Shown here: piece by piece, positions 1-64,000 of the stretch | How positions within the stretch are numbered: the stretch's first letter is position 1 | Layout of the letters: the number at the start of each line of letters is the position of its first letter | Made by a program: the position numbers and the translations under genes | The notes under the pieces: generated by a model | Told to the model about the DNA's origin: nothing | Seen by the model: the letters and a program-made list of their open reading frames with translations, nothing else | Database searches by the model: none | Source: Candidatus Uhrbacteria bacterium | GTDB taxonomy: Bacteria; Patescibacteriota; Patescibacteriia; UBA9934; GWF2-40-263 | Assembly: GCA_016844925.1 (NCBI GenBank) | Contig: JAERTI010000056.1 | Coordinates: 96,533-160,532, forward strand | Direction of reading: 5' to 3' | Length of the DNA stretch: 64,000 nt

Positions 1-1
1 T

Positions 2-487
<486 letters not shown>

Positions 488-489
488 CT

Positions 490-939
490 ATGAGCAAACT
501 TACTCTCTCCATCGTGACACCAGAGCGAACCGTCTATGAGGACGTGGTTGATTCAGTGTCTCTCATGACCGAGATGGGAGAGGTGACTGTGCTCCCAAAT
601 CACATTCCACTGGTAGCAACACTCCGTGCTGGTGAACTGCGTCTGCGCAAAGACAACATGGAACATCTGATGGTGGCATCCACGGGATTCCTGCAGGTGC
701 GCCCTGGTAACGAGATTGTTATCCTCGCTGACACTGCCGAGCGCGCTGACGAGCTTGACCTCACAAAGATTGAAGAAGCACGTGAGCGTGCACGTGAACT
801 TCTCGCGAAAAAGCGTGATATGGATGAAGTGGCCTTTGCCGATGCAGCTGCCATGATGGAACGCGAGCTGGCTCGACACCGCGTAGCTCTCAAGCGCAAG
901 AAGTATCGCGATGTGGGTGGAGCGAAGTTAGGACAATAA
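490..939 (+). CDS. atpC: ATP synthase F1 epsilon subunit
   Basis: 149 aa lying directly after atpD; N-terminal beta-sandwich (LSIVTPERTVYEDVVDSVSLMTEMGEVTVLPNHIPLVATL) and C-terminal helical hairpin typical of epsilon. Confidence 0.85.
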   Translation: MSKLTLSIVTPERTVYEDVVDSVSLMTEMGEVTVLPNHIPLVATLRAGELRLRKDNMEHLMVASTGFLQVRPGNEIVILADTAERADELDLTKIEEARERARELLAKKRDMDEVAFADAAAMMERELARHRVALKRKKYRDVGGAKLGQ

Positions 940-950
940 ACGAGTAGTAA

Positions 951-977
951 AAACAGGCATACAGGCCTGTTTTTTGG
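951..977 (+). terminator. rho-independent terminator after atpC
   Basis: Stem caggc/gcctg (954-969) followed by TTTTTT. Confidence 0.6.
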
Positions 978-1006
978 TTGACAAAACCCCTTATGGGCGG
1001 TATGTT
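978..1006 (+). promoter_or_regulatory. sigma70-like promoter for the GC-rich ACP-like cassette
   Basis: TTGACA (978-983), 17-bp spacer, TATGTT (1001-1006); GGAGG ribosome-binding site at 1030-1034, 7 nt before the ATG at 1042. Confidence 0.45.
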
Positions 1007-1041
1007 TTCGCCGTTCTGCTCAATGGAACGGAGGAAAGTCA

Positions 1042-1287
1042 ATGAAGGACATTGAAAACCAGGTCATCGACCTCGTGCGCGAGATCGTCTTGATGGGGCC
1101 GGGGGAGACGGTGAATCTCGATGATGCTCTTCGGGGGGACCTGGACTACGACAGTCTGGACATCGTCGAGCTTGTCATGGCCGCCGAGAAGAAATTCAAG
1201 GTCCAGATCACGGACGAAGATACCGACAACCTGAGCACCGTCCAGGACCTGGTAGACCACATCGTGCAGCTCAAGGCTGCGGCCTGA
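1042..1287 (+). CDS. acyl carrier protein-like (phosphopantetheine-binding) protein, lies in a GC-rich island
   Basis: 81 aa; DLDYDSLDIVELVMAAEKKFKVQITDED matches the ACP Ser-attachment motif (DSLD..VELVMA.EE.F.I.I.DE). Confidence 0.6.
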   Translation: MKDIENQVIDLVREIVLMGPGETVNLDDALRGDLDYDSLDIVELVMAAEKKFKVQITDEDTDNLSTVQDLVDHIVQLKAAA

Positions 1288-1295
1288 GCACGCCA

Positions 1296-1322
1296 ACCCC
1301 GCTACGCTGCGGGGATTTTTTG
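1296..1322 (+). terminator. rho-independent terminator after the ACP-like gene
   Basis: ccccgc-tacgct-gcgggg hairpin followed by ATTTTTTG. Confidence 0.55.
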
Positions 1323-1406
1323 TATGCGCTCGACAAAATAAGGTTCTTTTTGCTAAGGTCCTGCCATGCTCAATCCAGCATCGTGCTGGAGAATTACGGA
1401 GGTGAG

Positions 1407-1974
1407 CATGTTCGAGGACAGTTTCGCGCGGATGAGAGCCGACGAAGACGATGGTGGTGGTGAGACGCTGAGCCTCCTGCACATGATCAACGTTCGGCCC
1501 TTCGACATCGCGTCGGTGGAGGCCTACAAGGCACAGCAGATCAAGGAGAACACGCCGTTCATCCCGATGACCCCCGAGCGGGTCGCTCTGCTCGGCGAGG
1601 TCCTGAACCGTGGGGTCGCCCTGTCGATCGCCGCAGCGGGCGTGTGCGGCTTCCTGGCGCTCAGCGTCAGCAGCTGGTTCTGGCTGGCTCTGCCGCTGGC
1701 AGCCCTGCACGTGATCGCCGACATGTACATCTGGAACAAGTCCCTGCGCGGACACCCGAGCTGGCAGCGCGTCTCGCACGATGACTACGAGGACTTCATC
1801 CCGGTGCAGGTGCTCGGTGCTCTGGAGCGAGTGCGGGCCATGTTCCCGCGGGCCAGCTTCTACATCGACAAGCTGGTGCAGAACGAGACGATCATCGACC
1901 CCTTCCTGGTCGCCAACATCGACGGCGTCGACTACTACATCGCCGTCTGGGACGAGGACGACTTCCTGGTCTGA
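1407..1974 (+). CDS. hypothetical membrane protein (GC-rich island)
   Basis: ORF 1366..1974; preferred start MFEDSF at 1407 with GGAGGTGAGC just upstream; two predicted TM helices (ALSIAAAGVCGFLALSVSSWFWLALPLAALHVIA); no recognisable family. Confidence 0.4.
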
Positions 1975-1994
1975 CGGACCAAGGACAACGACAT

Positions 1995-2020
1995 GCGTGG
2001 GCTTGCCCCGCGCTTTTTTC
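1995..2020 (+). terminator. probable terminator closing the GC-rich cassette
   Basis: Imperfect GC-rich hairpin gcgtgggc..gccccgcgc followed by TTTTTT (2014-2019). Confidence 0.4.
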
Positions 2021-2063
2021 TTTGCTAGCCTCTGTTACGTTACTCATTGATTTTTACAGAACT

Positions 2064-2474
2064 ATGTCTCATGTGTGTTCGGCAGCGCTCGTGCGTTGTA
2101 TGGATTTTCGTCTCGGCTCTGCGATTCGTGATCATCTAACAGACGCAGGCTTGTACGATGACGTCGATATCATCTCCATCGCCGGCGCGGCAAAAGATAT
2201 CGCACAAGGAGAGGGAAGCTATGCAGAGGGTCAAGTGGATCTTTCCCACAAACTTCACGAAACGAAGACGGTTATTCTCATGAACCACACCGACTGTGGT
2301 GGCTATGGCGGACGCGCTGCGTTTGATTCAGACGAGGCGGAGCGTGCACAACATGAATCAGACCTACGAGCGGCTCGAGAGAAGCTTGTGGCGAAGCATG
2401 AGGGACTGGACGTGAAGATGGCGCTGGCGGTTATCGGCGCAGATGGAGGTGTCACTATTGAAGAAATCACCTAG
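2064..2474 (+). CDS. beta-class carbonic anhydrase-like protein (short form)
   Basis: Both beta-CA zinc-ligand motifs are present: C-x-D-x-R (RCMDFR) and H-x-x-C-G (NHTDCGG); start taken at MSHVCS (2064) within ORF 2022..2474. Confidence 0.5.
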   Translation: MSHVCSAALVRCMDFRLGSAIRDHLTDAGLYDDVDIISIAGAAKDIAQGEGSYAEGQVDLSHKLHETKTVILMNHTDCGGYGGRAAFDSDEAERAQHESDLRAAREKLVAKHEGLDVKMALAVIGADGGVTIEEIT

Positions 2475-2482
2475 AACATGAG

Positions 2483-2505
2483 CAGGGTCTGCGGACCCTG
2501 TTTTG
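2483..2505 (+). terminator. rho-independent terminator
   Basis: cagggtc-tgcg-gaccctg hairpin followed by TTTT. Confidence 0.5.
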
Positions 2506-2514
2506 TGTTAAACT

Positions 2515-5454
2515 GTGGCCGTTATGGAGACCGATTTACTCGCCAAATTGAACGACCAGCAACGTGAGGCCGTGACACATGTCGAAGGTCCATTGATGAT
2601 TGTTGCGGGTGCCGGAACGGGAAAAACGACCGTGGTGACACATCGCATTGCCTGGCTTATCGATCAAGGTCACGCTAAGCCTGAGGAGATCCTGGCACTG
2701 ACATTTACAGATAAAGCCGCGGGGGAGATGGAAGAGCGTGTCGATCGGCTCCTGCCATATGGGTACGTCGATCTACAAATCTCGACCTTTCATTCGTTTG
2801 CTGAAAGTTTGCTTCGAGAACGGGGTGTAGAGATGGGGCTCTCACGAGACTTCCGGTTAGCGAATGAACTCGATGCCTGGCTCCTAGCCCGTCAGAATTT
2901 TGATCGGTTTAATCTCAATCACTTCCGTCCGCTCGGGAACCCAACAAAGTACATTCGTTCACTGCTGACACACTTCTCACGCGCAAAGGATGTCGGGGTT
3001 GGTCCTGAAGAGTACATGGCACATGTTGAGGGCATGAAGGCGGACCTCGATGGAGCGCAGGCGGGAGATGAAGTGACGGCTGAGATTGCACGCCTTGAGG
3101 AGCTTGCCGGAGCCTATGTGACCTACCAACAGATTCTCTTAGAGAACGACTGTCTGGATTTCGGCGACCTCATGCTCTACACGCTCAAGCTTCTGAGGGA
3201 GCGCCCCGGCGTACTCGAGTCTTTGCGAGCGCAGTATCCGTTTGTGCTCGTCGATGAGTTTCAGGATACAAACGACGCGCAGTATGAGATCGTCAGAACC
3301 ATCGCATCGCCGCGCAACAACATTACGGTGGTGGGGGATGATGACCAATCCATTTATAAGTTTCGTGGAGCTTCTCTCGCGAATATTCTTCGTTACGAGG
3401 CAGACTATCCAGGTGCTAAGAAGGTGGTGCTCAACACAAACTATCGAAGCGTGCAGTCTATTCTTGATCATGCGCACGACTTTATTCAGCACAATAACCC
3501 GAACCGTCTTGAGGCCTCAGGGGGCTTGTCAAAGAAGCTCGTCGCACATGCAGGGGGTGACGGTCGAATCGAGCACCTGCACTGCACGACGGCCACAGAA
3601 GAAGTGAAACGGGTTGTCGACACGATTTTGAACCTCAGAAAAGACACGCAAGCCGATTGGAGCGACTTTGCCATTCTCGTGCGTTCGAACAGTGCAGGAA
3701 CGGATTTCGCTCAGGCTCTCGAAAGACACCGCATTCCATTTCAGTTCCTTGCTCTATCAGGGCTCTACACGAAGCCAGCGATTCTAGACATGATGGCGTA
3801 CCTACGCTCACTTGATGACGCGTTTGATTCCCCAAGTTTTTACAGGCTCCTGGTGAGCCCATTGTGCGGCATCAGTGAACGTGGAGTCATGGAGTTGAAC
3901 CGCATGGCCAGACGCAAGGGAAGATCCTTATTTGAGGCCTGTGAGGGGGCTCAGATGATGGATCAACTCCTTGTTGATGACCAGGTAAAGATTCGAAGAT
4001 TACTTCAGGACCGTGAGCGATTCGCTCGAGAGGCGCGAACACGTCCTGTGGGCGAGCTCTTCGTGCTCGTAGCGAAGGAGAGTGGGTACCTTGAGCACTT
4101 AAATACACTTCCAGAACGAGAGAAGCTCGAGGCCTTTGGATTTCTTCAGCAGTTCTATCAACGTCTCAAATCGTTTGAGCGTCGAGACGAGCACCCAATC
4201 CTTCACCGGTTCCTGGCAGAGTTTGCTCATGAGCGTGACGCTGGCGAGGAAGGCTCACTTTCGATCGACTTAGAGGACGGCCCTGACATGATCAAGATTA
4301 TGACCGTGCACGCAGCCAAGGGGCTCGAGTTTAAGTATGTGTTTGTCGTGAACCTTGTCGCCCAACGATTCCCCACACGCGCACGTAGCGACGCTATCCC
4401 GTTGCCAGAAGGGTTGGGATCAAGTGCACCCGATGGAGCAAATGCTCACATTGAAGAAGAGCGCCGGTTGTTTTACGTAGCGATGACACGGGCTAAGGAG
4501 GGATTGTTCTTGTGTTCTGCTGAGGATTACGGAGGAGCAAGAAAAAGAAAAGTTTCTCGCTTTTTATCGGAGCTCGGTTATGGGGAATCTGCCGCCGTTG
4601 GAAGAGAGACAATCGTACTCATTGATGAAGATACGGGTGAGGGGATGGTCGATGTGGCATCGGACAATCCACGGCTTCCTATCCCAAAGCAATTTTCTTT
4701 CACACAGCTCGCTGCATTCAAGACGTGCCCGTTGCAATACAAGTTCGCGCACGTGCTCAAAGTGCCCGTGATGGGGAAGTGGACGTTTAGTTATGGAAAG
4801 ACCATGCACAACACACTCCAGAGATTCTTTGTGCTCTGGCTTGAGAGAACAGGAACACAACAGGCAAGTCTGTTTGATGCGGCACCTGCTCACGTTGAAG
4901 GAACGCCTGTATCGATGGAGGAGCTTATGGAGGCGTATGCAGCGTGTTGGCAGGATGATTGGTATGTCAATGACAGGCAGCGCGAGGAGTATCGGGAAGA
5001 GGGACGCAAATCGCTCCGTGCCTACTACAAGCTGATCGAACAAGAGCCACCAACACCGTTTTCCATCGAGCAGGGCTTCACACTCAAACTGGGGGATGTG
5101 GTACTTAAGGGGCGCATTGACCGCATGGATGCGTTTGAAGACGGCGTTGAAATCATCGATTACAAAACTGGTACGCCGAAAACGAAACTCGATAAGGGAA
5201 GTAAAGAGCAGCTTTTGCTATATCAACTTGCTGCAAGAGACGTACTTGGTCTGAATCCGAAGAAGCTGACGTTCCACTACCTGAAAGACAACTCTCAAGT
5301 TTCATTTCTTGGCTCGGACCAAGATCTACTGGATCTGCAGGAGTCCATGGTTGATCGCGTGCAGTCGATTCGCTCGTCAGTATTTAACGCAACGCCAGGG
5401 TTTCATTGTAAGTTTTGTGACTTCGCGGACATCTGTGAATATCGTCAGAGGTAA
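2515..5454 (+). CDS. UvrD/PcrA-family superfamily-1 helicase with a C-terminal PD-(D/E)XK (RecB/Cas4-like) nuclease domain
   Basis: Walker A (GAGTGKTTVV), UvrD motifs (VLVDEFQDTN, VVGDDDQSIYKFRGA, MTVHAAKGLEF); the C-terminus has a nuclease core (GRIDRMD...IIDYKTG) and a Cys cluster (CPLQYK...HCKFCDFADIC). Confidence 0.85.
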   Translation: MAVMETDLLAKLNDQQREAVTHVEGPLMIVAGAGTGKTTVVTHRIAWLIDQGHAKPEEILALTFTDKAAGEMEERVDRLLPYGYVDLQISTFHSFAESLLRERGVEMGLSRDFRLANELDAWLLARQNFDRFNLNHFRPLGNPTKYIRSLLTHFSRAKDVGVGPEEYMAHVEGMKADLDGAQAGDEVTAEIARLEELAGAYVTYQQILLENDCLDFGDLMLYTLKLLRERPGVLESLRAQYPFVLVDEFQDTNDAQYEIVRTIASPRNNITVVGDDDQSIYKFRGASLANILRYEADYPGAKKVVLNTNYRSVQSILDHAHDFIQHNNPNRLEASGGLSKKLVAHAGGDGRIEHLHCTTATEEVKRVVDTILNLRKDTQADWSDFAILVRSNSAGTDFAQALERHRIPFQFLALSGLYTKPAILDMMAYLRSLDDAFDSPSFYRLLVSPLCGISERGVMELNRMARRKGRSLFEACEGAQMMDQLLVDDQVKIRRLLQDRERFAREARTRPVGELFVLVAKESGYLEHLNTLPEREKLEAFGFLQQFYQRLKSFERRDEHPILHRFLAEFAHERDAGEEGSLSIDLEDGPDMIKIMTVHAAKGLEFKYVFVVNLVAQRFPTRARSDAIPLPEGLGSSAPDGANAHIEEERRLFYVAMTRAKEGLFLCSAEDYGGARKRKVSRFLSELGYGESAAVGRETIVLIDEDTGEGMVDVASDNPRLPIPKQFSFTQLAAFKTCPLQYKFAHVLKVPVMGKWTFSYGKTMHNTLQRFFVLWLERTGTQQASLFDAAPAHVEGTPVSMEELMEAYAACWQDDWYVNDRQREEYREEGRKSLRAYYKLIEQEPPTPFSIEQGFTLKLGDVVLKGRIDRMDAFEDGVEIIDYKTGTPKTKLDKGSKEQLLLYQLAARDVLGLNPKKLTFHYLKDNSQVSFLGSDQDLLDLQESMVDRVQSIRSSVFNATPGFHCKFCDFADICEYRQR

Positions 5455-5474
5455 ATCTGCTAAAATAGACCCCT

Positions 5475-5801
5475 ATGGGCATATCTTCACTTAGAGATCT
5501 GTTGTCTGGCTCGGTCGGGCGCGCAGGCATTCGCAAGTCAGTGACGGCTTCCATGATCGTGGAAGCAGCCAACAAAATGCTGCCGACGTACCTACCAGGC
5601 GACAGGCGCGAAGACGCCAAGGCTGTATCCTTTCGAAACGGTGTCCTTCGGGTACAGCTTAAAACATCAGCAGCGCGATTCTCGTTTAGAGGACATGAGG
5701 AGAAGCTCCTGAAGAAATTGTCAGAAGAGTTCCCAACAGCGAACATAAAAAAAATCTCTACGTTCATTTCACGCAATCCAATCCGCTATGAGTTTTCGTA
5801 G
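5475..5801 (+). CDS. DUF721/DciA-like small protein
   Basis: 108 aa; the pattern AKAVSFRNGVLRVQLKTSAARFSFRGHEEKLLKKL resembles the DUF721 core (..dG.L.V.v.ssaWa.eLsf....il.kl). Confidence 0.35.
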   Translation: MGISSLRDLLSGSVGRAGIRKSVTASMIVEAANKMLPTYLPGDRREDAKAVSFRNGVLRVQLKTSAARFSFRGHEEKLLKKLSEEFPTANIKKISTFISRNPIRYEFS

Positions 5802-6168
5802 TTACCTCATCCTCATGTCCATCGCGAGTGTGGCCGCTTGGATTGCCTGGGCGGTTGTTCTTCATGGTGTGGATCCAAGTTTGTCTGGACAGATGGGATA
5901 CATTCTTTTTTACCTCACACTTTCCATTGCGCTATTCGGAACGATATCTGTGTTTGGCGTGCTTATACGCCTGTGGAAAGATCGCACAGCCATTGCAGTG
6001 CGAGTGACAATGCAAGCATTTCGTCAGGCGCTACTGCTGACGGCTCTATTTATCGGTTCATTGGTACTCTTTTCTCAGGGCTGGTTTCGGTGGTGGACCA
6101 TGCTGTTAGTGGTCATTATCGTCTCATTTATTGAGCTTGCCTTTGTTTCGAAAAAGCACCGGCATTGA
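5788..6168 (+). CDS. hypothetical integral membrane protein
   Basis: 126 aa with 4 predicted TM helices; start overlaps the previous stop. Confidence 0.35.
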   Translation: MSFRSYLILMSIASVAAWIAWAVVLHGVDPSLSGQMGYILFYLTLSIALFGTISVFGVLIRLWKDRTAIAVRVTMQAFRQALLLTALFIGSLVLFSQGWFRWWTMLLVVIIVSFIELAFVSKKHRH

Positions 6169-6223
6169 ACACAATTTGGGTGCAACGATAGGGTTGCTCC
6201 GGTGAGAGGCAGAAGGTAGAATC

Positions 6224-7303
6224 ATGGAGACATTGGGTCTTCAATTTTTTATGCTCAACAAATTTTTCGGACATTTTTCAAAAGACCTGGGAATCGATCT
6301 GGGTACGTCGAACACGCTTGTCTACTCCAAAGATGGTGGCATTGTGATTAACGAACCGTCGATCGTATCCATCAACACAAGAACCGATCAGATCTTGTCG
6401 GTGGGGAAGGACTCAAAGGACATGCTCGGTAAGACGCCGCCGCACATCATCACATCTAAGCCGTTGTCTAAGGGCGTAATCTCTGACTTTGAGGTGACGG
6501 AGAAAATGCTGAAGTACTTTATCGACAAAGTACACGACCAGTCGTTCACGATTGTTCCACGACCAAGCATTGTTATCGGGGTCCCGCTTGAAACAACAGA
6601 GGTGGAGCGTAAAGCCATCGAAGACGCGGCGCTCTCTGCTGGTGCTCGGAAGGTGCACATGGTTGAGAACCCAATGCTCGCTGCCCTCGGTGCGCGACTT
6701 CCGCTTTCAGAGTCTGTTGGAATGATGGTCGTAGATATTGGGGGAGGAACCACAGAGATTGCCGTCATGTCCCTGGCAGGTGTTGTTACCTGGAAGTCAC
6801 TCGACATCGCTGGCGACGAAATGAACAAGAATATTATTCAGTACGCCCGCGACCAATTTAATCTTCTTCTTGGTGAGCGAATTGCTGAGCGCCTCAAGAT
6901 GCGCATCGGAACAGCCATGGAACCGGAGGAGCCATTGGAGATTGAAATGCGTGGTCGTGACCTGTTGAGCGGGCTTCCGAAGGAAATCATCATTAATGAC
7001 ACACAAGTACGTGAGGCCATTCACCGTTCCGTACGGACAATTGTTGAAAGCGTGAAAGCAACACTTGAACAGACACCACCGGAACTGGTTGCGGACATTT
7101 ACGAGCGTGGGATTGTTCTAACGGGTGGGGGAGCATTGCTTAGAGGACTGGATAAACTGATTTCACGACAGGCTGCCATCCCAGTGCGTGTCGCAGAGGA
7201 CCCTCTTACCTGTGTTGTACGTGGTGCAGGACTGCTTCTTGAGGACCCACAACTTCTCAAGGACATCACATTGCCATCTGCTTCGGAGGGAAGCATTATT
7301 TAG
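6224..7303 (+). CDS. mreB: rod shape-determining protein MreB
   Basis: Actin-fold motifs DLGIDLGTSNTLVY and VVDIGGGTTEIAV; the true start may be the internal ATG at 6254 (MLNKFF...). Confidence 0.9.
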   Translation: METLGLQFFMLNKFFGHFSKDLGIDLGTSNTLVYSKDGGIVINEPSIVSINTRTDQILSVGKDSKDMLGKTPPHIITSKPLSKGVISDFEVTEKMLKYFIDKVHDQSFTIVPRPSIVIGVPLETTEVERKAIEDAALSAGARKVHMVENPMLAALGARLPLSESVGMMVVDIGGGTTEIAVMSLAGVVTWKSLDIAGDEMNKNIIQYARDQFNLLLGERIAERLKMRIGTAMEPEEPLEIEMRGRDLLSGLPKEIIINDTQVREAIHRSVRTIVESVKATLEQTPPELVADIYERGIVLTGGGALLRGLDKLISRQAAIPVRVAEDPLTCVVRGAGLLLEDPQLLKDITLPSASEGSII

Positions 7304-7306
7304 TCT

Positions 7307-8110
7307 ATGAAACTACGCGGTTCGCGCCGCGGTAGACGGCGCCTCATCATTGTCCTGCTATTCCTTCTTCTTGCATCCGTCTTTACATTTCGAGGTGTTG
7401 TTGCGCGCATCATTGAGCCTAGTTCCGTACAATTGACTGAGGCGGCAACATGGATTTATGAACGGGTCTTCTGGTTTGTGACGGCTGGTGAAATTACCCC
7501 AGAAGAGTTAGAGGTGCTCTATGAGCAGCGTGACGCGTTAGCGATCGATAAAGCCGCGTTTGAAGAGCTTCAAATAAAGCATGCGGAAACCTTGGCCCTG
7601 CTCGGCTATAGAGACAGGACGGAGACTGAAGGGATCGTTGCTCAGATTATGGCAAAGACCATCTCTGGAACCACGGCCACATTTGTTATTACTGTTGGTG
7701 AGGATGACGGGGTCACTGTCGGGGATCCGGTGATTGTTGGTGGAGGAATTCTTTTAGGAAAAATTGCGTCTACGGGAAGCACCACCTCAACCGTTACAGC
7801 TCTGACAGATACGGGCTATGCAACTGCTGTGACCTTGTTTAATGAAAGTCGAACCATTGGCATGGCCTCTGGGACGATTGGGGACTTACTGGAAATCACC
7901 TTTATTCCAACGGATGAATTCCTGGAACCCAACATGATTGTCGTAACATCAGGGCTAGAGGAATCTGTTCCCAGTGGGCTCCTTGTTGGGGTGATTAACA
8001 CGGTCCAAGAAGATCAAACATCACCATTTCAAACGGCCATTGTCGAACCTCTGGCAGACATGAGGCGCGCCTCGAGTGTTCTTGTACTGCCGCAACAGTC
8101 GTATGATTAA
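7307..8110 (+). CDS. mreC: rod shape-determining protein MreC
   Basis: N-terminal TM helix, coiled-coil region, C-terminal beta domain (GDPVIVGGG...SGLLVGVI); lies immediately after mreB. Confidence 0.7.
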   Translation: MKLRGSRRGRRRLIIVLLFLLLASVFTFRGVVARIIEPSSVQLTEAATWIYERVFWFVTAGEITPEELEVLYEQRDALAIDKAAFEELQIKHAETLALLGYRDRTETEGIVAQIMAKTISGTTATFVITVGEDDGVTVGDPVIVGGGILLGKIASTGSTTSTVTALTDTGYATAVTLFNESRTIGMASGTIGDLLEITFIPTDEFLEPNMIVVTSGLEESVPSGLLVGVINTVQEDQTSPFQTAIVEPLADMRRASSVLVLPQQSYD

Positions 8111-8621
8111 AACACTTCTTTACCTCGCAGCTTTTCTGACGCTCTTTACACTCGAGGTGAGTTTTATCCATGCGCTACCTGTTCCATTTGATCGAATGCC
8201 GCTGATGCTAACGAGCGTCGTCTTTTTATACCTCTATGTAGGTTTCCCAGCGGTGCTTTGGTGGCTGATCTTTCACGGCATACTGCTTCAGGTGTTTGTT
8301 TTAGACTTCGCTCCATTCCATCTCTTAGCCTACATTGCCGCTGCAATCGTCACCGTGCTGGCATCCAAGCACGTATTCTCCAACCGATCATTTTATGGCG
8401 TCGCCTCAACAACAGCGCTAGCCATTGTTACGGTACTTCTCGTGGAGATTCTCCTTTCTGTGATTGGTACATTCTTCGGGCAGGTTTCTGTGCCTTTTGG
8501 CATATTGCTACACGTGCGCCTGTGGGGAATTGCCTTGAGTGCGCTTGTTCTTCTGCTCTTGTTTCCTTTATCGACAAAACTCCGAGGAGCTTTACACTCA
8601 CTATTTCAACACTACACTTAA
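8103..8621 (+). CDS. mreD: rod shape-determining protein MreD-like membrane protein
   Basis: Small polytopic membrane protein between mreC and the PBP2 gene; ORF 8076..8621, with the internal start at 8103 giving the smaller overlap. Confidence 0.5.
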   Translation: MIKTLLYLAAFLTLFTLEVSFIHALPVPFDRMPLMLTSVVFLYLYVGFPAVLWWLIFHGILLQVFVLDFAPFHLLAYIAAAIVTVLASKHVFSNRSFYGVASTTALAIVTVLLVEILLSVIGTFFGQVSVPFGILLHVRLWGIALSALVLLLLFPLSTKLRGALHSLFQHYT

Positions 8622-8624
8622 GAC

Positions 8625-10565
8625 ATGCTATTTCGCCGAAAACAATCTAGTTCGCGTGTTTTCCAAATTCAGGACGACGGTCGTTTTGGTCGAGTAGCAC
8701 AATCAGATACTGACGGGATTGAAGATTTTTTGTCAGGCGGATCAATGTCGTCTGGACGAAAACAAACGCTCCACTGCACGCTTGATCGGACCCGGATGCG
8801 CTTTATGGCAGTCTTGATTGTGGCTGTCGTTTTTATCTTCGTTGGCCGAGCTGGGCAACTGCAGATTGCCCGTGGTGAGTACTACCGATCACTCTCAGAT
8901 CAGAATAGAAACAAGATTGAATTGCTCGTGCCTCCGCGCGGAGAGATCAGAGATCGGTACGGAAACCTGCTGGCGTGGAATGAACCGTCGTTTGTACTTA
9001 CCATGACGATCAACGAGCTTCCTGAAGATGATACGGAGCGCAGGGCATTATTTGAACACGTAGCTGAACGAGTTGGCTTGCAGCTGACCGATCTCGATTT
9101 ATTGATGTCGGAGTACATTTCCCGTCGGTACGATTCCATTCCTGTTGCGGAGGATGTTCCTTATGAGGCGGGCATTCGTCTGGCGATCGAGGTCGCAGAC
9201 CTTCCGGGGTTTGAATTAGAGACCACAAGTAAACGTGTTTACAATGCATCCGCTGGCACGCTCTCACATGTGCTGGGGTACACAGGGTCTCTCTCGGCCA
9301 GAGATCTCGATACATTTGCGGATCTTGGGTATCGGCCAATCGATGACATTGGAAAATCTGGTATTGAACGTCAGGTGGAAACGATCTTGCGGGGGGTGCC
9401 TGGAAAGCTTGCCTATGAAGTCGATGCCAGAGGAAACCGAATCGCCATTGTTTCCAAGGAGCCGGCGACCGATGGGGCGGACATCTCCTTAAGTATCGAT
9501 CTTGAGTTTCAGAAGTATATCGAGACGCGTTTAGCAAAGACACTTGAAGCCACAGGCGCATCTCGTGCGTCGGTTGTGGCCCTTGACCCACAAACGGGTG
9601 CGGTGAGAGCGCTTGTGAGTTGGCCTAGTTTTGATAGTAACGAGTTTACAAACGGAATCTCACAAGAGCGGTACACAGCCTTGCTTGAGGATGAAGACAA
9701 TCCACTTTTTCCTCGCGCGATCGCGGGGGAGTTCCCATCGGGATCAACGTTCAAGCCTTTCGTCGCCTATGCAGCGCTCGCTGAGGGGGTTGTGGGGGAA
9801 CACAGTTCCTTCCTTTCTACCGGCGGTGTACGTATCGGCCAGTGGTATTTTCCAGACTGGAAGGCAGGTGGCCACGGCATCACAGACGCCCGTAAAGCGC
9901 TCGCTGAGTCTGTGAACACGTATTTTTATATCATCGGTGGAGGATACGATACGGTCACAGGGCTCGGGGTTGCACGGATTGATGAGTATGCGAGTCAGTT
10001 TGGCTTTGGTAGCCCAAGTGGCATCGATCTGCCAGGGGAAGCCGACGGCTTCCTTCCCACAAAGGAATGGAAACAAGAAGTGAAAGGAGAACGATGGTAT
10101 GTTGGTGATACGTATCATCTCGCCATCGGACAGGGAGACTTTTTGACCACACCGCTTCAAATGGCGGCAGCCACGGCTGTTATTGCCAATGGTGGCTACC
10201 GTGTCGAGCCGTACGTCGTCGAGTCTGTTGATGGACCCGCGGCTGGTGAATTGCTTCATGGTGATATCGAGGAGCTCGAAGAATTGGATAGCTATGCGCT
10301 GACCGTTGTTCGACAAGGCATGCGGCAAACCGTAACAGTGGGAAGTGCCCGCTCAATGGCTGATCTGACCGAGGCAGTCGCAGGCAAGACGGGAACGGCA
10401 CAAACGCTTGGAGACAGGCCTTACCACTCATGGTTCACTGGTTTCGCCCCATATGATGACCCAACAATTACCCTTGCGGTCCTTATCGAAGAAGGTGGTG
10501 GCTCAAATGATGCCGCCGTACCGCTTGCTAGAGAACTACTACAATGGTGGTTCTATCGATCATAA
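8625..10565 (+). CDS. mrdA: penicillin-binding protein 2 (peptidoglycan D,D-transpeptidase)
   Basis: TM anchor; transpeptidase motifs SxxK (SGSTFKPF), SxN and KTG (AGKTGTAQ); located in the mre operon. Confidence 0.85.
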   Translation: MLFRRKQSSSRVFQIQDDGRFGRVAQSDTDGIEDFLSGGSMSSGRKQTLHCTLDRTRMRFMAVLIVAVVFIFVGRAGQLQIARGEYYRSLSDQNRNKIELLVPPRGEIRDRYGNLLAWNEPSFVLTMTINELPEDDTERRALFEHVAERVGLQLTDLDLLMSEYISRRYDSIPVAEDVPYEAGIRLAIEVADLPGFELETTSKRVYNASAGTLSHVLGYTGSLSARDLDTFADLGYRPIDDIGKSGIERQVETILRGVPGKLAYEVDARGNRIAIVSKEPATDGADISLSIDLEFQKYIETRLAKTLEATGASRASVVALDPQTGAVRALVSWPSFDSNEFTNGISQERYTALLEDEDNPLFPRAIAGEFPSGSTFKPFVAYAALAEGVVGEHSSFLSTGGVRIGQWYFPDWKAGGHGITDARKALAESVNTYFYIIGGGYDTVTGLGVARIDEYASQFGFGSPSGIDLPGEADGFLPTKEWKQEVKGERWYVGDTYHLAIGQGDFLTTPLQMAAATAVIANGGYRVEPYVVESVDGPAAGELLHGDIEELEELDSYALTVVRQGMRQTVTVGSARSMADLTEAVAGKTGTAQTLGDRPYHSWFTGFAPYDDPTITLAVLIEEGGGSNDAAVPLARELLQWWFYRS

Positions 10566-10574
10566 ATACGTCCT

Positions 10575-11660
10575 ATGCACAGACTTCTTTTGATTCCACT
10601 ATTCATTCTTCTCGGCTTCTTCCCGACACAGATAAACGCGCAGGAAACCATCGAGCCTCGTGAGACAGATGCTGTGATTCTCGAGATTGTTGAACGTTCA
10701 TCGCTCGAGTCAGGATTGACTCAGGTGTTGTTTGTTGCACAAACACCGTACGGAGAGAAGTTTCATGTAGATACATCATCGTCTTACGTTATGGGTGTTG
10801 GATATGCCCTTGAGGTTGGAGATGAGGTTGCGCTCCAGATTATTGAAACTGACGATGGGGCAACAGCCTATCTAGATGATATACACCGAGAACGGGGCGT
10901 GGGTTGGGTCATCTTGGTGTTTGCCGTCATTGCCGTAGCCGTGGGGCGCTGGCGAGGATTATTGTCTCTCGCAGGTCTCTTGGTGACGGTCTCAATTCTG
11001 TTCTTCTGGTTGTTCCCAGCAATCCTAGCGGGGCAAGATCCTGTCACGGCCACCGTTGTTGCCTCCATCCTCATCTTGGGAATCAACATGCATCTTTCCC
11101 ATGGTCTCAAACAGCAAACGTTCTTAGCGTTTCTTGGAACAACAGCAGGGTTAGCCCTTGTCGTTGTGTTCACAAAACTATTTCTTTTCTTAGGCTCACT
11201 ATCAGGCCTCGCTTCAGAAGAGGCATCATTACTCTTCTGGGAAACAGCCGGAGTCCAGTTGCCCGTAGGCATTCTGGCGGCAGGAATCATTCTTGGTGCT
11301 GTGGGTGTTCTTGATGACATTGCCATTACACAAAGCGAGGTGGTAGACGAGCTGCTCTTAGCAAATCCAGACACTTCAAAAAAAGAGCTCTTTAAGAAGG
11401 CGATGCGTCTAGGACGGCATCACATCGCATCGACGGTGAACACTCTGGTGCTGGTATACGCAGGGGCCGCTCTTCCTGCCTTCCTGTTGTTCACGTATGG
11501 AGATCTGACACTACAAGCGTTTCTTAACAACGAACTCGTTGCAGAAGAAATTATCCGAACACTCGCAGGGACATGCGCTTTGGTCTTGACCGTGCCAATC
11601 AGCACATGGTTCGCCACGCTTTCCCCTCGAGTGGTTGACAGTAAGCAAAAGGCTCACTAG
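10575..11660 (+). CDS. YibE/F-family polytopic membrane protein
   Basis: Signal/TM, an N-terminal extracytoplasmic segment, then about 8 TM helices; architecture typical of YibE/F. Confidence 0.4.
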   Translation: MHRLLLIPLFILLGFFPTQINAQETIEPRETDAVILEIVERSSLESGLTQVLFVAQTPYGEKFHVDTSSSYVMGVGYALEVGDEVALQIIETDDGATAYLDDIHRERGVGWVILVFAVIAVAVGRWRGLLSLAGLLVTVSILFFWLFPAILAGQDPVTATVVASILILGINMHLSHGLKQQTFLAFLGTTAGLALVVVFTKLFLFLGSLSGLASEEASLLFWETAGVQLPVGILAAGIILGAVGVLDDIAITQSEVVDELLLANPDTSKKELFKKAMRLGRHHIASTVNTLVLVYAGAALPAFLLFTYGDLTLQAFLNNELVAEEIIRTLAGTCALVLTVPISTWFATLSPRVVDSKQKAH

Positions 11661-11671
11661 CATGATTCATT

Positions 11672-12127
11672 ATGTCTACCTACGTATCACAAGAACGTCT
11701 CGATGAGATGAAAGAAGAGCTGGTCATACGCACGAAAGTAACACGTCGTGAAATTGCCGAGCAGATCGCCCGAGCGAAAGAGTTTGGAGATCTCTCTGAG
11801 AACTTCGAGTATCAAGACGCAAAAGAACAGCAGGGCCTGAACGAGGCACGTGTCCTTGAGCTCGAAGCGAAGATTCGTGACGCCGTCCTCGTCGAAGCAA
11901 CAACAGGTGGTGACGAAGTCGTTCTCGGAGCAACGTTTACTGCGGAAGTAAATGGAAAGACCAAAACATTCTCAATTGTCGGCTCAACCGAAGCAAGTCC
12001 AATGGATGGAAAGATCAGCAACGAGTCTCCGATTGGGCAAGCATTTCTTGGGCATAAAGTAGGTGATTCCGTTGACGTCACGGTCCCATCAGGGGTAATG
12101 ACGTATAAGATTGTTTCTATCGCTTAA
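11672..12127 (+). CDS. greA: transcription elongation factor GreA
   Basis: N-terminal coiled coil with the acidic tip (FGDLSENFEYQDAKEQQ) and a C-terminal FKBP-like domain. Confidence 0.85.
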   Translation: MSTYVSQERLDEMKEELVIRTKVTRREIAEQIARAKEFGDLSENFEYQDAKEQQGLNEARVLELEAKIRDAVLVEATTGGDEVVLGATFTAEVNGKTKTFSIVGSTEASPMDGKISNESPIGQAFLGHKVGDSVDVTVPSGVMTYKIVSIA

Positions 12128-12195
12128 CGTTGACACTTCACCTAGATCCTGGTTAAAATACGGCATATTTTGCTGTATTTTTTTGTTTTCACCAT

Positions 12196-13680
12196 ATGAT
12201 TCAGGAAGAAAAAGACCGTTTAGACCGCCTTGCCGCCATCATCGCAAAAGGCCTCGAGCCATATCCAACAACAGCGCATCGGTCTGAAACCATCGGCGCA
12301 TTTAAAGAAGGCTTTGATCAGCATGAGTCTGTTCAAGACGAAGTAACCCTTGTTGGCCGCCTGCGACTTTTCCGAAAGCACGGCGGACTAACATTTGCCC
12401 AGTTGCAGGATGAGTCAGGAATGGTTCAGATTGCTTTCAAGCGAGACGAGATGGGGGAGGATGCGTACAACGAGCTACACGCCATCGTTGATGTTGCTGA
12501 CTTTATTGAGGTGACCGGAAAAGCGTTTGTCACCAAGAAAGGTGAGAACACACTTGGCGCGAGTTCGTATCGCGTCATTACAAAGACCACACTTCCTCTT
12601 CCAGAAAAATGGCATGGAATTAGTGACAAAGAAACACGTTTCCGAAAGCGCTATCTCGACTTGATCATGAATGATGATGTGAAAGATCGCATGGTCGCTC
12701 GAAGTAAGATTATTACGGCCATTCGTGCACTGCTCGATGGAAAGGGATTCTTAGAGGTCGAGACACCAACACTTCAGCCAATTTACGGCGGAGGTTTTGC
12801 ACGCCCATTCGTAACACATCATAACGCCCTCGATGCTGATTTCTTCCTTCGCATTTCCGATGAAATGTATTTGAAGCGGTTGCTTGTTGGTGGTTTTGAG
12901 AAAGTGTATGAGATCACTAAAGTGTTCCGTAACGAGGGAATCGATCGTGATCACAATCCAGAGTTCACCATGTTTGAGGCACAGATTGCTTACGAGAACT
13001 ACTTGTACGGCATGGATATTTTTGAAGAAATCTTTGAGTATGCCGCGCTGCAGTCTAGTGGATCAACTCAGGTGCAGCATGAGGACGTCACAATTGAGCT
13101 ACAGCGCCCCTGGAAGCGCATGAGGCTCATTGATGCAGTTCAGGAGATTGGAGGCCTTGAGGCGTCAATTTGGGACGATTTCGCATCGGCGAAAAGTGCT
13201 CTTGAGAAACTTCTGCCAGAAAAGGCACGTGCTGAATTGCCGCGTATCCAGTCTGCCGGTGAGCTCATGGCATTTGCCTTCGAGGAGCTTGTTGAAGAGA
13301 AGCTCGTACAACCAACAATCATTTACGACTATCCTGTCGAGGTTTCACCACTCGCGAAAAAGTCCGCGGCAGATCCACGATTCACAGAACGTTTCGAAGC
13401 ATTCGCTCTTGGATCTGAGATTGGCAACAACTACTCAGAACTTAATAATCCCGTTGAGCTCGAGAAGCGCTTCATCCACGAGAAGGATAAGGAAAAAGCT
13501 GGATTCGATGAGGCCCATCAGACAGACTATGCGTATCTGGATGCGATTAAGCATGGTATGCCACCTGCTTGTGGTCTTGGTATCGGTGTCGACCGTATGG
13601 TCATGTTGCTCACGGGAGCTTCAAATATTAAAGAAGTCATTCTCTTTCCAACGCTACGTCCAGAAGGACGAGATGAATAG
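12196..13680 (+). CDS. lysS: lysine--tRNA ligase (class II)
   Basis: Class II motifs FRNEGIDRDHNPEFTMFE and GLGIGVDRMVMLL; N-terminal OB-fold. Confidence 0.9.
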   Translation: MIQEEKDRLDRLAAIIAKGLEPYPTTAHRSETIGAFKEGFDQHESVQDEVTLVGRLRLFRKHGGLTFAQLQDESGMVQIAFKRDEMGEDAYNELHAIVDVADFIEVTGKAFVTKKGENTLGASSYRVITKTTLPLPEKWHGISDKETRFRKRYLDLIMNDDVKDRMVARSKIITAIRALLDGKGFLEVETPTLQPIYGGGFARPFVTHHNALDADFFLRISDEMYLKRLLVGGFEKVYEITKVFRNEGIDRDHNPEFTMFEAQIAYENYLYGMDIFEEIFEYAALQSSGSTQVQHEDVTIELQRPWKRMRLIDAVQEIGGLEASIWDDFASAKSALEKLLPEKARAELPRIQSAGELMAFAFEELVEEKLVQPTIIYDYPVEVSPLAKKSAADPRFTERFEAFALGSEIGNNYSELNNPVELEKRFIHEKDKEKAGFDEAHQTDYAYLDAIKHGMPPACGLGIGVDRMVMLLTGASNIKEVILFPTLRPEGRDE

Positions 13681-13681
13681 T

Positions 13682-14053
13682 ATGAGTAAGCGTGTCTTGG
13701 TGTTTGGGACATTTGATGGTCTACACCCAGGGCACGTTTTCTTTTTGCGCAAAGCAAAATCAAAGGGCGATGAGCTTGTTGTTGGAGTTGCGCGAGATAC
13801 ACATGTGGTCGCACTTAAGGATAAGCGGCCCCACATGACGGAACGAAAACGACTTGAGGCAATAAAGAAGCAGTCATGTGTCAATGAAGCCGTTCTTTGT
13901 GATGAGGAGCTCGGAGAGTTTGAAATTTTACAAGAAGTATTGCCTGACCTTATTGTCTTGGGTCACGATCAAAAAGAACTTGAGGATGCTCTCATTGCAT
14001 GGATGGCCCAATCGGATCAATACATCCCCATGAACCGAATCAAGAAGCTATGA
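13682..14053 (+). CDS. cytidylyltransferase-like (HxGH nucleotidyltransferase) small protein
   Basis: VLVFGTFDGLHPGHVFFL is the (T/H)xGH nucleotidyltransferase signature; the start lies 1 nt after the lysS stop, and the long 13130..14053 ORF is an out-of-frame 5' extension. Confidence 0.6.
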   Translation: MSKRVLVFGTFDGLHPGHVFFLRKAKSKGDELVVGVARDTHVVALKDKRPHMTERKRLEAIKKQSCVNEAVLCDEELGEFEILQEVLPDLIVLGHDQKELEDALIAWMAQSDQYIPMNRIKKL

Positions 14054-14484
14054 AGCCCATCAAGAATTTGAGCATTGTTATAGGAGTCTGTGAACGCGAT
14101 GGGTGCTATCTGTTGCTTCAGCGCAAGGATAAGAATCCCATGTGGGATAAAAAATGGGAGTTTCCAGGTGGAAAGATAGAGGAGGGGGAAGAGTCACATG
14201 AGGCGATCTGTCGTGAAATCAATGAAGAGACAGGTCTCGATGTTCAGACGGCTGAGTTCTTTCATCACCACATTCATGACTGGGACCTAGAAGACAAAAT
14301 CCTTCGAGTTCACATCGACTGTTTTCACTGCCTGGTGGGGGAGGGGGATGTGATCACCGAGGAAGGTAAAGCCTATCAAACACGATGGGTCACACGTGAG
14401 GAGGCACTTGAAATGGATTCGCTAAAAGCAAACAACGACATCCTTAACGTCTTTTTTCATGAAGTCTTACAGAACCTGGGTTGA
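14050..14484 (+). CDS. NUDIX hydrolase
   Basis: Nudix box GGKIEEGEESHEAICREINEETGL; ATG at 14050 overlaps the previous stop (ATGA). Confidence 0.75.
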   Translation: MKPIKNLSIVIGVCERDGCYLLLQRKDKNPMWDKKWEFPGGKIEEGEESHEAICREINEETGLDVQTAEFFHHHIHDWDLEDKILRVHIDCFHCLVGEGDVITEEGKAYQTRWVTREEALEMDSLKANNDILNVFFHEVLQNLG

Positions 14485-15598
14485 GGTGTCAGAACGGGCT
14501 CTCTCACATAACATCACATCACTACGATCACTTCTTGAAGGAGACGCGCGTTTTTGTGCGGTCATAAAAGCGAATGCCTACGGGCACGGCCTTCTCGAGG
14601 TGGCGAATATCGCATCACGCAGTGGCGTTGATGCGTTTGCCGTTGATCAGATTGATGATGCCCTGTTGCTGCGCGAGCGCTTTCCGTCGGCGCTGGTACT
14701 CGTCTTGGGATACACCATGTTCGATCGATACCTAGAAGCGATTAAGCACGACATTCACTTGACGCTGTACGACAAGGAGGGCATTGAGCATGCAGAGAAA
14801 GTAAGCCGTGAGGTAGCGAAACCTCTCTCAATTCATTTAAAGATTGAAACGGGAACATCACGACAGGGAGTGCTTTTAGAAGAAGTTGATGACATTGCCA
14901 GGCTCGTGAGTCGCTGCGGTGGAGTTTCCATTGAGGGTGTTTCAACACATTTTGCCAACATTGAAGACTCTGCCAACCCTGAGTTTGCCACACTTCAGTT
15001 TTCTCGATTTCAGACAGCTATTGAGACCCTGGCAGCGCATAACATCCACCCACAGATCCAGCATTGCGCGTGCTCTGCAGCCATTATCCTGTACCCACAA
15101 ACGCATCTGAGCATGATTCGAGCTGGGGTTTCCATGTACGGACTCTGGTCATCAAGCCTCGTGCAGACAACGGTAAGGAACCTCGGTGTCAGCTGTGATC
15201 TGCAACCCGCACTCACGTGGAAAACGCGCATTGCACAGATCAAATCGCTTCCAATGGGCACACCCGTTGGCTATGGCCTGACAGAGGTTCTAAAGCGCTC
15301 AGGACGCATTGCCGTGCTTCCAGTGGGGTATTTTGATGGCTATGACCGCCTCCTTTCATCAAAAGCAGAGGTGCTGATTAAAGGGTATCGTTGTAAGATA
15401 ATTGGGAGGATCTGCATGAACATGATGATGGTGGACGTTTCTCATGTCCCACAGCTTCAAAAAGAAGATGAGGTTATCCTACTTGGAACAGATGGCCGCC
15501 ACCGAGTCACTGCCGATGAATTGGCTATGCATGCTGGTACGATTAACTATGAGATCGTTACCAGGATTAACTCGAGCCTACCCAGAATCGTTGTCTAG
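14459..15598 (+). CDS. alr: alanine racemase
   Basis: PLP-binding motif AVIKANAYGHG; N-terminal TIM-barrel plus C-terminal beta domain. Confidence 0.85.
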   Translation: MKSYRTWVEVSERALSHNITSLRSLLEGDARFCAVIKANAYGHGLLEVANIASRSGVDAFAVDQIDDALLLRERFPSALVLVLGYTMFDRYLEAIKHDIHLTLYDKEGIEHAEKVSREVAKPLSIHLKIETGTSRQGVLLEEVDDIARLVSRCGGVSIEGVSTHFANIEDSANPEFATLQFSRFQTAIETLAAHNIHPQIQHCACSAAIILYPQTHLSMIRAGVSMYGLWSSSLVQTTVRNLGVSCDLQPALTWKTRIAQIKSLPMGTPVGYGLTEVLKRSGRIAVLPVGYFDGYDRLLSSKAEVLIKGYRCKIIGRICMNMMMVDVSHVPQLQKEDEVILLGTDGRHRVTADELAMHAGTINYEIVTRINSSLPRIVV

Positions 15599-15600
15599 AT

Positions 15601-16431
15601 ATGGCACGGAGGGATTTTTTCAAACGCACACAGCGAAAGCGCTATAAAGCCGGACGGTATCGCAATCCGTATTTTCAGAATGTCAAAAAAATTCCATGGA
15701 AGCCGTTAAGTGCTGTTGTCGGAACGTTGGTTGTGATCTTACTAGGATTAAACCTGATGTTCTCCAGTCCACGTCTTGCGATTCAGAATGTTCAGATTAA
15801 GGGCGTTGAACACATCGACCCAGCTCAAATAGAGCAGCTCGTTCAGTCCTACCTGCAAAGCCGCGCCTTGCTGATATTCAAGACCTCGAACCAATTCTTG
15901 TTTTCTTCTGAAGAGCTGAGTACTGAATTAGAAAACGCGTTTGCATTGGCGAATGTTAGTATGGGGCAGTCAGGGGGGATACTTACGATTACGATCGCAG
16001 AAAGAACGTCGAACTTAATTTGGGAGTCAGGGCAGGGGAGATATGTTGTTGATCTCGAGGGGGTGGTGACACGAAGCCTTGGGGCAGAGGAGGATCTGGG
16101 ACAACCTTTGCCTACATTTTCCGACACAAACAATCTGGACGTCTCAGTAGGGGACATTGTCATGACACCAGAGGAGATCGAGAATGTGTTTGCCTTTCTT
16201 GATCAGCTTGAGGCGCAAGGAATCACGTATGACACCATTCGCGTGGATCGTCTTGCTGGTAAATGGATGAGCGTCGAAACAACCGAAGGATTTGAAATTC
16301 TGTTTGACTCCGTTGGAGACATCTCCACACAAGCCTCTCATTTGGAAACAGTGCTACTAGACCAGGTTGAAGATCGTTCAGAGCTCGAATATATCGATGT
16401 ACGGTTTGGTGATCACGTCTACTATAAATAG
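15601..16431 (+). CDS. ftsQ: cell-division protein FtsQ/DivIB-like
   Basis: Basic N-terminus, single TM helix, then a POTRA-like extracytoplasmic domain. Confidence 0.5.
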   Translation: MARRDFFKRTQRKRYKAGRYRNPYFQNVKKIPWKPLSAVVGTLVVILLGLNLMFSSPRLAIQNVQIKGVEHIDPAQIEQLVQSYLQSRALLIFKTSNQFLFSSEELSTELENAFALANVSMGQSGGILTITIAERTSNLIWESGQGRYVVDLEGVVTRSLGAEEDLGQPLPTFSDTNNLDVSVGDIVMTPEEIENVFAFLDQLEAQGITYDTIRVDRLAGKWMSVETTEGFEILFDSVGDISTQASHLETVLLDQVEDRSELEYIDVRFGDHVYYK

Positions 16432-16558
16432 GCCGATTTCAAAATTGAGCTCTAAGCGTTTTAGGGGTACTAGGGTACCTATAGAAACAAACAGAACACG
16501 CGCCGCCTTGAACCTAAGTCCTAAAAAACACCTTAAACGTTGACCGTTCTAATCTAAC

Positions 16559-16586
16559 GTGTCGCATAAGGTATAATGTGCGACAC
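16559..16586. promoter_or_regulatory. Perfect 8-bp inverted repeat flanking a TATAAT box (candidate operator/promoter or sRNA start)
   Basis: GTGTCGCA-taaggTATAATg-TGCGACAC; sits in a 250-bp non-coding gap with TTGACC 26 bp upstream. Confidence 0.3.
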
Positions 16587-16609
16587 AAGGTACATAATCA
16601 TTTAAATAA

Positions 16610-16640
16610 AGAAAGAGCCCTACCCGGCTCCTCTTTTTTA
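16610..16640. terminator. bidirectional rho-independent terminator between convergent genes
   Basis: gagcc-ctaccc-ggctc hairpin flanked by AAAGAAA and TTTTTT. Confidence 0.5.
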
Positions 16641-16680
16641 ACTGATGCTCCTGAACAAAATCTGTCGAGAAGCGTAATTG

Positions 16681-16887
16681 CTATGTGAGAAAGTTTGTTA
16701 GGTACACGATTGCCAAGGTGATCGCACCAATCAGGAAGATCGCAATACCCATGAGGGTCAAACCCTTTATGAGCCCATCATCCTTCCCTGCCCCCCAGAC
16801 CATAATTGTACTTATGACAAGAAACACGAGAAGCGGGACGATGGTGAAAATCCATCCGAAGAATTTTACAACGAGAGTAAGTGTCAT
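16681..16887 (-). CDS. small hypothetical membrane protein (68 aa, 2 TM)
   Basis: Two hydrophobic helices; lies 1 nt downstream of the M23 peptidase gene. Confidence 0.35.
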   Translation of the reverse strand: MTLTLVVKFFGWIFTIVPLLVFLVISTIMVWGAGKDDGLIKGLTLMGIAIFLIGAITLAIVYLTNFLT

Positions 16888-16888
16888 A

Positions 16889-18088
16889 TTAGTACGACAT
16901 CAAGTAATCAAGTGGTTGAGTCGGAATACCGTTTTTTCTCACCTCAAAGTGCAGGTGAGGCCCTGTTGAGAATCCTGTATTACCCACCGTTCCGATCTGT
17001 TGTCCCCTACTGACGAATTGGTCTGGTGAGACATTCATGCTGTTCAAGTGAGCATACAATGTGGCGAGACCGTTGGTATGAATAACCATGATGTAATTTC
17101 CATAGAGTCTCCCCTGCCGAGTCCAAGCAACGTAACCAGGAGCCGCTGAGACGACCGGCGTTCCTGTTGGTGCAGGAAGGTCCACCCCCGAGTGTTCAAA
17201 CAGATGCCTGAATGGATATGTGGGGTCGTGAAAGTACGCAGAAATTCCTCTGATAGTGGGATCAACTGGCCACGAAAGGACACTGGAATCCCCTACCTCG
17301 TCGCTGGCATTTAGACGACCCTCTATTTCTGCCTGAAGTGCGACAATCTGCTGATTGATGAATGTCTGCTCTTCTCGCACCTCTGTAAGCAATCTACGGA
17401 ATTCTGCCTCAGAACTTTTTGTCTGATCTACGAGAACTGTTTTCGCATTTTGTTCTTCCTCAAGAAGGGCTCTGCTTTGAATCAGAGACTCCTCATAGGC
17501 GACAAGCTGGTCCTTTTTTGCTTGTTCTGAAGCATGCTTTTCCTCTAATTTTATCCGCGTTTTTCGAGCTTGATCAACAGCACCCTTTAAGTCAGTACTC
17601 ACATTTTCCAAACGCTCTAACTCATCGAACAGTTGCGAGAAAGAATCTGTACCGAAAAGCACTTGCAATCCAAAACCGTCACCAAGCACCTGGATCTGTT
17701 GAAGAACTTCAGAAATCATCTCTCGTTGACTATCCAAAAGATCTTCCTGTTCGTGAATTTCGTCTTCAATGATCGAAATTTCCGCATTTGTCAGATCAAT
17801 AGAAACTTCAGCGGCATCAATATCCAGTGCGGTTTTTGCAATCCTGTTTTCAAGAAGATCAACTTCACCTTCAAGTGTCGCGGCTTCAGCTTGTTTTTCT
17901 TCGATCTTTGATTGATAGGCGCTGATTTGTCGATTGAGTTGATCGATCGAATCACGCTTGAATTCAATCTCGGAATTAAGAACCTGAACATCAGCATGTT
18001 CGCCTGAGTGTGCCATCAAAAAACCCCCGCTTGGCACCATCAGTGCCAGCAGCAGTAGAACAAGAAATCGTTTTGCTCCCTCCATCAT
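16889..18088 (-). CDS. M23-family peptidoglycan DD-metalloendopeptidase with N-terminal coiled coil (EnvC-like)
   Basis: Signal peptide, long coiled coil, C-terminal LytM domain with HxxxD and HxH motifs (HSGVDL...GPHLHFEV). Confidence 0.8.
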   Translation of the reverse strand: MMEGAKRFLVLLLLALMVPSGGFLMAHSGEHADVQVLNSEIEFKRDSIDQLNRQISAYQSKIEEKQAEAATLEGEVDLLENRIAKTALDIDAAEVSIDLTNAEISIIEDEIHEQEDLLDSQREMISEVLQQIQVLGDGFGLQVLFGTDSFSQLFDELERLENVSTDLKGAVDQARKTRIKLEEKHASEQAKKDQLVAYEESLIQSRALLEEEQNAKTVLVDQTKSSEAEFRRLLTEVREEQTFINQQIVALQAEIEGRLNASDEVGDSSVLSWPVDPTIRGISAYFHDPTYPFRHLFEHSGVDLPAPTGTPVVSAAPGYVAWTRQGRLYGNYIMVIHTNGLATLYAHLNSMNVSPDQFVSRGQQIGTVGNTGFSTGPHLHFEVRKNGIPTQPLDYLMSY

Positions 18089-19542
18089 GAGACAAGCGAT
18101 TCAATCGCGTGATTCACACGCGTAAGTGATTCTTTCTTACCAAGCGCCCAGAGAAGTTCAAATGGACTTGGTGAACGTGGCTCTCCTGAGAGCGCTACTC
18201 GCAGTGGCCACAACACGTTGCCATTTTTCAAATCGTTATCTTCAATATACTTCTTTACCGCCCCTTCAATCAACTCCAGAGAGGTAAATACTTCCTCGTT
18301 CAGACCCTCAAGAACCCCCTGCACACCCTTAAGCTGCGCAATAGCATCCTCTTTATCTGCCTTTTTCCAAACAAGAATCTCCGCATCGTACGCTGGACTC
18401 TGTGTGTACATATCGAGTCGATCTGAAATCTCAGAGAGAACCGCGAGTCGATCTTTTTCAACCTGCACAATGCGCTTAAGAAGATCGCCTTCAATATCAG
18501 GTGCGAATTCCGCAATACGTTTGTTGAGCTCCTCCTCGTCCAGGCACTTGATGTACTGACCGTTCATCCAGTTGAGCTTTTCGACATCAAAAACGGCACC
18601 ACTCTTGTTTACACGACTGAGATCAAACGCTTCCTGAAGTTCTTGCATCGTGTAAATCTCGCGATCACCTGATGGATTGAATCCAAGAAGGGCAACGAAA
18701 TTCAAGAGTGCCTCAGGGAGATAACCTTTCTTTAGGAAGTCTTCAACAGCTACATCCCCTTGTCGCTTAGAGAGTTTTGACTTGTCTGGATTAAGGATCA
18801 GTGGCAGGTGCCCAAAGCTCGGCAATGGGAATCCAAGTTTTTGATACAAAAGAACATGCTTAGGCACAGATGATACCCACTCCTCACCACGGATAATATG
18901 CGTGACCCCCATAAGGTGATCATCAACAACAACCGCTAAGTGGTACGTTGGGAACCCATCCGTTTTCATGAGGACCTGATCATCAACCTCAGAGCCGTCG
19001 ATGGTTACCGCACCTCGAATCTCATCTGTGAACGTAATTGGACCCTCAGGCACCTTGAGACGGACAACGTGATCATCACCTGCATCAATGCGAGCTTGTT
19101 TCTCCTCGTCGTTGAGTGCGAGGCAGGCGCGGTCATACTTTGTTGGCAGTTTAGCCAGGCGCTGCTGATCGCGAAGCTGCGTCAGTCGTTCCTTTGTGCA
19201 GAAACAGTGGTACGCATCGCCTTGGTCGATGAGTTGCTGTGCATAGGTCTTGTACAGATCAAGTCGCTCCGACTGCACGTACGGCCCATGATCACCGATC
19301 TCGACAATCTTTCCGTCTACAAGCGTCGGACCCTCATCGTACGCGAGCCCCATGGCATCCATGGTCCGGATGAGTGACTCAACAGCACCTTCTACGTAGC
19401 GAGTTCGGTCTGTGTCCTCGACGCGTAAAATAAAACGTCCGCCATGACGTTTGGCGAAGAGATAGTTGTACAGCGCTGTACGCAGCGAGCCGATGTGAAG
19501 ATAGCCAGTTGGTGAAGGTGGGAATCGAGTAACAACATTCAT
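18085..19542 (-). CDS. gltX: glutamate--tRNA ligase
   Basis: Class I HIGH motif (PSPTGYLHIGSLRTALYNY) and KMSKS-like motif (KLSKRQG). Confidence 0.9.
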   Translation of the reverse strand: MNVVTRFPPSPTGYLHIGSLRTALYNYLFAKRHGGRFILRVEDTDRTRYVEGAVESLIRTMDAMGLAYDEGPTLVDGKIVEIGDHGPYVQSERLDLYKTYAQQLIDQGDAYHCFCTKERLTQLRDQQRLAKLPTKYDRACLALNDEEKQARIDAGDDHVVRLKVPEGPITFTDEIRGAVTIDGSEVDDQVLMKTDGFPTYHLAVVVDDHLMGVTHIIRGEEWVSSVPKHVLLYQKLGFPLPSFGHLPLILNPDKSKLSKRQGDVAVEDFLKKGYLPEALLNFVALLGFNPSGDREIYTMQELQEAFDLSRVNKSGAVFDVEKLNWMNGQYIKCLDEEELNKRIAEFAPDIEGDLLKRIVQVEKDRLAVLSEISDRLDMYTQSPAYDAEILVWKKADKEDAIAQLKGVQGVLEGLNEEVFTSLELIEGAVKKYIEDNDLKNGNVLWPLRVALSGEPRSPSPFELLWALGKKESLTRVNHAIESLVS

Positions 19543-20330
19543 ACGGTCCGAAATTGTCTATAAACTTCTTTAAACACGCGGCCAGTAGCCGCAATAATAG
19601 TTCCGCGCTTAAGTGTAATCCATGCGACGCTCAATGGAAAGACGACGGATGCACGAGCGATTCTTCGCCAACGAGATGGTTCGATAATGAGGCGCCATAC
19701 CCACTCAAGCCCCATTGATCTCAATCCCTGAGGGGCACGCTTCTTCTGTCCTGAAATCATGTCAAAAGACCCTCCCACACCGATCCACACACGAACATCA
19801 GGCAACACCTCTCGGGCCGTGGTCATAAAAGCCTCCTGCTTCCCCTGCCCTAGTCCAACAGCTACGGCATCAGGGTTTATCTGCCGCAGTGTTTCGATCA
19901 GCGTTCTAGAAATCCTGACCGTCTCCCCGTCAAACGATATCTGCCCTGGATCGAGACCTTCTGCACCTAGGACTTCTGCTGCTTGTTCTGCAGCACCCGG
20001 ATCACCTCCAAGGAGCAGTAATGTTTGTTCATTCTCACGACACAACCCGGCGATCTCTTGCACCAAATCAACGCCTGGAATTCTGTGCTGCAGTCGCTCT
20101 TCTGTCAGTGCTGCAACGGCATAGCGAATCGACACAGTATCAGCAACAGCAAGGTCTGCCCCATTTAAGTTTCGTCTTAGAACTTCATCTCGACGAGAAA
20201 GCACCAACATCTCCGCGTTTGGTGTGACGATAATCTTCCCTCTCGCATGCTCCAACCAATCTGAAATACGCGAGCGCACTTCGCCCAAAGAGAGATCGTC
20301 AATTCGTACGCCAAGGATGGTGTGTGACAT
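19539..20330 (-). CDS. WecB/TagA/CpsF-family glycosyltransferase
   Basis: 263 aa; family-typical motif GLEWVWRL and overall GT26 pattern. Confidence 0.7.
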   Translation of the reverse strand: MSHTILGVRIDDLSLGEVRSRISDWLEHARGKIIVTPNAEMLVLSRRDEVLRRNLNGADLAVADTVSIRYAVAALTEERLQHRIPGVDLVQEIAGLCRENEQTLLLLGGDPGAAEQAAEVLGAEGLDPGQISFDGETVRISRTLIETLRQINPDAVAVGLGQGKQEAFMTTAREVLPDVRVWIGVGGSFDMISGQKKRAPQGLRSMGLEWVWRLIIEPSRWRRIARASVVFPLSVAWITLKRGTIIAATGRVFKEVYRQFRTV

Positions 20331-20345
20331 GTTGACTCGTTAGAA

Positions 20346-20372
20346 TTAGCACTCTATACTAGAGAGTGCTAA
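20346..20372 (+). promoter_or_regulatory. CIRCE element (HrcA operator) upstream of clpB
   Basis: TTAGCACTC-tatactaga-GAGTGCTAA exactly matches the CIRCE consensus TTAGCACTC-N9-GAGTGCTAA, 18 nt before the clpB ATG. Confidence 0.8.
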
Positions 20373-20389
20373 ACGCCAAAAACGTTATT

Positions 20390-23053
20390 ATGATGCCGAA
20401 CAATTTTACGCATAAATCGCAGGAAGCGCTACAGACAGCGCATACAATCGCTGTAGAACATGGACAACAGGCTCTTGAGCCTATCCATCTTCTCGCCGCC
20501 TTGATTGGACAAGACGATGGTGTCGTCGCTGCTGTTGTGGATAAGATCACCCCTCGACGAGCCGAGCTTCGTGGTGAGGTCGATAAGATCCTTGAATCTC
20601 TACCGGCCTCTGGATCCCCTGCCCCATCAGGTGGCGGACTCTCACAGATCTACATGAGCCAGCAAATGGCAAATGTACTTTCTCAAGCCCATAAGAAAAC
20701 CAAAGCGTTCAAGGATGAATTTATTTCCACAGAACACCTCCTCTTAGGTCTTCTCACAAACAAAGCCATCGCTCGGCTTCTCCAAGGATACGATCTAAAG
20801 GAAGAGGCTGTCATGACGGCCTTGAAAGATATTCGTGGCAACCAACGTGTCGACTCTCCAGAACCGGAGGGACGTTATCAGGCGCTAGAAAAATACGGCC
20901 AGGATCTCACAGAGTTTGCACGCCAAGGAAAGCTCGATCCAATCATTGGTCGAGATAGCGAGATTCGACGTGTCATGCAGGTCCTTTCACGTCGCACCAA
21001 GAACAACCCGGTTCTCATCGGTGAGGCAGGTGTAGGTAAGACCGCCATCATCGAGGGTCTGGCTCAACGCATCGCCGCCGGTGATGTACCTGAGTCACTC
21101 AAGGATAAGGTCGTCGTTGGCCTCGATCTCGGGTCCATGGTGGCTGGCACAAAGTACCGTGGAGAGTTTGAAGACCGCCTGAAAGCTGTTGTGAAGGAAA
21201 TCGAAAGTTCAAACGGTCAGATTATTCTGTTTATCGACGAGCTTCATACGCTCGTCGGAACCGGTACGACCGAGGGTGGCTCCCTTGATGCCAGCAACAT
21301 GCTGAAGCCTGCGCTCGCCCGAGGGAACCTTCGTGCCATCGGTGCAACAACGCTCAAGGAGTACCAGAAGCATATTGAAAAGGACTCCGCGCTCGAGCGT
21401 CGATTCCAGCCCGTAGTCGTCGAGGAGCCTTCTGTTGATGACACCATCGCGATTCTGCGTGGGATCAAAGAAAAATATGAAGTGCATCACGGCATCCGTA
21501 TTTCTGATCCATCGATCGTTGCGGCAGCTCAGCTTTCTCACCGCTACATCACCGACCGCAACCTACCAGACAAGGCTGTCGATCTCATGGACGAAGCTGG
21601 CTCTGCCCTTCGCATGCAAATTGATTCGATGCCCGAGGAGCTCGACGTGCTTAAACGTGACTTAATGCGCCTGGAGATTGAACAGACAGCACTCTCTAAA
21701 GAAGAAGATAAGGCGTCCAAGGCCCGCTTAAAAGAAATTGAAGAGCAAGTTGCCAACCTGCGAGAGCAAACATCGGCTCTTGAGGGTCGTTGGAAGAATG
21801 AAAAAGACAAGATCACCGAGATTCGAGAAATCGCCTCCTCCGTCGAGAAGTACCGCGCTGAGGCAGAGCTCGAGGAGCGCCGTGGTGATTTAGAGAAAGT
21901 AGCGGCTATTCGCTATGGGCAGATCCCTAAGGCACAGCGCAAACTTGCCGCAACGCAAAAAGAGCTCGTTGATCTGCAAAAAGAACGTGGTCTGCTCAAG
22001 GAGGTTATTGAGGAAGAAGATATCGCCACTGTAGTCTCACGCTGGACGAACATTCCTGTAAGCAAAATGCTTGAGTCTGAGATGGAGAAATTGGCCCGTA
22101 TGGAAGACGAGCTCTCAAAGCGCGTTGTGGGCCAAGAAGAAGCGATTACAGCCGTCTCAAACGCTCTCAGACGCTCTCGAGCGGGTATCGGTGAAGAGAA
22201 GCGACCGATTGGCTCGTTTATCTTCCTTGGACCTACCGGTGTAGGTAAAACTGAGCTCGCGCGTGCCCTGGCAGAATTCATGTTTAATGATGAGCAGGCG
22301 CTCATTCGTCTGGACATGTCTGAGTTCATGGAAAAGCACTCCACGTCAAAGATCATCGGTTCCCCTCCTGGATATGTTGGCTACGATGAAGGTGGTCAAC
22401 TTACAGAGATTGTTCGCCGCAAGCCCTACAGCGTACTTCTGCTCGACGAGATTGAGAAAGCCCACCCAGACACGTTCAACCTTCTCCTACAGATTTTGGA
22501 CGACGGTCACCTGACAGATGCTAAGGGGCGCAAGGTGAACTTTAAGAACACCGTCATCGTCATGACAAGCAATATCGGATCAGATCTAATACTCAGTACC
22601 GGCAACGGATTAGCTGAGATGGGATTTGAAGATGAGGAAAGCGCGAAGACGGAAGATGAACAGACGCGTGAACGAATCCTTGGTCGGCTCAAAGATCACT
22701 TCCGACCAGAGTTCCTCAACCGCATCGATGACACGATTGTGTTCCACGCCCTGGCCGAAAGACACATCGAAAGGATTGTTGAGCTTCAGCTCGAGATTGT
22801 TGAAGAACGTCTTAAAGCGCAGCGTGGCATCACTCTCAAGATTTCTGGTGCCGCCAAAAAGTTGCTCGCAGAGAAGGGCTATGACCCCGTCTACGGAGCA
22901 CGCCCGCTTAAGCGTGTTATTCAAAACGAGCTTCTTGATCCGCTTGCCATGAAAATCATCACGGGTGAAATCAAAGAAGAGCAAAAGGTATCGATTGGTG
23001 CTAAGGGGGGTGTGATTACACTCAGTACACGTAAGAGGGCACTGACAAAATAG
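20390..23053 (+). CDS. clpB: ATP-dependent chaperone ClpB
   Basis: Two AAA+ modules ([20 protein letters not shown]), coiled-coil middle domain, N-terminal Clp_N domain; ORF opens at 20366 but the likely start is MMPNNF at 20390. Confidence 0.9.
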
Positions 23054-23064
23054 TTGCTTGAAAA

Positions 23065-23099
23065 AAGAACAGGCCTAGTCCTGTTCTTTTTATTTTTTT
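23065..23099 (+). terminator. rho-independent terminator after clpB
   Basis: aagaacagg-cctagt-cctgttctt hairpin followed by TTTATTTTTTTG. Confidence 0.65.
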
Positions 23100-23170
23100 G
23101 AAAAACAAGAGCGCATCCGAGGACAGGTCGCCAGATGGCTCTTGCTGTCCGCGAATGCGCGGCGTCGGTG

Positions 23171-23755
23171 CTACTCGGTCGTTTCCGAGGGCATGATGTA
23201 GGTGCGCTGCTCGACAACCTTCCAGGTCATCGTCTCGATGTCGCAATCGTAGGTAACCATGGGCATCGGCTCGCCATCCTTCCCACTGACAACCCACCCA
23301 CTGTCGGTCCGCTGAGTGCAGTGGTTGGACTTTGGGGCGCTGAAGGGCTGGATGAATTCGATGCGGACGTCATCACCCGGGACAAGTCCGTGGACCTGAA
23401 AGTCGCTGACATCCATGTTCAATGACCAGTAGAACACCTTTCCCCTGACCCTGACAATAATGCCCGTTGGCCCCATCACTGTCTCGAACAATCGCAGCGA
23501 GTCGAAGTCGAAGCAGTGAAGACCACCGTGTACATTCACCCAGACAGGCGCACTGTCACGAGTGACGAAGCGATGCTCTTTGGCACGCTGCGCGACATCG
23601 TGGGCGTGAGTCTTGTAGTCCGTGTGGTCCGTGTCGGCCTCCAGCGAGATCTTGACCGTGTACTGACACTCCTGCGCGAACGCAGGGGTCGTGACGCTGG
23701 CCAGTCCAAGTAGAAGGACGAGAAGAACGTTGAAAGATCGCATGTATCTCCTCAA
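23171..23755 (-). CDS. hypothetical secreted protein (GC-rich island)
   Basis: N-terminal signal peptide (LLVLLLGLASVTTPAFAQE); GC about 60%; no recognisable family. Confidence 0.4.
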   Translation of the reverse strand: MRRYMRSFNVLLVLLLGLASVTTPAFAQECQYTVKISLEADTDHTDYKTHAHDVAQRAKEHRFVTRDSAPVWVNVHGGLHCFDFDSLRLFETVMGPTGIIVRVRGKVFYWSLNMDVSDFQVHGLVPGDDVRIEFIQPFSAPKSNHCTQRTDSGWVVSGKDGEPMPMVTYDCDIETMTWKVVEQRTYIMPSETTE

Positions 23756-23800
23756 AACGTTTTGTGTAGAAGTGGATTCGATAGTAGTCCTGTTGTGACT

Positions 23801-24142
23801 CTACAGGACCCCGCGAATCGGGACCCAGTAGCGAGTCGGGATGTTCGTCATCTGACTCCTGATACGAATCTTGTTGTAGATCACTTCCGTCAGCGGAACG
23901 AGACACTGGATGAGGGCATCCGCCTGGCCCATCACGAATCCGAGCATCTCGCGGGTACGCTCCCCCGTCTGCACGGACTGGATTGGCTGCTTCTGAAGTT
24001 CGATCACGATCCCCTGCTGTCGGGGGTCGATGGTCGGGTCGATCTGTCGTACATCTTCGATCAACAGGACCCTGGTTCCAGCAACGAGATCGTTGCGGCG
24101 CACGGGTCGGAGGCCGAAGTTGGTTTCGGTAGCAGTGTGCAT
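23801..24142 (-). CDS. hypothetical small protein (GC-rich island)
   Basis: 113 aa, co-oriented with and upstream of the secreted protein; no recognisable motif. Confidence 0.3.
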   Translation of the reverse strand: MHTATETNFGLRPVRRNDLVAGTRVLLIEDVRQIDPTIDPRQQGIVIELQKQPIQSVQTGERTREMLGFVMGQADALIQCLVPLTEVIYNKIRIRSQMTNIPTRYWVPIRGVL

Positions 24143-24246
24143 ACCGTCTCCTTGTCATGAGGTGACCACAGTTTATACCCGAAAATAGGCGATTTGTCAA
24201 CCGACCGATCCACGAATTGCCTTGTTTCCGGTATAATGTCGGCACT

Positions 24247-25656
24247 ATGAGAGCCATTTCATTGACCCTCCTACTAGGCATCATCCTCACCAGCTTTCCC
24301 CTTTCCACTGGGGCCGAGGATGATTTTCTTTTTAACCCCCACTACCTCGTTTCTGACGCGGAGATGACCGATGTGTTCTCCATGACAGTTGACGATGTAC
24401 AGCGCTTTCTCACACGTGGAGGTCTGGGAGACCTTGTGACCGAGAACGTCGACGGCATTGAGATGACAGCCGCAGAAATCATCTACAACGCTGCCATCGA
24501 ATTCGAGCTCAGCCCGAAATTTCTTCTCGTCCTTCTTCAACGCGAACAATCTCTTGTGGAAGACGACTTCCCCTCCCAAGATCAACTCGACTGGGCCATG
24601 GGGTATGCGGTCTGTGACGACTGCTCCAAGTCAGATCCACGCATTCAAAAGTTCAAAGGCTTTGGGAACCAGGTCTACTGGGCAGCAGAGCGCATCCGCA
24701 CAAGCTATCTAGAGGATCTTCGTTCACGCGGCTACACTCAGACGGGCATGGGTCCTGGTATCGAGGCAACGATTGATGGAACACTTGTCACACCGGTGAA
24801 CTACGCTACCGCATCTCTCTACACCTACACCCCTCACTTACACGGAAACGAAAACTTCGCACGCATCTGGGAAAAATGGTTCGTGCACGAATATCTAAGC
24901 GGCACTCTGCTACAAGACGTAAGCAATGGGGGTATTTGGTTGATCCAACACGGCGTACGTCGACCAATCACATCCAGGACGGCATTCTACTCACGATTTA
25001 ACCCTGACGCCGTCATTCAAGTTTCCTCCTCAGAGCTCGATCGTTACCCTCAGGGGACCTCTATCAGCTTTCCAAACTATTCTCTCCTCCGCGCGCCGAC
25101 TGGAACTGTCTTCCTTATCGTGGATGATGAACGTCGTGGATTCGCCTCTCAAGACGCCTTCCGCCAAATCGGCTTCTCTCCAGATGAAATCGTCGACGTG
25201 ACCTGGGAGGACCTCGAGGCCTACACAGACGGAACACCGATCACCATCGAATCCGTCTACCCTCAAGGCACTCTCCTTCAAGATAGAAGCAATGGAGGTA
25301 TCGTCTACGTTGAAGAAGGTATTCGACACCCAATCATGTCGCGAGAAATTCTCCAGAACCGCTACGCGTCTCTGCCGGTCATTCCCGTTGACCCAGAAAC
25401 ACTTGAGGATTACGAGATTGGAGACTACGCTCTCTTCCACGACGGAACACTCGTTGCCGCAGAAGGCTCACCTGACGTCTTCGTGATCGCAGACGGGCAG
25501 CGTCGTCACATCGCCGATGAGATTACCTTCCGTGAGTACGGCTGGAGTTTTGACCAAGTCGTGTGGACCAATGAGCGCTCCGTTCTCCTACACCCTCTTG
25601 GGGACCCACTTTCCACGGAGCTTGTTGAAGATATTATTGAAGTCGCTTCAAACTAA
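24247..25656 (+). CDS. secreted repeat-containing protein of unknown function
   Basis: Signal peptide MRAISLTLLLGIILTSFPLSTGA; three tandem repeats of about 100 aa (GTLLQDxSNGGI...G(V/I)R(R/H)PI(T/M)SR...); ORF opens at 24217; TATAAT at 24232-24237. Confidence 0.5.
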   Translation: MRAISLTLLLGIILTSFPLSTGAEDDFLFNPHYLVSDAEMTDVFSMTVDDVQRFLTRGGLGDLVTENVDGIEMTAAEIIYNAAIEFELSPKFLLVLLQREQSLVEDDFPSQDQLDWAMGYAVCDDCSKSDPRIQKFKGFGNQVYWAAERIRTSYLEDLRSRGYTQTGMGPGIEATIDGTLVTPVNYATASLYTYTPHLHGNENFARIWEKWFVHEYLSGTLLQDVSNGGIWLIQHGVRRPITSRTAFYSRFNPDAVIQVSSSELDRYPQGTSISFPNYSLLRAPTGTVFLIVDDERRGFASQDAFRQIGFSPDEIVDVTWEDLEAYTDGTPITIESVYPQGTLLQDRSNGGIVYVEEGIRHPIMSREILQNRYASLPVIPVDPETLEDYEIGDYALFHDGTLVAAEGSPDVFVIADGQRRHIADEITFREYGWSFDQVVWTNERSVLLHPLGDPLSTELVEDIIEVASN

Positions 25657-25657
25657 T

Positions 25658-26446
25658 ATGCTGACATTTGCGGCTATCACCCCCCATACCCCCCTACTGA
25701 TTCCAACGATTGGTAAGGACAACCTCAAAAAACTCGATGCAACAGCAAAGGGACTTCAAACACTTACTCAGTCGTTTGTCGAAGCCTCTTGTGACACCGT
25801 GATCATCATCTCATCACACGCCTCACAACACGCTGATGCGTTCTCAATCAACCTGCACGACGAGTACCGAACAGACTTCAAAGACTTTGGCGACATGGGT
25901 ACGACGAAGGAGTTCAAACCGGACCTGGACCTTATTACAAAGATTCAGCGTACCTCTCGCGACCAGCGCGTGCCGTTCACACTAAATTCAATAGCGTCAC
26001 TTGATCACGGCATCGGTGTTCCACTCCACTATCTGACAGAGAACGGGCCCTCACCGAAGATCGTTCCCCTCTCCTACAGCGGCCTCTCATCAAAAGACCA
26101 CCTGAAGTTTGGGAACTTGTTGAAAGACCTTATTGACCAATCACACAGCCGCATCGGCGTGATTGCATCCGGGGACCTTTCTCACTGCCTGACGAGCGAT
26201 GCACCTCTCGGTTTTCGAAAGGAAGGTGAGCTCTTCGATGAAACCATCCGCCAAGCGGTTGCAGGAAGTTCTACCTCGACACTGTTAGCCATGGACGACG
26301 AACTCCCAAAGCAAGCTGGCTCCTGTTTGTACCAACAACTCCTCGTGCTGTTTGGCATTCTCGAACGTAAGAAAACGCGGCCTGAGATCCTCTCGTACGA
26401 GGCCCCCTTTGGTGTTGGCTATCTTGTTGCTGAGTTCCACGTATGA
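25658..26446 (+). CDS. class III extradiol dioxygenase (LigB)/Memo-like family protein
   Basis: 263 aa; the N-terminus AAITPHTPLLIP and conserved His residues resemble the LigB/Memo fold (weak); the 25517 ORF is an overlapping 5' extension. Confidence 0.35.
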   Translation: MLTFAAITPHTPLLIPTIGKDNLKKLDATAKGLQTLTQSFVEASCDTVIIISSHASQHADAFSINLHDEYRTDFKDFGDMGTTKEFKPDLDLITKIQRTSRDQRVPFTLNSIASLDHGIGVPLHYLTENGPSPKIVPLSYSGLSSKDHLKFGNLLKDLIDQSHSRIGVIASGDLSHCLTSDAPLGFRKEGELFDETIRQAVAGSSTSTLLAMDDELPKQAGSCLYQQLLVLFGILERKKTRPEILSYEAPFGVGYLVAEFHV

Positions 26447-28272
26447 TCGCAGAGGTCTATCCACTCAAGCGACTGCCGCGAAAAATGTCACATTTTGACT
26501 ACACGGCTCCAGAAGACCTCACGCTCACACGCGGGAACCTTGTTGAAATTCCGTATCGCAACAAGATCATCTGGGGTGTCGTGAAGCGTGTAAAAGACAA
26601 GCCTCCACGAGGGATCGAACTCAAAACGATTCAGGGGGTGTATGACGGATTTACCCTAAGGGAGGCTGAACTCTCTTTTTTTGAATGGCTCGCTCAGGAT
26701 CTCGCCCAGTCCCCCGCCTCGGTACTGTATGCGGCTGTGCCGCGCCCACCCAAGCGCCCGAGAAAAACAACGGAGCCGCTCTCTTGGCTACCACTGACAC
26801 TCCCGTCGTCCGAGACGGATCACGTCCTTCGACTTGTAAGCCAGCTCGGTGATCGGGCTAAGGCCTTTGTGCAGGCTCCAGACCTCCGGCGTGCAACAGC
26901 GGTGATCGTTGGCTACCTGAACAAACACCCCGATCAAAAGACACTCATCCTCGCTCCGACAAAGCGAGATGTGGAGCTCGTGCGCTCAAGGCTTACGGGG
27001 ATGCAACCCATCGTTCTTACGGGTGATGAGACAAACAACGAACGCTTTGTTCGATGGAAACAATTCCGCTCACAACAACACGGCGTTCTCCTTGGTACAC
27101 GTACCGCAGCCTTATGTGTTGACCAAGATGTCACGTCCATCTTTGTTCTTCGGGCCAGTGACTGGAATTTCAAATCAACGGAGCGCAACCCACGCTTTGA
27201 CGCCCGCCAGGTTGTCTGGGATCAGCATGAACGTTTTTCTGCGAACCTATTTCTCTTAGACGTCGCTCCAACACCGAACATCGTTCACCGCTTTCCAGAA
27301 ACAGAGCTGCTCTCATGGGGGTCCTCCGCTGCTGTGCAAGTCATCGATACCCATAAAGAACGACCAGGGAAACCCACTAGTTCTCTTACACATTCATCTG
27401 TTCAGGCCATGGCAGAAGTTCTCACACAAGGAGGTCGAGTGCTGTGTGTACACAATCGCAAGGGCGTAGCGCGTTCTCTACGCTGCTTGGATTGCGCCAT
27501 GACCCCAACGTGCCAAACATGCTCGACGGTACTCGTGGCTCATACACACACCATGGAGTGTCCGCGTTGCCGAACCAGGGCGCCCATCCCCTTGCGCTGC
27601 TCTGCATGCAACGGATCACGACTTAAACCGTTTGGGTTGGGAAACCAGGAGGTCGCGCGCGAACTACAAGCGCTCTTCCCTGGAGTCAACGTAAGTGTCA
27701 TTGATAAAGAGCATGAGGGGGACCTGAACGCACAGATTCTTGTCGTCACCTCCTTTTGGTACGAGGCGCACTTCCACCCATTCAAAAAACTCAACCTCGG
27801 ACTCGTGGTGCATATCGACGCTGACACCCCGCTCTACAGCACGTCCCCCACGGCTGTGCAGGATCTCATGATCTCGGTTTGGACCTGGCGCTCAGTTGCC
27901 TATGCCTGCAGGGTCTCGTATCTCGTACAGACAGCCAGTAGCCAGCTCGTGCAGCGCATTCTTGACCGAGCATTCCCTGCCGCCCTCGACGAACTCAAGG
28001 CCAGAGAGGATTATCAACTCCCACCGATCTACCGATGGAGCCGAGTGAGTTATCGAGACGATGAACCACGCAAGGCCCGAATCGCCATTGAGCAACTCGT
28101 AGATACCGCGAAGCAAATCGATGGAGCACAAAGCAGTAGCATTACAGAAGTTCACGGTCGCGGCTTGAGCGTAGATTTGGGCGTTCCTAGTGAAAAACTG
28201 TCCGATTTGCTTGCGATCTTCACAGCGCTTCCGGACCGATATATCATTGACACAAGCATCTTTAACGGGTAG
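26443..28272 (+). CDS. priA: primosomal protein N' (PriA)-like protein lacking the Walker A/B helicase motifs
   Basis: PriA N-terminal 3'-DNA-binding domain (FDYTAP...VEIPYRNKIIWGVV), a PriA Cys-rich zinc region (CLDCAMTPTCQTCS...CPRC...CSAC), and IFVLRASDWNFKS..PRFDARQV aligning to PriA VIDEEHDSSYKQ..PRYHARDV; no GxGK(T/S) anywhere. Confidence 0.5.
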   Translation: MIAEVYPLKRLPRKMSHFDYTAPEDLTLTRGNLVEIPYRNKIIWGVVKRVKDKPPRGIELKTIQGVYDGFTLREAELSFFEWLAQDLAQSPASVLYAAVPRPPKRPRKTTEPLSWLPLTLPSSETDHVLRLVSQLGDRAKAFVQAPDLRRATAVIVGYLNKHPDQKTLILAPTKRDVELVRSRLTGMQPIVLTGDETNNERFVRWKQFRSQQHGVLLGTRTAALCVDQDVTSIFVLRASDWNFKSTERNPRFDARQVVWDQHERFSANLFLLDVAPTPNIVHRFPETELLSWGSSAAVQVIDTHKERPGKPTSSLTHSSVQAMAEVLTQGGRVLCVHNRKGVARSLRCLDCAMTPTCQTCSTVLVAHTHTMECPRCRTRAPIPLRCSACNGSRLKPFGLGNQEVARELQALFPGVNVSVIDKEHEGDLNAQILVVTSFWYEAHFHPFKKLNLGLVVHIDADTPLYSTSPTAVQDLMISVWTWRSVAYACRVSYLVQTASSQLVQRILDRAFPAALDELKAREDYQLPPIYRWSRVSYRDDEPRKARIAIEQLVDTAKQIDGAQSSSITEVHGRGLSVDLGVPSEKLSDLLAIFTALPDRYIIDTSIFNG

Positions 28273-28284
28273 TATCATCCAGCT

Positions 28285-28758
28285 ATGACAACTCGACCAG
28301 TCCTCACAGATCCAAACGAAAAACTCCGCCAAGTGTCGGAGAAGATTTCTGATAAAGCCCTTGGTTCTGAGGAGCTCAACACGTTGATTACCGACATGGT
28401 CGAGACCATGAAAATCGAAAACGGTATCGGCATTGCCGCTCCGCAGATCGGTGTTCACAAGCGACTTATCATCATCGATACAGGCGATGGACCACAGGCG
28501 CTCATCAACCCAGAGATCACAGCGCGCTCACTCCGCAAGATCGAAAGTGAGGAGGGTTGTCTGTCCGTTCCGGGTGTCTACGGATTCGTAAAGCGCCACC
28601 GCGAGATCAAGGCTAAGGCCCAAGATCGAAATGGTAACGAAGTAACGTTCAAGGCTCGTGGCCTGCTCTCCATTGTGTTGCAGCATGAGATCGACCACCT
28701 GGACGGCATCCTCTTTATCGACAAAGTTATTCGCTACACAAGCCCACCGCGCATGTAG
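28285..28758 (+). CDS. def: peptide deformylase
   Basis: Motifs GIGIAAPQIG, EGCLSVPG and HEIDHLDG. Confidence 0.85.
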   Translation: MTTRPVLTDPNEKLRQVSEKISDKALGSEELNTLITDMVETMKIENGIGIAAPQIGVHKRLIIIDTGDGPQALINPEITARSLRKIESEEGCLSVPGVYGFVKRHREIKAKAQDRNGNEVTFKARGLLSIVLQHEIDHLDGILFIDKVIRYTSPPRM

Positions 28759-28759
28759 T

Positions 28760-29707
28760 ATGAACGTAGTCTTTTTTGGAACACCACGCTTCGCCTGCCC
28801 GTTCTTAAAGGCCCTCATCGACGACCCCGTAATCGAGGTCGTCGCGGCGTTTTCTCAACCTGATAAGCCAGCAGGGCGAGGTGGAGATTTGCTTGCCGCG
28901 CCTGTGAAACTTCTCGCACAGGATCATCTCATCCCTACGCAAACTCCTAAGAGCCTCAGAAAGGATCCTGCTATCGTCTCTCTTCTAAAACGATACGATG
29001 CGGACATGTTCGTCGTCGTGGCCTACGGAAAGATCTTGCCAAAAGACATTCTCGACATCCCCAAGATGGGAGCGATCAACGTGCACCCATCCATTCTTCC
29101 TCGCCACCGAGGACCATCCCCTATGCAGGCAGCCATCGCACAGGGAGATCTTCAAACAGGCGTGACCATCATGCTACTGGACGAAGGTATGGACACAGGA
29201 CCCCTCTTGGCGTCCGAGACGATTCAAATTGACGACAACGAGACGTACAGTTCACTTGAGAAGAAAGTTCACCTGCAGGGACCAGGTCTCCTGGTCGAGA
29301 CCCTCCACCGATACCACGCAGGACAGGTTGACCCCATTCCTCAGAACGAGGAGAAGGCAACGCTCACGCACCTGCTTCACCGAGATGATGGACATGTTGT
29401 TTGGAGTGAGTCGTTAAGCGAAATTGAACGAAAGAGTCGCGCCTGGCAAAACTGGCCGGGACTCTGGAGCATGTGGGACCGTGTCAGCGGCGTGTGTATC
29501 CGCCTGAAACTTATCTCCGTTAGACCGTCCGATTTCCGCGCTGATGTCCCCCCTGGCACCGCCACCGTTAAGGATGGACGACTCTTTATTGATTGCGCAA
29601 ACGGAACACTGGAGATCCTAGAAATCCAACCGGAGGGCAAACCAAAAATGAACGCGGCGGCGTTCATTCAAGGCTATCCAGACATTCACCGATCCCTACT
29701 GACGTGA
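28760..29707 (+). CDS. fmt: methionyl-tRNA formyltransferase
   Basis: Formyltransferase motifs (INVHPSILPRHRG, SLH-x-D core) plus a C-terminal domain; start lies 2 nt after the def stop. Confidence 0.85.
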   Translation: MNVVFFGTPRFACPFLKALIDDPVIEVVAAFSQPDKPAGRGGDLLAAPVKLLAQDHLIPTQTPKSLRKDPAIVSLLKRYDADMFVVVAYGKILPKDILDIPKMGAINVHPSILPRHRGPSPMQAAIAQGDLQTGVTIMLLDEGMDTGPLLASETIQIDDNETYSSLEKKVHLQGPGLLVETLHRYHAGQVDPIPQNEEKATLTHLLHRDDGHVVWSESLSEIERKSRAWQNWPGLWSMWDRVSGVCIRLKLISVRPSDFRADVPPGTATVKDGRLFIDCANGTLEILEIQPEGKPKMNAAAFIQGYPDIHRSLLT

Positions 29708-31225
29708 GGCGAGAGCCTTTGCAGGAGCGCCTTTCACAGGCGCTGGGACAAATTCCTCGACCTCGGCGGTCGCGGTTTTTTTGTTTACGATAAATGGGAC
29801 AACGAATAAAAGATACCCGAGACCGATCGGATGGTTGAGGTAAGGAGAAAAGATGTGTGTTGCAAAGAGGAGAATAACACCTGCTGTGAGTGCGTACCCA
29901 AGCCACGCTTGATCCGTCCACCGGTAACGCTGAAGCCGCCGAATTAGTTCCCAACCCGCGTAGAGGAAGGCTAAAGGTCCGATTATCCCCATCTTGATCC
30001 AAAGCTCAAACCATCCCCACTCCATAGAATATGTCGTCCATGTTCCATCAGGGTTAATCGCTCGAGCTCGCGGGTCATCAGTTTGGAATGTCACCGTCGC
30101 CCCAAAGCCGTGACCGACAAGTGGGCTGCGAGAGATTTCACCAAGCATCGGCCAGAGGAGTTTCCAACGACTAGAGATCGCCACATCGTCGGAGTCCGTC
30201 GTACGTTCCTTCAGCGAATCGACGAGTGCTGAACTCGTGAGATCCTGCGGTGGGAATGGAAACAGCACAATAGCCACCAACCCAATGACAGCGACAATTT
30301 TCGTGATAAAGACCCACCCAAGATATCTGAAGGTTTGTTTTGTTGTTGGATGATGGGTTCGCCAAAGCATCCAGAGTGTGAAAATAACGGCCGGCGTAAG
30401 CCCTACCCAGAAGCTACGAGATAGGCTCAACAGAACGATACTAAATGTCAGTGCGCCTAACCCCACAAGCCAAGAGCGGCGGATCCCTGATCCAACCATC
30501 GAGAGAACCATCAAGCCAAAAAGCATGACGAAAATCTGTGACTGAATGAAGACGCGATAAAGGCCACCCTCAAGAGCGGTAATCTCAGCAATACGAAGGT
30601 CTCGGAAAAATTCGTAAAGCGGTGTCAAAAGAGAAGCGTCAAGGTGAGAGAAGGCGTAAAGCAGAACCAACGAGAGCCCACTCACCCACACAGCACCAGC
30701 CGCAAGGACTTGCAGGAGGTCATGTCGTTGTTGTGGCCCCCATCGAACAGAAAACATCGGAAGCAGGTAGAGCAAATAGAGGTAGGCATTCCCATCTGCA
30801 AAGACAACGGAAGGATCGCGAGAGAGCGTGCCGATGATCAGCCCCATGGCCGCTGCAAGAATAAGTAGTCCGAAATGTGGTTGATCGACGATATCTGCTC
30901 GACGAAGTTTGTATCGACGTGTCAGCAGACCAATCCCCCACCCTGCCAGGATGCCAATGAAGATTGCCATGCGGAGCGAGAGCGGAAAACCACCAATACT
31001 CGCTGAGATGAGCACGCCATGTGGGTTAATGAACAACTCCAGAAACGCAAGGTACATCGCTCGATCCAGGCGCTTGTAAGCCACAAAGGCACTGGAGAAC
31101 ATCAGACCCAGAATAATCCCCGTCCCCATGTCCCATCCATACGCTAAAAAGCCCAGACCATAGAGAATGGCCGCCATGACGATCGATTCTTTGAATGTTT
31201 TCCCAAAAAACTGCTGCATACTCAC
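29696..31225 (-). CDS. O-antigen ligase/polymerase (Wzy_C)-family membrane protein
   Basis: About 12 TM helices; the loop motif LSLSRSFWVG is typical of WaaL/O-antigen ligase-like proteins. Confidence 0.5.
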   Translation of the reverse strand: MSMQQFFGKTFKESIVMAAILYGLGFLAYGWDMGTGIILGLMFSSAFVAYKRLDRAMYLAFLELFINPHGVLISASIGGFPLSLRMAIFIGILAGWGIGLLTRRYKLRRADIVDQPHFGLLILAAAMGLIIGTLSRDPSVVFADGNAYLYLLYLLPMFSVRWGPQQRHDLLQVLAAGAVWVSGLSLVLLYAFSHLDASLLTPLYEFFRDLRIAEITALEGGLYRVFIQSQIFVMLFGLMVLSMVGSGIRRSWLVGLGALTFSIVLLSLSRSFWVGLTPAVIFTLWMLWRTHHPTTKQTFRYLGWVFITKIVAVIGLVAIVLFPFPPQDLTSSALVDSLKERTTDSDDVAISSRWKLLWPMLGEISRSPLVGHGFGATVTFQTDDPRARAINPDGTWTTYSMEWGWFELWIKMGIIGPLAFLYAGWELIRRLQRYRWTDQAWLGYALTAGVILLFATHIFSPYLNHPIGLGYLLFVVPFIVNKKTATAEVEEFVPAPVKGAPAKALASRQ

Positions 31226-31263
31226 ATAGCACGTAAGGTCCGTACGGGGCCGTGCGTGTTTAT

Positions 31264-32106
31264 TCAGATCGGTTTAACAATACTTGAAATCAGACTTGCG
31301 AGCCAAAAAATTGGTTCACCTAGAAGGAAGCCTGTACCGATGATTAGTCCATGATGTTTACGAATATATCGTCTGATGCTCCGACGGAGCATTGCCTGCT
31401 TCTTGATGGTGGCAACTCGATCAAAACTTGCCCCGAGCTTGTGTCGAGCGGAAATGTGATGGAAGTACCGAACGCGCCACCCTGCCGTGACCGTTCTTCG
31501 ACAGAAGTCTACTTCCTCATACCACATGAAAAATCCGTCATCGAGCAAACCGATTTGGTCAATGACAGACCGACGGATACAGAAGAACGCCCCCATAACC
31601 TGGTCCACGTCCGCACTCTGCGTGTAATCAAAGCCTTTCATGAGCCAACGACGCAGAGGTCTGAGATTGGGCAGAACGTGATTAATCTTCAAGAGCAAGA
31701 GAAGTTGATCGATTGGTCGCGGAAAAGACCAGACGCATGACTGTTGTGAGCCGTCGAGATTCTTCAGTGAGATACCACCGATACCAACATCGGGAGCGGC
31801 GCTCATAGATTGTTGGATCTGGTAGAGAGCATCATCGTCGAAGACAACGTCTGGATTCACCAAGACGACATAATCTCCAACCGCTTGACTGATGGCCAGA
31901 TTACACCCGCCTGCGAACCCAAGGTTCTTCTCACTCTCAATAACGTTCACCTGCGGAAACCTCTCTCGGAGCTCGCTCAAGTCATCACCAGATCCGTTCT
32001 CGACAACAAACACTTCCACCTCTTTATCGTGATGCGCAAAAAGTGACTGCAACATGCGAAGCGTGTAGTCGATGGTTTTGTAATTTACCGTAACCGTCGA
32101 AATCAT
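31264..32106 (-). CDS. glycosyltransferase family 2
   Basis: GT-A N-terminus (STVTVNYKT...VVENGSGDD, DxD motif VNPDVVFDDD). Confidence 0.7.
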   Translation of the reverse strand: MISTVTVNYKTIDYTLRMLQSLFAHHDKEVEVFVVENGSGDDLSELRERFPQVNVIESEKNLGFAGGCNLAISQAVGDYVVLVNPDVVFDDDALYQIQQSMSAAPDVGIGGISLKNLDGSQQSCVWSFPRPIDQLLLLLKINHVLPNLRPLRRWLMKGFDYTQSADVDQVMGAFFCIRRSVIDQIGLLDDGFFMWYEEVDFCRRTVTAGWRVRYFHHISARHKLGASFDRVATIKKQAMLRRSIRRYIRKHHGLIIGTGFLLGEPIFWLASLISSIVKPI

Positions 32107-32804
32107 AACTGGTGTTTTTTTCTCACAATTCTCATGGCCTCATCGTGGCTACGGATGACCTTTGGAGCCCAACCCAAAGTGTTCCATGGAAGCTTGTACG
32201 CAATCGAAGGAAGCCATTGAGAATACCCCTGTCGATGTTTTTCAATCAGAACCTCAAAGAGTACTTCGTCGACAAAGACCCCGTGAGTCCCCTGCCCCGA
32301 CATCGTGAGCCAGAGATCCCAATCCTGAAAACGTTTAAGGGAAGGATCAAAACCCGGGAACGCATCGCGACGAATAAGTGCCGTGGTATGGACAAAATTC
32401 TGCGCTCGCAAATCATCAGCGTCAAAAGTCTTTCCTCGGAACAACTTACGGCCCCAACGGAAACTACTGTACGCCCAGGAAGCCTCAGAATGCGCTGTAA
32501 GGGCGCTTTCTAGTCGTTCTAGCATATCCGGTCGCCCAACAACATCAGCATCCCAAAAAATCACCAAATCACCTGTCGACTCATCAAAACCTCTGTTGCG
32601 GGCAACAGGCGCACCCATGTTTTCTTGCCTGATGTAAACGATACGATCAAGGTAGGGATCGAGGGCGGCAGCCGTGTCATCTGTCGAACCGTCATCAACA
32701 ACAATAACCTCTTCAGGCTTACGTGTCTGTGCAAAAATCGAATCCAGGCAACGTGGGAGCGACGACGCGTGCTGGTAGGTTGGGATGATGACCGAGAGGC
32801 TCAT
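32103..32804 (-). CDS. glycosyltransferase family 2
   Basis: SVIIPTYQ...VIVVDDGSTDDT...IFWDADVV. Confidence 0.75.
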   Translation of the reverse strand: MSLSVIIPTYQHASSLPRCLDSIFAQTRKPEEVIVVDDGSTDDTAAALDPYLDRIVYIRQENMGAPVARNRGFDESTGDLVIFWDADVVGRPDMLERLESALTAHSEASWAYSSFRWGRKLFRGKTFDADDLRAQNFVHTTALIRRDAFPGFDPSLKRFQDWDLWLTMSGQGTHGVFVDEVLFEVLIEKHRQGYSQWLPSIAYKLPWNTLGWAPKVIRSHDEAMRIVRKKHQL

Positions 32805-33895
32805 ACCAGGTACGGCTTTAGCTTCTCAAACTGCTTGGCACAGGTGAATTCCATGGCACGTTCCTGTGCGGCATCGCCTAGTCGGTGTCGGAACGCATCA
32901 TCTTTTGCTAGGAGCAAGATCGCCTCTGCCAATTGCTCCTCATTCTGATCTTCAAGAAGAAGTCCTGTTTCACTATGTACAACTGCCTCGTTGACCCCCT
33001 CAAGGTTCGTCGTGATTGAAGGAACGCCACTTTGAGCGGCTTCAAGAAACACGAGACCAAACCCCTCCTTGTCGACAGGGTCTTTCGATACAGGCATGAC
33101 GAACACGTCTGACTGACCGTACAACCGATCACGAACAGTGTCATCAACATCACCATGAAATGTCACGTGCCTATCAAGTGAAAGTGCTCTCACCATTCCC
33201 TTTAGCGTTGTCTCCATCGGTCCAGTACCTGCAATGTGATACTGAAAGTCAGTGAGCTGACCAGTGCCACGCAAGTTAGCAAGAGCATTAAGCACGTGAG
33301 CATGCCCCTTGCGTTCGACAAGTCTCGAGATCGTCATGAGTGTAAAAGGCTGACCTTCAGTCACTGCCGGCGGCTGTGCATCACCAGTCAGACACGGATA
33401 CACTACAAGGATCTCTGTCACCCCAAAAACTCGAGCCACTTCACGAGCCAGTGCCTGTGAGTTACAGACGACAAGCCTGGCCCCCTTGAGCACCTTTTTT
33501 GCGAGAGTTTTTTTCCGAGCAGATCTCTGTGCCAGACGGACATCCATTCCATGAACAAATACAATATAAGGGGTCTTTGTTTTCCGCGCTGCAACGAGAG
33601 CCGCACTACCATAGGGCAACAAGTGCGAGGTCAGAATAAGTCGATATCGATCAGAATACGTCTTCAGATACTTCACGGTCTTCCGCCAGCGTGGCCACCC
33701 CCAAGAGCTCATAAGCTCTCTACGGTAGATTGGGTAACCAGCGGTTGGATCAAATGTCTGCCACGCCGAATCAGGTGTACAGACGACTTCAATATCATCC
33801 TTCAAATACAACGCAAGCGCACTCAGGTAGCGAGCAATACCTCCACGTCCCGGTGGAAAGTCTGGCGTGATAAGAAGAATCTTTTTATCGCTCAT
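32801..33895 (-). CDS. glycosyltransferase family 1 (GT4)
   Basis: GT-B fold; the C-terminal E-x7-E region (FGLVFLEAAQSGVP). Confidence 0.75.
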   Translation of the reverse strand: MSDKKILLITPDFPPGRGGIARYLSALALYLKDDIEVVCTPDSAWQTFDPTAGYPIYRRELMSSWGWPRWRKTVKYLKTYSDRYRLILTSHLLPYGSAALVAARKTKTPYIVFVHGMDVRLAQRSARKKTLAKKVLKGARLVVCNSQALAREVARVFGVTEILVVYPCLTGDAQPPAVTEGQPFTLMTISRLVERKGHAHVLNALANLRGTGQLTDFQYHIAGTGPMETTLKGMVRALSLDRHVTFHGDVDDTVRDRLYGQSDVFVMPVSKDPVDKEGFGLVFLEAAQSGVPSITTNLEGVNEAVVHSETGLLLEDQNEEQLAEAILLLAKDDAFRHRLGDAAQERAMEFTCAKQFEKLKPYLV

Positions 33896-35358
33896 ACCCT
33901 CTTAAACAAAGCCTTTATCTGCACGAAATCTTCTTTTCCAACGGACTGCGTCAACCAGAGTGCAGCTATATAAACAATTGCCCCAATAGGAATAACCGCC
34001 ATCCATCCAACAATAGGCTTCAGTAAGACAACGGCAATCGTCATAATCCCACCGGAAAGATAGATGAGCGAGACAGGCCCTAGGAACGCTCGTAAAGAAA
34101 ATGTTGGAATGATGGAACGGACAAAGTAAAGGCCTGCTAAAAACATGAAGATAAAACTAGCGAGCGCGGCATAGGCAGCGCCCAGGACACCAATTTGAGG
34201 AATCAGCATCCAGTTGAGAGAGACGTTTATGACCATGGTGACACCCATGATAGCTGTCTTTGTGATCTGTCGATCCGCGGCATTGAGTAGAGAGCCAATG
34301 GGAAAATCTAGAAAGATAGGAAGGAGAACGAAGACAAGTGTTTGCAGCACAATCGCCGAGGTGGCGTACTCAGCACCGGCCAGTAAAACGACCTCAGGTG
34401 CGACGGCCCAGAGTCCAAAGACAATAGGTGCTGACAGGAGGGCCATGTACCAAATCGCTTTGTTAAAAATACGTTTAAGAGCCGCGGGATCCTTCCCCAC
34501 CACAGCACTCATACCTGGATAGAGCGCCGCAACGAATGCCAAGGGAAGAAATTGAAAAGCGTAGGTGAATTTGTAAGCAATCGAATAGATGCCCACAGCG
34601 GTTGTGTCCAAAAACTTTGAAATGAAAATCGTGTCGATGTACGAGTAGACTTTTACAAAAATTGAAGCGAGAGCAAATGGTAATGCCGTTCGCATGATCC
34701 AAAGGAGCTCACTACGACGCCAGCGTGGGCGCAATGCCCCCCAGCCAAGTAAGCGTACGATCTTCGTTCCGCTAACCATGACGTTCACCACGCTTCCCAT
34801 CAAGAGAGCGGCTATAAGAAACGGAAGGGACGGAGAAAGCCAAAGGACAAGTCCACCAAGAGTCCCTGTGGTGGCCATACCCAAAAAGATGCCTATTGAT
34901 TCATACTTAAGCGCCTGGTAGCCACGGAGGACACCATAGAACAACAGGTGTATGGCATCGAGACCCAAGATAAGACTCGCGAACATGATGAGACGCTGCA
35001 GAGAGACGTCATAGCCAAGTGCAGCACCTGTTAACGTTGCGCCAACCATTGCCATCAGGATCAGAGGGATCTTGAGAGCTACTGCGTGCTGCAGGTGCTC
35101 TTTGGCTCGTTCAGGAGTTTTGGCGATCTCTCGAATCACTACCGGAGTGATTCCCATATCTGCAACAACCGTGAAGATAACTGTAATAGACACCGCCAAG
35201 AAGTACTGCCCTGTGAGATCGGGCATCATTACCCGTGCAAGAAACAAAAAATAGACAAAGGCGATTACCTTTTGCCCCACTGATGCCAGGGTTAAATAGA
35301 AGGTATTTTTAGCTAATCGTTCAGTCACAGTGAGGCTATTGTATAGGATTTTAGGCAA
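33892..35358 (-). CDS. Wzx-like oligosaccharide flippase (MOP superfamily polysaccharide biosynthesis protein)
   Basis: 488 aa with about 14 TM helices; first gene of the co-directional glycan cluster. Confidence 0.6.
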   Translation of the reverse strand: MPKILYNSLTVTERLAKNTFYLTLASVGQKVIAFVYFLFLARVMMPDLTGQYFLAVSITVIFTVVADMGITPVVIREIAKTPERAKEHLQHAVALKIPLILMAMVGATLTGAALGYDVSLQRLIMFASLILGLDAIHLLFYGVLRGYQALKYESIGIFLGMATTGTLGGLVLWLSPSLPFLIAALLMGSVVNVMVSGTKIVRLLGWGALRPRWRRSELLWIMRTALPFALASIFVKVYSYIDTIFISKFLDTTAVGIYSIAYKFTYAFQFLPLAFVAALYPGMSAVVGKDPAALKRIFNKAIWYMALLSAPIVFGLWAVAPEVVLLAGAEYATSAIVLQTLVFVLLPIFLDFPIGSLLNAADRQITKTAIMGVTMVINVSLNWMLIPQIGVLGAAYAALASFIFMFLAGLYFVRSIIPTFSLRAFLGPVSLIYLSGGIMTIAVVLLKPIVGWMAVIPIGAIVYIAALWLTQSVGKEDFVQIKALFKRV

Positions 35359-35384
35359 AATAAATACCCGCCATGCGTTGGCGG
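35355..35384 (-). terminator. rho-independent terminator (minus strand) after the GC-rich orphan gene
   Basis: Perfect 7-bp stem cccgcca/tggcggg with loop tgcgt, followed on the minus strand by TATTTATTTT. Confidence 0.55.
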
Positions 35385-35397
35385 GATGAGGTGGGAA

Positions 35398-36687
35398 CTA
35401 GTCCCCTTCCTCCGTGGGCAGGTCCGAGAACAGGCTCGGTCCGTCGTAGGGCAGGAGCAGCTCGCGCCCCGTCTTGATGCGCCCTCGCTTGTCAGGCGAG
35501 ATCTTTGCCTTGGACTCAGGGCGGGTGCTCACCGGACGCGCCATCAGCTGCTTGAGCACCTTCGGCCTGTGTCCGATGACGCGAGACCAGATCTCCTCGA
35601 GCCCGGGGCCGAGATCACCGTACAGGATGGCTTCTGCCTGTGAGAGCAGGACCACATCGTTGCCGAAGGTCTGCCAGGGGTTCGGCGTGGAACTCTCGGA
35701 CACCTGCGCGTTCGAATCCTTGGTCTTGAACATCTTGCCGAGACCACCGAAGAACCGCTTCAGAGCCCCTTGTTCCTCCTCGTTCTTCATCGCGAGCGGA
35801 TCCTCTTCGACCCTTCCGTCTCGGAACGTCCCCTCCGGATTGCCATCGAGCTTGATGTCCTGCACAACGATGACACACCGCTGCCTGACCACCTCCTCTC
35901 CGTCCTCCATGACCGTGTAGGGCACGTAGGCGTGCGCGCAGTAGATCTCGAAGGTGGCGCCGGTCTGGACCTCACCCTTGCCGTACAGATTCACCAGACG
36001 ACGACAGGCAGACTCCAGGCGTGCGCGCAGGATGGTCCGAGAGTCGTAGTCCGCATCCCGATCCTCGTCAGAGGTCAGGACCTTCACCTCCTCTCGGAAC
36101 AGGTTGACCACCTCGCTTGTCGACGGGAACAGCTGAACGAACACGTCCACGTCCTCTTCGCCGGTGTCCGGGTCGACCTCCGTGTGCATGATGGTTCCAC
36201 GGATGGCGATGATGGCGGGCGTGTGCTGATCCGCAAGGACCATCGATCGCTCAGACGCGCTGGGGTAGTCGATCACCTTGCCGCCAACACCCTCGTCACC
36301 GGGGACCGTCAGATCCTCGCCCTCTTCGTTGCCTGAGAACGTGCTGAGCGGCTGCTCGGCAGTCAACAGACGAACGAATGGGACGTGCGCCGGCATCTCC
36401 CCCGGAAGGAAGGTCTCACCCGTGACCGTGTTGGTCGCGATGAAGACGTGCGTCTCACGCCCAGGCACTTCGGACTCGAACTCAGCTGCCGCCCGATTTG
36501 CCGAGAGCTCGTCGAACGGGATCAGCTTGCCAGCACGATCCAGCATGACGCGTTCACGTGACTGACTGTTGCCGGTGAGCATCACCACCGCCCCCTTTCG
36601 GACAGCCTTCTCGGGCAGCTCTGACACATCGGCGACGACCTTGTTGGTCGGCACCTGGATGCGGTTGTCATTGTTTTTTTGGGTCAC
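35398..36687 (-). CDS. hypothetical protein, 429 aa (GC-rich island; no recognisable domain)
   Basis: GTG start preceded by AAAGGAGG with a 5-nt spacer; GC about 60% with strong third-position G/C bias; acidic, soluble; ends ...PTEEGD. Confidence 0.5.
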   Translation of the reverse strand: MTQKNNDNRIQVPTNKVVADVSELPEKAVRKGAVVMLTGNSQSRERVMLDRAGKLIPFDELSANRAAAEFESEVPGRETHVFIATNTVTGETFLPGEMPAHVPFVRLLTAEQPLSTFSGNEEGEDLTVPGDEGVGGKVIDYPSASERSMVLADQHTPAIIAIRGTIMHTEVDPDTGEEDVDVFVQLFPSTSEVVNLFREEVKVLTSDEDRDADYDSRTILRARLESACRRLVNLYGKGEVQTGATFEIYCAHAYVPYTVMEDGEEVVRQRCVIVVQDIKLDGNPEGTFRDGRVEEDPLAMKNEEEQGALKRFFGGLGKMFKTKDSNAQVSESSTPNPWQTFGNDVVLLSQAEAILYGDLGPGLEEIWSRVIGHRPKVLKQLMARPVSTRPESKAKISPDKRGRIKTGRELLLPYDGPSLFSDLPTEEGD

Positions 36688-36729
36688 TCAATCCTCCTTT
36701 AGCCTGCAAAACAGGCCAGAGCGACGCTT

Positions 36730-36759
36730 GATATAATCAGGGATATGGGTGTTTGTCAA
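36730..36759 (-). promoter_or_regulatory. strong sigma70-like promoter for the GC-rich orphan gene
   Basis: On the minus strand: TTGACA, 18-bp spacer, TATATC, then the AAAGGAGG ribosome-binding site and GTG. Confidence 0.5.
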
Positions 36760-36779
36760 CCCATTCCAGTGTCATAATA

Positions 36780-36808
36780 AACAAAAAATGGACATTTCGT
36801 CCATTTTT
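36780..36808 (-). terminator. rho-independent terminator ending the ribosomal-protein operon
   Basis: aaatggac-atttc-gtccattt hairpin with flanking A/T runs. Confidence 0.6.
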
Positions 36809-36817
36809 CTTGATCTT

Positions 36818-37222
36818 TTATCGTTTTGAGAACTGTGGGGCGCGACGAGCACCTTTCAATCCAGGCTTCTTTCGCTCACGTCGGCGTGCGTCAGTTGTCA
36901 GGAAGCCGAGACGCTTAAGTACGGTTCGGAACTCTGGGTTAAATTCCACGAGCCCGCGAGAAATGCCGAGTCGGATACTATCAGCCTGTCCATGAATACC
37001 ACCTCCCTTTGTATGAACCGTGATATCGAAGACATTTTCTGTTCCAGTTTCACGTAGCGGCGCCATCACTGACTGCTGCAATGTTTCAACTGGCAAATAC
37101 TCGAGTAGATCTCGATCATTGACCGTAATCTTGCCTGATCCATTGTGATGCAATCGCACGCGTGAAACTGAGCGTTTTCGTCGTCCAACTGATTCGATGT
37201 AGTTGTGTGCTTGTTCGCTCAT
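36818..37222 (-). CDS. rpsI: 30S ribosomal protein S9
   Basis: C-terminal ...[19 protein letters not shown]...[22 protein letters not shown]. Confidence 0.9.
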
Positions 37223-37226
37223 AATG

Positions 37227-37586
37227 TTAGTTGCTGATTGCTAAACGCTTAAGTCGTTCGGTTCGATGCTTGTTCTTAGGAAGCATGCGTGAGACTGCAC
37301 GTCTTAGCACTTCTCCAGGATTTTCTTCCCAAACAGTTTTCATTTGCTTTGTTCGCAATCCTTTTGCGTAACCAGTGTGGTGATAGTAGTTCTTCTGTTC
37401 AAGCTTTTTTCCAGTGACAACCATTTTTCCTGCGTTCACAACCTGAACATGGTCACCGATGTCAAGGTTTGGTGCGAAAGCTGTTTTGTGTTTACCAATG
37501 AGGAGTGTAGCAATCTCTGTAGCGAGACGCCCAGGAGCTTTTCCTTCTCCATCAATAGTATGAATTTCTCGTGTAATCTCTTGCAT
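37227..37586 (-). CDS. rplM: 50S ribosomal protein L13
   Basis: [24 protein letters not shown]...; start taken at the internal Met (MQEITR) to avoid a 53-nt overlap with rplQ. Confidence 0.8.
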
Positions 37587-37587
37587 A

Positions 37588-37938
37588 TTAAACAAGTTCA
37601 ATCTGAACCATATCAGCCCCGTCATTTTTACGGTGACCAATTTTTACAATACGAGTGTATCCACCCGGACGTGATGCATATCGCGGCCCGAGAACTTCCA
37701 AGATCTTCTTCACTGGATGTTCGGTGTAAAAAAACTTCATCAGATTACGTCGTGCTGCTAGTGAAGGCTTCTTCCCCGTTGTAATCGCCTTTTCAACAAG
37801 AGGTCTAACAGCCTTAGCCTTAGCCTCAGTGGTCTTCACTTTTTCATGAAGAATCACACTGGCAGCAAGGTTTCGAAGAAGGGCTTCTCGTGGAGCCTTT
37901 TTTCGGTCTAGAATTGTGCCTTTCTTTCGATGACGCAT
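37588..37938 (-). CDS. rplQ: 50S ribosomal protein L17
   Basis: MRHRKKGTILDRKKAPREALLRNLAASVILHEKVKTTEAKAK. Confidence 0.85.
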   Translation of the reverse strand: MRHRKKGTILDRKKAPREALLRNLAASVILHEKVKTTEAKAKAVRPLVEKAITTGKKPSLAARRNLMKFFYTEHPVKKILEVLGPRYASRPGGYTRIVKIGHRKNDGADMVQIELV

Positions 37939-37943
37939 AAAGT

Positions 37944-38702
37944 TTATTCAGCTTCAGGTTCTGCTGGTTCCTCTGGCTTGACTTCAGATACAGGCTCAGC
38001 AAAATCCATAGGAGCCTGATTATTGGTCAAAATAGAGAAATAGTCAATAAGAATGTTTGATGATGTTTCAACCGCCTCCTTTGGAGTGATTGTTCCATCC
38101 GTTTCAATGTTCATGATGAGACGGTCATAGTTGGTAATCTCACCAACGCGCGTGTCTTCAACTCGGTATCCAACGTTACGGATTGGAGAAAACAATGCGT
38201 CAATAGCGATTGTTCCCAAGTCATGACTCTCGTCACCACGTTGTTCACTTGGAACATAGCCTCGACCACGTCGTACAGTTAGTTCCATTTCGAAATCCTT
38301 ACTGTCATCCGTAAGAGTTGCGATAACCAGGTCGGTATTGACGATCTCTACATCTGCGTTTGGCTCAATATCTGCTGCCGTTACAACCTTTACACCCTTT
38401 GTAGAGAGAGTTAGTTTCACTGGCTCATCTGAAAAGCACTTCAAACGAAGAGACTTTAGGTTCAGAATGATCTCAAGAGCATCCTCCTTAACCCCTTCAA
38501 CAGCTTGAAACTCGTGATTCACGCCTTTGATCTTCATGGCCGTAACAGCGGCACCTGGAAGTGAGGAAAGCAAAACCCTACGAAGGGCGTTTCCGAGAGT
38601 TGTCCCGTATCCATGAAAGCAAGGTTCGACAATCAGTACACCCTCATTTGGGCGATCGCCGTCCTCGTACTGGATGCGCGATGGAAGAAGAATGTTCTCC
38701 AT
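37944..38702 (-). CDS. rpoA: DNA-directed RNA polymerase alpha subunit, N-terminal domain only (no alpha-CTD)
   Basis: Alpha-NTD motifs (VEPCFHGYGTTLGNALRRVLLSSLPG); the protein ends in a short acidic tail (PEEPAEPEAE) right after the NTD, with no helix-hairpin-helix CTD; start taken at MENILLP. Confidence 0.85.
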   Translation of the reverse strand: MENILLPSRIQYEDGDRPNEGVLIVEPCFHGYGTTLGNALRRVLLSSLPGAAVTAMKIKGVNHEFQAVEGVKEDALEIILNLKSLRLKCFSDEPVKLTLSTKGVKVVTAADIEPNADVEIVNTDLVIATLTDDSKDFEMELTVRRGRGYVPSEQRGDESHDLGTIAIDALFSPIRNVGYRVEDTRVGEITNYDRLIMNIETDGTITPKEAVETSSNILIDYFSILTNNQAPMDFAEPVSEVKPEEPAEPEAE

Positions 38703-38718
38703 ACGTAATGATAGTTGA

Positions 38719-39333
38719 TTATCGTGAGTAAAACTCAACGATGAGTGTAGGATCAAAGCCCTGACTTAGATCCTCCCCCTCTGGTAGTGATGTAATTTTA
38801 CCGGTCAAAGCTTTTTCGTCTCGTGAAATCCATTTTGGAAGTGTTCCGAGATTAATCGCTTCAGGAATAAGCTTTACAAGACCTTTTTCCTTCTTTGATT
38901 CCTTAATAGAAATCTCATCTCCGATACTTACCGCGTAAGAAGGGATATCGACACGACTTCCGTTCACCAGGATGAAACCATGGTTAACCATCTGACGTGC
39001 CTGACGACGCGTTCGGGCAAACCCAAGTCGGTAAATAACGTTATCAAGTCGGAGCTCTAGAGCAAGAACCATGTTCTGCCCCGTATTTCCATCCTTGTGG
39101 GAAGCCTTCTCAAAGTAGTTACGGAACTGACGCTCCATAACTCCATAGATTGCACGTGCCTTCTGCTTTTCTTGCAACTGCTCACCGTAGGCGCTCATGC
39201 GCGGTCGGCGTCGCATCTGCTTTGGTCCGTGAATTCCAGGTGGATACGAACGGCGGCGGACATACTTCTCCTTACCAAGGGTGATCCCCAGGCGGCGAGA
39301 ACGCTTTACAATGTTTGATCGATCACGAGCCAT
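38719..39333 (-). CDS. rpsD: 30S ribosomal protein S4
   Basis: MARDRSNIVKRSRRLG...; S4 RNA-binding domain. Confidence 0.9.
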   Translation of the reverse strand: MARDRSNIVKRSRRLGITLGKEKYVRRRSYPPGIHGPKQMRRRPRMSAYGEQLQEKQKARAIYGVMERQFRNYFEKASHKDGNTGQNMVLALELRLDNVIYRLGFARTRRQARQMVNHGFILVNGSRVDIPSYAVSIGDEISIKESKKEKGLVKLIPEAINLGTLPKWISRDEKALTGKITSLPEGEDLSQGFDPTLIVEFYSR

Positions 39334-39335
39334 AT

Positions 39336-39737
39336 CTAGACACGTCGTGGTTTAGGTGCACGACAACCGTTATGAGGTAGTGGTGTCACATCTTTGATTG
39401 AAAGCACATGGAAACCGTTTGCATTAAGTGCGCGGATGGCAGAGTCTCGCCCTGATCCAACACCCTTTACAAAAACATTCAGTTCCTTGAGGCCAGATTC
39501 CTTAACACGCTCAGCTGCACGCTTAACGATGATACTCGCAGCATACGGCGTGGATTTCTTTGGTCCCTTAAATCCACAGTTACCAGCACTGGACCAGCCA
39601 AGAGTGTTTCCATTCAAGTCAGTAAACGTAACAATGGTGTTGTTATATGTTGACTGAATATATGCACACCCCTGCGACACCTGTCGCATGGCTTTTTTCT
39701 TCTTTGATCGTGATTTTGCTTTTTTCTGAACAGCCAT
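39336..39737 (-). CDS. rpsK: 30S ribosomal protein S11
   Basis: [27 protein letters not shown]...[11 protein letters not shown]. Confidence 0.9.
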
Positions 39738-39742
39738 AGCGT

Positions 39743-40129
39743 TTAGGTCTTAGTGAGTGCACGACGTCCACTTCCTGTTGTGCGACGTACATTTCCACGC
39801 ACGGTTCGTGAATTGGTTTTTGTTCGCTGCCCACGTGCAGGCAAATGTTTGCCGTGACGTGTTCCACGATATGACCCAATCTCCTTTAGGCGCTTGATAT
39901 GTGAAAGTCGATCACGTCGCAAATCACCCTCCAAACGATAGTCCTTCTCAAGAAGGGTTCGGATAGTGTTTACCTGATCGTCAGTCAAATCCTTGGTTCG
40001 AATACTTTCATCGATACCAAGTGCATCCAATGTTTTCTTGGACGTCACGAGACCAACCCCATGAATATACGTGAGGGCGATCACGATACGTTTATTGGAC
40101 GGAATGTTCACTCCAGCGATTCGTGCCAT
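39743..40129 (-). CDS. rpsM: 30S ribosomal protein S13
   Basis: [26 protein letters not shown]. Confidence 0.9.
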
Positions 40130-40134
40130 AGCGG

Positions 40135-40248
40135 TTATCCTTGTCGTTGCTTATGTTTAGGATTCTTACAAATAACAACCACCCGTCCTTTTCGGCGGAT
40201 GACTTTACAATCCCGACACATTTTTTTAGCTGATGCTCGTACTTTCAT
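40135..40248 (-). CDS. rpmJ: 50S ribosomal protein L36
   Basis: Hand-translated 37-aa [40 protein letters not shown] with the C-x2-C...C...H zinc ribbon; too short to appear in the ORF track. Confidence 0.8.
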
Positions 40249-40283
40249 AGTCGATGAACGTCACCGGTAACACAGCAACGTTT

Positions 40284-40502
40284 CTAGAATCGATACACAA
40301 CGCGACCCTTAGTTAGGTCATATGGGCTGATCTCCAGCTTCACCTCATCACCTGGAAGAATGCGGATACGAAACTTACGCATCTTTCCAGAGAGGTGGCC
40401 AATGATCTCTTGCCCGTTCTCTAATCTTATTTTGAAATTTGCGGCAGGTAGAAGTTCTTCTACCGTTCCCCTCATCTCAATGAAGTCTTTTGTTCCTTTT
40501 GC
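40284..40502 (-). CDS. infA: translation initiation factor IF-1
   Basis: [55 protein letters not shown] (S1-like OB-fold). Confidence 0.85.
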
Positions 40503-40648
40503 CATAATGAAATATGCGAGGATTCTAGCATTCACCCTAGAAAACAGCAAGGAACAAGAGTCTTCGAGGCGCCGGCATTGTACCGATGCGCTCTGCAGCT
40601 GTCAAGGATGTCACCGTGGATAAAACGACGCCTTATTTATAAGTTAAA

Positions 40649-42517
40649 TTAGTCAAGAATTGCCTTAATGCGTCTCACACCGCTCGCACAAGACTCTTCC
40701 TTTTTTAGCGTGAAGTGACCAAGTTCCCCCGTTCGTTCAACATGTGGACCACCACAAACTTCCTTGCTGAAATACTCATCAGTAGCCTCATCACCGATGA
40801 AGTATACCTTAATTTTCCCTCCGAGCTGAGCATATTTATCTTCAAATAGACCAATCGCTCCGCGGGATTTTGCCTCATCCAGGCCAATGATCTCATAATG
40901 AACAGGGAGATCCTTCTGGATATTTTCATTCACCAAATCCTCAACTTGCTGTTTTTGCTCATCCGTCATCTTCTCCGTATGTGAGAAATCGAACCGCAAG
41001 CGCTTTGGCGTGATGTTTGAACCACGCTGTTCGACATGATCTCCAAGAACACTACGAAGGGCTTGGTGCAGCATGTGTGTTGCCGTATGCAGACGCACAG
41101 TTGCCTCAGAATGATCTGCAAGGCCACCTGCAAACTTTTGTGTCGCACCAGCTCGAGATAGGTCTTGATGCTTTTTAAACTCAGCCATGAACGTCTCACG
41201 GTCAACTTCCTGTCCCTGCTCTCCCGCCATCTCCTCGGTAAGCTCAATCGGAAATCCGTATGTTGAATAAAGCACAAAAGCATCCTCACCTGATATTGCC
41301 CCAGCTCGTTCAAACATTTTTTTGAATTCGCGTTCACCTTTTCCAAGTGTCTTCAAAAATTTCTCTTCCTCAGACTCCAGCTCCTTTTGAATCACGTGGT
41401 TCATTTCCTCGAACTTTGGGTACATTGGTGCGTACTCACTAATCACCTGCGCGCCCACGCGCCCACAAAACGATTCAGTAATTCCAAGGTTTCGTCCAAA
41501 TCGAACGGCTCTTCGAATAAGACGTCTTGTGAAGTATCCCTGATCTTTGTTTGTGGGAGCCACCCCATCAGCAATAAGGAATGCTGCCGCACGAAGATGG
41601 TCGAGGATAACCCGGTAAGCGTTTGTATCATCTTGATATTTTGTACCTGACAAGGACTCAATCGTCGTCCTCATTCCAGCAAAGGCTTCAATATTGAAAA
41701 CGTCTGAATCATCGGCAGCAGCAGCTGCGATTCGCTCCAATCCCCCACCAAAATCTACATTTTTCTGTGGAAGAGATTCAAAGCCTGTTTCTGTCTTCTT
41801 GAACTCCATGAACACGCTGTTTCCGATCTCTAAAAATCTTCCACAGTCACAGTTCACATGACAGGGCTCATTACGAAACTCTGAACTCTCATGAAAACCT
41901 AACGTCTCTCCAAAATCCCAAAACATTTCTGAGTCAGGTCCGCCTGGCTCACCAACAGGCATATTCTCTTGAGAACCTGATCGTGACCACCAGTTTTTTG
42001 TGTCATCGTAATAAAAGATACGACCTCCCTGCATACCGTCTCGCTCTGAGTGATCAACGTCTTTTGCTTCAATTCCGACCTCTGAGAACAACTCTTTCCA
42101 AACGGCAACTGATTCTTCGTCTCTCGGAATACTCTCATTGCCTCGAAAAACGGTCACGTACAGCTGATTGGGGTTTAATCCAATTTCTTGTGTAAGCCAC
42201 GTAAAAACCCATCTAAGTTGTTCTTTCTTAAAGTAATCTCCCAGCGACCAGTTTCCAAGCATCTCGAAAAACGTTGTATGACGATTATCACCAACCTCAT
42301 CAATGTCCTGTGATCGGAAACATTTTTGTGAATCAGTTATCCGCGCGCCAAGAGGGTGTGATTCACCAAGTAGATACGGCACCATTGGCTGCATCCCAGA
42401 ACCAGTGAATAACGTTGTTGGATCATTCTCCGGGACAAGTGACGCTGAGGGGATCACGGCGTGCTCTTGTCGTTTAAAAAAGTCTAAGTAACTGGATCGA
42501 ATTTCATGAATGTTCAT
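40649..42517 (-). CDS. alaS: alanine--tRNA ligase, short form lacking the C-terminal C-Ala domain
   Basis: Class II catalytic core (FTGSGMQPMVPY, FFEMLGNWSLGDYFK) and editing-domain HxxxH (HTATHMLHQAL); 622 aa against about 870 aa for the full-length enzyme. Confidence 0.85.
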   Translation of the reverse strand: MNIHEIRSSYLDFFKRQEHAVIPSASLVPENDPTTLFTGSGMQPMVPYLLGESHPLGARITDSQKCFRSQDIDEVGDNRHTTFFEMLGNWSLGDYFKKEQLRWVFTWLTQEIGLNPNQLYVTVFRGNESIPRDEESVAVWKELFSEVGIEAKDVDHSERDGMQGGRIFYYDDTKNWWSRSGSQENMPVGEPGGPDSEMFWDFGETLGFHESSEFRNEPCHVNCDCGRFLEIGNSVFMEFKKTETGFESLPQKNVDFGGGLERIAAAAADDSDVFNIEAFAGMRTTIESLSGTKYQDDTNAYRVILDHLRAAAFLIADGVAPTNKDQGYFTRRLIRRAVRFGRNLGITESFCGRVGAQVISEYAPMYPKFEEMNHVIQKELESEEEKFLKTLGKGEREFKKMFERAGAISGEDAFVLYSTYGFPIELTEEMAGEQGQEVDRETFMAEFKKHQDLSRAGATQKFAGGLADHSEATVRLHTATHMLHQALRSVLGDHVEQRGSNITPKRLRFDFSHTEKMTDEQKQQVEDLVNENIQKDLPVHYEIIGLDEAKSRGAIGLFEDKYAQLGGKIKVYFIGDEATDEYFSKEVCGGPHVERTGELGHFTLKKEESCASGVRRIKAILD

Positions 42518-42541
42518 ATCGGTCGCATTCTACACAGCACG

Positions 42542-44158
42542 TTATACCGAGTCTAGTGAATCAAGTGCTTCTGCTGGCCTTACTCTTCTAAGCACCTTTC
42601 GTTTAAGAGCCTCTAGCATTCGTTTCTGCTCATCAACTCTCAATAGTGAGCAGACAATCAAATAGACAAGTAGCCCTAGCCCACCGGCAAATAACCCTTG
42701 GGCGAGAACACCAAAGAATGTGTCGAGGGAAATCAAGGACAAAGCAACCGGCTTAAGCAACTGCATAACCAATGCAGCCGCAAGACCTGCAGCTGATAAT
42801 TTATAGATCGTTGTAAGAAGTTGTGATTCTGCAAGTGTGCCAAGACGTTGTCGCAGAATGATCCAGAGGAGGGTCATGTTGATGATCGCGGCAAGAGAAT
42901 AGGCCATGGCTAGTGCGATCACACTGAAACTTTCACCAAGTGCGAAAGCAGCAAGGATACCCACCAAAGCCGATACGGCTCCTGTTGTTAGTGGCGTTAC
43001 CGTGTCACGTAGGGCGTAAAACGCACGTGCAAGAAGAAAAATGAGCGCTTGTGGGATAAAGGTCAGCGCAAAGAATGCAAGCGTATCAGCTGTTGCAATC
43101 GTGGCTGCCCAATCAAATGCCCCTGCCCCGACAACCACCCGCACAATTTGAGCGCGAAGAATCAAGAACAACAGCATCATAGGGAGCATGAGATACAGAA
43201 CCTGTCTCACCGTTGAAATGAACAGCTCAACAAATTTGTCCATCTTTTCTGTTTCGATCGCCTCTGACAGCGAAGGAAAAACGGCAATCGCAAAGGACAC
43301 ACCAATGATTCCCACAGGGAAAAACTGAATGTTATATGCAAACTGAAAGACCGTCACAGAACCCACAGCCAGCGTGGAAGCCACAATCGTCAAGATGACA
43401 AACAGAACCTGGTTCACTGCCAGCCCGAGCGTTCGTGGTCCCATGAGCCCAAGCATGGTACGTGCATCTTTATCAAAGGGCCTTGGTCTAAATTGAAATT
43501 TGTAATCGGTCTGCGCAATACCCATGACCTGGGTAACAAGATGAAGCCCTGCTCCGAGAACTACCCCCCAAGCCAACCCCGTCAAGCCAAACGGTTCAAC
43601 AAAGTAGAGAGCACCAATGATGATTCCAACGTTATAGAAAATTGGTGCCAGGGAGTAGAGAAGAAACCGCTTAAGGCTTTGCAAGACGGATCCGTAAATC
43701 ATCGATACAGCCAGCACGACTTGTGCGAGGAACATGACTCGCATGAGCTCGGCAACGCGCACTTGTTTGTACTCAGCAAAACCTGGTGCAACCAGCTGTG
43801 CGAGCGGCTCGGCAAACAAAATGAGACCAATTGAAAGCAGAACCATGGCCCCACCAACCAGATGAAGCGTGTTATTCGTAAAGTCCCAAGCCTTTTGTCG
43901 ACGTGCTGCACGACTGTGGTGAGCGAGAAACAGCGGGATGAAACTCGCTGAGAGAGCCCCGACAACGATGAGGCTGAACAGGAGGTCGGGGATCTTAAAT
44001 GCCGCATAGTAAATATCAAGCGCATCCCCCGCTCCAAATTGACCCGCCAAAATTCGATCCCTTACGAGGCCAACAATTCGACTCACAAACGAAAGGACGC
44101 CCACGATGGTCGCGGCGCCAATAATCGATTTTGATTCTCTATGCAAGAACTTCAGCAT
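42542..44158 (-). CDS. murJ: lipid II flippase MurJ
   Basis: 538 aa MOP-family protein; N-terminus ...RIVGLVRDRILAGQFGAGDALDIYYAAFKIPD is typical of MurJ/MviN. Confidence 0.8.
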   Translation of the reverse strand: MLKFLHRESKSIIGAATIVGVLSFVSRIVGLVRDRILAGQFGAGDALDIYYAAFKIPDLLFSLIVVGALSASFIPLFLAHHSRAARRQKAWDFTNNTLHLVGGAMVLLSIGLILFAEPLAQLVAPGFAEYKQVRVAELMRVMFLAQVVLAVSMIYGSVLQSLKRFLLYSLAPIFYNVGIIIGALYFVEPFGLTGLAWGVVLGAGLHLVTQVMGIAQTDYKFQFRPRPFDKDARTMLGLMGPRTLGLAVNQVLFVILTIVASTLAVGSVTVFQFAYNIQFFPVGIIGVSFAIAVFPSLSEAIETEKMDKFVELFISTVRQVLYLMLPMMLLFLILRAQIVRVVVGAGAFDWAATIATADTLAFFALTFIPQALIFLLARAFYALRDTVTPLTTGAVSALVGILAAFALGESFSVIALAMAYSLAAIINMTLLWIILRQRLGTLAESQLLTTIYKLSAAGLAAALVMQLLKPVALSLISLDTFFGVLAQGLFAGGLGLLVYLIVCSLLRVDEQKRMLEALKRKVLRRVRPAEALDSLDSV

Positions 44159-44159
44159 G

Positions 44160-45476
44160 TCATCGCTGTAAGAGATGTGGAGCTCTGTGGGTTAAGATAA
44201 GAATACCACCTGAAACAATCATCATGAGAGCGAGGAAGAAAATAGCAACCAACACAATACGGTTCTGCAGAGAAAAGAACGGAACGAGCACTGTCGAAGT
44301 CTCAACATCGTGAATTCCCTCTTCATCCTCAACCGAAAGTGATACTTGGAATGCACCACTTGTGGCAAACGTATGTGTGACCTGAGGTTTTGATGACGTC
44401 ACACCATCACCAAAGTCCCAGCGATAAACAGCATCATCCTTGGCGTATGTGTAAGTTTTCCGAGTCTCGGTAGACGCAGAGTCTTCTTCGTCACCGTCCC
44501 CAATAGAACCACTTGAATATTTAACAGCCTCCTCAGGTGCTAGAAGTGTAAATGTATACGTATTCCAACTGTCACGTGTATAGGAAAACACCGCATTTGA
44601 TGAAATGACGATCTGATTGTCACTTACCGCTTGTCCTGAATCTAGAACAACCTCTAACTCCTCCACATCCTCCGTAGAAGAATCCTCGTCATCGGCAACC
44701 GTAACCGAATGAGTAACCTGCCCTGTTTCATCTTCCTGCGTCGTTTCGATTTCTTCGACAAGTTCAGCAATAATCTGATTGAACGCCTCTGATGTTTCTG
44801 CAGGCTCAGGCGCCACCTCCTCAACAACTTCCGGTTCTACAATAACTTCTTCAATGACTGTTCGCTCGCTGTCCGTAGGATAAGCGTCATCAGCGTCCGG
44901 CACACCATCACTATCAGTGTCAGCGTTTGTTGTATCTGTGCCGATCTCCACCTCAACCTCATCGCTCACTCCATCATTATCATCGTCTGTGTCACAGGCA
45001 TCACCGGCCCCATCTGAGTCTGAATCCAGCTGATCGGCATTCGGTGTCTGAGGACATGAGTCGTTGGCATCTGACACACCATCACGATCCGCGTCCTCAA
45101 TAGGGTCCATCGTGTTCGTGATCGTAAAGTTGTTTTCTAAATTTACATCGACTGGGTCCGTCCCTTCGATTCTCGCCATGATGTTAAAGCTCCCAGACGG
45201 CACGACAATATCAAGATAAACCTCCTCAGGGTTTCCTCCGGCCAGAACAGAAATAACCTGTGACTGCCCCAGCACAGATGCTCCTTTGTAAAAGTTCACA
45301 TACCCAGAGACGTCCTCATCCGCCTCGTTATGAATCGAAGCATAAATACGCACTGTGTCTCCCACAACAAGCGTATCGTCGGAAAAACGGACATCATTCT
45401 GACTGATACTTAAATCCGCTGTGGCATGTGCAGCCATCGGGAACAGCACTATGAGCAACGAGAGTAAATATTTCAT
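44160..45476 (-). CDS. cell-surface protein: signal peptide, CARDB-like domain, thrombospondin type-3 (Ca-binding D-rich) repeats, PKD domain, C-terminal TM anchor
   Basis: DADRDGVSDANDSCPQTPNADQLDSDSDGAGDACDTDDDNDGVSD (TSP3-like repeats); YRWDFGDGVTS...THTF (PKD domain); C-terminal hydrophobic helix followed by HRAPH. Confidence 0.6.
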   Translation of the reverse strand: MKYLLSLLIVLFPMAAHATADLSISQNDVRFSDDTLVVGDTVRIYASIHNEADEDVSGYVNFYKGASVLGQSQVISVLAGGNPEEVYLDIVVPSGSFNIMARIEGTDPVDVNLENNFTITNTMDPIEDADRDGVSDANDSCPQTPNADQLDSDSDGAGDACDTDDDNDGVSDEVEVEIGTDTTNADTDSDGVPDADDAYPTDSERTVIEEVIVEPEVVEEVAPEPAETSEAFNQIIAELVEEIETTQEDETGQVTHSVTVADDEDSSTEDVEELEVVLDSGQAVSDNQIVISSNAVFSYTRDSWNTYTFTLLAPEEAVKYSSGSIGDGDEEDSASTETRKTYTYAKDDAVYRWDFGDGVTSSKPQVTHTFATSGAFQVSLSVEDEEGIHDVETSTVLVPFFSLQNRIVLVAIFFLALMMIVSGGILILTHRAPHLLQR

Positions 45477-46027
45477 AAAACGATTGTATCACCTGATTGT
45501 AGCCAAAGTTCAGCTGCCTCATCTGCACTTATATGCAGCGCTGGGACAAATGTTGGGTGAATACGGACAACGACGTGATTAATGCTTCGAGCACCCGCCT
45601 GAACACTCACGACATCCCCTTGTGCCACCCCCTTAGCCTCCGCTGCACTTGATGAGAGGTGTAAGTGACGTATAGGCGTAATCGTACTCATTTTCGCCAC
45701 AACCTCCCCCGCAGGCCCTTTCAACGTCACGCTCGCGGATCTGTCTAAATCACCTGAAATGCGCAACGGTGCCTTTACCCCTATAGAATGCGCGTCACTC
45801 GCGGAAAGTTCAACCTGTGTCGACGCCCGCTCTGGACCCAATACACAGACTCGATCAAAAATCCCATCCGGTCCAATAACTTGCACACGCTGACGAGCCA
45901 CATATTGTCCTCGGTGTTCCAGTGTTCTTTCTGGCTCCAAAGCCTCGTTGCCAAAGAGGACTTTCTGATCCTCTGCAGACAGATGCACGTGTCGAAACTG
46001 CAATACCACTGGTATCTCCATATCCAT
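45473..46027 (-). CDS. pduL: PduL-type phosphate acyltransferase (EutD/Pta substitute)
   Basis: Two PTAC repeats, each with an RHxH motif (QFRHVHLSAEDQKVLFG; TPIRHLHLSS), plus a LGPxR...APLRISGDL middle segment matching Salmonella PduL. Confidence 0.7.
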   Translation of the reverse strand: MDMEIPVVLQFRHVHLSAEDQKVLFGNEALEPERTLEHRGQYVARQRVQVIGPDGIFDRVCVLGPERASTQVELSASDAHSIGVKAPLRISGDLDRSASVTLKGPAGEVVAKMSTITPIRHLHLSSSAAEAKGVAQGDVVSVQAGARSINHVVVRIHPTFVPALHISADEAAELWLQSGDTIVL

Positions 46028-46944
46028 TATGTCCGTGGTCGCTTAACGATCCAGAGTACTAGCACAAGCATTCCGATAAACCCTATTCCGTACAGGAGAT
46101 AGATAATCTCAGCAGAATCATTCCATGGTAGCCACGGGACATTCATTCCATAAAACCCAGCCAAGAGCGTTGGAAACATGAACGACACGGACATAATCGT
46201 CAGGAGCGTCACGATATCGTTTGTTCTGTGCGAAAGCAGAGCTTCATTTACATCGAACAGTCCATCAATGATCAACTTCAAGTTGTCGACTGAGAGCCAA
46301 ACCGTATCAAGAATGTCGTGCACATCATCAAGATACACATGCACATTCTCTGGAATAAAGGTTCTCTTCAAGTTAGAGAGCGATGTCAGCATTGATCGTT
46401 GTGGGTCAATCACATGTCGTAGGAACAACACGTTTCGGCGCACGTGAGCCAGATCGACTGTTAGTCGCTTATCATGACTCTTCTCAATCGCATCCTCAAG
46501 ACGATGCACCTCCTGTGTGAGCTGCGTCACAATCTGAATGGAGTCACGGAACAACTCAGCCAAGACCTTATGCATCGCAAATGCGGTTCCGGCTCCTAAA
46601 ATAGATGCACGCAGCTTCGTACTTCTTTGCACTCGCGCAAACAACTCCTCAAGTGCCGGGACTTCCACATGGCTCACCGTCACCAGAGCATCCTTGCTTA
46701 AAAAAATGTACACCTCTTCGCCGTACACATTCCCCTTCTCCTTATGAACGGTTGGAATATGAAAAACGAAGAACACATAATGCTTATAGGGGTCCATCTT
46801 GGAGATCGGCGTCTCCGCGCGAATGTCATCGTAATCCAGTGTATGAAACTTAAATGTCGCCTGGAGCCCCTCCAGGTCAGCCTCATTCACCTGGCTGATG
46901 TGATGCCACACCACCCCCTTTGACTCAACAACGTTTGATCCCAT
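46027..46944 (-). CDS. corA: CorA-family magnesium transporter
   Basis: C-terminal two TM helices with the GMN motif (FYGMNVPWLPW). Confidence 0.8.
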   Translation of the reverse strand: MGSNVVESKGVVWHHISQVNEADLEGLQATFKFHTLDYDDIRAETPISKMDPYKHYVFFVFHIPTVHKEKGNVYGEEVYIFLSKDALVTVSHVEVPALEELFARVQRSTKLRASILGAGTAFAMHKVLAELFRDSIQIVTQLTQEVHRLEDAIEKSHDKRLTVDLAHVRRNVLFLRHVIDPQRSMLTSLSNLKRTFIPENVHVYLDDVHDILDTVWLSVDNLKLIIDGLFDVNEALLSHRTNDIVTLLTIMSVSFMFPTLLAGFYGMNVPWLPWNDSAEIIYLLYGIGFIGMLVLVLWIVKRPRT

Positions 46945-46946
46945 AA

Positions 46947-47705
46947 TTATTCCTCCTGATGTTCACGCTTCTGCTCGTGCCCAAAGCGATACTTAAACTT
47001 GTCATGCTTAATCGGTCCCAGCAGCGCAAGGTGTAGCTCTGCCATCATGTACTTCATGGCGATTCTCATGCGACCGTCGCGATCCATTCGACGAATAGAG
47101 ACAGGGATCTTTGTTGACTTAAGAAAGCCAAACTTCCCTTTCCCTCTTGTCCGCTGTGCGTAGTCATGATCCTCACAAAACGTAATCTCTTCATCAAACC
47201 CACCAATTTCCTCGTGGAGCGATCTTCGTGCCAACATGCAAAAACCTGGAGCATGAGGAAAGACCGACCCCCATGCACGCGCGTAGGTGTTGTAAGCCTT
47301 GTGCATGAAGTGATCAATAAACGCGTCAGAGAGCGGAAACACATCACATGTCGCCAAATCCAACTTGCGCTCAAGCATCTCCCCCACAGCCTTCTCCAGA
47401 AACTCTGGATCCCGCAGCTCTACATCTGCATCAAGAAAAAGAATGATGTCTGTCGTTGCAGCCGCAGCTCCTGCATTGCGCCCTCGTGATACAGCCCCTC
47501 CCTCCACAACCGTCGCCCCATGTGCGAGCGCGATCTCTCGCGTTCGATCAACCGACCCTGCATCAGCTACAATAACCTCCGTTGGTTGGAGTGTTTGTCG
47601 TTTGATGGATTCGAATAGCCCTGGCAAGCAGGACTCTTCGTTCATGGCTGGAATGACAATCGTTAACATTACGTCCATTTTACCCTGTAGGGACTCCCTG
47701 GACAA
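46947..47705 (-). CDS. glycosyltransferase family 2
   Basis: LTIVIPAMNEE...VIVADAGSVDRT...LFLDADV. Confidence 0.7.
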   Translation of the reverse strand: MSRESLQGKMDVMLTIVIPAMNEESCLPGLFESIKRQTLQPTEVIVADAGSVDRTREIALAHGATVVEGGAVSRGRNAGAAAATTDIILFLDADVELRDPEFLEKAVGEMLERKLDLATCDVFPLSDAFIDHFMHKAYNTYARAWGSVFPHAPGFCMLARRSLHEEIGGFDEEITFCEDHDYAQRTRGKGKFGFLKSTKIPVSIRRMDRDGRMRIAMKYMMAELHLALLGPIKHDKFKYRFGHEQKREHQEE

Positions 47706-47736
47706 GAAGGCTTTTTCCCATTATCCTTGCGCCGTT

Positions 47737-48858
47737 ATGAAAACACTTTGCCCAAACAAGGAGGTCTGCGGTTCGTGTAGCTGGTCGCACATCCCCTATG
47801 ACAAGCAGCTCACACAAAAACTGTCAGACATCAACGGTTCCTTTGCGCTGAAAGAGGTCGATCTGCAAGTAGAGCAGATCGTGCCCTCACCTCGCACGGA
47901 GCACTACCGCAACCGCATGGACTTTGTCATCGACTTTGAAGGTCGCATGGGCATGCGCCAGAAGGGCAAGTGGTGGAAGGTAATCGACGGTCATACCTGT
48001 TTCCTCTCCGATGAAAAGATCGAGGAGCTATTTCATCTCGTACGAGACTGGTCCAAGACTGCCGGACTCAGCTACTTCGACCGGAAGGCTCATCACGGCC
48101 TCCTGCGCTACGCTGTCATCCGTTCTACAACGCTCGGACAAACTATGGTGAACATCGTCACAAGCGTACCTGAGGACGAGGCTCCCGTTCGCGCGGCCCT
48201 CGATAAACTTGCGCAGGACGACCGAATCTCAACACTCATCTGGTCTCAGAACTCCACCGTGAGCGACGTCAGCTTCGGTGATACCCTTGAGACGATCAAA
48301 GGTGAAGGTTTTATTGAGGAGCACATTCGCGGATCAAAGTTCCGCATCAGCCCAAACGCCTTTTTCCAAACCAACCCCCACGCCGCTGTCGCACTACTCG
48401 ACACCGTCGATGAGTTCTGTGGCGACCTCTCAGGCAAGACGCTGCTCGATCTCTACTGCGGCTCAGGCTTCTTCTCCATCGCCCTCTCTTCCCGCGCTGG
48501 TAAGACCATCGGCGTAGAGATGGTCCCTGAGGCCATCCGTGATGCGCGTATCAACGCAGAGCTCAACAATGCTCAGGTGGAGTATCATGATGCCAAGACG
48601 GAAGAATTTGACTGGAAGACCTACGGCGCAGACATCGTGATCCTTGACCCACCGCGCTCTGGCATGCATGATAAGGCGCTCGCGGACGTTATTGAAGCAA
48701 AGCCAGAGACGATCATCTACGTCTCGTGCAGTCCAAAAAACTTCGCTCGTGAAATGAAGCAACTTCAACAGCACTACCGCGTGGAGGCCATGAGGGCCAT
48801 CGATATGTTCCCTCACACCCCGCACGTAGAACTTGTAACTCGACTTGTGCGCATTTAA
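47737..48858 (+). CDS. 23S rRNA (uracil-C5)-methyltransferase, RlmD/RumA family
   Basis: N-terminal Fe-S Cys cluster (CPNKEVCGSCSWSH), SAM-binding motif (LLDLYCGSGFFS), catalytic (ILDPPRSG, VSCSP) motifs; the 47365 ORF is a 5' extension. Confidence 0.75.
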   Translation: MKTLCPNKEVCGSCSWSHIPYDKQLTQKLSDINGSFALKEVDLQVEQIVPSPRTEHYRNRMDFVIDFEGRMGMRQKGKWWKVIDGHTCFLSDEKIEELFHLVRDWSKTAGLSYFDRKAHHGLLRYAVIRSTTLGQTMVNIVTSVPEDEAPVRAALDKLAQDDRISTLIWSQNSTVSDVSFGDTLETIKGEGFIEEHIRGSKFRISPNAFFQTNPHAAVALLDTVDEFCGDLSGKTLLDLYCGSGFFSIALSSRAGKTIGVEMVPEAIRDARINAELNNAQVEYHDAKTEEFDWKTYGADIVILDPPRSGMHDKALADVIEAKPETIIYVSCSPKNFAREMKQLQQHYRVEAMRAIDMFPHTPHVELVTRLVRI

Positions 48859-48863
48859 GCGCC

Positions 48864-49736
48864 TTGATTACCTCAATTATGCCAAATACAAAATCAGGTT
48901 TCGTCGTCATGATCGGTCGTTCCAACGTTGGAAAGTCCACCCTCATGAACTCCATCATTGGTTCAAAGATCGCCATCACGACTCCAAAACCACAAACAAC
49001 CCGCCTCCCGATTCAGGGCATCCTGACACGCGGAGAGAGCCAGATCGTCTTCGTCGACACTCCAGGTGTCCTCAAAGGAGCCAAAGACGCGCTTAGCAAG
49101 AAGCTTCTCAGCGCTGTGAAAGAATCTCTCGAGGACGTTGACGTCATTGTGTACGTTGTAGACCCAACTCGACAGATCGGTCAGGAAGAACGTGAAGTTA
49201 TGCGTCTCATCGAGTCCATCGACAAGCCATCTATCCTGGTCATCAACAAGATGGATCTGGAGCGTAAACCGTATCTCGACTTTTACCGAGACCTCTCTGA
49301 GAACTACGACGAAACGGTCGAACTCTCAGCTCTTCGAGGAACGCATATTGGAACGCTTATCGAAAAACTCCAGGATCTCGTCCCAGAAGGTGAGTTCTAC
49401 TACCCAGAGGGACAGCTCACCAACATGCCAAACAAGTACTGGATGGCAGAGCTCATCCGAGAGAAACTTTTCCTACGTCTTCGCCAAGAACTCCCCTACT
49501 CCACGCACGTGGAAGTCAGCGAGATCGAGGAGCGCAAGGACGGAACCATGTACGTCAAAGGAAGCATCTTCACCACCACCGAGCGCTACAAGCGCATGAT
49601 CATCGGTGCTGGTGGACGCGGTATCAAGGAAATCGGTCAGAGTGTCCGCAAGGAGCTCACAGCCGTACTGCAGACGAAAGTATTCGTTGACCTACGCGTA
49701 GAGGTAGACCCACATTGGATGAAACGATTCGTTTAA
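48864..49736 (+). CDS. era: GTPase Era
   Basis: G1 motif (GRSNVGKST), G3 (DTPG), G4 (NKMD); C-terminal KH domain. Confidence 0.85.
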   Translation: MITSIMPNTKSGFVVMIGRSNVGKSTLMNSIIGSKIAITTPKPQTTRLPIQGILTRGESQIVFVDTPGVLKGAKDALSKKLLSAVKESLEDVDVIVYVVDPTRQIGQEEREVMRLIESIDKPSILVINKMDLERKPYLDFYRDLSENYDETVELSALRGTHIGTLIEKLQDLVPEGEFYYPEGQLTNMPNKYWMAELIREKLFLRLRQELPYSTHVEVSEIEERKDGTMYVKGSIFTTTERYKRMIIGAGGRGIKEIGQSVRKELTAVLQTKVFVDLRVEVDPHWMKRFV

Positions 49737-49746
49737 AACAAAACCT

Positions 49747-49786
49747 AAAAACCGGCTGTCACCATTGACATAGGCCGGTTTTTTGT
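49747..49786 (+). terminator. rho-independent terminator after era; a TTGACA lies in its loop
   Basis: aaaaccggc...gccggtttt stem followed by TTTTGTTTAT; loop TTGACA (49765-49770) plus a 17-bp spacer plus TATCTT (49788-49793) forms a candidate promoter for the next gene. Confidence 0.55.
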
Positions 49787-49817
49787 TTATCTTCGCATGT
49801 CCACACTAGGAGGAACT

Positions 49818-50747
49818 ATGGACTACAGAGCGTTCCTGCGCAGACACGACGCTGCGCTCAAGACGGCAGGACTCTGGGCGAGGGCCTGGACACTGCAGCG
49901 ACTGCTCGAAAGCTGCCTGCTCGTCGTCAAGATGGATGCAACCTACTACACACGTGAGTGGGCCATCAAGCACCGACAGATGCTGGTCGATGCTCTCTGC
50001 GAAGTCTGTGTGACGGCGCAGATCCCGCTGCCGGACATCGAGCCGGACATGGTCAATGGCCTGTTGCCCACGGACCAAGAACTGAAGCCCGGCTCCCGCA
50101 AACGACTCGAGATCGTCCAGACCTTGCGCGGTCGACTGCGTGATCACGGGAGTCTGGGAGCGGCAGAGCTCCACGGCTTTGCCGATGTGCTCAGCGCCTT
50201 CGAGTTCAACGACTTCAGCGGCCCCAACATGGTCCAGATGCTCGCCGCAATCAACGCTCGCCTGCTCAAGGAGGGGCTCGAGCCCCTCCGTGGCCCCTAC
50301 AAGGGCAATGTGATCTGCCCGGGCGCTGGCACAGAGGGACCTCTGCGCACGGTGCTGATCGTGGACGACAGTCTGGAGGCCTTGATCAAGACGTGGATCG
50401 CCGTCGCAGGTTGGCCCACTCTCGAGCCTCACAAGTACCTGTACGAACCCTCGCAGAGAACCCTGCTGGAGGGAGAGGCAAGCGAGACTCGGCTTGCCGA
50501 GGTGGCCGCGCAAATCCTGAAGTGCCAGCCGGACGTCGTCATCATGGACCACGGCCTGGGCGACATCCACGGAGACAAGCTCATCGAGACCCTTCGGGCG
50601 AGCGGTGGCAAGGACATCATCTTCGTCGCCAATACCGGCGGTGACATCGACGCGTTCAGATCCGTCCGATTGCGCGAGAACTTCGACAAGGGCAAGAACC
50701 TCTCTGCCCTCGCGTCGGCGCTCCATCGAGCGAACCGACGCCGCTAG
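49818..50747 (+). CDS. orphan response-regulator-like protein: novel N-terminal domain with a C-terminal receiver (REC) domain (GC-rich island)
   Basis: AGGAGG ribosome-binding site 5 nt before the ATG at 49818; C-terminus has VLIVDD (beta1), DVVIMDHGLGDIHG (beta3 with phospho-acceptor Asp), ANTGG (beta4 Thr) and FDKGK (beta5 Lys); the N-terminal 175 aa show no recognisable motif. Confidence 0.5.
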   Translation: MDYRAFLRRHDAALKTAGLWARAWTLQRLLESCLLVVKMDATYYTREWAIKHRQMLVDALCEVCVTAQIPLPDIEPDMVNGLLPTDQELKPGSRKRLEIVQTLRGRLRDHGSLGAAELHGFADVLSAFEFNDFSGPNMVQMLAAINARLLKEGLEPLRGPYKGNVICPGAGTEGPLRTVLIVDDSLEALIKTWIAVAGWPTLEPHKYLYEPSQRTLLEGEASETRLAEVAAQILKCQPDVVIMDHGLGDIHGDKLIETLRASGGKDIIFVANTGGDIDAFRSVRLRENFDKGKNLSALASALHRANRRR

Positions 50748-50769
50748 AGCCTCTCAGGCTCTTTTTTTC
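50746..50769 (+). terminator. rho-independent terminator
   Basis: agagcc-tctca-ggctct hairpin followed by TTTTTTT. Confidence 0.5.
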
Positions 50770-50772
50770 TTG

Positions 50773-50814
50773 CACGCTAATCCATTGACAAACCGTCATT
50801 TTTTGATTAGCGTG
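50773..50814. promoter_or_regulatory. 10-bp perfect inverted repeat (candidate operator) enclosing a promoter -35 box
   Basis: CACGCTAATC-N22-GATTAGCGTG; TTGACA (50785-50790) plus 17 bp plus TAGCGT lie inside it; 52 nt upstream of the gene at 50866. Confidence 0.35.
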
Positions 50815-50865
50815 TCGTGTGGCGAATGGATTGCCGCACCCGAAACTCCTAGGCCTGGAGGGCCT

Positions 50866-51513
50866 ATGTTTACCCTCATGCTCGTGCCCATGTTCTCGCC
50901 GGATGGCGAAGAAGGCGGGCGGCGTGAGAAGCGGAAGGTTCCCCGAAAGAACCCCCGCATCAAGAGCAAGCTCGTCTGCGAGAAGGACCCCAAGAGCGGA
51001 AAGACTACCGGCACAGCCGTGCTGAACATGCACCAGTGCACCGGAGACCTGGCTCCGCAGCGGTTCGAAAGCGGACGTCTGTACAAGCAACTCCTCTTCA
51101 GCATCACCGAGGACCACGGCGTCCCTGCATTCACCAACCTGACCCCCAAGGGCATGGAGGCGTTCGTCGCGGGCAACAGTCGCCCCATCCAGATCGTGGA
51201 AGTCATCGCCGTCCCCGACTTCGATGGCGGAGAGCTCGAAGTCACGATGTACTCCACCCCGCCCATCAGCTGGGGTGGCAAGGACCTCTCCGACAAGCTG
51301 ATGGCTACGGGCCTGCTCATGCTCATGGGCTACGAGGAGATCCCGCTGGGTGAAGACGCCGAGGCCAGCATGGACCTGGGTCTGCCCGAGCTCGACGAAG
51401 GCTTCATCGACCTGCTCGACAGCACCATGGGCTACCACTCCCCCGAGATGGACATGGAACTCCTGGAGGACGAGAACTCCGACGATTGGCTCTTCGAGGC
51501 CGAAGGCGACTAG
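50866..51513 (+). CDS. hypothetical acidic protein (GC-rich island)
   Basis: 215 aa; basic N-terminus (RREKRKVPRKNPRIKSK) and a very acidic C-terminal third ending ...DDWLFEAEGD; the 50605 ORF is a 5' extension. Confidence 0.4.
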   Translation: MFTLMLVPMFSPDGEEGGRREKRKVPRKNPRIKSKLVCEKDPKSGKTTGTAVLNMHQCTGDLAPQRFESGRLYKQLLFSITEDHGVPAFTNLTPKGMEAFVAGNSRPIQIVEVIAVPDFDGGELEVTMYSTPPISWGGKDLSDKLMATGLLMLMGYEEIPLGEDAEASMDLGLPELDEGFIDLLDSTMGYHSPEMDMELLEDENSDDWLFEAEGD

Positions 51514-51522
51514 CTCAAACGA

Positions 51523-51574
51523 AAAAGCAGCTTTACGCTGCCCCGCACCCTTACGTGGGTGCTATTTATTTTGT
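51523..51574. terminator. back-to-back terminators for convergent genes
   Basis: gcagc-tttac-gctgc preceded by AAAAA serves the minus strand; gcaccc-ttacgt-gggtgc followed by TATTTATTTT serves the plus strand. Confidence 0.5.
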
Positions 51575-52504
51575 TCGAATTTCTGTGACCTCGTAGCCAG
51601 CGAACCCTTCCACAAACCCATCAGGGGTAAGGGTCTCAAGATTTCCCTGGGCAAACGGCGTGAGCTGCACCTCCAGCACGAGCGGGTTCTCTGCATTTGC
51701 CAAAATACGCAACGACCCGAACCGATTCTTGGCTTCGATCACTCTTACGCTACTAACCACGCCATCAATCGTCACCGTGTACTCACCCCAATCACCAGAG
51801 GCTTCGAGGTCCAAGAGATCTTCTTCCACTTCCTCTTCAGCCCCGTCGTCGGTATCTCCAGGGATAAGTGTGGCGAGCTGATCGATATAACTCTGCACCT
51901 GATCTGCCACATCCTCAATCTGAGCAAGTGACTCATCAAACAGCCCAAAGCTGAGCGTGGTCTTGCGTGTATTTACAAGCTCGTCGTACTGCGCTCGAGA
52001 GAGCCAGATGAGTGTCTCTTCAACCTCACCAGAGTCCCCTTCCGTCCAAAGACTTGGGAGCAGCAGGCGCTCCCCATCATCGAGAGCCGACGTGGAAATC
52101 GTGCCCTCGACAACAACATCTTGATACTCCACTTCTGGAGCATCAGGAATCTCTTCTCCGATCGGTGTCTCGGCATACTGAGCCTCATGAGCCTCACGTG
52201 CAGCCGTCGACGCTTCCGTCTCTTCCTGCGTTGTAATTGACCAGGAAAGATCTACACGCTCCCCAGCAGTCCACGACTCAAGCTTGACCACACGCTCATC
52301 TGATTCTGCGCCAAGCCAATCGACAATCTGCCCGCCGACCCCTAAGACTGTCGGCTGCAATACAACTTCTGCTCCAGAAGCAAAAGAAAGCGACTGAGCC
52401 GCTTCCTCTGCTGTTAACGTTGAGGTGACCTGCGCTACGCACCCTGCGCCAAATAAAACCAGCGCTGAGAGCCCGAGTGCAACTCGCCCCATGGTTAAGA
52501 TCAT
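51566..52504 (-). CDS. hypothetical secreted/lipoprotein-like protein
   Basis: Start taken at MILTMGRVALGLSALVLFGAGC (signal with a Cys; weak lipobox); the ORF extends upstream to 52702 but that stretch would overlap the thioredoxin-like gene. Confidence 0.4.
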   Translation of the reverse strand: MILTMGRVALGLSALVLFGAGCVAQVTSTLTAEEAAQSLSFASGAEVVLQPTVLGVGGQIVDWLGAESDERVVKLESWTAGERVDLSWSITTQEETEASTAAREAHEAQYAETPIGEEIPDAPEVEYQDVVVEGTISTSALDDGERLLLPSLWTEGDSGEVEETLIWLSRAQYDELVNTRKTTLSFGLFDESLAQIEDVADQVQSYIDQLATLIPGDTDDGAEEEVEEDLLDLEASGDWGEYTVTIDGVVSSVRVIEAKNRFGSLRILANAENPLVLEVQLTPFAQGNLETLTPDGFVEGFAGYEVTEIRTK

Positions 52505-52505
52505 A

Positions 52506-52772
52506 CTATTCAGAGATGTCTTCTCCAGCTGCCCACTTCGCGAGTCGCTCCTCGGAAGTCGCGCCACAGATCCACATCTTAGATTCATCATTATAGAAAA
52601 ACGGAACACCGCCGCACTTACCGCCATCAATTTCCTCAAGCTTTTTGGCATTGTCATCGTTATGCCATGTCTCAAGCTTCTCAATCGCGGTGCCGTCCTC
52701 AATCATTCTATCCACAATGGGAAGCATTTGATGACAGTGTGGGCATTCCTCTCCGTAAAAAAAGTAGAGCAT
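52506..52772 (-). CDS. thioredoxin/glutaredoxin-like small protein
   Basis: CPHC active-site motif (GEECPHCHQMLPIV) and GGVPFF further along. Confidence 0.6.
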   Translation of the reverse strand: MLYFFYGEECPHCHQMLPIVDRMIEDGTAIEKLETWHNDDNAKKLEEIDGGKCGGVPFFYNDESKMWICGATSEERLAKWAAGEDISE

Positions 52773-52810
52773 AATCTCGAATAGTATGAGTTATCTGCTA
52801 CAATTCTATC

Positions 52811-53386
52811 ATGCTTATTCGCCTCCTCACAGCCACCGTTTTCCTCGCCATCATGGCGCTGCTTATTCTGCAGCGTTTTTCCATGCCACCTGAATTCCCT
52901 GTCATCGATGCATCCACAGGCGAAACATTCTCTCGGGGCGAAATCATCACCACTGACGATGACTACCTCGCTCTCACAATCGGCGAAAACAACATCTATC
53001 TTGCTGAAAATACGGTTCTTGAGCTCGACAGAATCTACGAGGACGAACTGGTCGTCACCCTCACAAAAGGACGCCTACTCGTAAGCGCGCAGGGTGACAC
53101 TCCCTTTGTGATCGAAACGAATCACACAGACCACCTCGTCCATAAGGGTACGGCAAGTTTCATCAACTACGACTGGCTTGAGACCATCCACGTGATCCCG
53201 CTAGATGGCTCTGTCCAAACAACCATCCGAGGAACCAACGAATTCCTCCTCACCCCAACCCCAATTTCCATCCACGAGACCGCTCCCGTCACCTACGAGC
53301 CCCTCGAGGTAAGCCTCGACGCCGGCGCAAGCGCCCCCTTCTACACCTGGACTGGCGTTTTGACAGAAAACGCGCCCACAGAGTAA
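52811..53386 (+). CDS. hypothetical membrane-anchored protein (FecR-like?)
   Basis: N-terminal TM helix then a beta-rich domain; weak resemblance to FecR-type sensor domains. Confidence 0.3.
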   Translation: MLIRLLTATVFLAIMALLILQRFSMPPEFPVIDASTGETFSRGEIITTDDDYLALTIGENNIYLAENTVLELDRIYEDELVVTLTKGRLLVSAQGDTPFVIETNHTDHLVHKGTASFINYDWLETIHVIPLDGSVQTTIRGTNEFLLTPTPISIHETAPVTYEPLEVSLDAGASAPFYTWTGVLTENAPTE

Positions 53387-53420
53387 CCTCCCGTCGCGAA
53401 TCGTCGAAAGGAGACAAAAA

Positions 53421-54308
53421 GTGATCGATATCAGACAAGTGGAGACAGCCCAGCAGGCGTTTGACCTGCTCTCAGACGGAGAGCCCAAGATCATCAGCCG
53501 ATACGGCGCTCCGGAACTGATCCGACGTGCGGGCCTCGTGAAGGCCGGCGCATTCGACTTCGACGGCACGCTGATCACCAAGGCCCAGTGGGACGAGGTG
53601 GCCAAGCTGATGCCAGAAGATCTCCGACGGCGAGATCGAGAGTTCATCGAGTGGTACTTGGAACACCGAACCGACCAAGACCTGCCCGATACCACCCTCG
53701 ACGACCCAGACTGGTTCCACAGCCACCTGCTCGACTCCAACCGGACCGCAGCAGAGGGTGGATCTGTGGCACAGTTCGCCCACTTCTGTGAACGCTCCGG
53801 CATCACGCTGGGGAACCTGATCGAGACGGGCATGGAGCTCCCTCCCCGGGACGGTGCCATCGAGCTTCTCAAGCTCTTTGTCCTGTACGTCATCATCAGC
53901 TACGGCATCGAACACGTGATCCAGGGCTTCGCCAAGGCGCACGGCCTAGATCCGCACATCGTGGCCAGTCGCTTCAAGTTCCGCGAGCCGGACATGTTGG
54001 TCATGGGTCACGAATACAACGTCGTGGTCAGCTCCACCAAGCCGCTGGCAGCCAACCGGTTCCGCACCCTCACGGGCATCGCTGACGAAGAAATGCTCGT
54101 CGTCGGCGATTCGGTCGTGGACGTAGAGATGATGCACCCAGGAGGGCTCAACATCCTCGTCATGCCCTGCAAGGAAGCCAACAAGAAGCTCACGGCCTTC
54201 CGCAACGGCAACCTCGCTGGCATGTGGCCCAAGCTCACGGCCATCCTCTACAGCGACTCGCTCATGCCGCTAGTCGAGCTCATCGAGCTCGGACGCAGCC
54301 GCTCGTAG
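53421..54308 (+). CDS. HAD-superfamily hydrolase (GC-rich island)
   Basis: HAD motif I FDFDGTLI, motif IV VVGDSVVDVEM; GTG start after an AAAGGAG ribosome-binding site; GC about 62%. Confidence 0.6.
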   Translation: MIDIRQVETAQQAFDLLSDGEPKIISRYGAPELIRRAGLVKAGAFDFDGTLITKAQWDEVAKLMPEDLRRRDREFIEWYLEHRTDQDLPDTTLDDPDWFHSHLLDSNRTAAEGGSVAQFAHFCERSGITLGNLIETGMELPPRDGAIELLKLFVLYVIISYGIEHVIQGFAKAHGLDPHIVASRFKFREPDMLVMGHEYNVVVSSTKPLAANRFRTLTGIADEEMLVVGDSVVDVEMMHPGGLNILVMPCKEANKKLTAFRNGNLAGMWPKLTAILYSDSLMPLVELIELGRSRS

Positions 54309-54318
54309 CGCAACGCAA

Positions 54319-54347
54319 AACCGCCCCATACGGGAGCGGCTTTTTTC
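54319..54347. terminator. rho-independent terminator (probably serves both flanking convergent genes)
   Basis: ccgcccc-atac-gggagcgg hairpin followed by CTTTTTTC. Confidence 0.5.
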
Positions 54348-54349
54348 TA

Positions 54350-54796
54350 TTAGTCTTCGACCTCTTCCACCATTACCGGTGTCGGAGCTTCCTTTCTTTC
54401 CCATTTATGGAGCTCTCTCTGATCCTGAAGATGTGCCCGTTCTTCGGCATTCTTCCTTGCGTGCTCAATGGCTGTCTCAGGATCAACCCCTAAATCCATA
54501 AGGCCTGCAGCACTCAGTTTGGGAATATCTGTATCAAGATACTCTTCTTTTTCAGGATCAACCCCTTGCCCTTCATCAAGCACTCCCTTTTCGATCTTCT
54601 CTAGCAGCGGGTTTCCATACTCTTCCATATACGCCTTCGCAGCAGCCCTCTCTTCTGGGGTTGCCACAAACTCTTCCGGCTGCTTTTGTTGATCATAAAT
54701 AGGCGGACCAGCAATATCGCTTGTGATCTCCTTTTCCATTGATTCATCGATCGGCTGAGGCTGTGGCTCTCGCCGTAATTCTGGTGATGTAGGCAT
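54350..54796 (-). CDS. hypothetical acidic protein
   Basis: 148 aa; E/D-rich, no TM; lies downstream of mnmA. Confidence 0.3.
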   Translation of the reverse strand: MPTSPELRREPQPQPIDESMEKEITSDIAGPPIYDQQKQPEEFVATPEERAAAKAYMEEYGNPLLEKIEKGVLDEGQGVDPEKEEYLDTDIPKLSAAGLMDLGVDPETAIEHARKNAEERAHLQDQRELHKWERKEAPTPVMVEEVED

Positions 54797-54817
54797 AGGA
54801 CTTAAGTATAACGGATC

Positions 54818-55900
54818 TTAATCGATGATCCCACCACCGAGCACCTCTTCGTCGTCGTAGAACACAATCGACTGACCAGGTGTCACGGCACGTTGTGGCT
54901 CGGTAAAACTCACTGTAACGACATCACCCTCAATCGACTCAATCGTGCAGTCCTGCAGTGCTTGTCGATAGCGAATCCGTGCACGACATGCATGAGGCAA
55001 GGTCTTGGGTTCACTAAACCAGTTCAACTGTCGCGCGGTGAGACTTGATCGGAACAGCGCAGGATGAAAGTTACTCGCCACGACCACTTCCTTTGTCTCT
55101 GGCCGTTTCTCCACCACATACCAAGGCTCTCCACCTCCGATATTCAATCCATGACGCTGACCGATTGTGTAAAACGCCACCCCCTCATGGCTGCCGATCA
55201 CTTCCCCATCGACCGTGACGACATTTCCAGGATCCTTCGGTAAGCGCTGCTGCAAAAACTCTTTCATGTTCACCTCCCCAACAAAACAGATCCCCGTTGA
55301 GTCCTTCTTCTCCGCCACATCCAGTCCAAGCTCACGAGCCTTCTCCCGCACCTGAGGCTTCTCCATGTCTCCGATCGGAAAGATGACACGAGAGAGCACT
55401 TCCGGCGGCATGGCCCAGAGAAAGTAGGTCTGATCTTTGTTCTTGTCGTGGCCGGCCAGCAACTTACCGTCTTCAACTCGGGCGTAATGCCCTGTGGCAA
55501 CAAACTCGCAGCCGAGGCGATCTGCCTCGCGCATGAACTTATCGAACTTGATGAACTTATTGCACAGCACATCAGGATTCGGAGTGCGACCCATACGAGA
55601 CTCTTCAAACAAGTTTTCGACAACCTTCTCTCGGTAGTCTGCCTCAAAATCAAATGTGACAAACGGAATCCCTAGCTTTGCTGCCACACGCGCCGCATCT
55701 CGACGCTCCTCCTTCCATCCACACTCCTCAAACTCCTCCCCCACATCAGCTTCATTGGTGGACCTAGGGGCACACACAGAGCCGCTCCAATTCTTCATAA
55801 ATGCTCCCACCACCTCATATCCCTGCTCAACCAAAAGCGCCGCGGAAACACTAGAATCCACGCCTCCTGAGAGTCCTACAAGTACTTTTGGTTTTGACAT
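54818..55900 (-). CDS. mnmA: tRNA-specific 2-thiouridylase MnmA
   Basis: PP-loop motif SGGVDSSV, catalytic Cys residues; 360 aa. Confidence 0.9.
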   Translation of the reverse strand: MSKPKVLVGLSGGVDSSVSAALLVEQGYEVVGAFMKNWSGSVCAPRSTNEADVGEEFEECGWKEERRDAARVAAKLGIPFVTFDFEADYREKVVENLFEESRMGRTPNPDVLCNKFIKFDKFMREADRLGCEFVATGHYARVEDGKLLAGHDKNKDQTYFLWAMPPEVLSRVIFPIGDMEKPQVREKARELGLDVAEKKDSTGICFVGEVNMKEFLQQRLPKDPGNVVTVDGEVIGSHEGVAFYTIGQRHGLNIGGGEPWYVVEKRPETKEVVVASNFHPALFRSSLTARQLNWFSEPKTLPHACRARIRYRQALQDCTIESIEGDVVTVSFTEPQRAVTPGQSIVFYDDEEVLGGGIID

Positions 55901-55952
55901 AGAGGCGAATATAGCTTATTTTTTGGCCATCCTCAAGCCAAGGAGTACGAGG

Positions 55953-56435
55953 ATGTTGATGAGAGAATTTCACGTTCTGGTCATCGAGGACAACGCCGCC
56001 GAAGAGAAGCGCCTCATGGCGTTCCTGGCAGAGCACATGCCGGGAGATCGGAAGCTGCGCATCCACTGGCACCGCACCGTCGAGAGCGGACTGCGCTTCC
56101 TGATCGGGTGCGGATACGACATCCGGATGATCTTCTGCCACGACGTCCAGCCCGCCAGGGTGGCCACGGCCGAGGAGCGCAAGACCCTGTCGCTCGTCAC
56201 CGAGCGTCCCGAGCGCACCGGCGAGGTCTGGCGCCTCATGACCTGCATGAGCGCCCTGCAGATGGACCGCCCCCTCTTGATCGGTCTGTGCGACAGGATC
56301 AAGGGCACGCGAGACCTGCAGAAGCCCTTGGACTACCACGGTCCGGTCGGCTTCTACCTCGCCCGCCACAAGACCGAACCCTGGTCCTGCGTCAGCGACG
56401 CCGTGACGGAACTCACCGTCAGCCGCGCCGCCTGA
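55953..56435 (+). CDS. small hypothetical protein, possibly a divergent single-domain receiver (CheY-like) protein (GC-rich island)
   Basis: AAGGAG ribosome-binding site 7 nt upstream; VLVIEDNAAEEKRLMAFL (beta1/alpha1-like) and DIRMIFCHDVQP (beta3-like); GC about 63%; the 55656 ORF is a 5' extension. Confidence 0.4.
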   Translation: MLMREFHVLVIEDNAAEEKRLMAFLAEHMPGDRKLRIHWHRTVESGLRFLIGCGYDIRMIFCHDVQPARVATAEERKTLSLVTERPERTGEVWRLMTCMSALQMDRPLLIGLCDRIKGTRDLQKPLDYHGPVGFYLARHKTEPWSCVSDAVTELTVSRAA

Positions 56436-56444
56436 CTCTCAACT

Positions 56445-56491
56445 CCCGCCCTATCGAGCTCAGCTCGACACGCAAGGGCGGTTTTATTTTT
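56445..56491 (+). terminator. rho-independent terminator
   Basis: cccgccct...agggcgg stem (loop contains the nested palindrome tcgagctcagctcga) followed by TTTTATTTTT. Confidence 0.5.
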
Positions 56492-57794
56492 GACAACCAT
56501 CAAAGAGTTCGGGAAGCAAGCTCACATCCTCACGGAGAATAAAGAAATCTGTAAACTGAAGTTTCTCGTTATATTTTTGCAACAAATCTGAGTAGTCGAA
56601 GATCGGCACAAGTCCCTTACCCATGAGCATCTGCTTTTTCACAAAGATCGGCTGCGCTCGGCCCTCCTCTCCCAAATGCGTCAACTCACGCGCAACGGAA
56701 TGCGTAAACCAACGTGCTCCCATGAGCTCACAACGCTTTTTCAAGTCCTCAAGATCCTTCATGTCCTGCGGGTTGCGATCATGCAAGCGCATCACACGCT
56801 TAGCAGGAAGCCGGTTCATCAAATGATGCGACCAGTAGTTCTTCTCGTCCTGCGCGGCATCAAACAATTTTTCAATCACGACCCCATCGCGAAGTGCAAC
56901 ATACGCATAGGGATCCGTCGGAATCTGCAAATCAATCTCTCCAGTCTCGATCGCTTGTTCAAGATAGTGCGTGAATCCTGCCTTTGTTTTGTGGAAGTAC
57001 ACCTGGTCCACCATGTGATAGCGCGCTAGGAGCAAATCCTCAAATGCACGCACTCCATTCTCCGAGATCGTGAACACAAGCTCATCGTCTCGCTGCGCCA
57101 CCCCCATAGAGGAAATCAACCAGTCGATATCATACTGCCCGTAAGCGACGCCGCAGAAGTAACTATCGCGCAGCAAATAGTCCATACGGTCTGCATCGAC
57201 CTCACCCGAGATCAGCCCCTTGAGCACACGCTGCAAGCTTGGGATCTTCTCGATTCGTTTGTAGAACCACGCAGACGGCTTAATGGATCCATGGACAAGC
57301 GAAGCGATGTCCTGTGCCAAGTTTCGATCAAGCGCTCCTTCATCAGCCATCGTCTGGATGAGCAGTACGCTGTAATCCTCGTGCACAGCCTGTCGCGACT
57401 CTTTCTCTCGCCACCACCCCCAATCAAGCGGCAGGTCTTCCAGCTGCGGAAATACAATCTCAGAAGCATGGGAGAATGGCCCATGACCAATGTCGTGGAG
57501 CAAACCAGCAAGCCTAACGCGCATTCTAAGGGCCTCAATATCGTCTCCTGAGAGCTTTTCTTTGAAAATAGATGAACTACTCATGACACGACCAAACAAA
57601 CGACCAGCCACATGCATAGCGCCAATGGCGTGAGAGAACCGGTCATGCACGGCCCCTGGGTACACATACGACTGCAGGAAGCCTAGTTGTGAGATAAACC
57701 GCAGCCGTTGAAAAAACGGGTGGTCAATAATCCCCCGCTCAAACTCGCTAAAAGCGATGCGTTTATGAATTGGATCTCGAAGTTCAAAGCTCAT
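56484..57794 (-). CDS. HD-domain dNTP triphosphohydrolase (dGTPase-like)
   Basis: HD motif (VHDRFSHAIGAMHVA...LLHDIGHGPFSH); 436 aa with Dgt-family architecture. Confidence 0.75.
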   Translation of the reverse strand: MSFELRDPIHKRIAFSEFERGIIDHPFFQRLRFISQLGFLQSYVYPGAVHDRFSHAIGAMHVAGRLFGRVMSSSSIFKEKLSGDDIEALRMRVRLAGLLHDIGHGPFSHASEIVFPQLEDLPLDWGWWREKESRQAVHEDYSVLLIQTMADEGALDRNLAQDIASLVHGSIKPSAWFYKRIEKIPSLQRVLKGLISGEVDADRMDYLLRDSYFCGVAYGQYDIDWLISSMGVAQRDDELVFTISENGVRAFEDLLLARYHMVDQVYFHKTKAGFTHYLEQAIETGEIDLQIPTDPYAYVALRDGVVIEKLFDAAQDEKNYWSHHLMNRLPAKRVMRLHDRNPQDMKDLEDLKKRCELMGARWFTHSVARELTHLGEEGRAQPIFVKKQMLMGKGLVPIFDYSDLLQKYNEKLQFTDFFILREDVSLLPELFDGCQK

Positions 57795-57805
57795 AGGCCA
57801 TCAGC

Positions 57806-58567
57806 TTACAACACAAGAATCAGGACGCCCAGGACCACACGTAAAACAGCCAACTCGGCGTAACTGTGAGTCTTCAGGAACGCTAGAAGGGTCTTAATCG
57901 TGAGGAACGCGGTGATGCCAGCTGTGACAAACCCAACAAGGAGTGGGAGCACCTCAATCGCCACGGCTCCCGTCACAACATCCTTCAGCTTCACCAAACC
58001 AACGATGGCGATCGTCGGGATGCCGAGCAGGAACGAGAATTTCGTTGCCGTCTCCCGTGAGAGCCCCATGTGAAGCCCGGCGGTAATCGTGATACCTGAT
58101 CGAGACGTTCCGGGAATAAGCGCGATCGCTTGGGCCAGACCAATGCTCATAGCCCTCTTAAGCCCCACGTCCTTTACCTGATCTTTAGTTTTTACCGCTC
58201 GACGATCGACCAGATACAACACAACTCCCCAAACAATAAACGACCAGGCGACCACTTCCGCCGACCGAGGATCAAAATCGATCAGCTCAAAGATGCCACC
58301 GATGATGAGAACAGGAATTGTCGCGAGCACAAGCCACGTACTCAGAGAGCGCCCGTGCTTCTTCTCGCCCAACAACTTCACCTCTGGCCAAAGGGCCACC
58401 ACCACCGCCATGAGCGTTGCAAGATGAATCACCGCATCGAATGCTACATCCTGAATCTCCCAACCAAAAAGCTCAGGAATCAAAATAAGAAATCCTGAAC
58501 TTGAAATGGGAAGAAATTCTGTCACCCCTTGTACGAGACCAAGAGTAAACGCCTGAAGCAAATCCAT
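57806..58567 (-). CDS. uppP: undecaprenyl-diphosphatase
   Basis: MDLLQAFTLGLVQGVTEFLPISSSG and PGTSRSGITI motifs. Confidence 0.85.
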   Translation of the reverse strand: MDLLQAFTLGLVQGVTEFLPISSSGFLILIPELFGWEIQDVAFDAVIHLATLMAVVVALWPEVKLLGEKKHGRSLSTWLVLATIPVLIIGGIFELIDFDPRSAEVVAWSFIVWGVVLYLVDRRAVKTKDQVKDVGLKRAMSIGLAQAIALIPGTSRSGITITAGLHMGLSRETATKFSFLLGIPTIAIVGLVKLKDVVTGAVAIEVLPLLVGFVTAGITAFLTIKTLLAFLKTHSYAELAVLRVVLGVLILVL

Positions 58568-58569
58568 AC

Positions 58570-61458
58570 CTAGTCGAATCGAATGGCCTGACCTGACTTA
58601 AGGGTACCTGATTGAACTGAAGGAGCTGTGGTTTCTGGCTTTGGTTTCTCTTGCGCAGGTGCCGGCTGTTCTTTCTTTGGTGCAGCCTCGACGCGCTCCT
58701 TCGGCTTACGCTCCCCCTCTCCTGTCGAGGGCCTGGACTCGCCACCAGCACTAGGCTTTTTCTTTCGACGTCGCTTTCGTTTCTTCTTCGGCGCATCAGA
58801 TGAACGCCCCTGCCCCCTTGTAGCGTTCGATTCTCTTGGCTTACGAGGAGTAGATGTCCCCTTTTCCTTCCCCTGATCTTTACGACGCTCCGCACGAATC
58901 TTCTCAAGACAATCCTCACAATACATCGGACGGCTTCGATCAAGCTTCACATCGGCTGTGAAGTTCTTTGTGCAATCTGAACAGGTGTAGTCACCGCTGT
59001 CGTGGGCAACATGTGAAGCTTCTGCCTTTGGTGCATCCACCTTTTCTGATGGCGCACGCTCTATCTCTTGTCGTGGTGCCCGATCCTCATCAGCCTTCTT
59101 CTCACTCTCAACCTCTCGAACAACCTCAACCTCTTTCCTGGTCTCTACCCGCTTTTCGCGGCGAGTCTCTCGCTTCTTATCGTCACTCCTAGACGATGTT
59201 CGTTCTCCACGCGATCGATCACCTCGCTCATCTGTTCGACCATTCTTTGACGCAGCAGATTCCACTGGTGCTTCTTCTCTCGGTGCGGTTTCCTTGGAAG
59301 GCTCCTGCCCCTTCACTGGCTCAACAGCAACAGCTTCAGCTCTAACTTGAGGTTCTTTCTTTGGCTCTGCCGCAGCAGTTGGTTCCGTTTGAGCGACAGG
59401 CTCTGCCGCTTTCTTTGGAACAACTTCTTCTTTTGAAGCCCCTTGTGCCTTTGCCTCCGATCGAGTCTCATCTGCTCCAGCAGTCCGTGCGTCCTCAGAC
59501 GCAACGTTAGCGTTTGATTCGTCAGCAGCCTTAGCCTCTTGTTTCTTTTTGCCAGCTTCGACATCTTTCGTCGCTGCACTCGTTGCCTCAGCTTGCGACC
59601 GACCCGCTCCACCTCTATCGACGTCCACTTGCTTGGATTCAGTGCTAGCCACTGTCTCGTCGGTCGTTTTTTCATGCTCTACAGCAGCAGTCTTATCCTC
59701 CGATTCTTCCTTCGACTCATTCTTTAATTCTTCTTTCGACGATCCCTTCGTATCCTTCCTCAACGCCTCTAGCCCAACAGCGGCCTCCTCAACAGGCTTC
59801 TCAACAACCTCTGTCTCTGCTGGTTTTGGTGGCTCTGGCCGTGGCTCTTTCTTCTCAGGAGCCCCAGCCTTCTTCCGGTCATCCTTCTTCCTGTCATCAC
59901 GAGCAGGCTTATCAGCCGTCTTAGGCTTGTCACCTGCCTTGGGTCTTGGTGGACGCTTCCCACCCTTCTTTTTCTCCTCACGAACAATCGTAATACAATC
60001 GTCACAATAAATCGGACGACTTCGATCTAGTTCAACGGGCAACACAATGTCGGTGTCACACCGCGTACAGTTGTACTCATGACGTGGCTTTCCTCCTTTA
60101 CCACCGCCACCACTGGCCGCCTTCTTTTTCTTCTCTGCTTCTTTGTACAAATCTTCGACATCATGATCGGCCATGCCACTCCAGATCAAGATCTTCTCCT
60201 CGATCTGTTCCCGAGGTGCCGCATAACGCTCACGAGAAATCTTCGTCACTTTATCGAAACTATGAGTCTTCTCTGCAATTGGTGGAAGTGTCACCGCAGA
60301 AAACGGCATGGAGGTCACACCGTCGATGAGGAGCTTCAGGTACACATTATATTTCGGCAGGTTGATGATGTCCTCAGGGGTGAAGCGAGGCATGAACTCC
60401 TGCTCCATAAACATCGCATCAGGTGAACCCACACGAAAGGTCACCATGGTTCCAACGTTACCAAACACCGCATCACGCACCGCCTCTGAAAGCTGGGCGA
60501 TGTACTGGTGGGCCATGGTCAGACACAAGCGATACTTACGTGCCTCGGACAAAATCGACGCAAACGAATCAACGGCAAAGTTTTGGAACTCATCAACGTA
60601 CAAGTAAAAGTCGTCACGCAAGTGCTCTGGTGTGTCCACGCGCTCCATGGCGGAGAGCTGAATCTTTGTCACAAGCAAACCACCCAAGAGACGGGAGTTA
60701 TCTTCTCCCACACGCCCCTTGGACAGGTTGATAATGAAAATCTTGTTCGAGTCCATGATCTCACGAACGTTGATCGTGGACTTCACCTGCGAAACAATAT
60801 TTCGGATCACGCTCGCAGAGAGAAACTGACCGATTTTGTTCTGAATCGCCGCCGTCGCCTCTGTGGCATACTTCTCTGTCCAACTCGCAAATTCCTTCAC
60901 CCAGAATTGTTTCACCACTGGATCTTTAATATTCCCCACCATCCGCTTTCGATACTCGGCGTCAGACATCATGCGGTTAATGCCCAAGAGCGTCTGCCCC
61001 TGGTTATCAAGCAATGCCAAAATGGTGTTGTTCAAGATGTATTCCATTCGAGAGGACCACATTCCCTCCCAAATCTTGGCAAATACTCCCATCATTCCTG
61101 AGGCAACCAAGTGTTTATGCCGCTCTGAAACCGCCTCAAGAATATTAAACCCAACCGGGTAATCAAGGTCGGCCGGATTGAAATACACCACGTCGTTGAG
61201 ACGCCATGACGGGATAAAGTCGACAAGTTTCTCAGCGGCATCTCCGTGAGGATCGATGTAGCAACAACCATGCCCGGCATAAATGTCGGATAGCATCAGG
61301 TTCTCCATCAAGGTCGACTTTCCCATACCCGTCTTTCCAATGACGTACATATGTCGTCGACGGTCGTCCGTCTTGATGCCGAACTTCGTCATCGCATTTC
61401 GGAAATTGGTCTTTCCGAAATAGATCACTTCGTTCTCATGGTCGTGATTCATGCTCAT
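58570..61458 (-). CDS. VirD4/TrwB/TraG-family (type IV coupling protein-like) P-loop ATPase with a ~530-aa charged low-complexity C-terminal extension containing two zinc-ribbon repeats
   Basis: Walker A (VIGKTGMGKST), Walker B-like (FYLYVDEFQNF), T4CP signature (RKYRLCLTMAHQYIAQL); no TM helix; the tail has two C-x2-C-x17-C-x2-C units sharing LDRSRP(I/M)YC(D/E)DC. Confidence 0.6.
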   Translation of the reverse strand: MSMNHDHENEVIYFGKTNFRNAMTKFGIKTDDRRRHMYVIGKTGMGKSTLMENLMLSDIYAGHGCCYIDPHGDAAEKLVDFIPSWRLNDVVYFNPADLDYPVGFNILEAVSERHKHLVASGMMGVFAKIWEGMWSSRMEYILNNTILALLDNQGQTLLGINRMMSDAEYRKRMVGNIKDPVVKQFWVKEFASWTEKYATEATAAIQNKIGQFLSASVIRNIVSQVKSTINVREIMDSNKIFIINLSKGRVGEDNSRLLGGLLVTKIQLSAMERVDTPEHLRDDFYLYVDEFQNFAVDSFASILSEARKYRLCLTMAHQYIAQLSEAVRDAVFGNVGTMVTFRVGSPDAMFMEQEFMPRFTPEDIINLPKYNVYLKLLIDGVTSMPFSAVTLPPIAEKTHSFDKVTKISRERYAAPREQIEEKILIWSGMADHDVEDLYKEAEKKKKAASGGGGKGGKPRHEYNCTRCDTDIVLPVELDRSRPIYCDDCITIVREEKKKGGKRPPRPKAGDKPKTADKPARDDRKKDDRKKAGAPEKKEPRPEPPKPAETEVVEKPVEEAAVGLEALRKDTKGSSKEELKNESKEESEDKTAAVEHEKTTDETVASTESKQVDVDRGGAGRSQAEATSAATKDVEAGKKKQEAKAADESNANVASEDARTAGADETRSEAKAQGASKEEVVPKKAAEPVAQTEPTAAAEPKKEPQVRAEAVAVEPVKGQEPSKETAPREEAPVESAASKNGRTDERGDRSRGERTSSRSDDKKRETRREKRVETRKEVEVVREVESEKKADEDRAPRQEIERAPSEKVDAPKAEASHVAHDSGDYTCSDCTKNFTADVKLDRSRPMYCEDCLEKIRAERRKDQGKEKGTSTPRKPRESNATRGQGRSSDAPKKKRKRRRKKKPSAGGESRPSTGEGERKPKERVEAAPKKEQPAPAQEKPKPETTAPSVQSGTLKSGQAIRFD
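58895..58990 (-). repeat. intragenic repeat copy 2 (encodes the second zinc ribbon)
   Basis: DNA and protein similarity to 59990-60075 (YTCSDCTKNFTADVKLDRSRPMYCEDC versus YNCTRCDTDIVLPVELDRSRPIYCDDC). Confidence 0.55.
59990..60075 (-). repeat. intragenic repeat copy 1 (encodes the first zinc ribbon)
   Basis: See copy 2. Confidence 0.55.
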
Positions 61459-63224
61459 ACGGGCAGATTGGGTGGTACGTAATCATCTGTCTCTTCGGAC
61501 ACTTCTTGGGCACTAGCAGGCGCATCCGTCGGCGAAGGTACACTCAAAGGTGCATCAAGTGCCTCATGCTCTGCCTCTTCGTGCTGCGCGCGCATAGCCG
61601 CAAAATTCTCAGGGTCGATCACCCGAGGTGCTGGTGTTACCTGTTCAAGTGCATCTGGCGCAGGTGCTTGTGCTGGTGGCGACTCGATCCTGCGAGCATC
61701 TAACTGTGTAGGCGCTACCGGCCGTGGAAGCGTGCCAGGAAGTGGCTCATCAGAAACATCGGTTGGCAGCCCAATCGGTGGCGCTCCTTTCTTTGTCGGC
61801 TCACCTGCCCCAACAGGCAGTCCTGGAATATCCTCAGCAGGAGCCGGCTGCTGATCATACCCAGGCAAAATGTTCTCCATGTGCGTAATAGGCAGCCCCA
61901 CAGGTGGTTCGCCGCGCTTGGACTCGGACTTGCGCACAAGCGGTGCTTTTACCGTAATCGTTGGGAAGTGCCAGAGCGTGGCAAGCTCCTCAGCATTCAA
62001 AAAGATCGGGTTGGCACCGACACCAAAACTTCGACCCTTGTAGGCACGTATAAGCTTCCCCTGACGTGCTGTATACGCCAAACGCATCCACCAGTAGTCA
62101 TCTTTAGGAACCGTCGGGATGTAAAAAGAAAATCGGTTTAAATTCAGGTGAGCGTACTGGTTCAACATTCCTTTGATGATCGCCGTACGCTCCACCTTCA
62201 CAAAAGCGTTCTTCTTCGCGGAATACAAGATGCGAATCTTTACCCCATGTCCCACCTTGGTGGTCTTGCGCAAGACAGCCTCCGCCTCGTCCTTCTGTGG
62301 AAGCGTCATCTTAAACGCCTTCCACGGGTCATCCTCGGTCTCTCCAGGAACGCCAAACAACAATGGATTCAGGTCGATACCCAGCGCCTCATTCAGAAGA
62401 CCACTTGGCCAGGACATAAGGCTCTCAAGCGCCGAAAGGAATGCGCTCTTCTTTGGCTTGTCCTCATCGCCGTAAATTTTTCGTACGTGCTTCACACCGT
62501 GCTCTGCCCAACTGTTTGTGGACGGCTGTACAAGCATCTGGAACCAAAAATGCTCTCCGGGTTTCATCTTGGCCATCTGCTCAAGCATGTAGCCCAGTGG
62601 ATCCTTAATCTCTCCCGTCAGCCGGTCCTCAAAATCGACATACGTCCGAATGGGGTACATGTAGTGCCTGTCGAGCGTAATCTCACCTCCCCACATCTCG
62701 TACTCTTCATCCGGAAACTCACTTGGGAAGTTTGTGACATAATCTTCCACCTCAAAGATCTCCGCGTCAGGATAGTGCGCATAGATACCCGCCTCGATCA
62801 CATCACGGAAACGCGTCTGTGTGCGAATCAAAAACTGGATGTAGCCTTCCGTCGAGATAATCTCAAAGGAAAACGTTGGGTGGAGTTTTCCGTAGATCCA
62901 TTCTTCCTTCCAGGTGATAGACGACTTGGCGCCATAGAGTGTCGCAAACAAGTTCTCCAGCGCCTTTGGTGTCTGCTCTGTCATGGCTGGAACATCAATC
63001 GCCAAGAGTACATACTTTAGCCGACCCACATACTTTCCCTGCCTGGAGTTTTTCCACATCGCAATGAATCCCCAGAACAACGTGACCACGATAGGAATCC
63101 ATGCGGTCCAAACAAAAACATCCCAAAGGATGACATCAATCCGTTGGCTAAAATACGCAGACCAACCGCTACCTCCGGCCGTTGCGACTTCATTCACAAT
63201 TGGGATGGCAAGCATGGGTAACAT
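61455..63224 (-). CDS. hypothetical membrane protein (2 N-terminal TM helices, large soluble domain, Pro-rich C-terminus), translationally coupled to the T4CP-like ATPase
   Basis: ATGA start/stop overlap with the downstream ATPase gene; N-terminal helices VILWDVFVWTAWIPIVVTLFWGFIAMW; the C-terminal 150 aa are P/A/E-rich. Confidence 0.4.
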   Translation of the reverse strand: MLPMLAIPIVNEVATAGGSGWSAYFSQRIDVILWDVFVWTAWIPIVVTLFWGFIAMWKNSRQGKYVGRLKYVLLAIDVPAMTEQTPKALENLFATLYGAKSSITWKEEWIYGKLHPTFSFEIISTEGYIQFLIRTQTRFRDVIEAGIYAHYPDAEIFEVEDYVTNFPSEFPDEEYEMWGGEITLDRHYMYPIRTYVDFEDRLTGEIKDPLGYMLEQMAKMKPGEHFWFQMLVQPSTNSWAEHGVKHVRKIYGDEDKPKKSAFLSALESLMSWPSGLLNEALGIDLNPLLFGVPGETEDDPWKAFKMTLPQKDEAEAVLRKTTKVGHGVKIRILYSAKKNAFVKVERTAIIKGMLNQYAHLNLNRFSFYIPTVPKDDYWWMRLAYTARQGKLIRAYKGRSFGVGANPIFLNAEELATLWHFPTITVKAPLVRKSESKRGEPPVGLPITHMENILPGYDQQPAPAEDIPGLPVGAGEPTKKGAPPIGLPTDVSDEPLPGTLPRPVAPTQLDARRIESPPAQAPAPDALEQVTPAPRVIDPENFAAMRAQHEEAEHEALDAPLSVPSPTDAPASAQEVSEETDDYVPPNLPV

Positions 63225-63242
63225 TGGCCTTATTGTATCAAA

Positions 63243-63265
63243 AAACTGGGGAGAGCCCCAGTTTT
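63243..63265 (-). terminator. palindromic hairpin terminator after secF
   Basis: ctgggg-agag-ccccag, with TTTTTT on the minus strand and TTTTCTT on the plus strand. Confidence 0.45.
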
Positions 63266-63271
63266 CTTATC

Positions 63272-64000
63272 TTACTTTTTTGACAGCTCCCACTGTACCA
63301 GCGCAGGACTGGCTAGGAAGAGCGATGAGTACGTTCCCACCGCGATTCCGATAATGAGCGCGAGCGCGAATGGTCTTGTGCTATCCCCACCAAGGAGGAA
63401 GATGGCCGCAAGAGCCAAGAGGGTCGTCACCGAGGTGTTCAGTGAGCGCATAAATGTCTGTTTGATGGAGAGCTCAACGGTGTCCTCGAATGTGTCGGCA
63501 GCGCGACGCATGAGGTTCTCACGCGTTCGGTCGAGTACCACCACCGTATCGTTAATCGAGTAACCAAGAATGGTGAGTGCGGCAGCAACGAAGGCTGTAC
63601 CAATCTCCCATCCGTAGAAATGCCCCAGCAGAGCAAACGCTCCCACGGTGATAATCACGTCATGAAACGCGGTAAGGATGGTGAGCAGTCCATACTTCCA
63701 CGAGGCAACAGGTTCTGAAACCTTGCGGAACGCCCACGCCACATACAGTCCGATCAACAAGAGTGTGACGAGCACACCGATCGAGGCCGTACGACGCAAC
63801 TCATTTCCGATAACAGGACCAATGGAATCAAACCGCATCTCTTCCAGCTCACCTGCAACCGTTGCCAGGTTTCCGAGAAGCTCCTGATGCTCTTCTTCTG
63901 TGAGATCCTTCGATCGGATAATAAGCGCGTGGTCACCACTAGACTGGATGGACAGGCCGGTATAGCCAAGTCCCTCCATCTGACTACGTACCTGCTCGGC
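63272..64000 (-). CDS. secF: protein-export membrane protein SecF/SecD family, 3' portion (the 5' end lies outside the window)
   Basis: Conserved GYSINDTVVVLDRTRE motif and 4 C-terminal TM helices; the frame stays open to the window edge. Confidence 0.6.
   Translation of the reverse strand, partial: AEQVRSQMEGLGYTGLSIQSSGDHALIIRSKDLTEEEHQELLGNLATVAGELEEMRFDSIGPVIGNELRRTASIGVLVTLLLIGLYVAWAFRKVSEPVASWKYGLLTILTAFHDVIITVGAFALLGHFYGWEIGTAFVAAALTILGYSINDTVVVLDRTRENLMRRAADTFEDTVELSIKQTFMRSLNTSVTTLLALAAIFLLGGDSTRPFALALIIGIAVGTYSSLFLASPALVQWELSKK

Follow-up and report, generated by a model that had tools for sequence, protein, structure and literature searches.

Six GC3-rich islands between operons in a Candidatus Uhrbacteria genome as candidate hypervariable accessory-gene slots

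Six GC-rich islands lie between housekeeping operons in a 64,000-nucleotide stretch of a Candidatus Uhrbacteria genome (hereafter, the window). The reading we favor, at a probability of roughly 0.55, takes them as accessory-gene slots that are hypervariable, sit at operon boundaries and are renewed by recombination within Patescibacteria. The islands are set apart by composition, synteny, gene turnover, raised dN/dS and a persisting GC3 excess, and their extra G+C is confined almost wholly to synonymous sites.

Window GC is 51.2% (200-bp standard deviation 0.05) and about 50% outside the islands. Runs with GC ≥0.58 were called and compared with the six islands of a preliminary description. All six were matched: island 1 at 1053-2047 (GC 0.60), island 2 at 23096-24172 (0.57, the weakest of the six), island 3 at 35318-36729 (0.61), island 4 at 49787-51572 (0.61), island 5 at 53129-54407 (0.59) and island 6 at 55913-56548 (0.61). 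The range of 60-65% given earlier was too high, as the islands measure 57-61% with 500-bp peaks of 0.63-0.65. GC3 is not uniform across the window, and the third-position G/C excess already described was confirmed: the nine island ORFs span 0.75-0.89, against 0.39-0.64 in 45 native genes (Mann-Whitney p=2.8e-6; pooled, 0.817 versus 0.514), and a frame-specific GC step coincides with the island ORF boundaries. Long shadow ORFs arise in GC-rich DNA.

GC1/GC2/GC3 are 0.633/0.395/0.817 in the islands and 0.601/0.397/0.514 in native genes; for a genome at GC3 0.81, a regression over 70 loci gives an expected GC2 of 0.449 and GC1 of 0.687. Island GC2 has the native value, so that island proteins are unlike a high-GC proteome, and their amino-acid composition, measured as GARP minus FYMINK, also resembles that of native proteins. 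Relative synonymous codon usage correlates poorly between islands and native genes (r=0.20) and well between islands and every high-GC genome tested (r=0.79-0.87), with GC at 4-fold sites of 0.78 in islands, 0.48 in native genes and 0.90 in high-GC Uhrbacteria. Among island NNY codons 83% end in C, and TAT is never used (RSCU 0.00). Ribosomal-protein genes have the lowest GC3 (0.39-0.44), and island codons are thus opposite to those of highly expressed genes. Lineage-specific genes can also be GC3-poor, as in a 129-aa acidic orphan (GC3 0.42) and a 340-aa gene at the era|lipoprotein junction of relative L003 (GC3 0.36).

The host is a groundwater member of Candidatus Uhrbacteria (CPR/Patescibacteria), its MnmA being 76-77% identical to that of Candidatus Uhrbacteria MAGs; the earlier suggestion of a Saccharibacteria-like host was right as to CPR/Patescibacteria and wrong as to Saccharibacteria. 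The islands do sit between intact native operons, as had been proposed, and Pfam confirms flanking atpD/atpC, ClpB, a UvrD-like helicase, a Pro_CA_2 carbonic anhydrase, Era, MnmA, an HD protein, RpsI and a Wzx-like flippase, while the label FecR-like for one flank found no Pfam support. No tRNA gene occurs within the window, and no flanking repeats were found around the islands.

Promoters and terminators below are sequence-pattern matches; the TTGACA sites of islands 2, 3 and 4b and the ribosome-binding sites (RBSs; AAGGAG/GGAGG) were read directly in the sequence. In island 1, a sigma-70-like promoter from the pattern scan (TTGACA-17-TATGTT, 978..1006, + strand) lies 3' of the atpC terminator. 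I1a (1042..1287, +; GC3 0.82) encodes an 81-aa acyl carrier protein (ACP; PF00550, E=1.8e-11), and I1b (1408..1974, +; GC3 0.88) a 188-aa predicted membrane protein without a family match in Pfam, NCBIfam, PHROGs or PADLOC. The I1b ORF opens at 1366, and the 188-aa form is the recorded one. The scan places intrinsic terminators after both genes (1297..1314 and 1995..2013, +). At island 2, clpB and I2a are separated by a bidirectional terminator (23062..23091). I2a (23171..23743, −; GC3 0.75; 190 aa) has an N-terminal signal-peptide-like segment and is an absolute orphan, matching only itself among 5.8e9 proteins. The 113-aa I2b (23801..24142, −; GC3 0.76) has a TTGACA-17-TATAAA promoter and AAGGAG RBS upstream (24150-24200, −).

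Island 3 holds one 429-aa lineage-restricted protein, I3 (35398..36687, −; GC3 0.80), with a TTGACA promoter and AAAGGAGG RBS (36700..36760, −) downstream of the rpsI terminator (36783-36809) and an intrinsic terminator after the gene (35367..35385, −). Among 5.8 billion proteins, homologues of I3 form just three clusters (94, 54 and 50% identity), every one of them at rpsI|wzx in related contigs, with GC3 of 0.60-0.75 versus 0.29-0.51 in their native genes. Its C-terminal motif YDGPSLFSDLP is conserved; the AF2 model is unusable (pLDDT 33).

At island 4, the era terminator hairpin carries a −35 TTGACA in its loop plus a −10 (49751..49800, +) and forms copy 1 of a ~39-bp promoter segment duplicated on each side of I4a; the promoter itself, TTGACA-17-TATCTT, spans 49765-49793 (+). 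Copy 2 (CCATTGACA...TTTTTTGATTAGCG), with the 5' UTR and GGAGGG RBS of I4b (50781..50865, +), is the one that pairs in alignment with the sister species' only copy. I4a (49818..50747, +; GC3 0.79) encodes 309 aa with an N-terminal helical and a C-terminal receiver (CheY-like) domain and is followed by a terminator (50746..50762, +). Its AF2 model has a pLDDT of 92, its Foldseek matches are receiver domains, and the residues DD, D244, T273 and K291 are invariant or near-invariant. The family comprises at least 121 clusters (121 representative matches, 98 with E<1e-10), and one homologue, in L095, shows no GC3 enrichment; the taxonomy of contigs with I3 and I4a homologues comes from gene context only. 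I4b (50866..51513, +; GC3 0.85), 215 aa with an acidic C-terminus, is seen only in the window and the sister species and ends before a terminator at 51545..51562 (+). I5 (53421..54308, +; GC3 0.81) is a 295-aa HAD-IB-type hydrolase (PF12710, 33 bits, cut-off 27). I6 (55953..56435, +; GC3 0.89), with an AAGGAG RBS at 55938-55943 (+), encodes 160 aa without a family match in Pfam, NCBIfam or PHROGs and with one weak PADLOC match (E=0.007).

Taken together, composition and signals bear out the picture of foreign-looking, self-contained accessory cassettes carrying small, mutually unrelated genes. A promoter, RBS and terminator for every island, as first claimed, hold mostly as consensus matches, and island 5 has an RBS without a promoter of its own. 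The preliminary description went too far in calling all products orphans, given the size of the I4a family and the Pfam matches of the ACP and HAD proteins. Of its REC proteins, I4a is a bona fide receiver and I6 lacks support, and the "...EEGD" tail said to be shared by two products is not conserved among homologues.

A sister species (~91% nucleotide identity), whose clade is nearly monomorphic, shows how fast the islands change. I4a and I2a are absent from it, and unrelated DNA of 155 bp replaces window positions 23056-23800, the I2a region. Its ACP orthologue occupies the same atpC|CA site as I1a, yet identity is 51% for the ACP and 46% for the HAD protein, versus ~96% for native proteins; the HAD gene is a mosaic relative to the sister allele, with conserved ends and a middle of 59% nucleotide identity. 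The other sister orthologues are closer: I1b is 82% identical (dN/dS 0.52), I2b 79% (0.27) and I6 84% (0.42), and I4b is matched by a 235-aa protein, 92% identical over 205 aa with a different C-terminus (0.37). With I3 at 0.14, dN/dS is below 1 in all seven comparable island genes, which marks them as real genes, and its median is 0.42 in islands versus 0.04 in native genes (p=5e-5). Island and native dS do not differ significantly (p=0.38), giving no direct sign of silent-site constraint. The era 3' end beside I4a is unusually divergent (dS 0.85).

Beyond the sister species, relatives span 34-65% GC. L099 carries an ACP at atpC|CA that is 36% identical to I1a (GC3 0.69), and the HAD gene adjoins mnmA in L006, L010, L016 and L017. 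In 6/6 genomes (34-65% genomic GC) HAD GC3 exceeds that of the adjacent mnmA, while HAD GC1 and GC2 follow each host. Three Uhrbacteria at a greater distance lack islands 4, 5 and 6, I6 is absent from L003 and L004, and the same junctions in other relatives hold different GC3-rich genes. The check for strain-specific insertions divides the islands: some cassettes vary (I4a, I2a), and for islands 1, 3 and 5 relatives carry homologues at the corresponding site. Across 20 loci and 259 genes, a GC3 excess above 0.15 occurs in 22/134 poorly conserved versus 0/125 conserved genes (Fisher p=2e-7). I3 homologues reach GC3 0.60-0.67 alongside native genes at 0.29-0.45. Native 4-fold sites differ at 44-68% between the window and L092, near saturation; the GC3 excess in orthologues outlasts this divergence and is therefore not a fading donor signature.

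Repeated acquisition from a high-GC donor, the explanation first offered, would make the islands incompletely ameliorated transfers from Actinobacteria (as epibiont host) or another high-GC phylum. The codon usage described above fits such a source, as do the recent presence/absence differences of I2a and I4a and the lack of an I2a homologue in the lineage. Searches nonetheless returned no actinobacterial, phage, plasmid or viral-contig relative of any island protein and none outside CPR-like contexts, and PHROG/PADLOC gave only the generic ACP match and the weak I6 match. For islands 1, 3 and 5 the closest homologues are of the same lineage at syntenic sites, which largely refutes the idea there. 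Amelioration also predicts that GC3 decays first and GC1/GC2 last, the opposite of what is seen, and in a study of groundwater Patescibacteria only 1 of 131 inferred incoming transfers came from Actinomycetota (PMC12455944). With native-like GC2 and amino-acid composition and an excess that survives silent-site saturation, we found no evidence for any classical high-GC donor and regard one as improbable, although an unsampled donor with high GC3 but ordinary GC2 may exist. One-way import of partially ameliorated copies from 62-66% GC Uhrbacteria or other Patescibacteria is a less strained but still doubtful idea. The GC range of the relatives would allow it, mnmA in the high-GC L010 and L016 is accompanied by the HAD gene and by REC-domain genes, and island 4-fold GC is intermediate between high-GC Uhrbacteria and native genes. 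Against it, the window HAD protein is least like the L010/L016 alleles (26%) and closest to that of mid-GC L006 (39%), its GC1/GC2 is 0.64/0.38, native-like, rather than 0.70-0.72/0.46-0.48 as in L010 and L016, and HAD is GC3-richer than mnmA even within high-GC genomes.

Vertical inheritance, with recombination in no special role, could also produce high GC3 if codon choice were under selection, for instance through adjustment to one tRNA or tRNA-modification state, through deliberately non-optimal codons that keep expression low or conditional, or through mRNA stability. The synonymous-only, clade-wide enrichment, the contrast with ribosomal-protein codons and the C-ending, TAT-free usage all agree with this, and 50% identity of I3 to distant orthologues fits descent at 4-5x native dN. 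It is nevertheless a minority possibility in our assessment: presence/absence differences and allelic replacements between sister species are left unexplained, island mRNAs fold no more strongly than their synonymous-codon shuffles (mean z −0.44; natives −0.34), and the trait is common to unrelated gene families. In a MAG contig one might suspect a chimeric assembly or, as GC-rich DNA yields long shadow ORFs, that the island ORFs are spurious and the DNA non-coding. This artefact reading is refuted: island junctions recur identically in independent assemblies and samples, the genes are retained in place in the sister species, codon periodicity is strong (GC3 much above GC2), dN/dS is uniformly below 1, and three of the products can be assigned to Pfam or structural families.

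Acquired or ORFan genes are typically richer in AT than their host, whereas island genes are GC-richer. Like the atypical, horizontally acquired islets of the amelioration framework reportedly due to Lawrence and Ochman, the islands are short, deviate in GC3 and codon usage, lie between intact native operons, are patchy among relatives and have accessory or unknown functions. They differ in that the deviation is synonymous-only and persists in orthologues beyond silent-site saturation, homologues are limited to the same lineage and sites, and boundaries lack a tRNA, integrase or repeat. Phage morons are promoter-gene-terminator units added between phage genes, and the islands resemble them as self-contained cassettes (promoter-like site, RBS, terminator) between transcription units with composition unlike their neighbors; there is, however, no prophage context, the flanks are chromosomal housekeeping genes, and only the ACP matches PHROGs (generically), with no relatives in phage or viral collections. 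In bacteria, recombining genes show higher GC3, most strongly at synonymous sites (Lassalle et al. 2015, PMC4450053). The islands share that third-position excess, in genes with mosaic alleles or allelic replacement and independent of optimal-codon usage, but are discrete accessory genes rather than a core-gene continuum; GC-biased gene conversion (gBGC) is a candidate cause here. The amoeba symbiont Protochlamydia amoebophila likewise has a few conspicuously GC-rich genes scattered in a host-dependent bacterium's genome; these lgr (large G+C-rich) genes are all paralogs, very large and with leucine-rich repeats (PMC2216083), unlike the small, mutually unrelated island genes of a CPR bacterium. 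Gene exchange among groundwater Patescibacteria concerns the same habitat and phylum: other Patescibacteria were the inferred source of 109/131 incoming transfers, and genes for competence and homologous recombination are kept. That study, in the passages available, treats islands and transferred genes generally, without GC3-rich single-gene slots at conserved junctions or a GC excess restricted to synonymous sites (PMC12455944).

Each proposed slot contains a single small monocistronic gene or a pair of them; most of these genes come with a promoter, RBS and terminator of their own, and they form part of a fast-evolving pool restricted to the lineage. High GC3 would most likely be kept up by gBGC at these hot spots of recombination, the alternative being selection that favors a distinct codon regime. 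Reported bacterial gBGC effects are a few percent, and the island excess (+0.25 to +0.35 GC3) is far larger. The slots would be filled, emptied and overwritten by recombination through conserved flanking genes; the incoming DNA would most likely originate in further Uhrbacteria or Patescibacteria, with natural competence as the probable uptake route. Across the clade, this class of accessory genes maintains its GC3 excess, which is not a decaying Actinobacteria-type donor signature.

Runs of GC ≥0.58 coincided with all six reported islands when the window (51.2% GC, SD 0.05 over 200-bp windows) was scanned for base composition: island 1 at 1053–2047 (GC 0.60), island 2 at 23096–24172 (0.57, the weakest of the six), island 3 at 35318–36729 (0.61), island 4 at 49787–51572 (0.61), island 5 at 53129–54407 (0.59) and island 6 at 55913–56548 (0.61). 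The preliminary description had put them at 60–65% GC on a ~49% background; we measured 57–61% on about 50–51%. Each island comprises a single ORF or a pair of them, very GC-rich at third codon positions (GC3): I1a (1042–1287, + strand, GC3 0.82) and I1b (1366/1408–1974, +, 0.88), I2a (23171–23743, −, 0.75) and I2b (23801–24142, −, 0.76), I3 (35398–36687, −, 0.80), I4a (49818–50747, +, 0.79) and I4b (50866–51513, +, 0.85), I5 (53421–54308, +, 0.81), and I6 (55953–56435, +, 0.89). GC3 ranges from 0.39 to 0.64 in the 45 native genes, and the pooled values are 0.817 for islands versus 0.514 for native genes (Mann-Whitney p=2.8e-6), with the frame-specific GC step falling at the ORF ends. The six GC-rich islands are thus real.

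The other codon positions look native. Island GC2 is 0.395 (native 0.397) and GC1 is 0.633, slightly above the native 0.601; a regression over 70 loci gives expected values of GC2 0.449 and GC1 0.687 at GC3 0.81. Island proteins are also native-like in amino-acid composition (GARP minus FYMINK). Codon usage is atypical for the genome, as had been anticipated, with an RSCU correlation to native genes of r=0.20, but it lies equally close to any high-GC genome and singles out no donor. Codon sites of 2-fold and 4-fold degeneracy contrast only slightly. Selected mRNA structure is rejected: measured against synonymous shuffles, the MFE z-scores of the islands are no different from those of native genes. 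The cumulative GC skew has its maximum near 16.5 kb (window about 16400–20400), where genes turn from the + strand to a − majority; it could mark a replication landmark or only reflect gene strand bias.

Most cassettes are flanked by promoter-like sites, Shine-Dalgarno sequences and intrinsic-terminator hairpins, all of them matches at the consensus level only. A moron-type layout, in which a single ORF sits between its own promoter and terminator, is found at that level, so the self-contained expression units first described stand for most islands; island 5 has no promoter of its own, only a ribosome-binding site. The islands are flanked by atp, clpB, ribosomal-protein, era and mnmA genes rather than by phage or prophage genes. 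These housekeeping neighbors had been named correctly, save for a "FecR-like" gene that lacks Pfam support. An NCBI contig of 174.8 kb and independent Logan assemblies show the same junctions, and the window sequence is natural and correctly assembled.

Within the window we found no repeat families at island borders, no tRNA genes and no RNA families (Rfam), the sole flanking repeat being a ~39-bp terminator/promoter segment that is doubled, with one copy on each side of I4a. PHROGs, PADLOC, plasmid and phage tblastn, and IMG/VR searches returned no phage, plasmid, viral-contig or defense relatives of the islands beyond a generic acyl carrier protein (ACP) match in PHROGs and one weak I6 match in PADLOC (E=0.007). 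These scans lead us to reject a phage or plasmid donor and, as the hallmarks are absent from the borders too, islands borne on an integrative element, integron cassette, transposon or prophage. Nor are the islands paralogues, as all-against-all BLASTP gave no match among their proteins.

Three local features of the junctions were also recorded. The −35 TTGACA of the promoter downstream of era lies in the loop of the era terminator hairpin (49751–49800), an arrangement that the sister species shares with compensatory stem changes. A 25-nt near-repeat of 84% identity (46959–46983 and 50866–50890) joins the opening codons of I4b (MFTLMLVP) with sequence antisense to the 3' end of the glycosyltransferase gene that spans 46947–47705, probably by chance. 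Downstream of the HD gene, the palindrome TCGAGCTCAGCTCGA (56451–56465) is the point after I6 at which native intergenic sequence restarts; it also occurs in the distant relative L004, at about 9900–9960.

The host belongs to Candidatus Uhrbacteria. Its MnmA is 76–77% identical to orthologues in Uhrbacteria MAGs, with which synteny runs for more than 20 kb. Uhrbacteria are members of the Parcubacteria/Patescibacteria group, and the initial conjecture of a CPR cell holds at the level of the superphylum, though not its Saccharibacteria-like form. The GC content of related Uhrbacteria loci spans 34–65%. On the − strand at 58570–63224, a 962-aa protein resembling a type IV secretion coupling protein (TrwB_AAD_bind) is followed by a 589-aa gene; both are kept across Uhrbacteria loci, and the pair may be related to the Patescibacteria T4SS described in PMC12102498.

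We compared the window with a sister species at ~91% nucleotide identity that is found in several aquifer metagenomes. The sister lacks I4a (window 49801–50779 is missing) and I2a, where an unrelated 155 bp stands in place of window 23056–23800. The era 3' end adjoining I4a is unusually divergent, with a dS of 0.85. The sister's allele of I5, a haloacid dehalogenase-like (HAD) protein, is only 46% identical, and the gene is mosaic, its ends being conserved and its first two-thirds showing 59% nucleotide identity; the sister ACP is 51% identical to I1a. Other island genes are 79–95% identical with dN/dS of 0.14–0.52, and native proteins are 92–100% identical. Median dN/dS is 0.42 for islands versus 0.04 for native genes (p=5e-5), with no significant difference in dS (p=0.38). 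Every island dN/dS lies below 1, so the genes are functional and evolve under relaxed or diversifying selection; they are not junk. The sister clade itself is nearly monomorphic, with too little variation to polarise silent substitutions.

The sister does carry islands 1, 3, 4b, 5 and 6, and relatives further away have homologues of islands 1, 3 and 5 at the same positions. Islands 4, 5 and 6 are wholly missing from three more distant Uhrbacteria (L003, L004 and L008), and the gap between era and the lipoprotein gene is merely 30–39 bp in L004, L006 and L008. Operon boundaries in this clade hold accessory slots in which genes are gained, lost and replaced by other alleles between conserved flanks. 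Native dS between the window and the sister (L083, L086, L176, L179) is itself very uneven, typically 0.18–0.85 with extremes of 0.00 for an 88-aa gene (52506–52772) and 1.85 for a Memo/LigB-like gene (25658–26446), which suggests a chromosome-wide recombination mosaic beyond the islands.

None of the homologues of island proteins points to Actinobacteria. Among 5.8 billion proteins, the 429-aa I3 has only three homologue clusters (94, 54 and 50% identity), all of them between rpsI and a wzx-like flippase on syntenic Uhrbacteria-type contigs. They conserve the motif YDGPSLFSDLP; the AF2 model of I3 reached a pLDDT of 33, with no usable fold. An "...EEGD" tail once thought to be shared by two products is not conserved in the I3 homologues, and I4b has a different C-terminus in the sister. 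L092 has, next to its I3 homologue, an extra 330-aa orphan (7823–8815) with a GC3 of 0.67 against a native value of ~0.33, and a similar GC3-rich partial ORF lies upstream of the I3 homologue in L093.

I5 carries a HAD domain above family cut-off (PF12710, 33.0 bits against 27; PF00702, 32.7 against 26.4) with the DxDxT motif I present as FDFDGT, and scores 37.7 against TIGR01488 (HAD-IB), under its cut-off of 45. Its homologues adjoin mnmA in four further relatives: L006 (39%), L017 (31%), and L010 and L016 (26%). I1a matches the ACP family PF00550 at 44.6 bits (cut-off 20.8), shows the D-S-L-D motif and falls under the NCBIfam equivalog cut-offs. Its site, between atpC and the CA gene, holds an ACP and the 188-aa protein I1b in the sister, and a 273-aa ORF and an ACP (36% identical) in the more distant L099. 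After atpC in L097 (473–925) and L096 (2251–2703) lies a ~450-bp stretch with no codon periodicity, ORFs open on both strands and no Rfam match, possibly a non-coding RNA or the remains of a gene.

The I4a family comprises at least 121 representative clusters, and its best matches to I4a lie in contigs of 46–48% GC that are CPR-like by gene context. Across 62 members, D183 and D244 are invariant and D184, T273 and K291 are at least 90% conserved. The receiver family PF00072 is matched by 31 of the 62; I4a itself scores 19.4 bits, below the cut-off of 30.2. Its AF2 model (pLDDT 92) matches the receiver domains of KdpE, RstA and CheY with a Foldseek probability of 1.0. By these residues and the predicted fold, I4a carries a bona fide CheY-like receiver domain. 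The same label given earlier to I6 finds no such backing, with no REC match in Pfam or NCBIfam, no PDB sequence match, and an hhalign probability of 10% over 20 residues against the I4a family. In the high-GC Uhrbacteria L010 (5056–5898) and L016 (9117–9914), tandem-REC proteins of 265–280 aa sit immediately beside mnmA, the position I6 occupies in the window, with no sequence similarity to I6 detected. Contrary to what had been stated, not all products are orphans: the ACP, the HAD and the I4a family have matches. Best matches were not found in Actinobacteria; I3, HAD and ACP homologues lie at the same sites in relatives, those of I4a lie in CPR-like contigs, and I2a has no homologue anywhere among the 5.8 billion proteins.

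The GC3 excess recurs in these relatives, where homologues of island genes exceed their own neighbors. GC3 is 0.60 for the I3 homologue in L092 (nearby native genes 0.29–0.44) and 0.67 in L093 (0.36–0.45), 0.74 and 0.69 for the 273-aa ORF and ACP of L099 (0.35–0.41), and 0.77 for the I4a homologue in L094 (about 0.35–0.50). In six of six genomes spanning 34–65% GC, GC3 of the HAD gene is higher than that of the adjacent mnmA, and its GC1 and GC2 follow each host. We then surveyed 259 genes from 20 related loci, counting as conserved those found in three or more other loci; a GC3 excess of >0.15 over the locus median occurred in 22 of 134 poorly conserved versus 0 of 125 conserved genes (Fisher p=2.4e-7). 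The junctions after atpC, beside era and after rpsI hold differing GC3-rich genes in different relatives, most of them without a Pfam match and a few of them MFS transporters or a solute-binding protein. Lineage-specific genes are not all GC3-rich: a 129-aa acidic orphan (54350–54739, −), which occurs in the window and the sister alone and is missing from L003 and L004, has a native-like GC3 of 0.42 and a dN/dS of 0.21.

Native 4-fold sites are essentially saturated between the window and L092, where 44–68% of them differ, so an ancient import would by then be fully ameliorated. During amelioration GC3 should fade first and GC1 and GC2 last; the islands, with high GC3 and native GC2, present the reverse. 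What is maintained is an excess of GC3 at silent sites alone. Compositionally deviant accessory islets are a known kind, to which these islands belong with unusual features: they are GC-richer than the core rather than AT-richer, their excess is confined to silent sites, they are anchored to conserved junctions, and they persist across the clade coupled to very fast protein evolution.

How this composition arose can be weighed from these data. The first proposal, that the islands were acquired repeatedly from a donor of high GC, perhaps an actinobacterium, draws on a composition and codon usage atypical for the genome (GC3 0.82 vs 0.51; r=0.20), but it is not supported, as the closest homologues lie within the same lineage rather than the proposed donor's, GC2 sits at the native value below that expected, and amino-acid usage is native-like. 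For I2a and I4a, an unsampled reservoir with high GC3 and ordinary GC2 may be the source. Exchange at the slots probably proceeds through recombination, either homologous or homology-facilitated, for which other Patescibacteria supply the DNA. Such exchange is consistent with PMC12455944, in which 109 of 131 inferred transfers came from Patescibacteria donors and 1 from Actinomycetota, and competence and recombination genes are retained.

GC-biased gene conversion (gBGC) at recombination hot spots probably sustains the GC3 excess. Recombining bacterial genes have higher GC3, with the effect strongest at synonymous sites (PMC4450053), and, read with that work, the island GC excess is strongest at synonymous sites in genes showing recombination. 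The alternative to gBGC is a distinct codon regime held by selection. To our knowledge, an excess of +0.25 to +0.35 is well beyond published gBGC effects.

Taken together, we give a probability of roughly 0.35 to the reading that Uhrbacteria, and perhaps Patescibacteria more widely, possess a class of accessory genes that evolve fast, sit in fixed slots at operon junctions and have silent sites driven or held 25–35 GC3 points above the core while their amino acids stay native. If so, the cause would be unusually strong gBGC at hot spots or a second, selected codon regime, which might for instance serve to translate host-interaction genes conditionally. Bacterial genes that are young or accessory are usually AT-rich, and a maintained-GC3 class would reverse that rule. 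Compositional outliers are routinely taken as recent imports from a GC-matched donor, a shortcut that in CPR epibionts invites claims of host-to-symbiont transfer; it fails here, where the outliers are lineage-restricted, syntenically anchored, hypervariable and GC-rich at silent sites only. Should the tentative reading prove wrong, that correction remains: gene flow runs within Patescibacteria, not from Actinobacteria. Should it hold, the slots would be a tractable natural system in which to measure gBGC, or selection on a codon regime, in a phylum of uncultivated bacteria with reduced genomes, and would mark the Uhrbacteria genes likeliest to mediate fast-evolving interactions with hosts, phages or competitors.

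What the first reader, a model, noticed from the sequence alone, without database searches (positions are those of the whole stretch)
26443..28272. PriA homolog that has lost the helicase ATPase motifs
The N-terminal 3'-DNA-binding domain and the Cys-rich zinc-binding region of PriA are recognisable. The position of Walker A reads HPDQKTLILAPTKRD (no GxGKT) and the DEEH box is replaced by RASD (IFVLRASDWNFKS aligned to VIDEEHDSSYKQ). A PriA that retains DNA-binding and zinc modules but cannot hydrolyse ATP would act purely as a replication-restart loading scaffold, which would be an interesting adaptation, though a sequencing or pseudogenisation artefact is also possible.
Basis: partly seen in the sequence, partly recalled or inferred. 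Interest (0 to 1): 0.5.

Follow-up and report, generated by a model that had tools for sequence, protein, structure and literature searches.

The report
ATPase-dead PriA replication-restart protein
This gene is the normal, conserved copy of the replication-restart protein PriA in a group of ultra-small bacteria (Candidatus Uhrbacteria), but it has lost every motif needed to burn ATP. It probably works only as a fork-recognising scaffold, a state already known from Deinococcus and also seen in mycobacteria.

Summary
The ORF at 26443..28272 (+, 609 aa) is an intact PriA homologue. It keeps the 3'-end-binding domain, both RecA-like lobes, all eight zinc-binding cysteines and the C-terminal domain. 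It has no Walker A, no DExH and no motif VI arginines, and it lacks the winged-helix domain.

The true equivalent is QAPDLRRAT (aa 144-152), where the P-loop is shortened to a 3-residue turn. DEEH->RASD is correctly placed.

This is neither an artefact nor a pseudogene:
- About 65 close orthologues and 32 species-level genomes carry the same substitutions in the same clpB...Memo-like-priA-def-fmt neighbourhood.
- dN/dS against a 96%-identical orthologue is 0.056.
- A canonical PriA from another Patescibacteria lineage sits in the equivalent locus, so this is the positional orthologue.
- A profile search shows that motif-less PriAs form a large family (at least 150 clusters at 50% identity).

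The most likely function is nucleotide-independent fork recognition and recruitment of the replicative helicase. This is inferred from E. coli PriA K230R/A and the Deinococcus PriA pseudohelicase. Mycobacterial PriAs checked here also lack the motifs. I rate it a new member of a known kind, of modest interest.

The parts
26443..28272 (+). priA-like gene, 609 aa plus stop. Its ATG overlaps the stop of the upstream gene (ATGA).
26491..26742 (+). 3'-DNA-binding domain (aa 17-100). The 3'-end pocket residues are retained: D19 and Y20 (E. coli D17/Y18) and K61.
   Evidence: Pfam PF17764, E 6e-12. D19 and Y20 in 63/65 orthologues, K61 in 60/65. Residue roles from PMC5778457.
26872..26898 (+). Walker A (motif I) equivalent, 'QAPDLRRAT' (aa 144-152). 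The P-loop is deleted and there is no GxGK[TS]. D147 and R150 are invariant in the family.
   Evidence: AF2 DSSP gives strand 140-144, a 3-residue turn, then helix 148-161.
26926..26970 (+). 'HPDQKTLILAPTKRD' (aa 162-176).
27139..27177 (+). Walker B (motif II) equivalent, 'IFVLRASDWNFKS'. DEEH is replaced by RASD (aa 237-240); the family consensus is RSG[D/H].
27169..27210 (+). Retained aromatic/basic loop region, 'FKSTERNPRFDARQ' (canonical SYKQ..PRYHARD). N249, P250, R251 and D253 are invariant.
   Evidence: 99th percentile of conservation. Loop role from PMC5778457 and PMC10175261.
27484..27615 (+). Cys-rich region (aa 348-391) with four CxxC pairs, enough for two zinc sites.
27874..27912 (+). 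Motif VI equivalent, 'SVWTWRSVAYACR'. The QxxGRxGR arginine finger is lost.
27943..28269 (+). C-terminal domain (aa ~501-609). It aligns to the PriA CTD and keeps LPP (526-528) and DRYIIDT (598-604).
25658..26446 (+). Context: upstream LigB/Memo-like gene, translationally coupled to priA.
28285..29707 (+). Context: def (28285-28758) and fmt (28760-29707) directly downstream, conserved in all related genomes.

Best explanation
This is the single, orthologous priA gene of a Candidatus Uhrbacteria (Patescibacteria/CPR) genome, and it encodes a PriA pseudohelicase. The fold of the two RecA-like lobes is kept, but the nucleotide site is gone. The P-loop is shortened to a 3-residue turn (PDLRR), DEEH is replaced by R(A/S)(S/G)(D/H), and the motif VI arginines are replaced by WxW..A. 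The protein therefore almost certainly cannot bind or hydrolyse ATP in the SF2 manner, and cannot translocate or unwind. Inferred mechanism: it still recognises abandoned forks and D-loops. The retained elements are the 3'BD pocket (D19, Y20, K61) for the leading-strand 3' end, the lobe-1 loop that wedges at the junction, and the CRR/lobe-2/CTD elements that enclose lagging-strand ssDNA in E. coli PriA. It would then serve as a passive platform that recruits the replicative helicase DnaB, directly or through unknown partners, on forks whose lagging-strand template is already single-stranded. The sequence, structural and evolutionary facts are shown here. DNA binding, DnaB recruitment and the absence of ATPase activity are inferred.
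For: - Homology and fold: HHalign of the family against canonical PriAs gives probability 100%, E 5e-68, over the full length. The AF2 model has pLDDT 91.7. Its best PDB matches are all PriA (8fak, 6dcr, 4nl4; TM 0.70-0.73; E 1e-36 to 1e-37), while other SF2 helicases reach only E ~1e-9.
- Motif loss in register. The model shows a strand, a 3-residue turn and a helix where the P-loop should be.
- Not an artefact: about 65 orthologues at 32-96% identity and 32 species-representative genomes share the substitutions, the length and the synteny. dN/dS is 0.056, from 122 synonymous and 26 non-synonymous differences.
- Orthology: a canonical Doudnabacteria priA lies in the same M23-gltX-wecG...priA...def-fmt neighbourhood (compared). 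No second priA is present in the window.
- Retained functional modules.
- Precedents: E. coli K230R/K230A PriA lacks ATPase but supports restart and DnaB loading (PMC5778457, PMC10175261). D. radiodurans PriA lacks ATPase and helicase activity but binds forks and DnaB (PMC4504706).
Against: - No biochemistry exists for any member of this family.
- PriA's known partners (PriB/DnaT in E. coli and relatives, DnaD/DnaB/DnaI in Bacillus and Staphylococcus; PMC5778457) were not looked for, so the handover step is unknown. I would not expect them in this lineage (my own knowledge).
- The residues replacing Walker A and B are among the best conserved in the protein (93rd and 87th percentile). That fits a structural role, but it could also mean the cleft has a new, unknown activity.
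- The winged-helix domain that contacts parental duplex in E. coli is missing.
- I could not scan a whole genome for a second, canonical priA.
- PriA evolves faster than its neighbours (26-69% identity against 49-78% for Def and 63-88% for ClpB).
Confidence: 0.75

Rival explanations
1. The gene is a strain-specific decaying pseudogene, or a sequencing or assembly artefact.
For: None found. Only the unusual motifs themselves point this way.
Against: The 609-aa ORF is intact. The same substitutions occur in about 65 orthologues and 32 species genomes with conserved length and synteny. dN/dS is 0.056. The predicted fold is high-confidence.
Confidence: 0.01
2. Canonical motifs exist but were mis-aligned, so the protein is an ordinary active PriA helicase.
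Against: A regex scan finds no in-register GxGK[TS], DE[EACQ][HQD] or GRxGR in the 143 related cluster representatives newly returned. None is found in the query's close orthologues either. Three independent alignments agree. Pfam DEAD/ResIII models hit the canonical CPR PriA P0312 but not this protein.
Confidence: 0.02
3. The protein is still an NTPase or motor that uses non-canonical residues in the old cleft, for example the conserved R149/R150 pair and D147.
For: The replacement residues are strongly conserved (D147 and R150 in 65/65). The Walker A and B equivalents fall in the 93rd and 87th percentile of conservation.
Against: The phosphate-binding loop is physically deleted. There is no catalytic Lys or Thr, no Mg-binding acidic pair, no catalytic Glu and no arginine finger. 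To my knowledge no RecA-fold NTPase works without a P-loop.
Confidence: 0.05
4. The protein has been neofunctionalised. It is a PriA-derived DNA-binding protein that no longer acts in replication restart, for example a fork-protection or regulatory factor, or one functionally tied to the co-transcribed Memo-like gene.
For: It evolves faster than its neighbours. The WH domain is lost. Some family members have even lost the CRR. Translational coupling to the Memo/LigB-like gene is conserved in 32 genomes.
Against: It occupies the ancestral priA-def-fmt position, where a canonical priA sits in another CPR lineage. The 3'-end pocket, junction loop, CRR and CTD, which are the elements used for fork recognition, are the best-kept parts. 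PriA was the only restart-type protein identified in this window; the rest of the genome was not examined.
Confidence: 0.15

Closest known systems
Canonical PriA (primosomal protein N') of E. coli and K. pneumoniae; PDB 4NL4, 6DGD, 8FAK
   Same: Same overall fold and domain order: 3'BD, RecA lobe 1, RecA lobe 2 with the inserted 8-Cys CRR, then CTD (TM 0.70-0.73; HHalign E 5e-68). The 3'-end pocket residues and the lobe-1 junction loop are kept.
   Different: No Walker A, Walker B or motif VI, and no winged-helix domain. It is 609 aa against 732 aa, with about 20-25% identity. It scores 121 bits against TIGR00595, whose cut-off is 230.
Deinococcus radiodurans / Deinococcus-Thermus PriA pseudohelicase (Lopper et al. 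2015, PMC4504706)
   Same: A natural PriA orthologue whose motifs I and II no longer match the consensus. It was shown to lack ATPase and helicase activity while still binding ssDNA, forks and DnaB. This is the same functional category as proposed here.
   Different: In Deinococcus-Thermus the Walker A Lys of the GKT sequence is replaced by Arg (PMC4504706). Here the loop itself is deleted and motif VI is also gone. The phylum differs and the loss looks independent. The Uhrbacteria protein is untested.
Mycobacterium (Actinobacteria) PriA, e.g. M. tuberculosis; NCBIfam PRK14873 'primosome assembly protein PriA'; UniRef name 'Probable replication restart protein P...' (truncated in the output)
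   Same: About 655 aa, no WH domain, and only PriA_3primeBD detected by Pfam. Walker A reads QALPGELWADRF, Walker B reads VWADADDS, and motif VI is absent. The CRR cysteines are kept.
   Different: The replacement residues are unrelated. The query scores lower against the PRK14873 models (44-78 bits) than against several PRK05580 models (up to 131 bits). This is therefore a parallel loss rather than shared ancestry.
E. coli priA300 (K230R), K230A and the engineered WH-deletion PriA (PDB 6DCR)
   Same: Laboratory equivalents. The ATPase-dead variants still support PriA-PriB restart in vivo and DnaB loading in vitro (PMC5778457, PMC10175261). The WH-deletion structure is the second-best structural match.
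   Different: These are point mutants or deletions in an otherwise canonical protein. E. coli needs the helicase activity for the PriA-PriC pathway (PMC5778457).
Canonical short PriAs of other Patescibacteria, e.g. Candidatus Doudnabacteria P0312
   Same: Same phylum-level group, same lack of a WH domain, similar length (about 650-670 aa), and the same genomic neighbourhood upstream of def-fmt.
   Different: They keep GVTGSGKTEIY, DEEH and GRTGR, and they hit the Pfam DEAD, ResIII, Zn_ribbon_PriA and PriA_C models.

Membership tests
PriA (replication restart protein / primosomal protein N') | N-terminal 3'-DNA-binding domain with the 3'-end pocket (E. coli D17, Y18, K61) | tested here: met
   PF17764, E 6e-12. 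D19, Y20 and K61 are conserved in 60-63 of 65 orthologues.
PriA (replication restart protein / primosomal protein N') | Winged-helix domain between the 3'BD and the helicase core | tested here: not met
   There is a gap of about 100 columns in HHalign and MAFFT. The domain is also absent from canonical CPR PriAs and mycobacterial PriAs, so it is not universal in the family.
PriA (replication restart protein / primosomal protein N') | Two RecA-like SF2 helicase lobes (fold) | tested here: met
   AF2 model with pLDDT 91.7. Foldseek gives full-length matches to PriA structures at TM 0.70-0.73.
PriA (replication restart protein / primosomal protein N') | SF2 ATPase motifs I (GxGKT), II (DExH) and VI (QxxGRxGR) | tested here: not met
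   They are replaced by PDLRR, RASD and WTWRSVA, in register in three alignment methods, and in all orthologues.
PriA (replication restart protein / primosomal protein N') | Cys-rich region with eight Cys (CxxC x4) inserted in lobe 2 | tested here: met
   C348, 351, 357, 360, 373, 376, 386 and 389 are at least 90% conserved. The Pfam Zn_ribbon_PriA model itself does not reach threshold.
PriA (replication restart protein / primosomal protein N') | C-terminal domain (PriA_C, S10-like) | tested here: met
   It aligns end to end in HHalign and in Foldseek. Pfam PriA_C is not hit directly.
PriA (replication restart protein / primosomal protein N') | Passes the curated equivalog cut-off (TIGR00595 / PRK05580 / PRK14873) | tested here: not met
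   Best scores are 121-131 bits against cut-offs of 230-1249.
PriA (replication restart protein / primosomal protein N') | Orthologous genomic position | tested here: met
   A canonical Doudnabacteria priA lies in the same M23-gltX-wecG...priA...def-fmt neighbourhood (compared).
PriA pseudohelicase (as defined for D. radiodurans PriA) | PriA orthologue whose Walker A and B depart from consensus | tested here: met
PriA pseudohelicase (as defined for D. radiodurans PriA) | No ATPase or helicase activity, with fork/ssDNA binding and DnaB interaction retained | not testable with these tools
   This requires purified protein. It is inferred only from the motif loss and the retained modules.

The most novel reading that the evidence does not exclude
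The former ATP cleft is not merely dead but repurposed. The invariant D147/R150 (PDLRR) and the conserved RSG[D/H] would form a new site. That site could be a permanent inter-lobe latch that holds PriA in the fork-bound conformation, or a binding site for a different ligand or partner. On this reading PriA in Uhrbacteria, and more widely in Patescibacteria, loads DnaB by a nucleotide-independent, possibly partner-free mechanism. Repeated loss of the motor across this radiation would then show that fork remodelling by PriA is dispensable in small-genome bacteria.
Probability: 0.2. Interest if true: 0.55.

Novelty: new member of a known kind. Interest (0 to 1): 0.3.

Why it matters
[quoted passage not shown] This gene is one member of a large lineage of motif-less PriAs in Patescibacteria under purifying selection, at least 150 clusters at 50% identity. 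Mycobacterial PriAs checked here also lack the motifs. Together these suggest that helicase-independent PriA function is a recurrent natural state, more common than the literature I could search implies. That makes these proteins natural separation-of-function variants for studying what PriA does besides unwinding. It also cautions against annotating them as 'helicase'. It does not open a new kind of system.

Tried and rejected
- Literature searches for PriA together with Patescibacteria, candidate phyla radiation, Parcubacteria or Saccharibacteria found no paper on the subject. Searches for actinobacterial PriA motif loss found none either.
- The listing of cluster members on ten distant family members gave almost no taxonomy.
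- I could not scan a whole Uhrbacteria genome for a second priA.
- I considered a phylogeny to count independent losses but did not build one. Long-branch attraction among fast-evolving dead copies would make a quick distance tree unreliable. The only evidence offered for more than one loss is that motif-less P0210 is 37-40% identical to canonical CPR PriAs but about 25% identical to the query.
- ARAGORN found no tRNA genes in the window, and the composition profile showed nothing unusual.
Full report
**What is there.** The window carries an intact ORF at 26443..28272 on the + strand, 609 aa long. Its ATG overlaps the stop codon of the upstream gene (gtATGAtc). Peptide deformylase begins 12 nt after its stop, followed by methionyl-tRNA formyltransferase. 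Pfam detects only the PriA 3'-DNA-binding domain (aa 17-100, E 6e-12) and a weak Helicase_C-like match over lobe 1. No DEAD, ResIII, Zn_ribbon_PriA or PriA_C model hits. NCBIfam PriA equivalogs hit at E 1e-35 to 1e-38, but at 121-131 bits, far below their cut-offs of 230-1249. phmmer against PDB sequences aligns aa 179-553 to K. pneumoniae and E. coli PriA at E ~1e-25.

**Checking the motifs.** I compared three independent alignments: phmmer, MAFFT with 92 homologues, and profile-profile HHalign of the family against 30 canonical PriAs (probability 100%, E 4.7e-68, 598 aligned columns). They agree on the following.
- Motif VI 'QVAGRAGR' corresponds to 'VWTWRSVA', so the arginine finger is gone.
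- Motif I 'GVTGSGKTEVY' corresponds to 'APDL---RRAT' (aa 145-152), with a deletion of 3-5 residues in the P-loop.
The conclusion is unaffected.
- About 100 alignment columns corresponding to the winged-helix domain are absent.

Several elements are retained:
- The FDY and K61 residues of the 3'-end pocket.
- The 'KQ..RNPRxDAR' loop of lobe 1.
- Motif IV ('NRKG').
- All eight CRR cysteines.
- The C-terminal domain.

**Structure.** An AlphaFold2 model built on a 49-sequence alignment is confident (pLDDT 91.7, pTM 0.89). Its nine best PDB matches are all PriA chains (8fak_H E 1.3e-37, TMq 0.73; 6dcr_A, the engineered E. coli WH-deletion PriA, TMq 0.70; 4nl4 TMq 0.72). The next matches are generic SF2 proteins at E ~1e-9. 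In the model, strand 140-144 is joined to helix 148-161 by only three residues. A canonical RecA fold has the eight-residue phosphate-binding loop at that point.

**Not an artefact or pseudogene.**
- The big-database search returned about 65 full-length relatives at 32-96% identity. All are roughly 550-620 aa, and those that carry names are labelled Candidatus Uhrbacteria, Parcubacteria or Patescibacteria.
- Every one has the same three replacements.
- A scan of one genome per GTDB species found 32 loci.
- All 32 share the order hyp-Memo/LigB-like-priA*, and the downstream def, fmt and membrane-protein genes and upstream clpB follow wherever the retrieved contig extends that far.
- Against the DNA of a 96%-identical orthologue there are 122 synonymous and 26 non-synonymous differences, giving dN/dS of 0.056. 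This is comparable to the neighbouring genes at 0.016-0.031.
- Within the family the residues that replaced Walker A ('PDlRR') and Walker B ('RSgd') are among the most conserved stretches. D147 and R150 are 65/65. The two stretches fall in the 93rd and 87th percentile of windowed conservation. The junction loop is in the 99th percentile and the motif VI equivalent only in the 36th.

**Orthology.** A canonical PriA from Candidatus Doudnabacteria (P0312, 663 aa) has GVTGSGKTEIY, DEEH and GRTGR and hits Pfam DEAD, ResIII, Zn_ribbon_PriA and PriA_C. It lies downstream of M23 peptidase, gltX and wecG, and upstream of def-fmt. The window has the same M23 (16889-18088), gltX (18085-19542) and wecG (19539-20330) genes upstream and def-fmt downstream. 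The gene is therefore the positional orthologue of a normal priA, not an extra paralogue. No other PriA-like sequence is present in the 64-kb window. A genome-wide check was not possible.

**Breadth.** A profile of the family searched against 1.84 billion representatives gave 150 top hits at 314-877 bits. A regex scan of the 143 of these not already retrieved found no in-register Walker A, Walker B or motif VI. The remaining seven were already covered by the alignment. About a dozen of them (plus P0062 and P0065 from the first search) have also lost all the CxxC pairs.

A distant motif-less member (P0210) is 37-40% identical to canonical Patescibacteria PriAs but only about 25% identical to the query. 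Live and dead PriAs therefore coexist in the radiation, and the motor was probably lost more than once. This last point is an inference; I built no tree.

I also tested a recollection that actinobacterial PriAs lack the motifs. My remembered M. tuberculosis sequence retrieved real Mycobacterium PriAs at 87-99% identity. These hit only PriA_3primeBD in Pfam. They read QALPGELWADRF, VWADADDS and no GRxGR at the three positions, and they have no WH domain. Their source names include 'primosome assembly protein PriA' and a UniRef name truncated in the output as 'Probable replication restart protein P...'. From memory only, UniProt adds a caution that such proteins probably lack helicase activity.

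**How it most likely works.**
- Shown here: a PriA fold with intact fork-recognition modules and no nucleotide site, under purifying selection, at the priA locus.
- From the literature: E. coli PriA K230R lacks ATPase, helicase and translocase activity, yet the cells behave nearly like wild type and primosomes assemble. Helicase activity is needed only for the PriA-PriC route (PMC5778457).
- From the literature: K230A PriA is used routinely to load DnaB in vitro. In the cryo-EM fork complex the 3'BD holds the leading-strand 3' end and a lobe-1 loop wedges at the junction. The CRR, lobe 2 and CTD form a pore around lagging-strand ssDNA, and the WH domain touches parental duplex 10-20 bp away (PMC10175261).
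- From the literature: D. radiodurans PriA has no ATPase or helicase activity but binds ssDNA and forks with near-normal affinity and interacts with DnaB (PMC4504706).
- Inferred: the Uhrbacteria protein recognises forks and D-loops whose lagging-strand template is already single-stranded. It acts as a nucleotide-independent platform for DnaB reloading. The conserved replacement residues most likely stabilise the inter-lobe interface.
- Unknown: the handover partners.

**Comparison and novelty.** The protein is a PriA by fold, domain order, CRR, CTD and locus. It fails the ATPase-motif, WH and curated-score criteria. It belongs to the already described category of PriA pseudohelicases. It is a more extreme case than Deinococcus, where the Walker A Lys is replaced by Arg (PMC4504706). 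It parallels, but is not derived from, the mycobacterial form; its scores against the PRK14873 models are lower than against several PRK05580 models. I found no paper describing this for Patescibacteria. I rate it a new member of a known kind, with interest 0.3.

Noticed in passing
P0062, P0065, P0111, P0113, P0124, P0129, P0131, P0137, P0149, P0164, P0169, P0176, P0186, P0206 (relatives, not in the window): A subset of the motif-less PriA family (about 483-564 aa) has no CxxC pairs at all, so the zinc-binding CRR has also been lost. In E. coli the CRR is the PriB-docking and pore-forming element, so these would be an even more reduced PriA.
   Followed up: partly
P0088 and cluster members P0236-P0239 (Candidatus Avelusimicrobium / Elusimicrobiota): A 656-aa PriA named 'replication restart helicase PriA' by NCBI has partly degenerate motifs in the alignment. 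GKT is kept within 'GPSYTGKTE', DEEH reads 'LDEGD', and the motif VI arginine pair is absent ('GLRGHLS'). It may be another lineage on the way to a pseudohelicase.
   Followed up: no
window 25658-26446 (+), with 24217-25656 upstream; L037 460-4998: A LigB/Memo-like gene is translationally coupled to priA (ATGA overlap) and preceded by a conserved 479-aa protein with no Pfam hit. This pairing holds in all 32 related genomes. In a more distant Patescibacteria contig the Memo-like gene sits with radical-SAM and AMMECR1 genes directly upstream of priA, which together look like the AmmeMemoRadiSam trio (my reading of the Pfam hits).
   Followed up: partly
window 37944-38756 (-): The RNA polymerase alpha subunit ORF is only 270 aa. 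It hits the N-terminal RNA_pol_L and RNA_pol_A_bac insert domains, but no C-terminal domain hit was returned at E<=1e-5. It ends in an acidic, Pro/Glu-rich tail directly before rplQ, so alpha-CTD appears to be missing.
   Followed up: no
window 58570-61458 (-): A 962-aa protein has a TrwB-type (type IV secretion coupling protein) DNA-binding domain and a possible treble-clef zinc finger. It is followed by a 589-aa ORF with no Pfam hit.
   Followed up: no
window 2515-5454 (+): A 979-aa UvrD-family helicase is fused to a PD-(D/E)XK nuclease (AddA-like), with strong matches to the helicase domain models. Recombination-type helicase machinery is thus still encoded near the dead PriA.
   Followed up: no
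L008, L011, L012, L014, L017, L018, L020, L022, L024, L027, L029-L032: Many species-representative records titled 'uncultured Gammaproteobacteria bacterium' (TPA assemblies) carry the Uhrbacteria-type priA* locus with the same synteny. The organism label on these records is almost certainly a placeholder or an error.
   Followed up: no
L001-L032 compared with the window: Across the same genome pairs PriA* diverges much faster than its neighbours: 26-69% identity, against 49-78% for Def and 63-88% for ClpB. This fits relaxed but still purifying constraint after loss of the motor.
   Followed up: partly

Follow-up and report, generated by a model that had tools for sequence, protein, structure and literature searches.

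A predicted C-terminal receiver protein and an unrelated lineage-specific gene downstream of era in a Candidatus Uhrbacteria-like bacterium

Organization of the locus

The analysed window, i.e., the whole 64,000-nucleotide stretch of DNA, contains two genes, gene 1 and gene 2, located between era and a convergent gene (Table 1). The synteny of era is kept in the contigs L001–L007. The hairpin of the era terminator has a 17-nt loop containing the -35 box of gene 1 (fold -20.2 kcal/mol, z = -4.2), and the promoter of gene 1 lies inside this loop and the 3' arm, in agreement with the preliminary description, which had placed it within the era terminator. In L001 the era hairpin is retained with another stem (CCGCCC/GGGCGG) and an identical ATTGACA loop. 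A search of the intergenic regions against Rfam revealed no known RNA. Eight perfect inverted repeats with arms of at least 10 nt were found in the window, versus 2.0 ± 1.4 in simulated sequences; five of the eight are A/T-run terminators. A CIRCE palindromic operator is located at the clpB promoter of the same genome.

Table 1. Features between era and the convergent gene (window coordinates)
Feature	Coordinates	Strand	Details
era (GTPase Era)	48864–49736	+	conserved core gene upstream; Pfam MMR_HSR1 (1e-27) and KH_2
era terminator hairpin and T-run	49747–49785	+	arms 49747–49756 and 49774–49783, perfect 10-nt inverted repeat
Direct repeat copy 1, CATTGACA-N8-TTTTTTG	49763–49785	+	left boundary of gene 1 indel
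Gene 1 promoter, TTGACA-17-TATCTT	49765–49793	+	promoter scan, score 10/12; -35 49765–49770, -10 49788–49793
1,020-bp indel	49786–50805	+	absent in L001–L006; blastn and junction alignment
Gene 1 CDS, 309 aa, P0001	49818–50747	+	likely ATG 49818; RBS AGGAGG 49808–49813
Gene 1 N-terminal all-helical domain, aa 1–165	49818–50312	+	AF2: 8 helices, pLDDT 73–97 per 10-residue block
Gene 1 REC domain, aa 176–309	50343–50744	+	phospho-acceptor position D244 at 50547–50549
Gene 1 intrinsic terminator	50746–50769	+	terminator scan; stem-loop 50746–50762 with 7-bp stem, then T7; fold -9.5 kcal/mol
Left palindrome arm CACGCTAATC	50773–50782	.	only in gene 1-carrying haplotype; absent from L001–L006
Direct repeat copy 2, CATTGACA-N8-TTTTTTG	50783–50805	+	right indel boundary; -35 and spacer of gene 2 promoter
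Right palindrome arm GATTAGCGTG	50805–50814	.	covers gene 2 -10 TAGCGT (50808–50813); kept in relatives without gene 1
Gene 2 5'UTR	50817–50865	+	hairpins 50817–50839 and 50851–50865, the latter with RBS GGAGG 50857–50861
Gene 2 CDS, 215 aa, P0002	50866–51513	+	ends DDWLFEAEGD; lineage-specific ORFan
Shared back-to-back terminators of gene 2 and convergent gene	51524–51562	.	two-strand terminator scan; fold z = -4.2
Convergent downstream gene	51566–52393	-	

The open reading frame of gene 1 spans positions 49797–50747. The gap between AGGAGG and the likely start codon is 4 nt, and the resulting 309-aa product is identical to the database protein. The terminator reported between gene 1 and gene 2 was found as well. 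The two encoded proteins are unrelated.

The GC content of gene 1 and gene 2 is 0.627 and 0.620, compared with 0.509 for the remaining window, and a GC content of at least 0.60 is reached by only 3.3% of 900-nt windows. GC3 is 0.80 for gene 1 (+ strand) and 0.85 for gene 2, with 0.44–0.65 in the neighbouring genes. Equally high GC3 was found in the HAD-like gene 53421–54308 and in ORF 55953–56435, and further GC-rich islands are located at approximately 1100–2000 and 35300–36700; gene 1 and gene 2 are therefore not linked by composition. The GC pattern of gene 1 by codon position is that of a coding gene.

The family of gene 1

A word-indexed search returned gene 1 alone, suggesting an ORFan, but a full HMMER scan recovered a family of 121 representatives (about 120 clusters; E ≤ 1e-3) with end-to-end alignment and 25–35% identity. 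Its members are uncharacterised cytoplasmic proteins of about 300 aa, in which an all-helical and mostly acidic N-terminal domain of about 165 aa is followed by a CheY-like receiver; the few named ones are annotated as Paceibacterota or Patescibacteria hypothetical proteins. Judging by the alignments, gene 1 is not unique and represents a divergent member of this undescribed family. The family is fast-evolving: the members in L170 and L090 share 48% identity, versus 82% for a syntenic neighbour. A phage or defence origin was considered and rejected: PADLOC gave no match, and the sole PHROG match was weak (E 0.035) and lay over the receiver region. A BFVD fold search of gene 1 returned only weak REC matches, and none of 71 IMG/VR contigs with the FVANTGG-coding motif encodes a family member.

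No neighbour is conserved in the seven other gene 1-family neighbourhoods. A TrmB-type regulator occurs near gene 1 relatives in two of the seven, and a 321-aa divergent neighbour is common only to the related L090 and L170.

The C-terminal receiver domain

All the receiver motifs (VLIVDD, VVIMDHGLGDIHG, ANTGG and FDKGK) were found in gene 1. Taken alone, gene 1 matches Pfam Response_reg (PF00072) with 19.4 bits (E 0.0012), below the gathering score of 30.2, and only over profile positions 32–84, whereas 37 of 73 relatives match at E ≤ 0.01 (best 1.3e-6). In PDB, all matches of the family profile are receiver chains (CheY, E 8e-5); D244, T273 and K291 are in register, D244 corresponding to the MD of CheY/DivK and K291 to the DivK Lys. 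The AF2 model of gene 1 with the 73-sequence alignment (pLDDT 92, pTM 0.87; 38.6 for pLDDT from the single sequence) has a C-terminal domain with the (beta-alpha)5 flavodoxin-like fold of receivers.

Gene 1 keeps all five receiver active-site residues, namely, D183 and D184 for Mg2+, the predicted acceptor D244, T273 and K291. In the family, D183 and D244 are present in 73/73, D184 and K291 in 72/73, and T273 in 71/73 members, with Ser in the other two; G198, G252, N272 and G275 are also invariant. The REC domain proposed in the preliminary description is therefore a genuine receiver by the family Response_reg matches, PDB profile, AF2 model and fold search; the Response_reg check that had been suggested falls short for gene 1 alone, and the assignment is firm only at the level of family profile and predicted structure.

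A single-sequence phmmer search against PDB also pointed to thioesterase I (TesA; E 0.1, residues 174–249), aligning LIVDDSLEA with LILGDSLSAG. The corresponding reading of the C-terminal domain as an SGNH/GDSL-type hydrolase is extremely improbable and was rejected: the conserved blocks of such enzymes (GDS with the catalytic Ser, Gly, Asn, Asp-x-x-His) were not found, and the family profile, fold search and conserved receiver residues all indicate a receiver.

The N-terminal domain

Apart from REC, the 73 members have no Pfam or NCBIfam family in common; at E ≤ 0.01, only three single-member chance matches to non-REC Pfam families were obtained. The profile of the domain found no match in PDB (best E 0.036). 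As had been described, the domain belongs to no known family according to the Pfam, NCBIfam and PDB profile searches. Fold searches with the gene 1 model gave lists filled by REC matches, so a known fold of this domain may remain hidden. Polar residues K21, D25, R53, E75, N146 and R158, as well as Cys61/Cys64, are conserved and may alternatively belong to a catalytic or redox site.

The indel and the palindrome at the gene 2 promoter

Gene 2 follows era without gene 1 in seven contigs of close relatives, six of which (L001–L006) were read; in L007, from a more distant Uhrbacteria relative, era is followed directly by the convergent gene, and neither gene is present. The difference from the close relatives is an indel that comprises gene 1 with its -10 box, 5'UTR and terminator, as well as the left arm of the palindrome and an additional -35 box with spacer. 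The window has no more than two copies of the bounding repeat, separated by exactly 1,020 bp (0.25 expected), and positions 9915–9955 of L001 align with both of them. Duplication of the promoter core at the two bounds provides gene 1 and gene 2 each with their own TTGACA-17-TAnnnT promoter.

The arms form a perfect 10-bp palindrome with 22-nt spacing, as initially reported; the reported overlap with the -35 box does not hold, since that box (50785–50790) lies between the arms, and it is the -10 box that is covered. As far as the alignments indicate, the right arm, formed by the -10 region of the gene 2 promoter, is the older of the two, and the left arm is an inverted copy limited to the indel. 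The palindrome is probably a hairpin or operator that protects the promoter of gene 2 against transcription reading through from gene 1, or that links this promoter to a regulator. The region 50765–50865 folds with -39.9 kcal/mol (z = -4.75), and both hairpins of the gene 2 5'UTR are also formed by the L001 sequence, where a G-C pair is replaced by G.U.

Gene 2

The basic N-terminus and acidic tail noted for gene 2 were confirmed, with charges of +6.5 (aa 1–50) and -20 (aa 161–215). Comparison with L001 revealed 18 synonymous and 18 non-synonymous changes (dN/dS 0.27, binomial p = 2.8e-4) and the tail contains an in-frame indel. In an index of 5.8 billion proteins only gene 2 itself and P0003 were found; no homologues were found in genome_contigs, viral_contigs, metagenome_contigs, phages, plasmids or PDB, and no match was obtained in Pfam, NCBIfam, PHROGs or PADLOC. 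Gene 2 is an ORFan that encodes a protein and is restricted to this lineage; it was present at the locus independently of gene 1, without being its obligate partner.

In-frame DNA repeats of similar spacing gave rise to the idea that gene 2 derives from the receiver of gene 1 as a degenerate paralogue, which was rejected on the basis of BLASTP and hhalign (probability 0.1–0.2%). Recent transfer of gene 2, proposed from its low dS (0.14), is not supported, the between-lineage dS spanning 0 to 1.16 depending on the gene.

Kinase context

HisKA, HATPase_c, Hpt or a second REC were not detected in the scanned ORFs of at least 150 aa in the window, and the statement that neither a kinase nor an HTH protein is nearby agrees with the ORF scans. 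Likewise, no kinase was found in the precomputed Pfam annotation of L001 or in the seven gene 1-family neighbourhoods. The mean density of kinases in CPR genomes is 0.29 per 100 genes, and 19% of the CPR MAGs lack them altogether (PMC10805038). Since kinases are so sparse in CPR, their absence from about 60 genes carries little weight.

Interpretation

The best reading, with a probability of about 60%, is that gene 1 encodes an orphan, atypical response regulator acting via protein contacts, located beside the unrelated gene 2. In a Candidatus Uhrbacteria-like lineage of the CPR/Patescibacteria, the region from era to the convergent gene would have gained two unrelated, separately transcribed accessory genes. 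D244 would receive its phosphoryl group from a histidine kinase encoded elsewhere or from a small phosphodonor, such as acetyl phosphate; phosphorylation may alter the hold of the receiver on the helical domain, which would then act by protein–protein contacts.

The preliminary description regarded both genes as one laterally acquired signalling module, consisting of a receiver-gated effector and an operator-controlled acidic partner. The genes are adjacent on one strand, both have atypical GC3, and the left palindrome arm is found at the gene 2 promoter only where gene 1 occurs. However, similar GC3 is found in other genes and islands, a terminator and an independent promoter split the genes, seven contigs carry gene 2 but not gene 1, and no gene 2 homologue was found in any of the seven other neighbourhoods of gene 1 relatives or anywhere else. 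Lack of co-occurrence had been set beforehand as the refuting test, and in other genomes gene 2 was found without gene 1, relatives of gene 1 were found without gene 2, or neither gene was present. The two-gene reading is refuted on these comparisons, and a module of this kind is very unlikely; what survives of it is that the genes are lineage-specific GC-rich additions absent in L007. A role of gene 1 as a one-protein transcription factor whose helical domain would bind DNA, with the 10-N22-10 palindrome as operator and gene 2 as target, is also rather improbable. Palindrome arm and gene 1 were gained or lost together, in L090 the -35 box in the family member's own promoter lies within a perfect palindrome of 14 bp (5924–5955), and a palindromic operator exists elsewhere in the genome (CIRCE). 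Against this, no HTH/winged-helix or other DNA-binding Pfam or NCBIfam family was detected in the 73 members, PDB sequence searches gave no match, the N-terminal domains are acidic (family median pI 5.6; gene 1 pI 6.4), and the family genes in L087, L093 and L096 have no comparable palindrome beside them. The motif search for additional arms that had been proposed gave no other exact copy in the window and none beyond chance.

Gene 1 could be undergoing decay or a change of function, given its substitutions at seven near-invariant family positions (K21A, D25T, A27Q, F57V, P159G, D160P and G284R). It is seen in a single genome and has the lowest family-HMM score among the full-length members scored, and the family as a whole evolves fast. 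A decaying or non-functional xenologue, with the palindrome as a functionless by-product of rearrangement, e.g., a template-switch inverted duplication, is nevertheless unlikely, as the 309-codon frame is intact, with a strong RBS, a promoter and a terminator, the codon-position GC is that of a coding gene, and the whole receiver active site is retained.

The gene 1 family might be a CPR-specific one-protein phospho-switch with a previously unseen helical output module that might recognise promoter palindromes (50773–50814; L090 5924–5955), a doubtful proposal with a low chance of being correct. If true, the indel would have joined a regulator with half its operator, rewiring the promoter of the resident gene 2. 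The receiver might run on acetyl phosphate or without phosphorylation, as histidine kinases are rare or missing in these organisms.

Since the genomes of CPR/Patescibacteria are very small and encode few signalling proteins, the gene 1 family is one of the few handles on sensing and response in these episymbionts. The family defines a domain so far absent from Pfam and NCBIfam. The locus also gives a fine-detail view of accessory genes slotted into a CPR core-gene region, with a promoter in a terminator loop, a second copy of the promoter core where the indel ends and a perfect palindrome at the junction. Current understanding is not overturned; orphan regulators and receivers fused to uncharacterised domains are both common.

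Comparison with known systems

Compared with CheY-like receivers (PF00072), the REC domain of gene 1 is C-terminal, its similarity is weak (19.4 bits), there is no adjacent kinase, and about 15 residues are inserted between beta1 and beta3. The family has the invariant motifs AGWP, N272-T-G-G275 and N288..K-G; most receivers have Pro after the conserved Lys, while the gene 1 family has Gly. A C-terminal receiver is unusual but has precedents in PatA-type regulators, PhyR and CheV. In PhyR a helical N-terminal domain is followed by a C-terminal receiver, and gene 1 has the same order; neither an N-terminal sigma-factor-like domain nor nepR/ecfG partners nearby were found for gene 1. PhyR is an anti-anti-sigma regulator of Alphaproteobacteria that acts by partner switching without DNA binding (PMC5964349).

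The PatA-type regulators PixG, PixE and PatA have an N-terminal PATAN and a C-terminal REC domain, and phosphorylation of the receiver was proposed to expose the N-terminal domain for protein–protein interaction (PMC11181946). Gene 1 likewise has its receiver last. Unlike these regulators, its N-terminal domain is purely helical in the AF2 model and it is not part of a chemotaxis-like operon; PATAN was not matched by any of 73 family members. PatA-type regulators (PMC11181946) and the PhyR partner switch (PMC5964349) are precedents for a C-terminal receiver that releases an N-terminal output domain. By analogy, gene 1 may work like these two rather than by DNA binding or catalysis.

A classical two-component system with an adjacent cognate histidine kinase was not found. 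Gene 1 resembles orphan single-gene response regulators in having no cognate kinase in its operon or nearby, as also at the seven other loci; unlike them, it belongs to a conserved two-domain family, so far found only in Patescibacteria-type contigs.

Organization of the locus

Two open reading frames, gene 1 and gene 2, were confirmed on the forward strand 3' of era within 49747–51575 (see table), in a window that carries housekeeping genes typical of small genomes, among them MreB/MreC, penicillin-binding transpeptidase, GreA, ClpB, Def/Fmt, RpoA, MurJ-type flippase and MnmA. ATG 49818 is the likely start of gene 1, since it follows AGGAGG by 4 nt and agrees with the protein P0001. The GC content of genes 1 and 2 is 0.627 and 0.620, the remainder of the window being at 0.509; for GC3 the values are 0.80 and 0.85, versus 0.44–0.65 for the neighbours, and GC by codon position is consistent with coding on the forward strand. 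The promoter of gene 1 is placed in the hairpin of the era terminator, in its loop and 3' arm.

Features of the era–gene 2 region (window coordinates)
Feature	Position	Strand	Remarks
era	48864–49736	+	Pfam MMR_HSR1 and KH_2
gene 1 promoter	TTGACA 49765–49770, 17 nt, TATCTT 49788–49793	+	score 10/12
gene 1	ORF 49797–50747	+	ATG 49818; 309 aa, P0001
gene 1 terminator	50746–50762 plus T7	+	3' of gene 1
gene 2 promoter	-35 50785–50790; -10 TAGCGT 50808–50813	+	right palindrome arm spans -10
gene 2	50866–51513	+	215 aa, P0002

Further GC-rich islands (GC ≥ 0.60, or GC3 0.81–0.90) are located at about 1100–2000, 35300–36700, 53200–54400 and 55953–56435. Apart from a HAD-like gene, these are ORFs without a Pfam match: 1039–1779/1366–1974, 35398–36687 (429 aa) and 55953–56435 (160 aa, dN/dS 0.42). 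Accessory genes of high GC content are dispersed across the 51% GC genome.

Domain structure and family of gene 1

Gene 1 alone scored 19.4 bits against Pfam Response_reg, under the gathering score of 30.2, and a match at E ≤ 0.01 was obtained for 37 of 73 relatives. In the PDB, the family profile matched receiver chains only (CheY, 8e-5; DivK, 1.7e-4; Spo0F), T273 and K291 being in register and D244 falling on the phospho-Asp. The AF2 model, based on the 73-sequence alignment (pLDDT 92.0, pTM 0.87), has a C-terminal domain of the (beta-alpha)5 type. By profile and predicted fold, the C-terminal domain is a receiver, as the preliminary description had proposed. A weak similarity to TesA/SGNH did not persist in the profile and structure comparisons.

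The N-terminal domain is predicted to comprise eight helices and is acidic (family median pI 5.6). No non-receiver Pfam or NCBIfam family is common to these domains in the family, and no match was found among PDB sequences (best E 0.036), in agreement with its earlier designation as new. In structure searches with gene 1, every list was filled by receiver matches, so that the N-domain was not isolated.

A word-indexed search with gene 1 returned only the self match; when 1.84 billion representatives were scanned exhaustively with HMMER, 121 proteins matched at E ≤ 1e-3, and 98 of these reached E ≤ 1e-10. The majority are about 300 aa long and align end to end at 25–35% identity; in short variants of about 220 aa, the central part of the N-domain is missing (alignment A2). 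A few members carry a name, in each case 'hypothetical protein' of Candidatus Paceibacterota or Patescibacteria. Conservation is complete or nearly complete at D183, D184, G198, M243, D244, G252, N272, T273, G274, G275, G284, N288, K291 and G292 in the receiver and K21, A23, D25, A27, L30, R53, P72, E75, N146, L149, P156 and R158 in the N-domain; Cys61 occurs in 61 and Cys64 in 48 of the 73 members. Gene 1 is divergent (K21A, D25T, A27Q, F57V, P159G, D160P, G284R) and retains all five receiver active-site residues. At the syntenic loci L170 and L090, the family proteins are 48% identical and the divergently oriented neighbour 82%; the family is fast-evolving. This neighbour (L170 48–1013, L090 4922–5887) is a 321-aa protein without a Pfam match, carrying the motif FNFDHHHGVVRDATMST. 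The proteins make up a family of response regulators whose N-terminal domain is undescribed, so far from Patescibacteria-type contigs only.

In seven other family neighbourhoods (L087, L090, L093, L096, L170, L171, L172), no histidine kinase, gene 2 homologue or conserved partner was found. A TrmB-type regulator is nearby in two of the seven, and family genes are GC-richer than the flanking DNA at three of four loci. In L087 (7067–7735), a short paralogue of 222 aa with a weak receiver-like domain related to the family (E 3.7e-8 against the family HMM) lies immediately 3' of the gene for the family member P0014. In L090, a perfect 14-bp palindrome, GGTGAAAAGTCAAC-N4-GTTGACTTTTCACC (5924–5955), spans the -35 of the family member's promoter (TTGACT-17-TATAAT), with no co-directional gene upstream that would need a terminator there.

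Locus history

Among species-representative genomes, the best match of era is that of the Candidatus Uhrbacteria MAG L007 (67% identity), where era is followed by a 47-nt shared terminator and a convergent gene corresponding to window 51566–52393 (41% identity, E 2e-72). Because this gene adjoins era via the shared terminator, both gene 1 and gene 2 are absent from this more distant relative. The 90% cluster of gene 2 includes the protein P0003, encoded on seven metagenome contigs, six of which (L001–L006) were read. Their gene order is that of the window: PduL-like (Pfam PTAC), CorA, GT2, tRNA U5-methyltransferase (Pfam PF05958), era, gene 2, convergent gene ... MnmA, with gene 1 missing.

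By blastn, L001 9915–9955 matches both window 49760–49800 and 50780–50820, and CATTGACA-N8-TTTTTTG occurs in two copies (49763–49785 and 50783–50805) spaced exactly 1,020 bp, with no third in the window. This places gene 1 on a 1,020-bp indel with a duplicated promoter core at its ends, which may be an insertion or a deletion, given only two haplotypes and an outgroup, L007, that has neither gene. In alignment A4, the -10 and 5'UTR of gene 1 look like a shortened copy of those of gene 2. Of the lateral acquisition suggested in the preliminary description, a lineage-specific GC-rich addition was confirmed, and its foreign origin is plausible.

Synonymous divergence from L001 in window 39898–57579 ranges from 0 (88-aa gene, 52509–52772) to 1.16 (GT2, 46950–47570), with 0.85 for era, which suggests a recombination mosaic. 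The HAD-like hydrolase (53421–54308) is 46% identical to the syntenic L001 gene (12617–13495), against 95–99% for the flanking genes, apparently through replacement of the allele or gene.

Gene 2 and the palindrome

No homologues of gene 2 beyond P0003 were found in any database searched, and Pfam, NCBIfam, PHROGs and PADLOC gave no match. Its N-terminus is basic (+6.5, residues 1–50) and its tail strongly acidic (-20, residues 161–215). Against L001, synonymous and non-synonymous changes number 18 each (dN/dS 0.27; binomial p 2.8e-4 versus neutrality), and there is an in-frame indel in the tail; gene 2 is therefore a real, fast-evolving coding gene. Its low dS of 0.14 falls inside the per-gene range between the two lineages. 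A relationship to gene 1 was rejected by sequence comparisons. The two genes had been proposed to form one signalling module expected to co-occur; gene 2 occurs without gene 1 on the seven contigs, and the pair was not found in the other family neighbourhoods. By the test set out in the preliminary description, the two-gene module is refuted. Gene 2 is an unrelated ORFan adjoining gene 1.

The palindrome CACGCTAATC-N22-GATTAGCGTG (arms 50773–50782 and 50805–50814) is perfect, as described earlier, and the sole copy in the window; the -35 box, thought to overlap it, lies between the arms, and it is the -10 that the right arm covers. Eight perfect inverted repeats with arms of at least 10 nt were observed in the window, versus 2.0 ± 1.4 expected, five being ordinary A/T-run terminators. 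In L001, ATTGACA is likewise contained in the loop of the era terminator, on another stem sequence (CCGCCC/GGGCGG), with GATTAGCGTG directly 3'; hence the older element is the right arm, as the -10 region of the gene 2 promoter, and the left arm is on the indel only. The palindrome is predicted to form an 11-bp hairpin in read-through RNA, and in DNA it flanks the promoter on both sides; its role may be to insulate gene 2 or to regulate it. No cognate binder was evident.

The gene 2 5'UTR (window 50817–50865, L001 9953–10000) contains two hairpins conserved between the lineages, the second pairing the Shine-Dalgarno GGAGG; one stem position is G-C versus G.U. Elsewhere, within 20332–20372, a perfect CIRCE element, the HrcA operator consensus TTAGCACTC-N9-GAGTGCTAA (20346–20372; 0.02 matches expected by chance), overlaps the -10 box of a promoter (TTGACT-17-TATACT) just upstream of the ClpB gene (ORF 20366–23053). 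The perfect 10-nt palindrome ATTTCGGAAA-N6-TTTCCGAAAT (61396–61421), not terminator-like, is close to the 5' end of a gene for a TrwB-like type IV coupling protein (58570–61458, reverse strand).

Proposed function of gene 1

In the gene 1 protein the receiver pocket is intact and the N-domain, acidic and helical, is of an undescribed kind; the gene has its own promoter, ribosome-binding site and terminator, without a linked kinase or partner. As noted previously, no kinase is nearby: neither kinase, Hpt nor second receiver was found among ORFs scanned in the 64-kb window. This absence weighs little: per 100 genes, CPR genomes have 0.29 kinases on average, and kinases are lacking altogether in 19% of CPR MAGs (PMC10805038). 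Gene 1 probably encodes an orphan atypical response regulator.

PhyR, too, has a helical N-terminal domain and then a receiver at the C-terminus. In gene 1, phosphorylation at D244 would change the hold of the receiver on the N-domain, which would then work via protein–protein contacts. The same action has been proposed for PATAN-REC regulators of the PatA type (PMC11181946), and the model is similar to the PhyR partner switch (PMC5964349).
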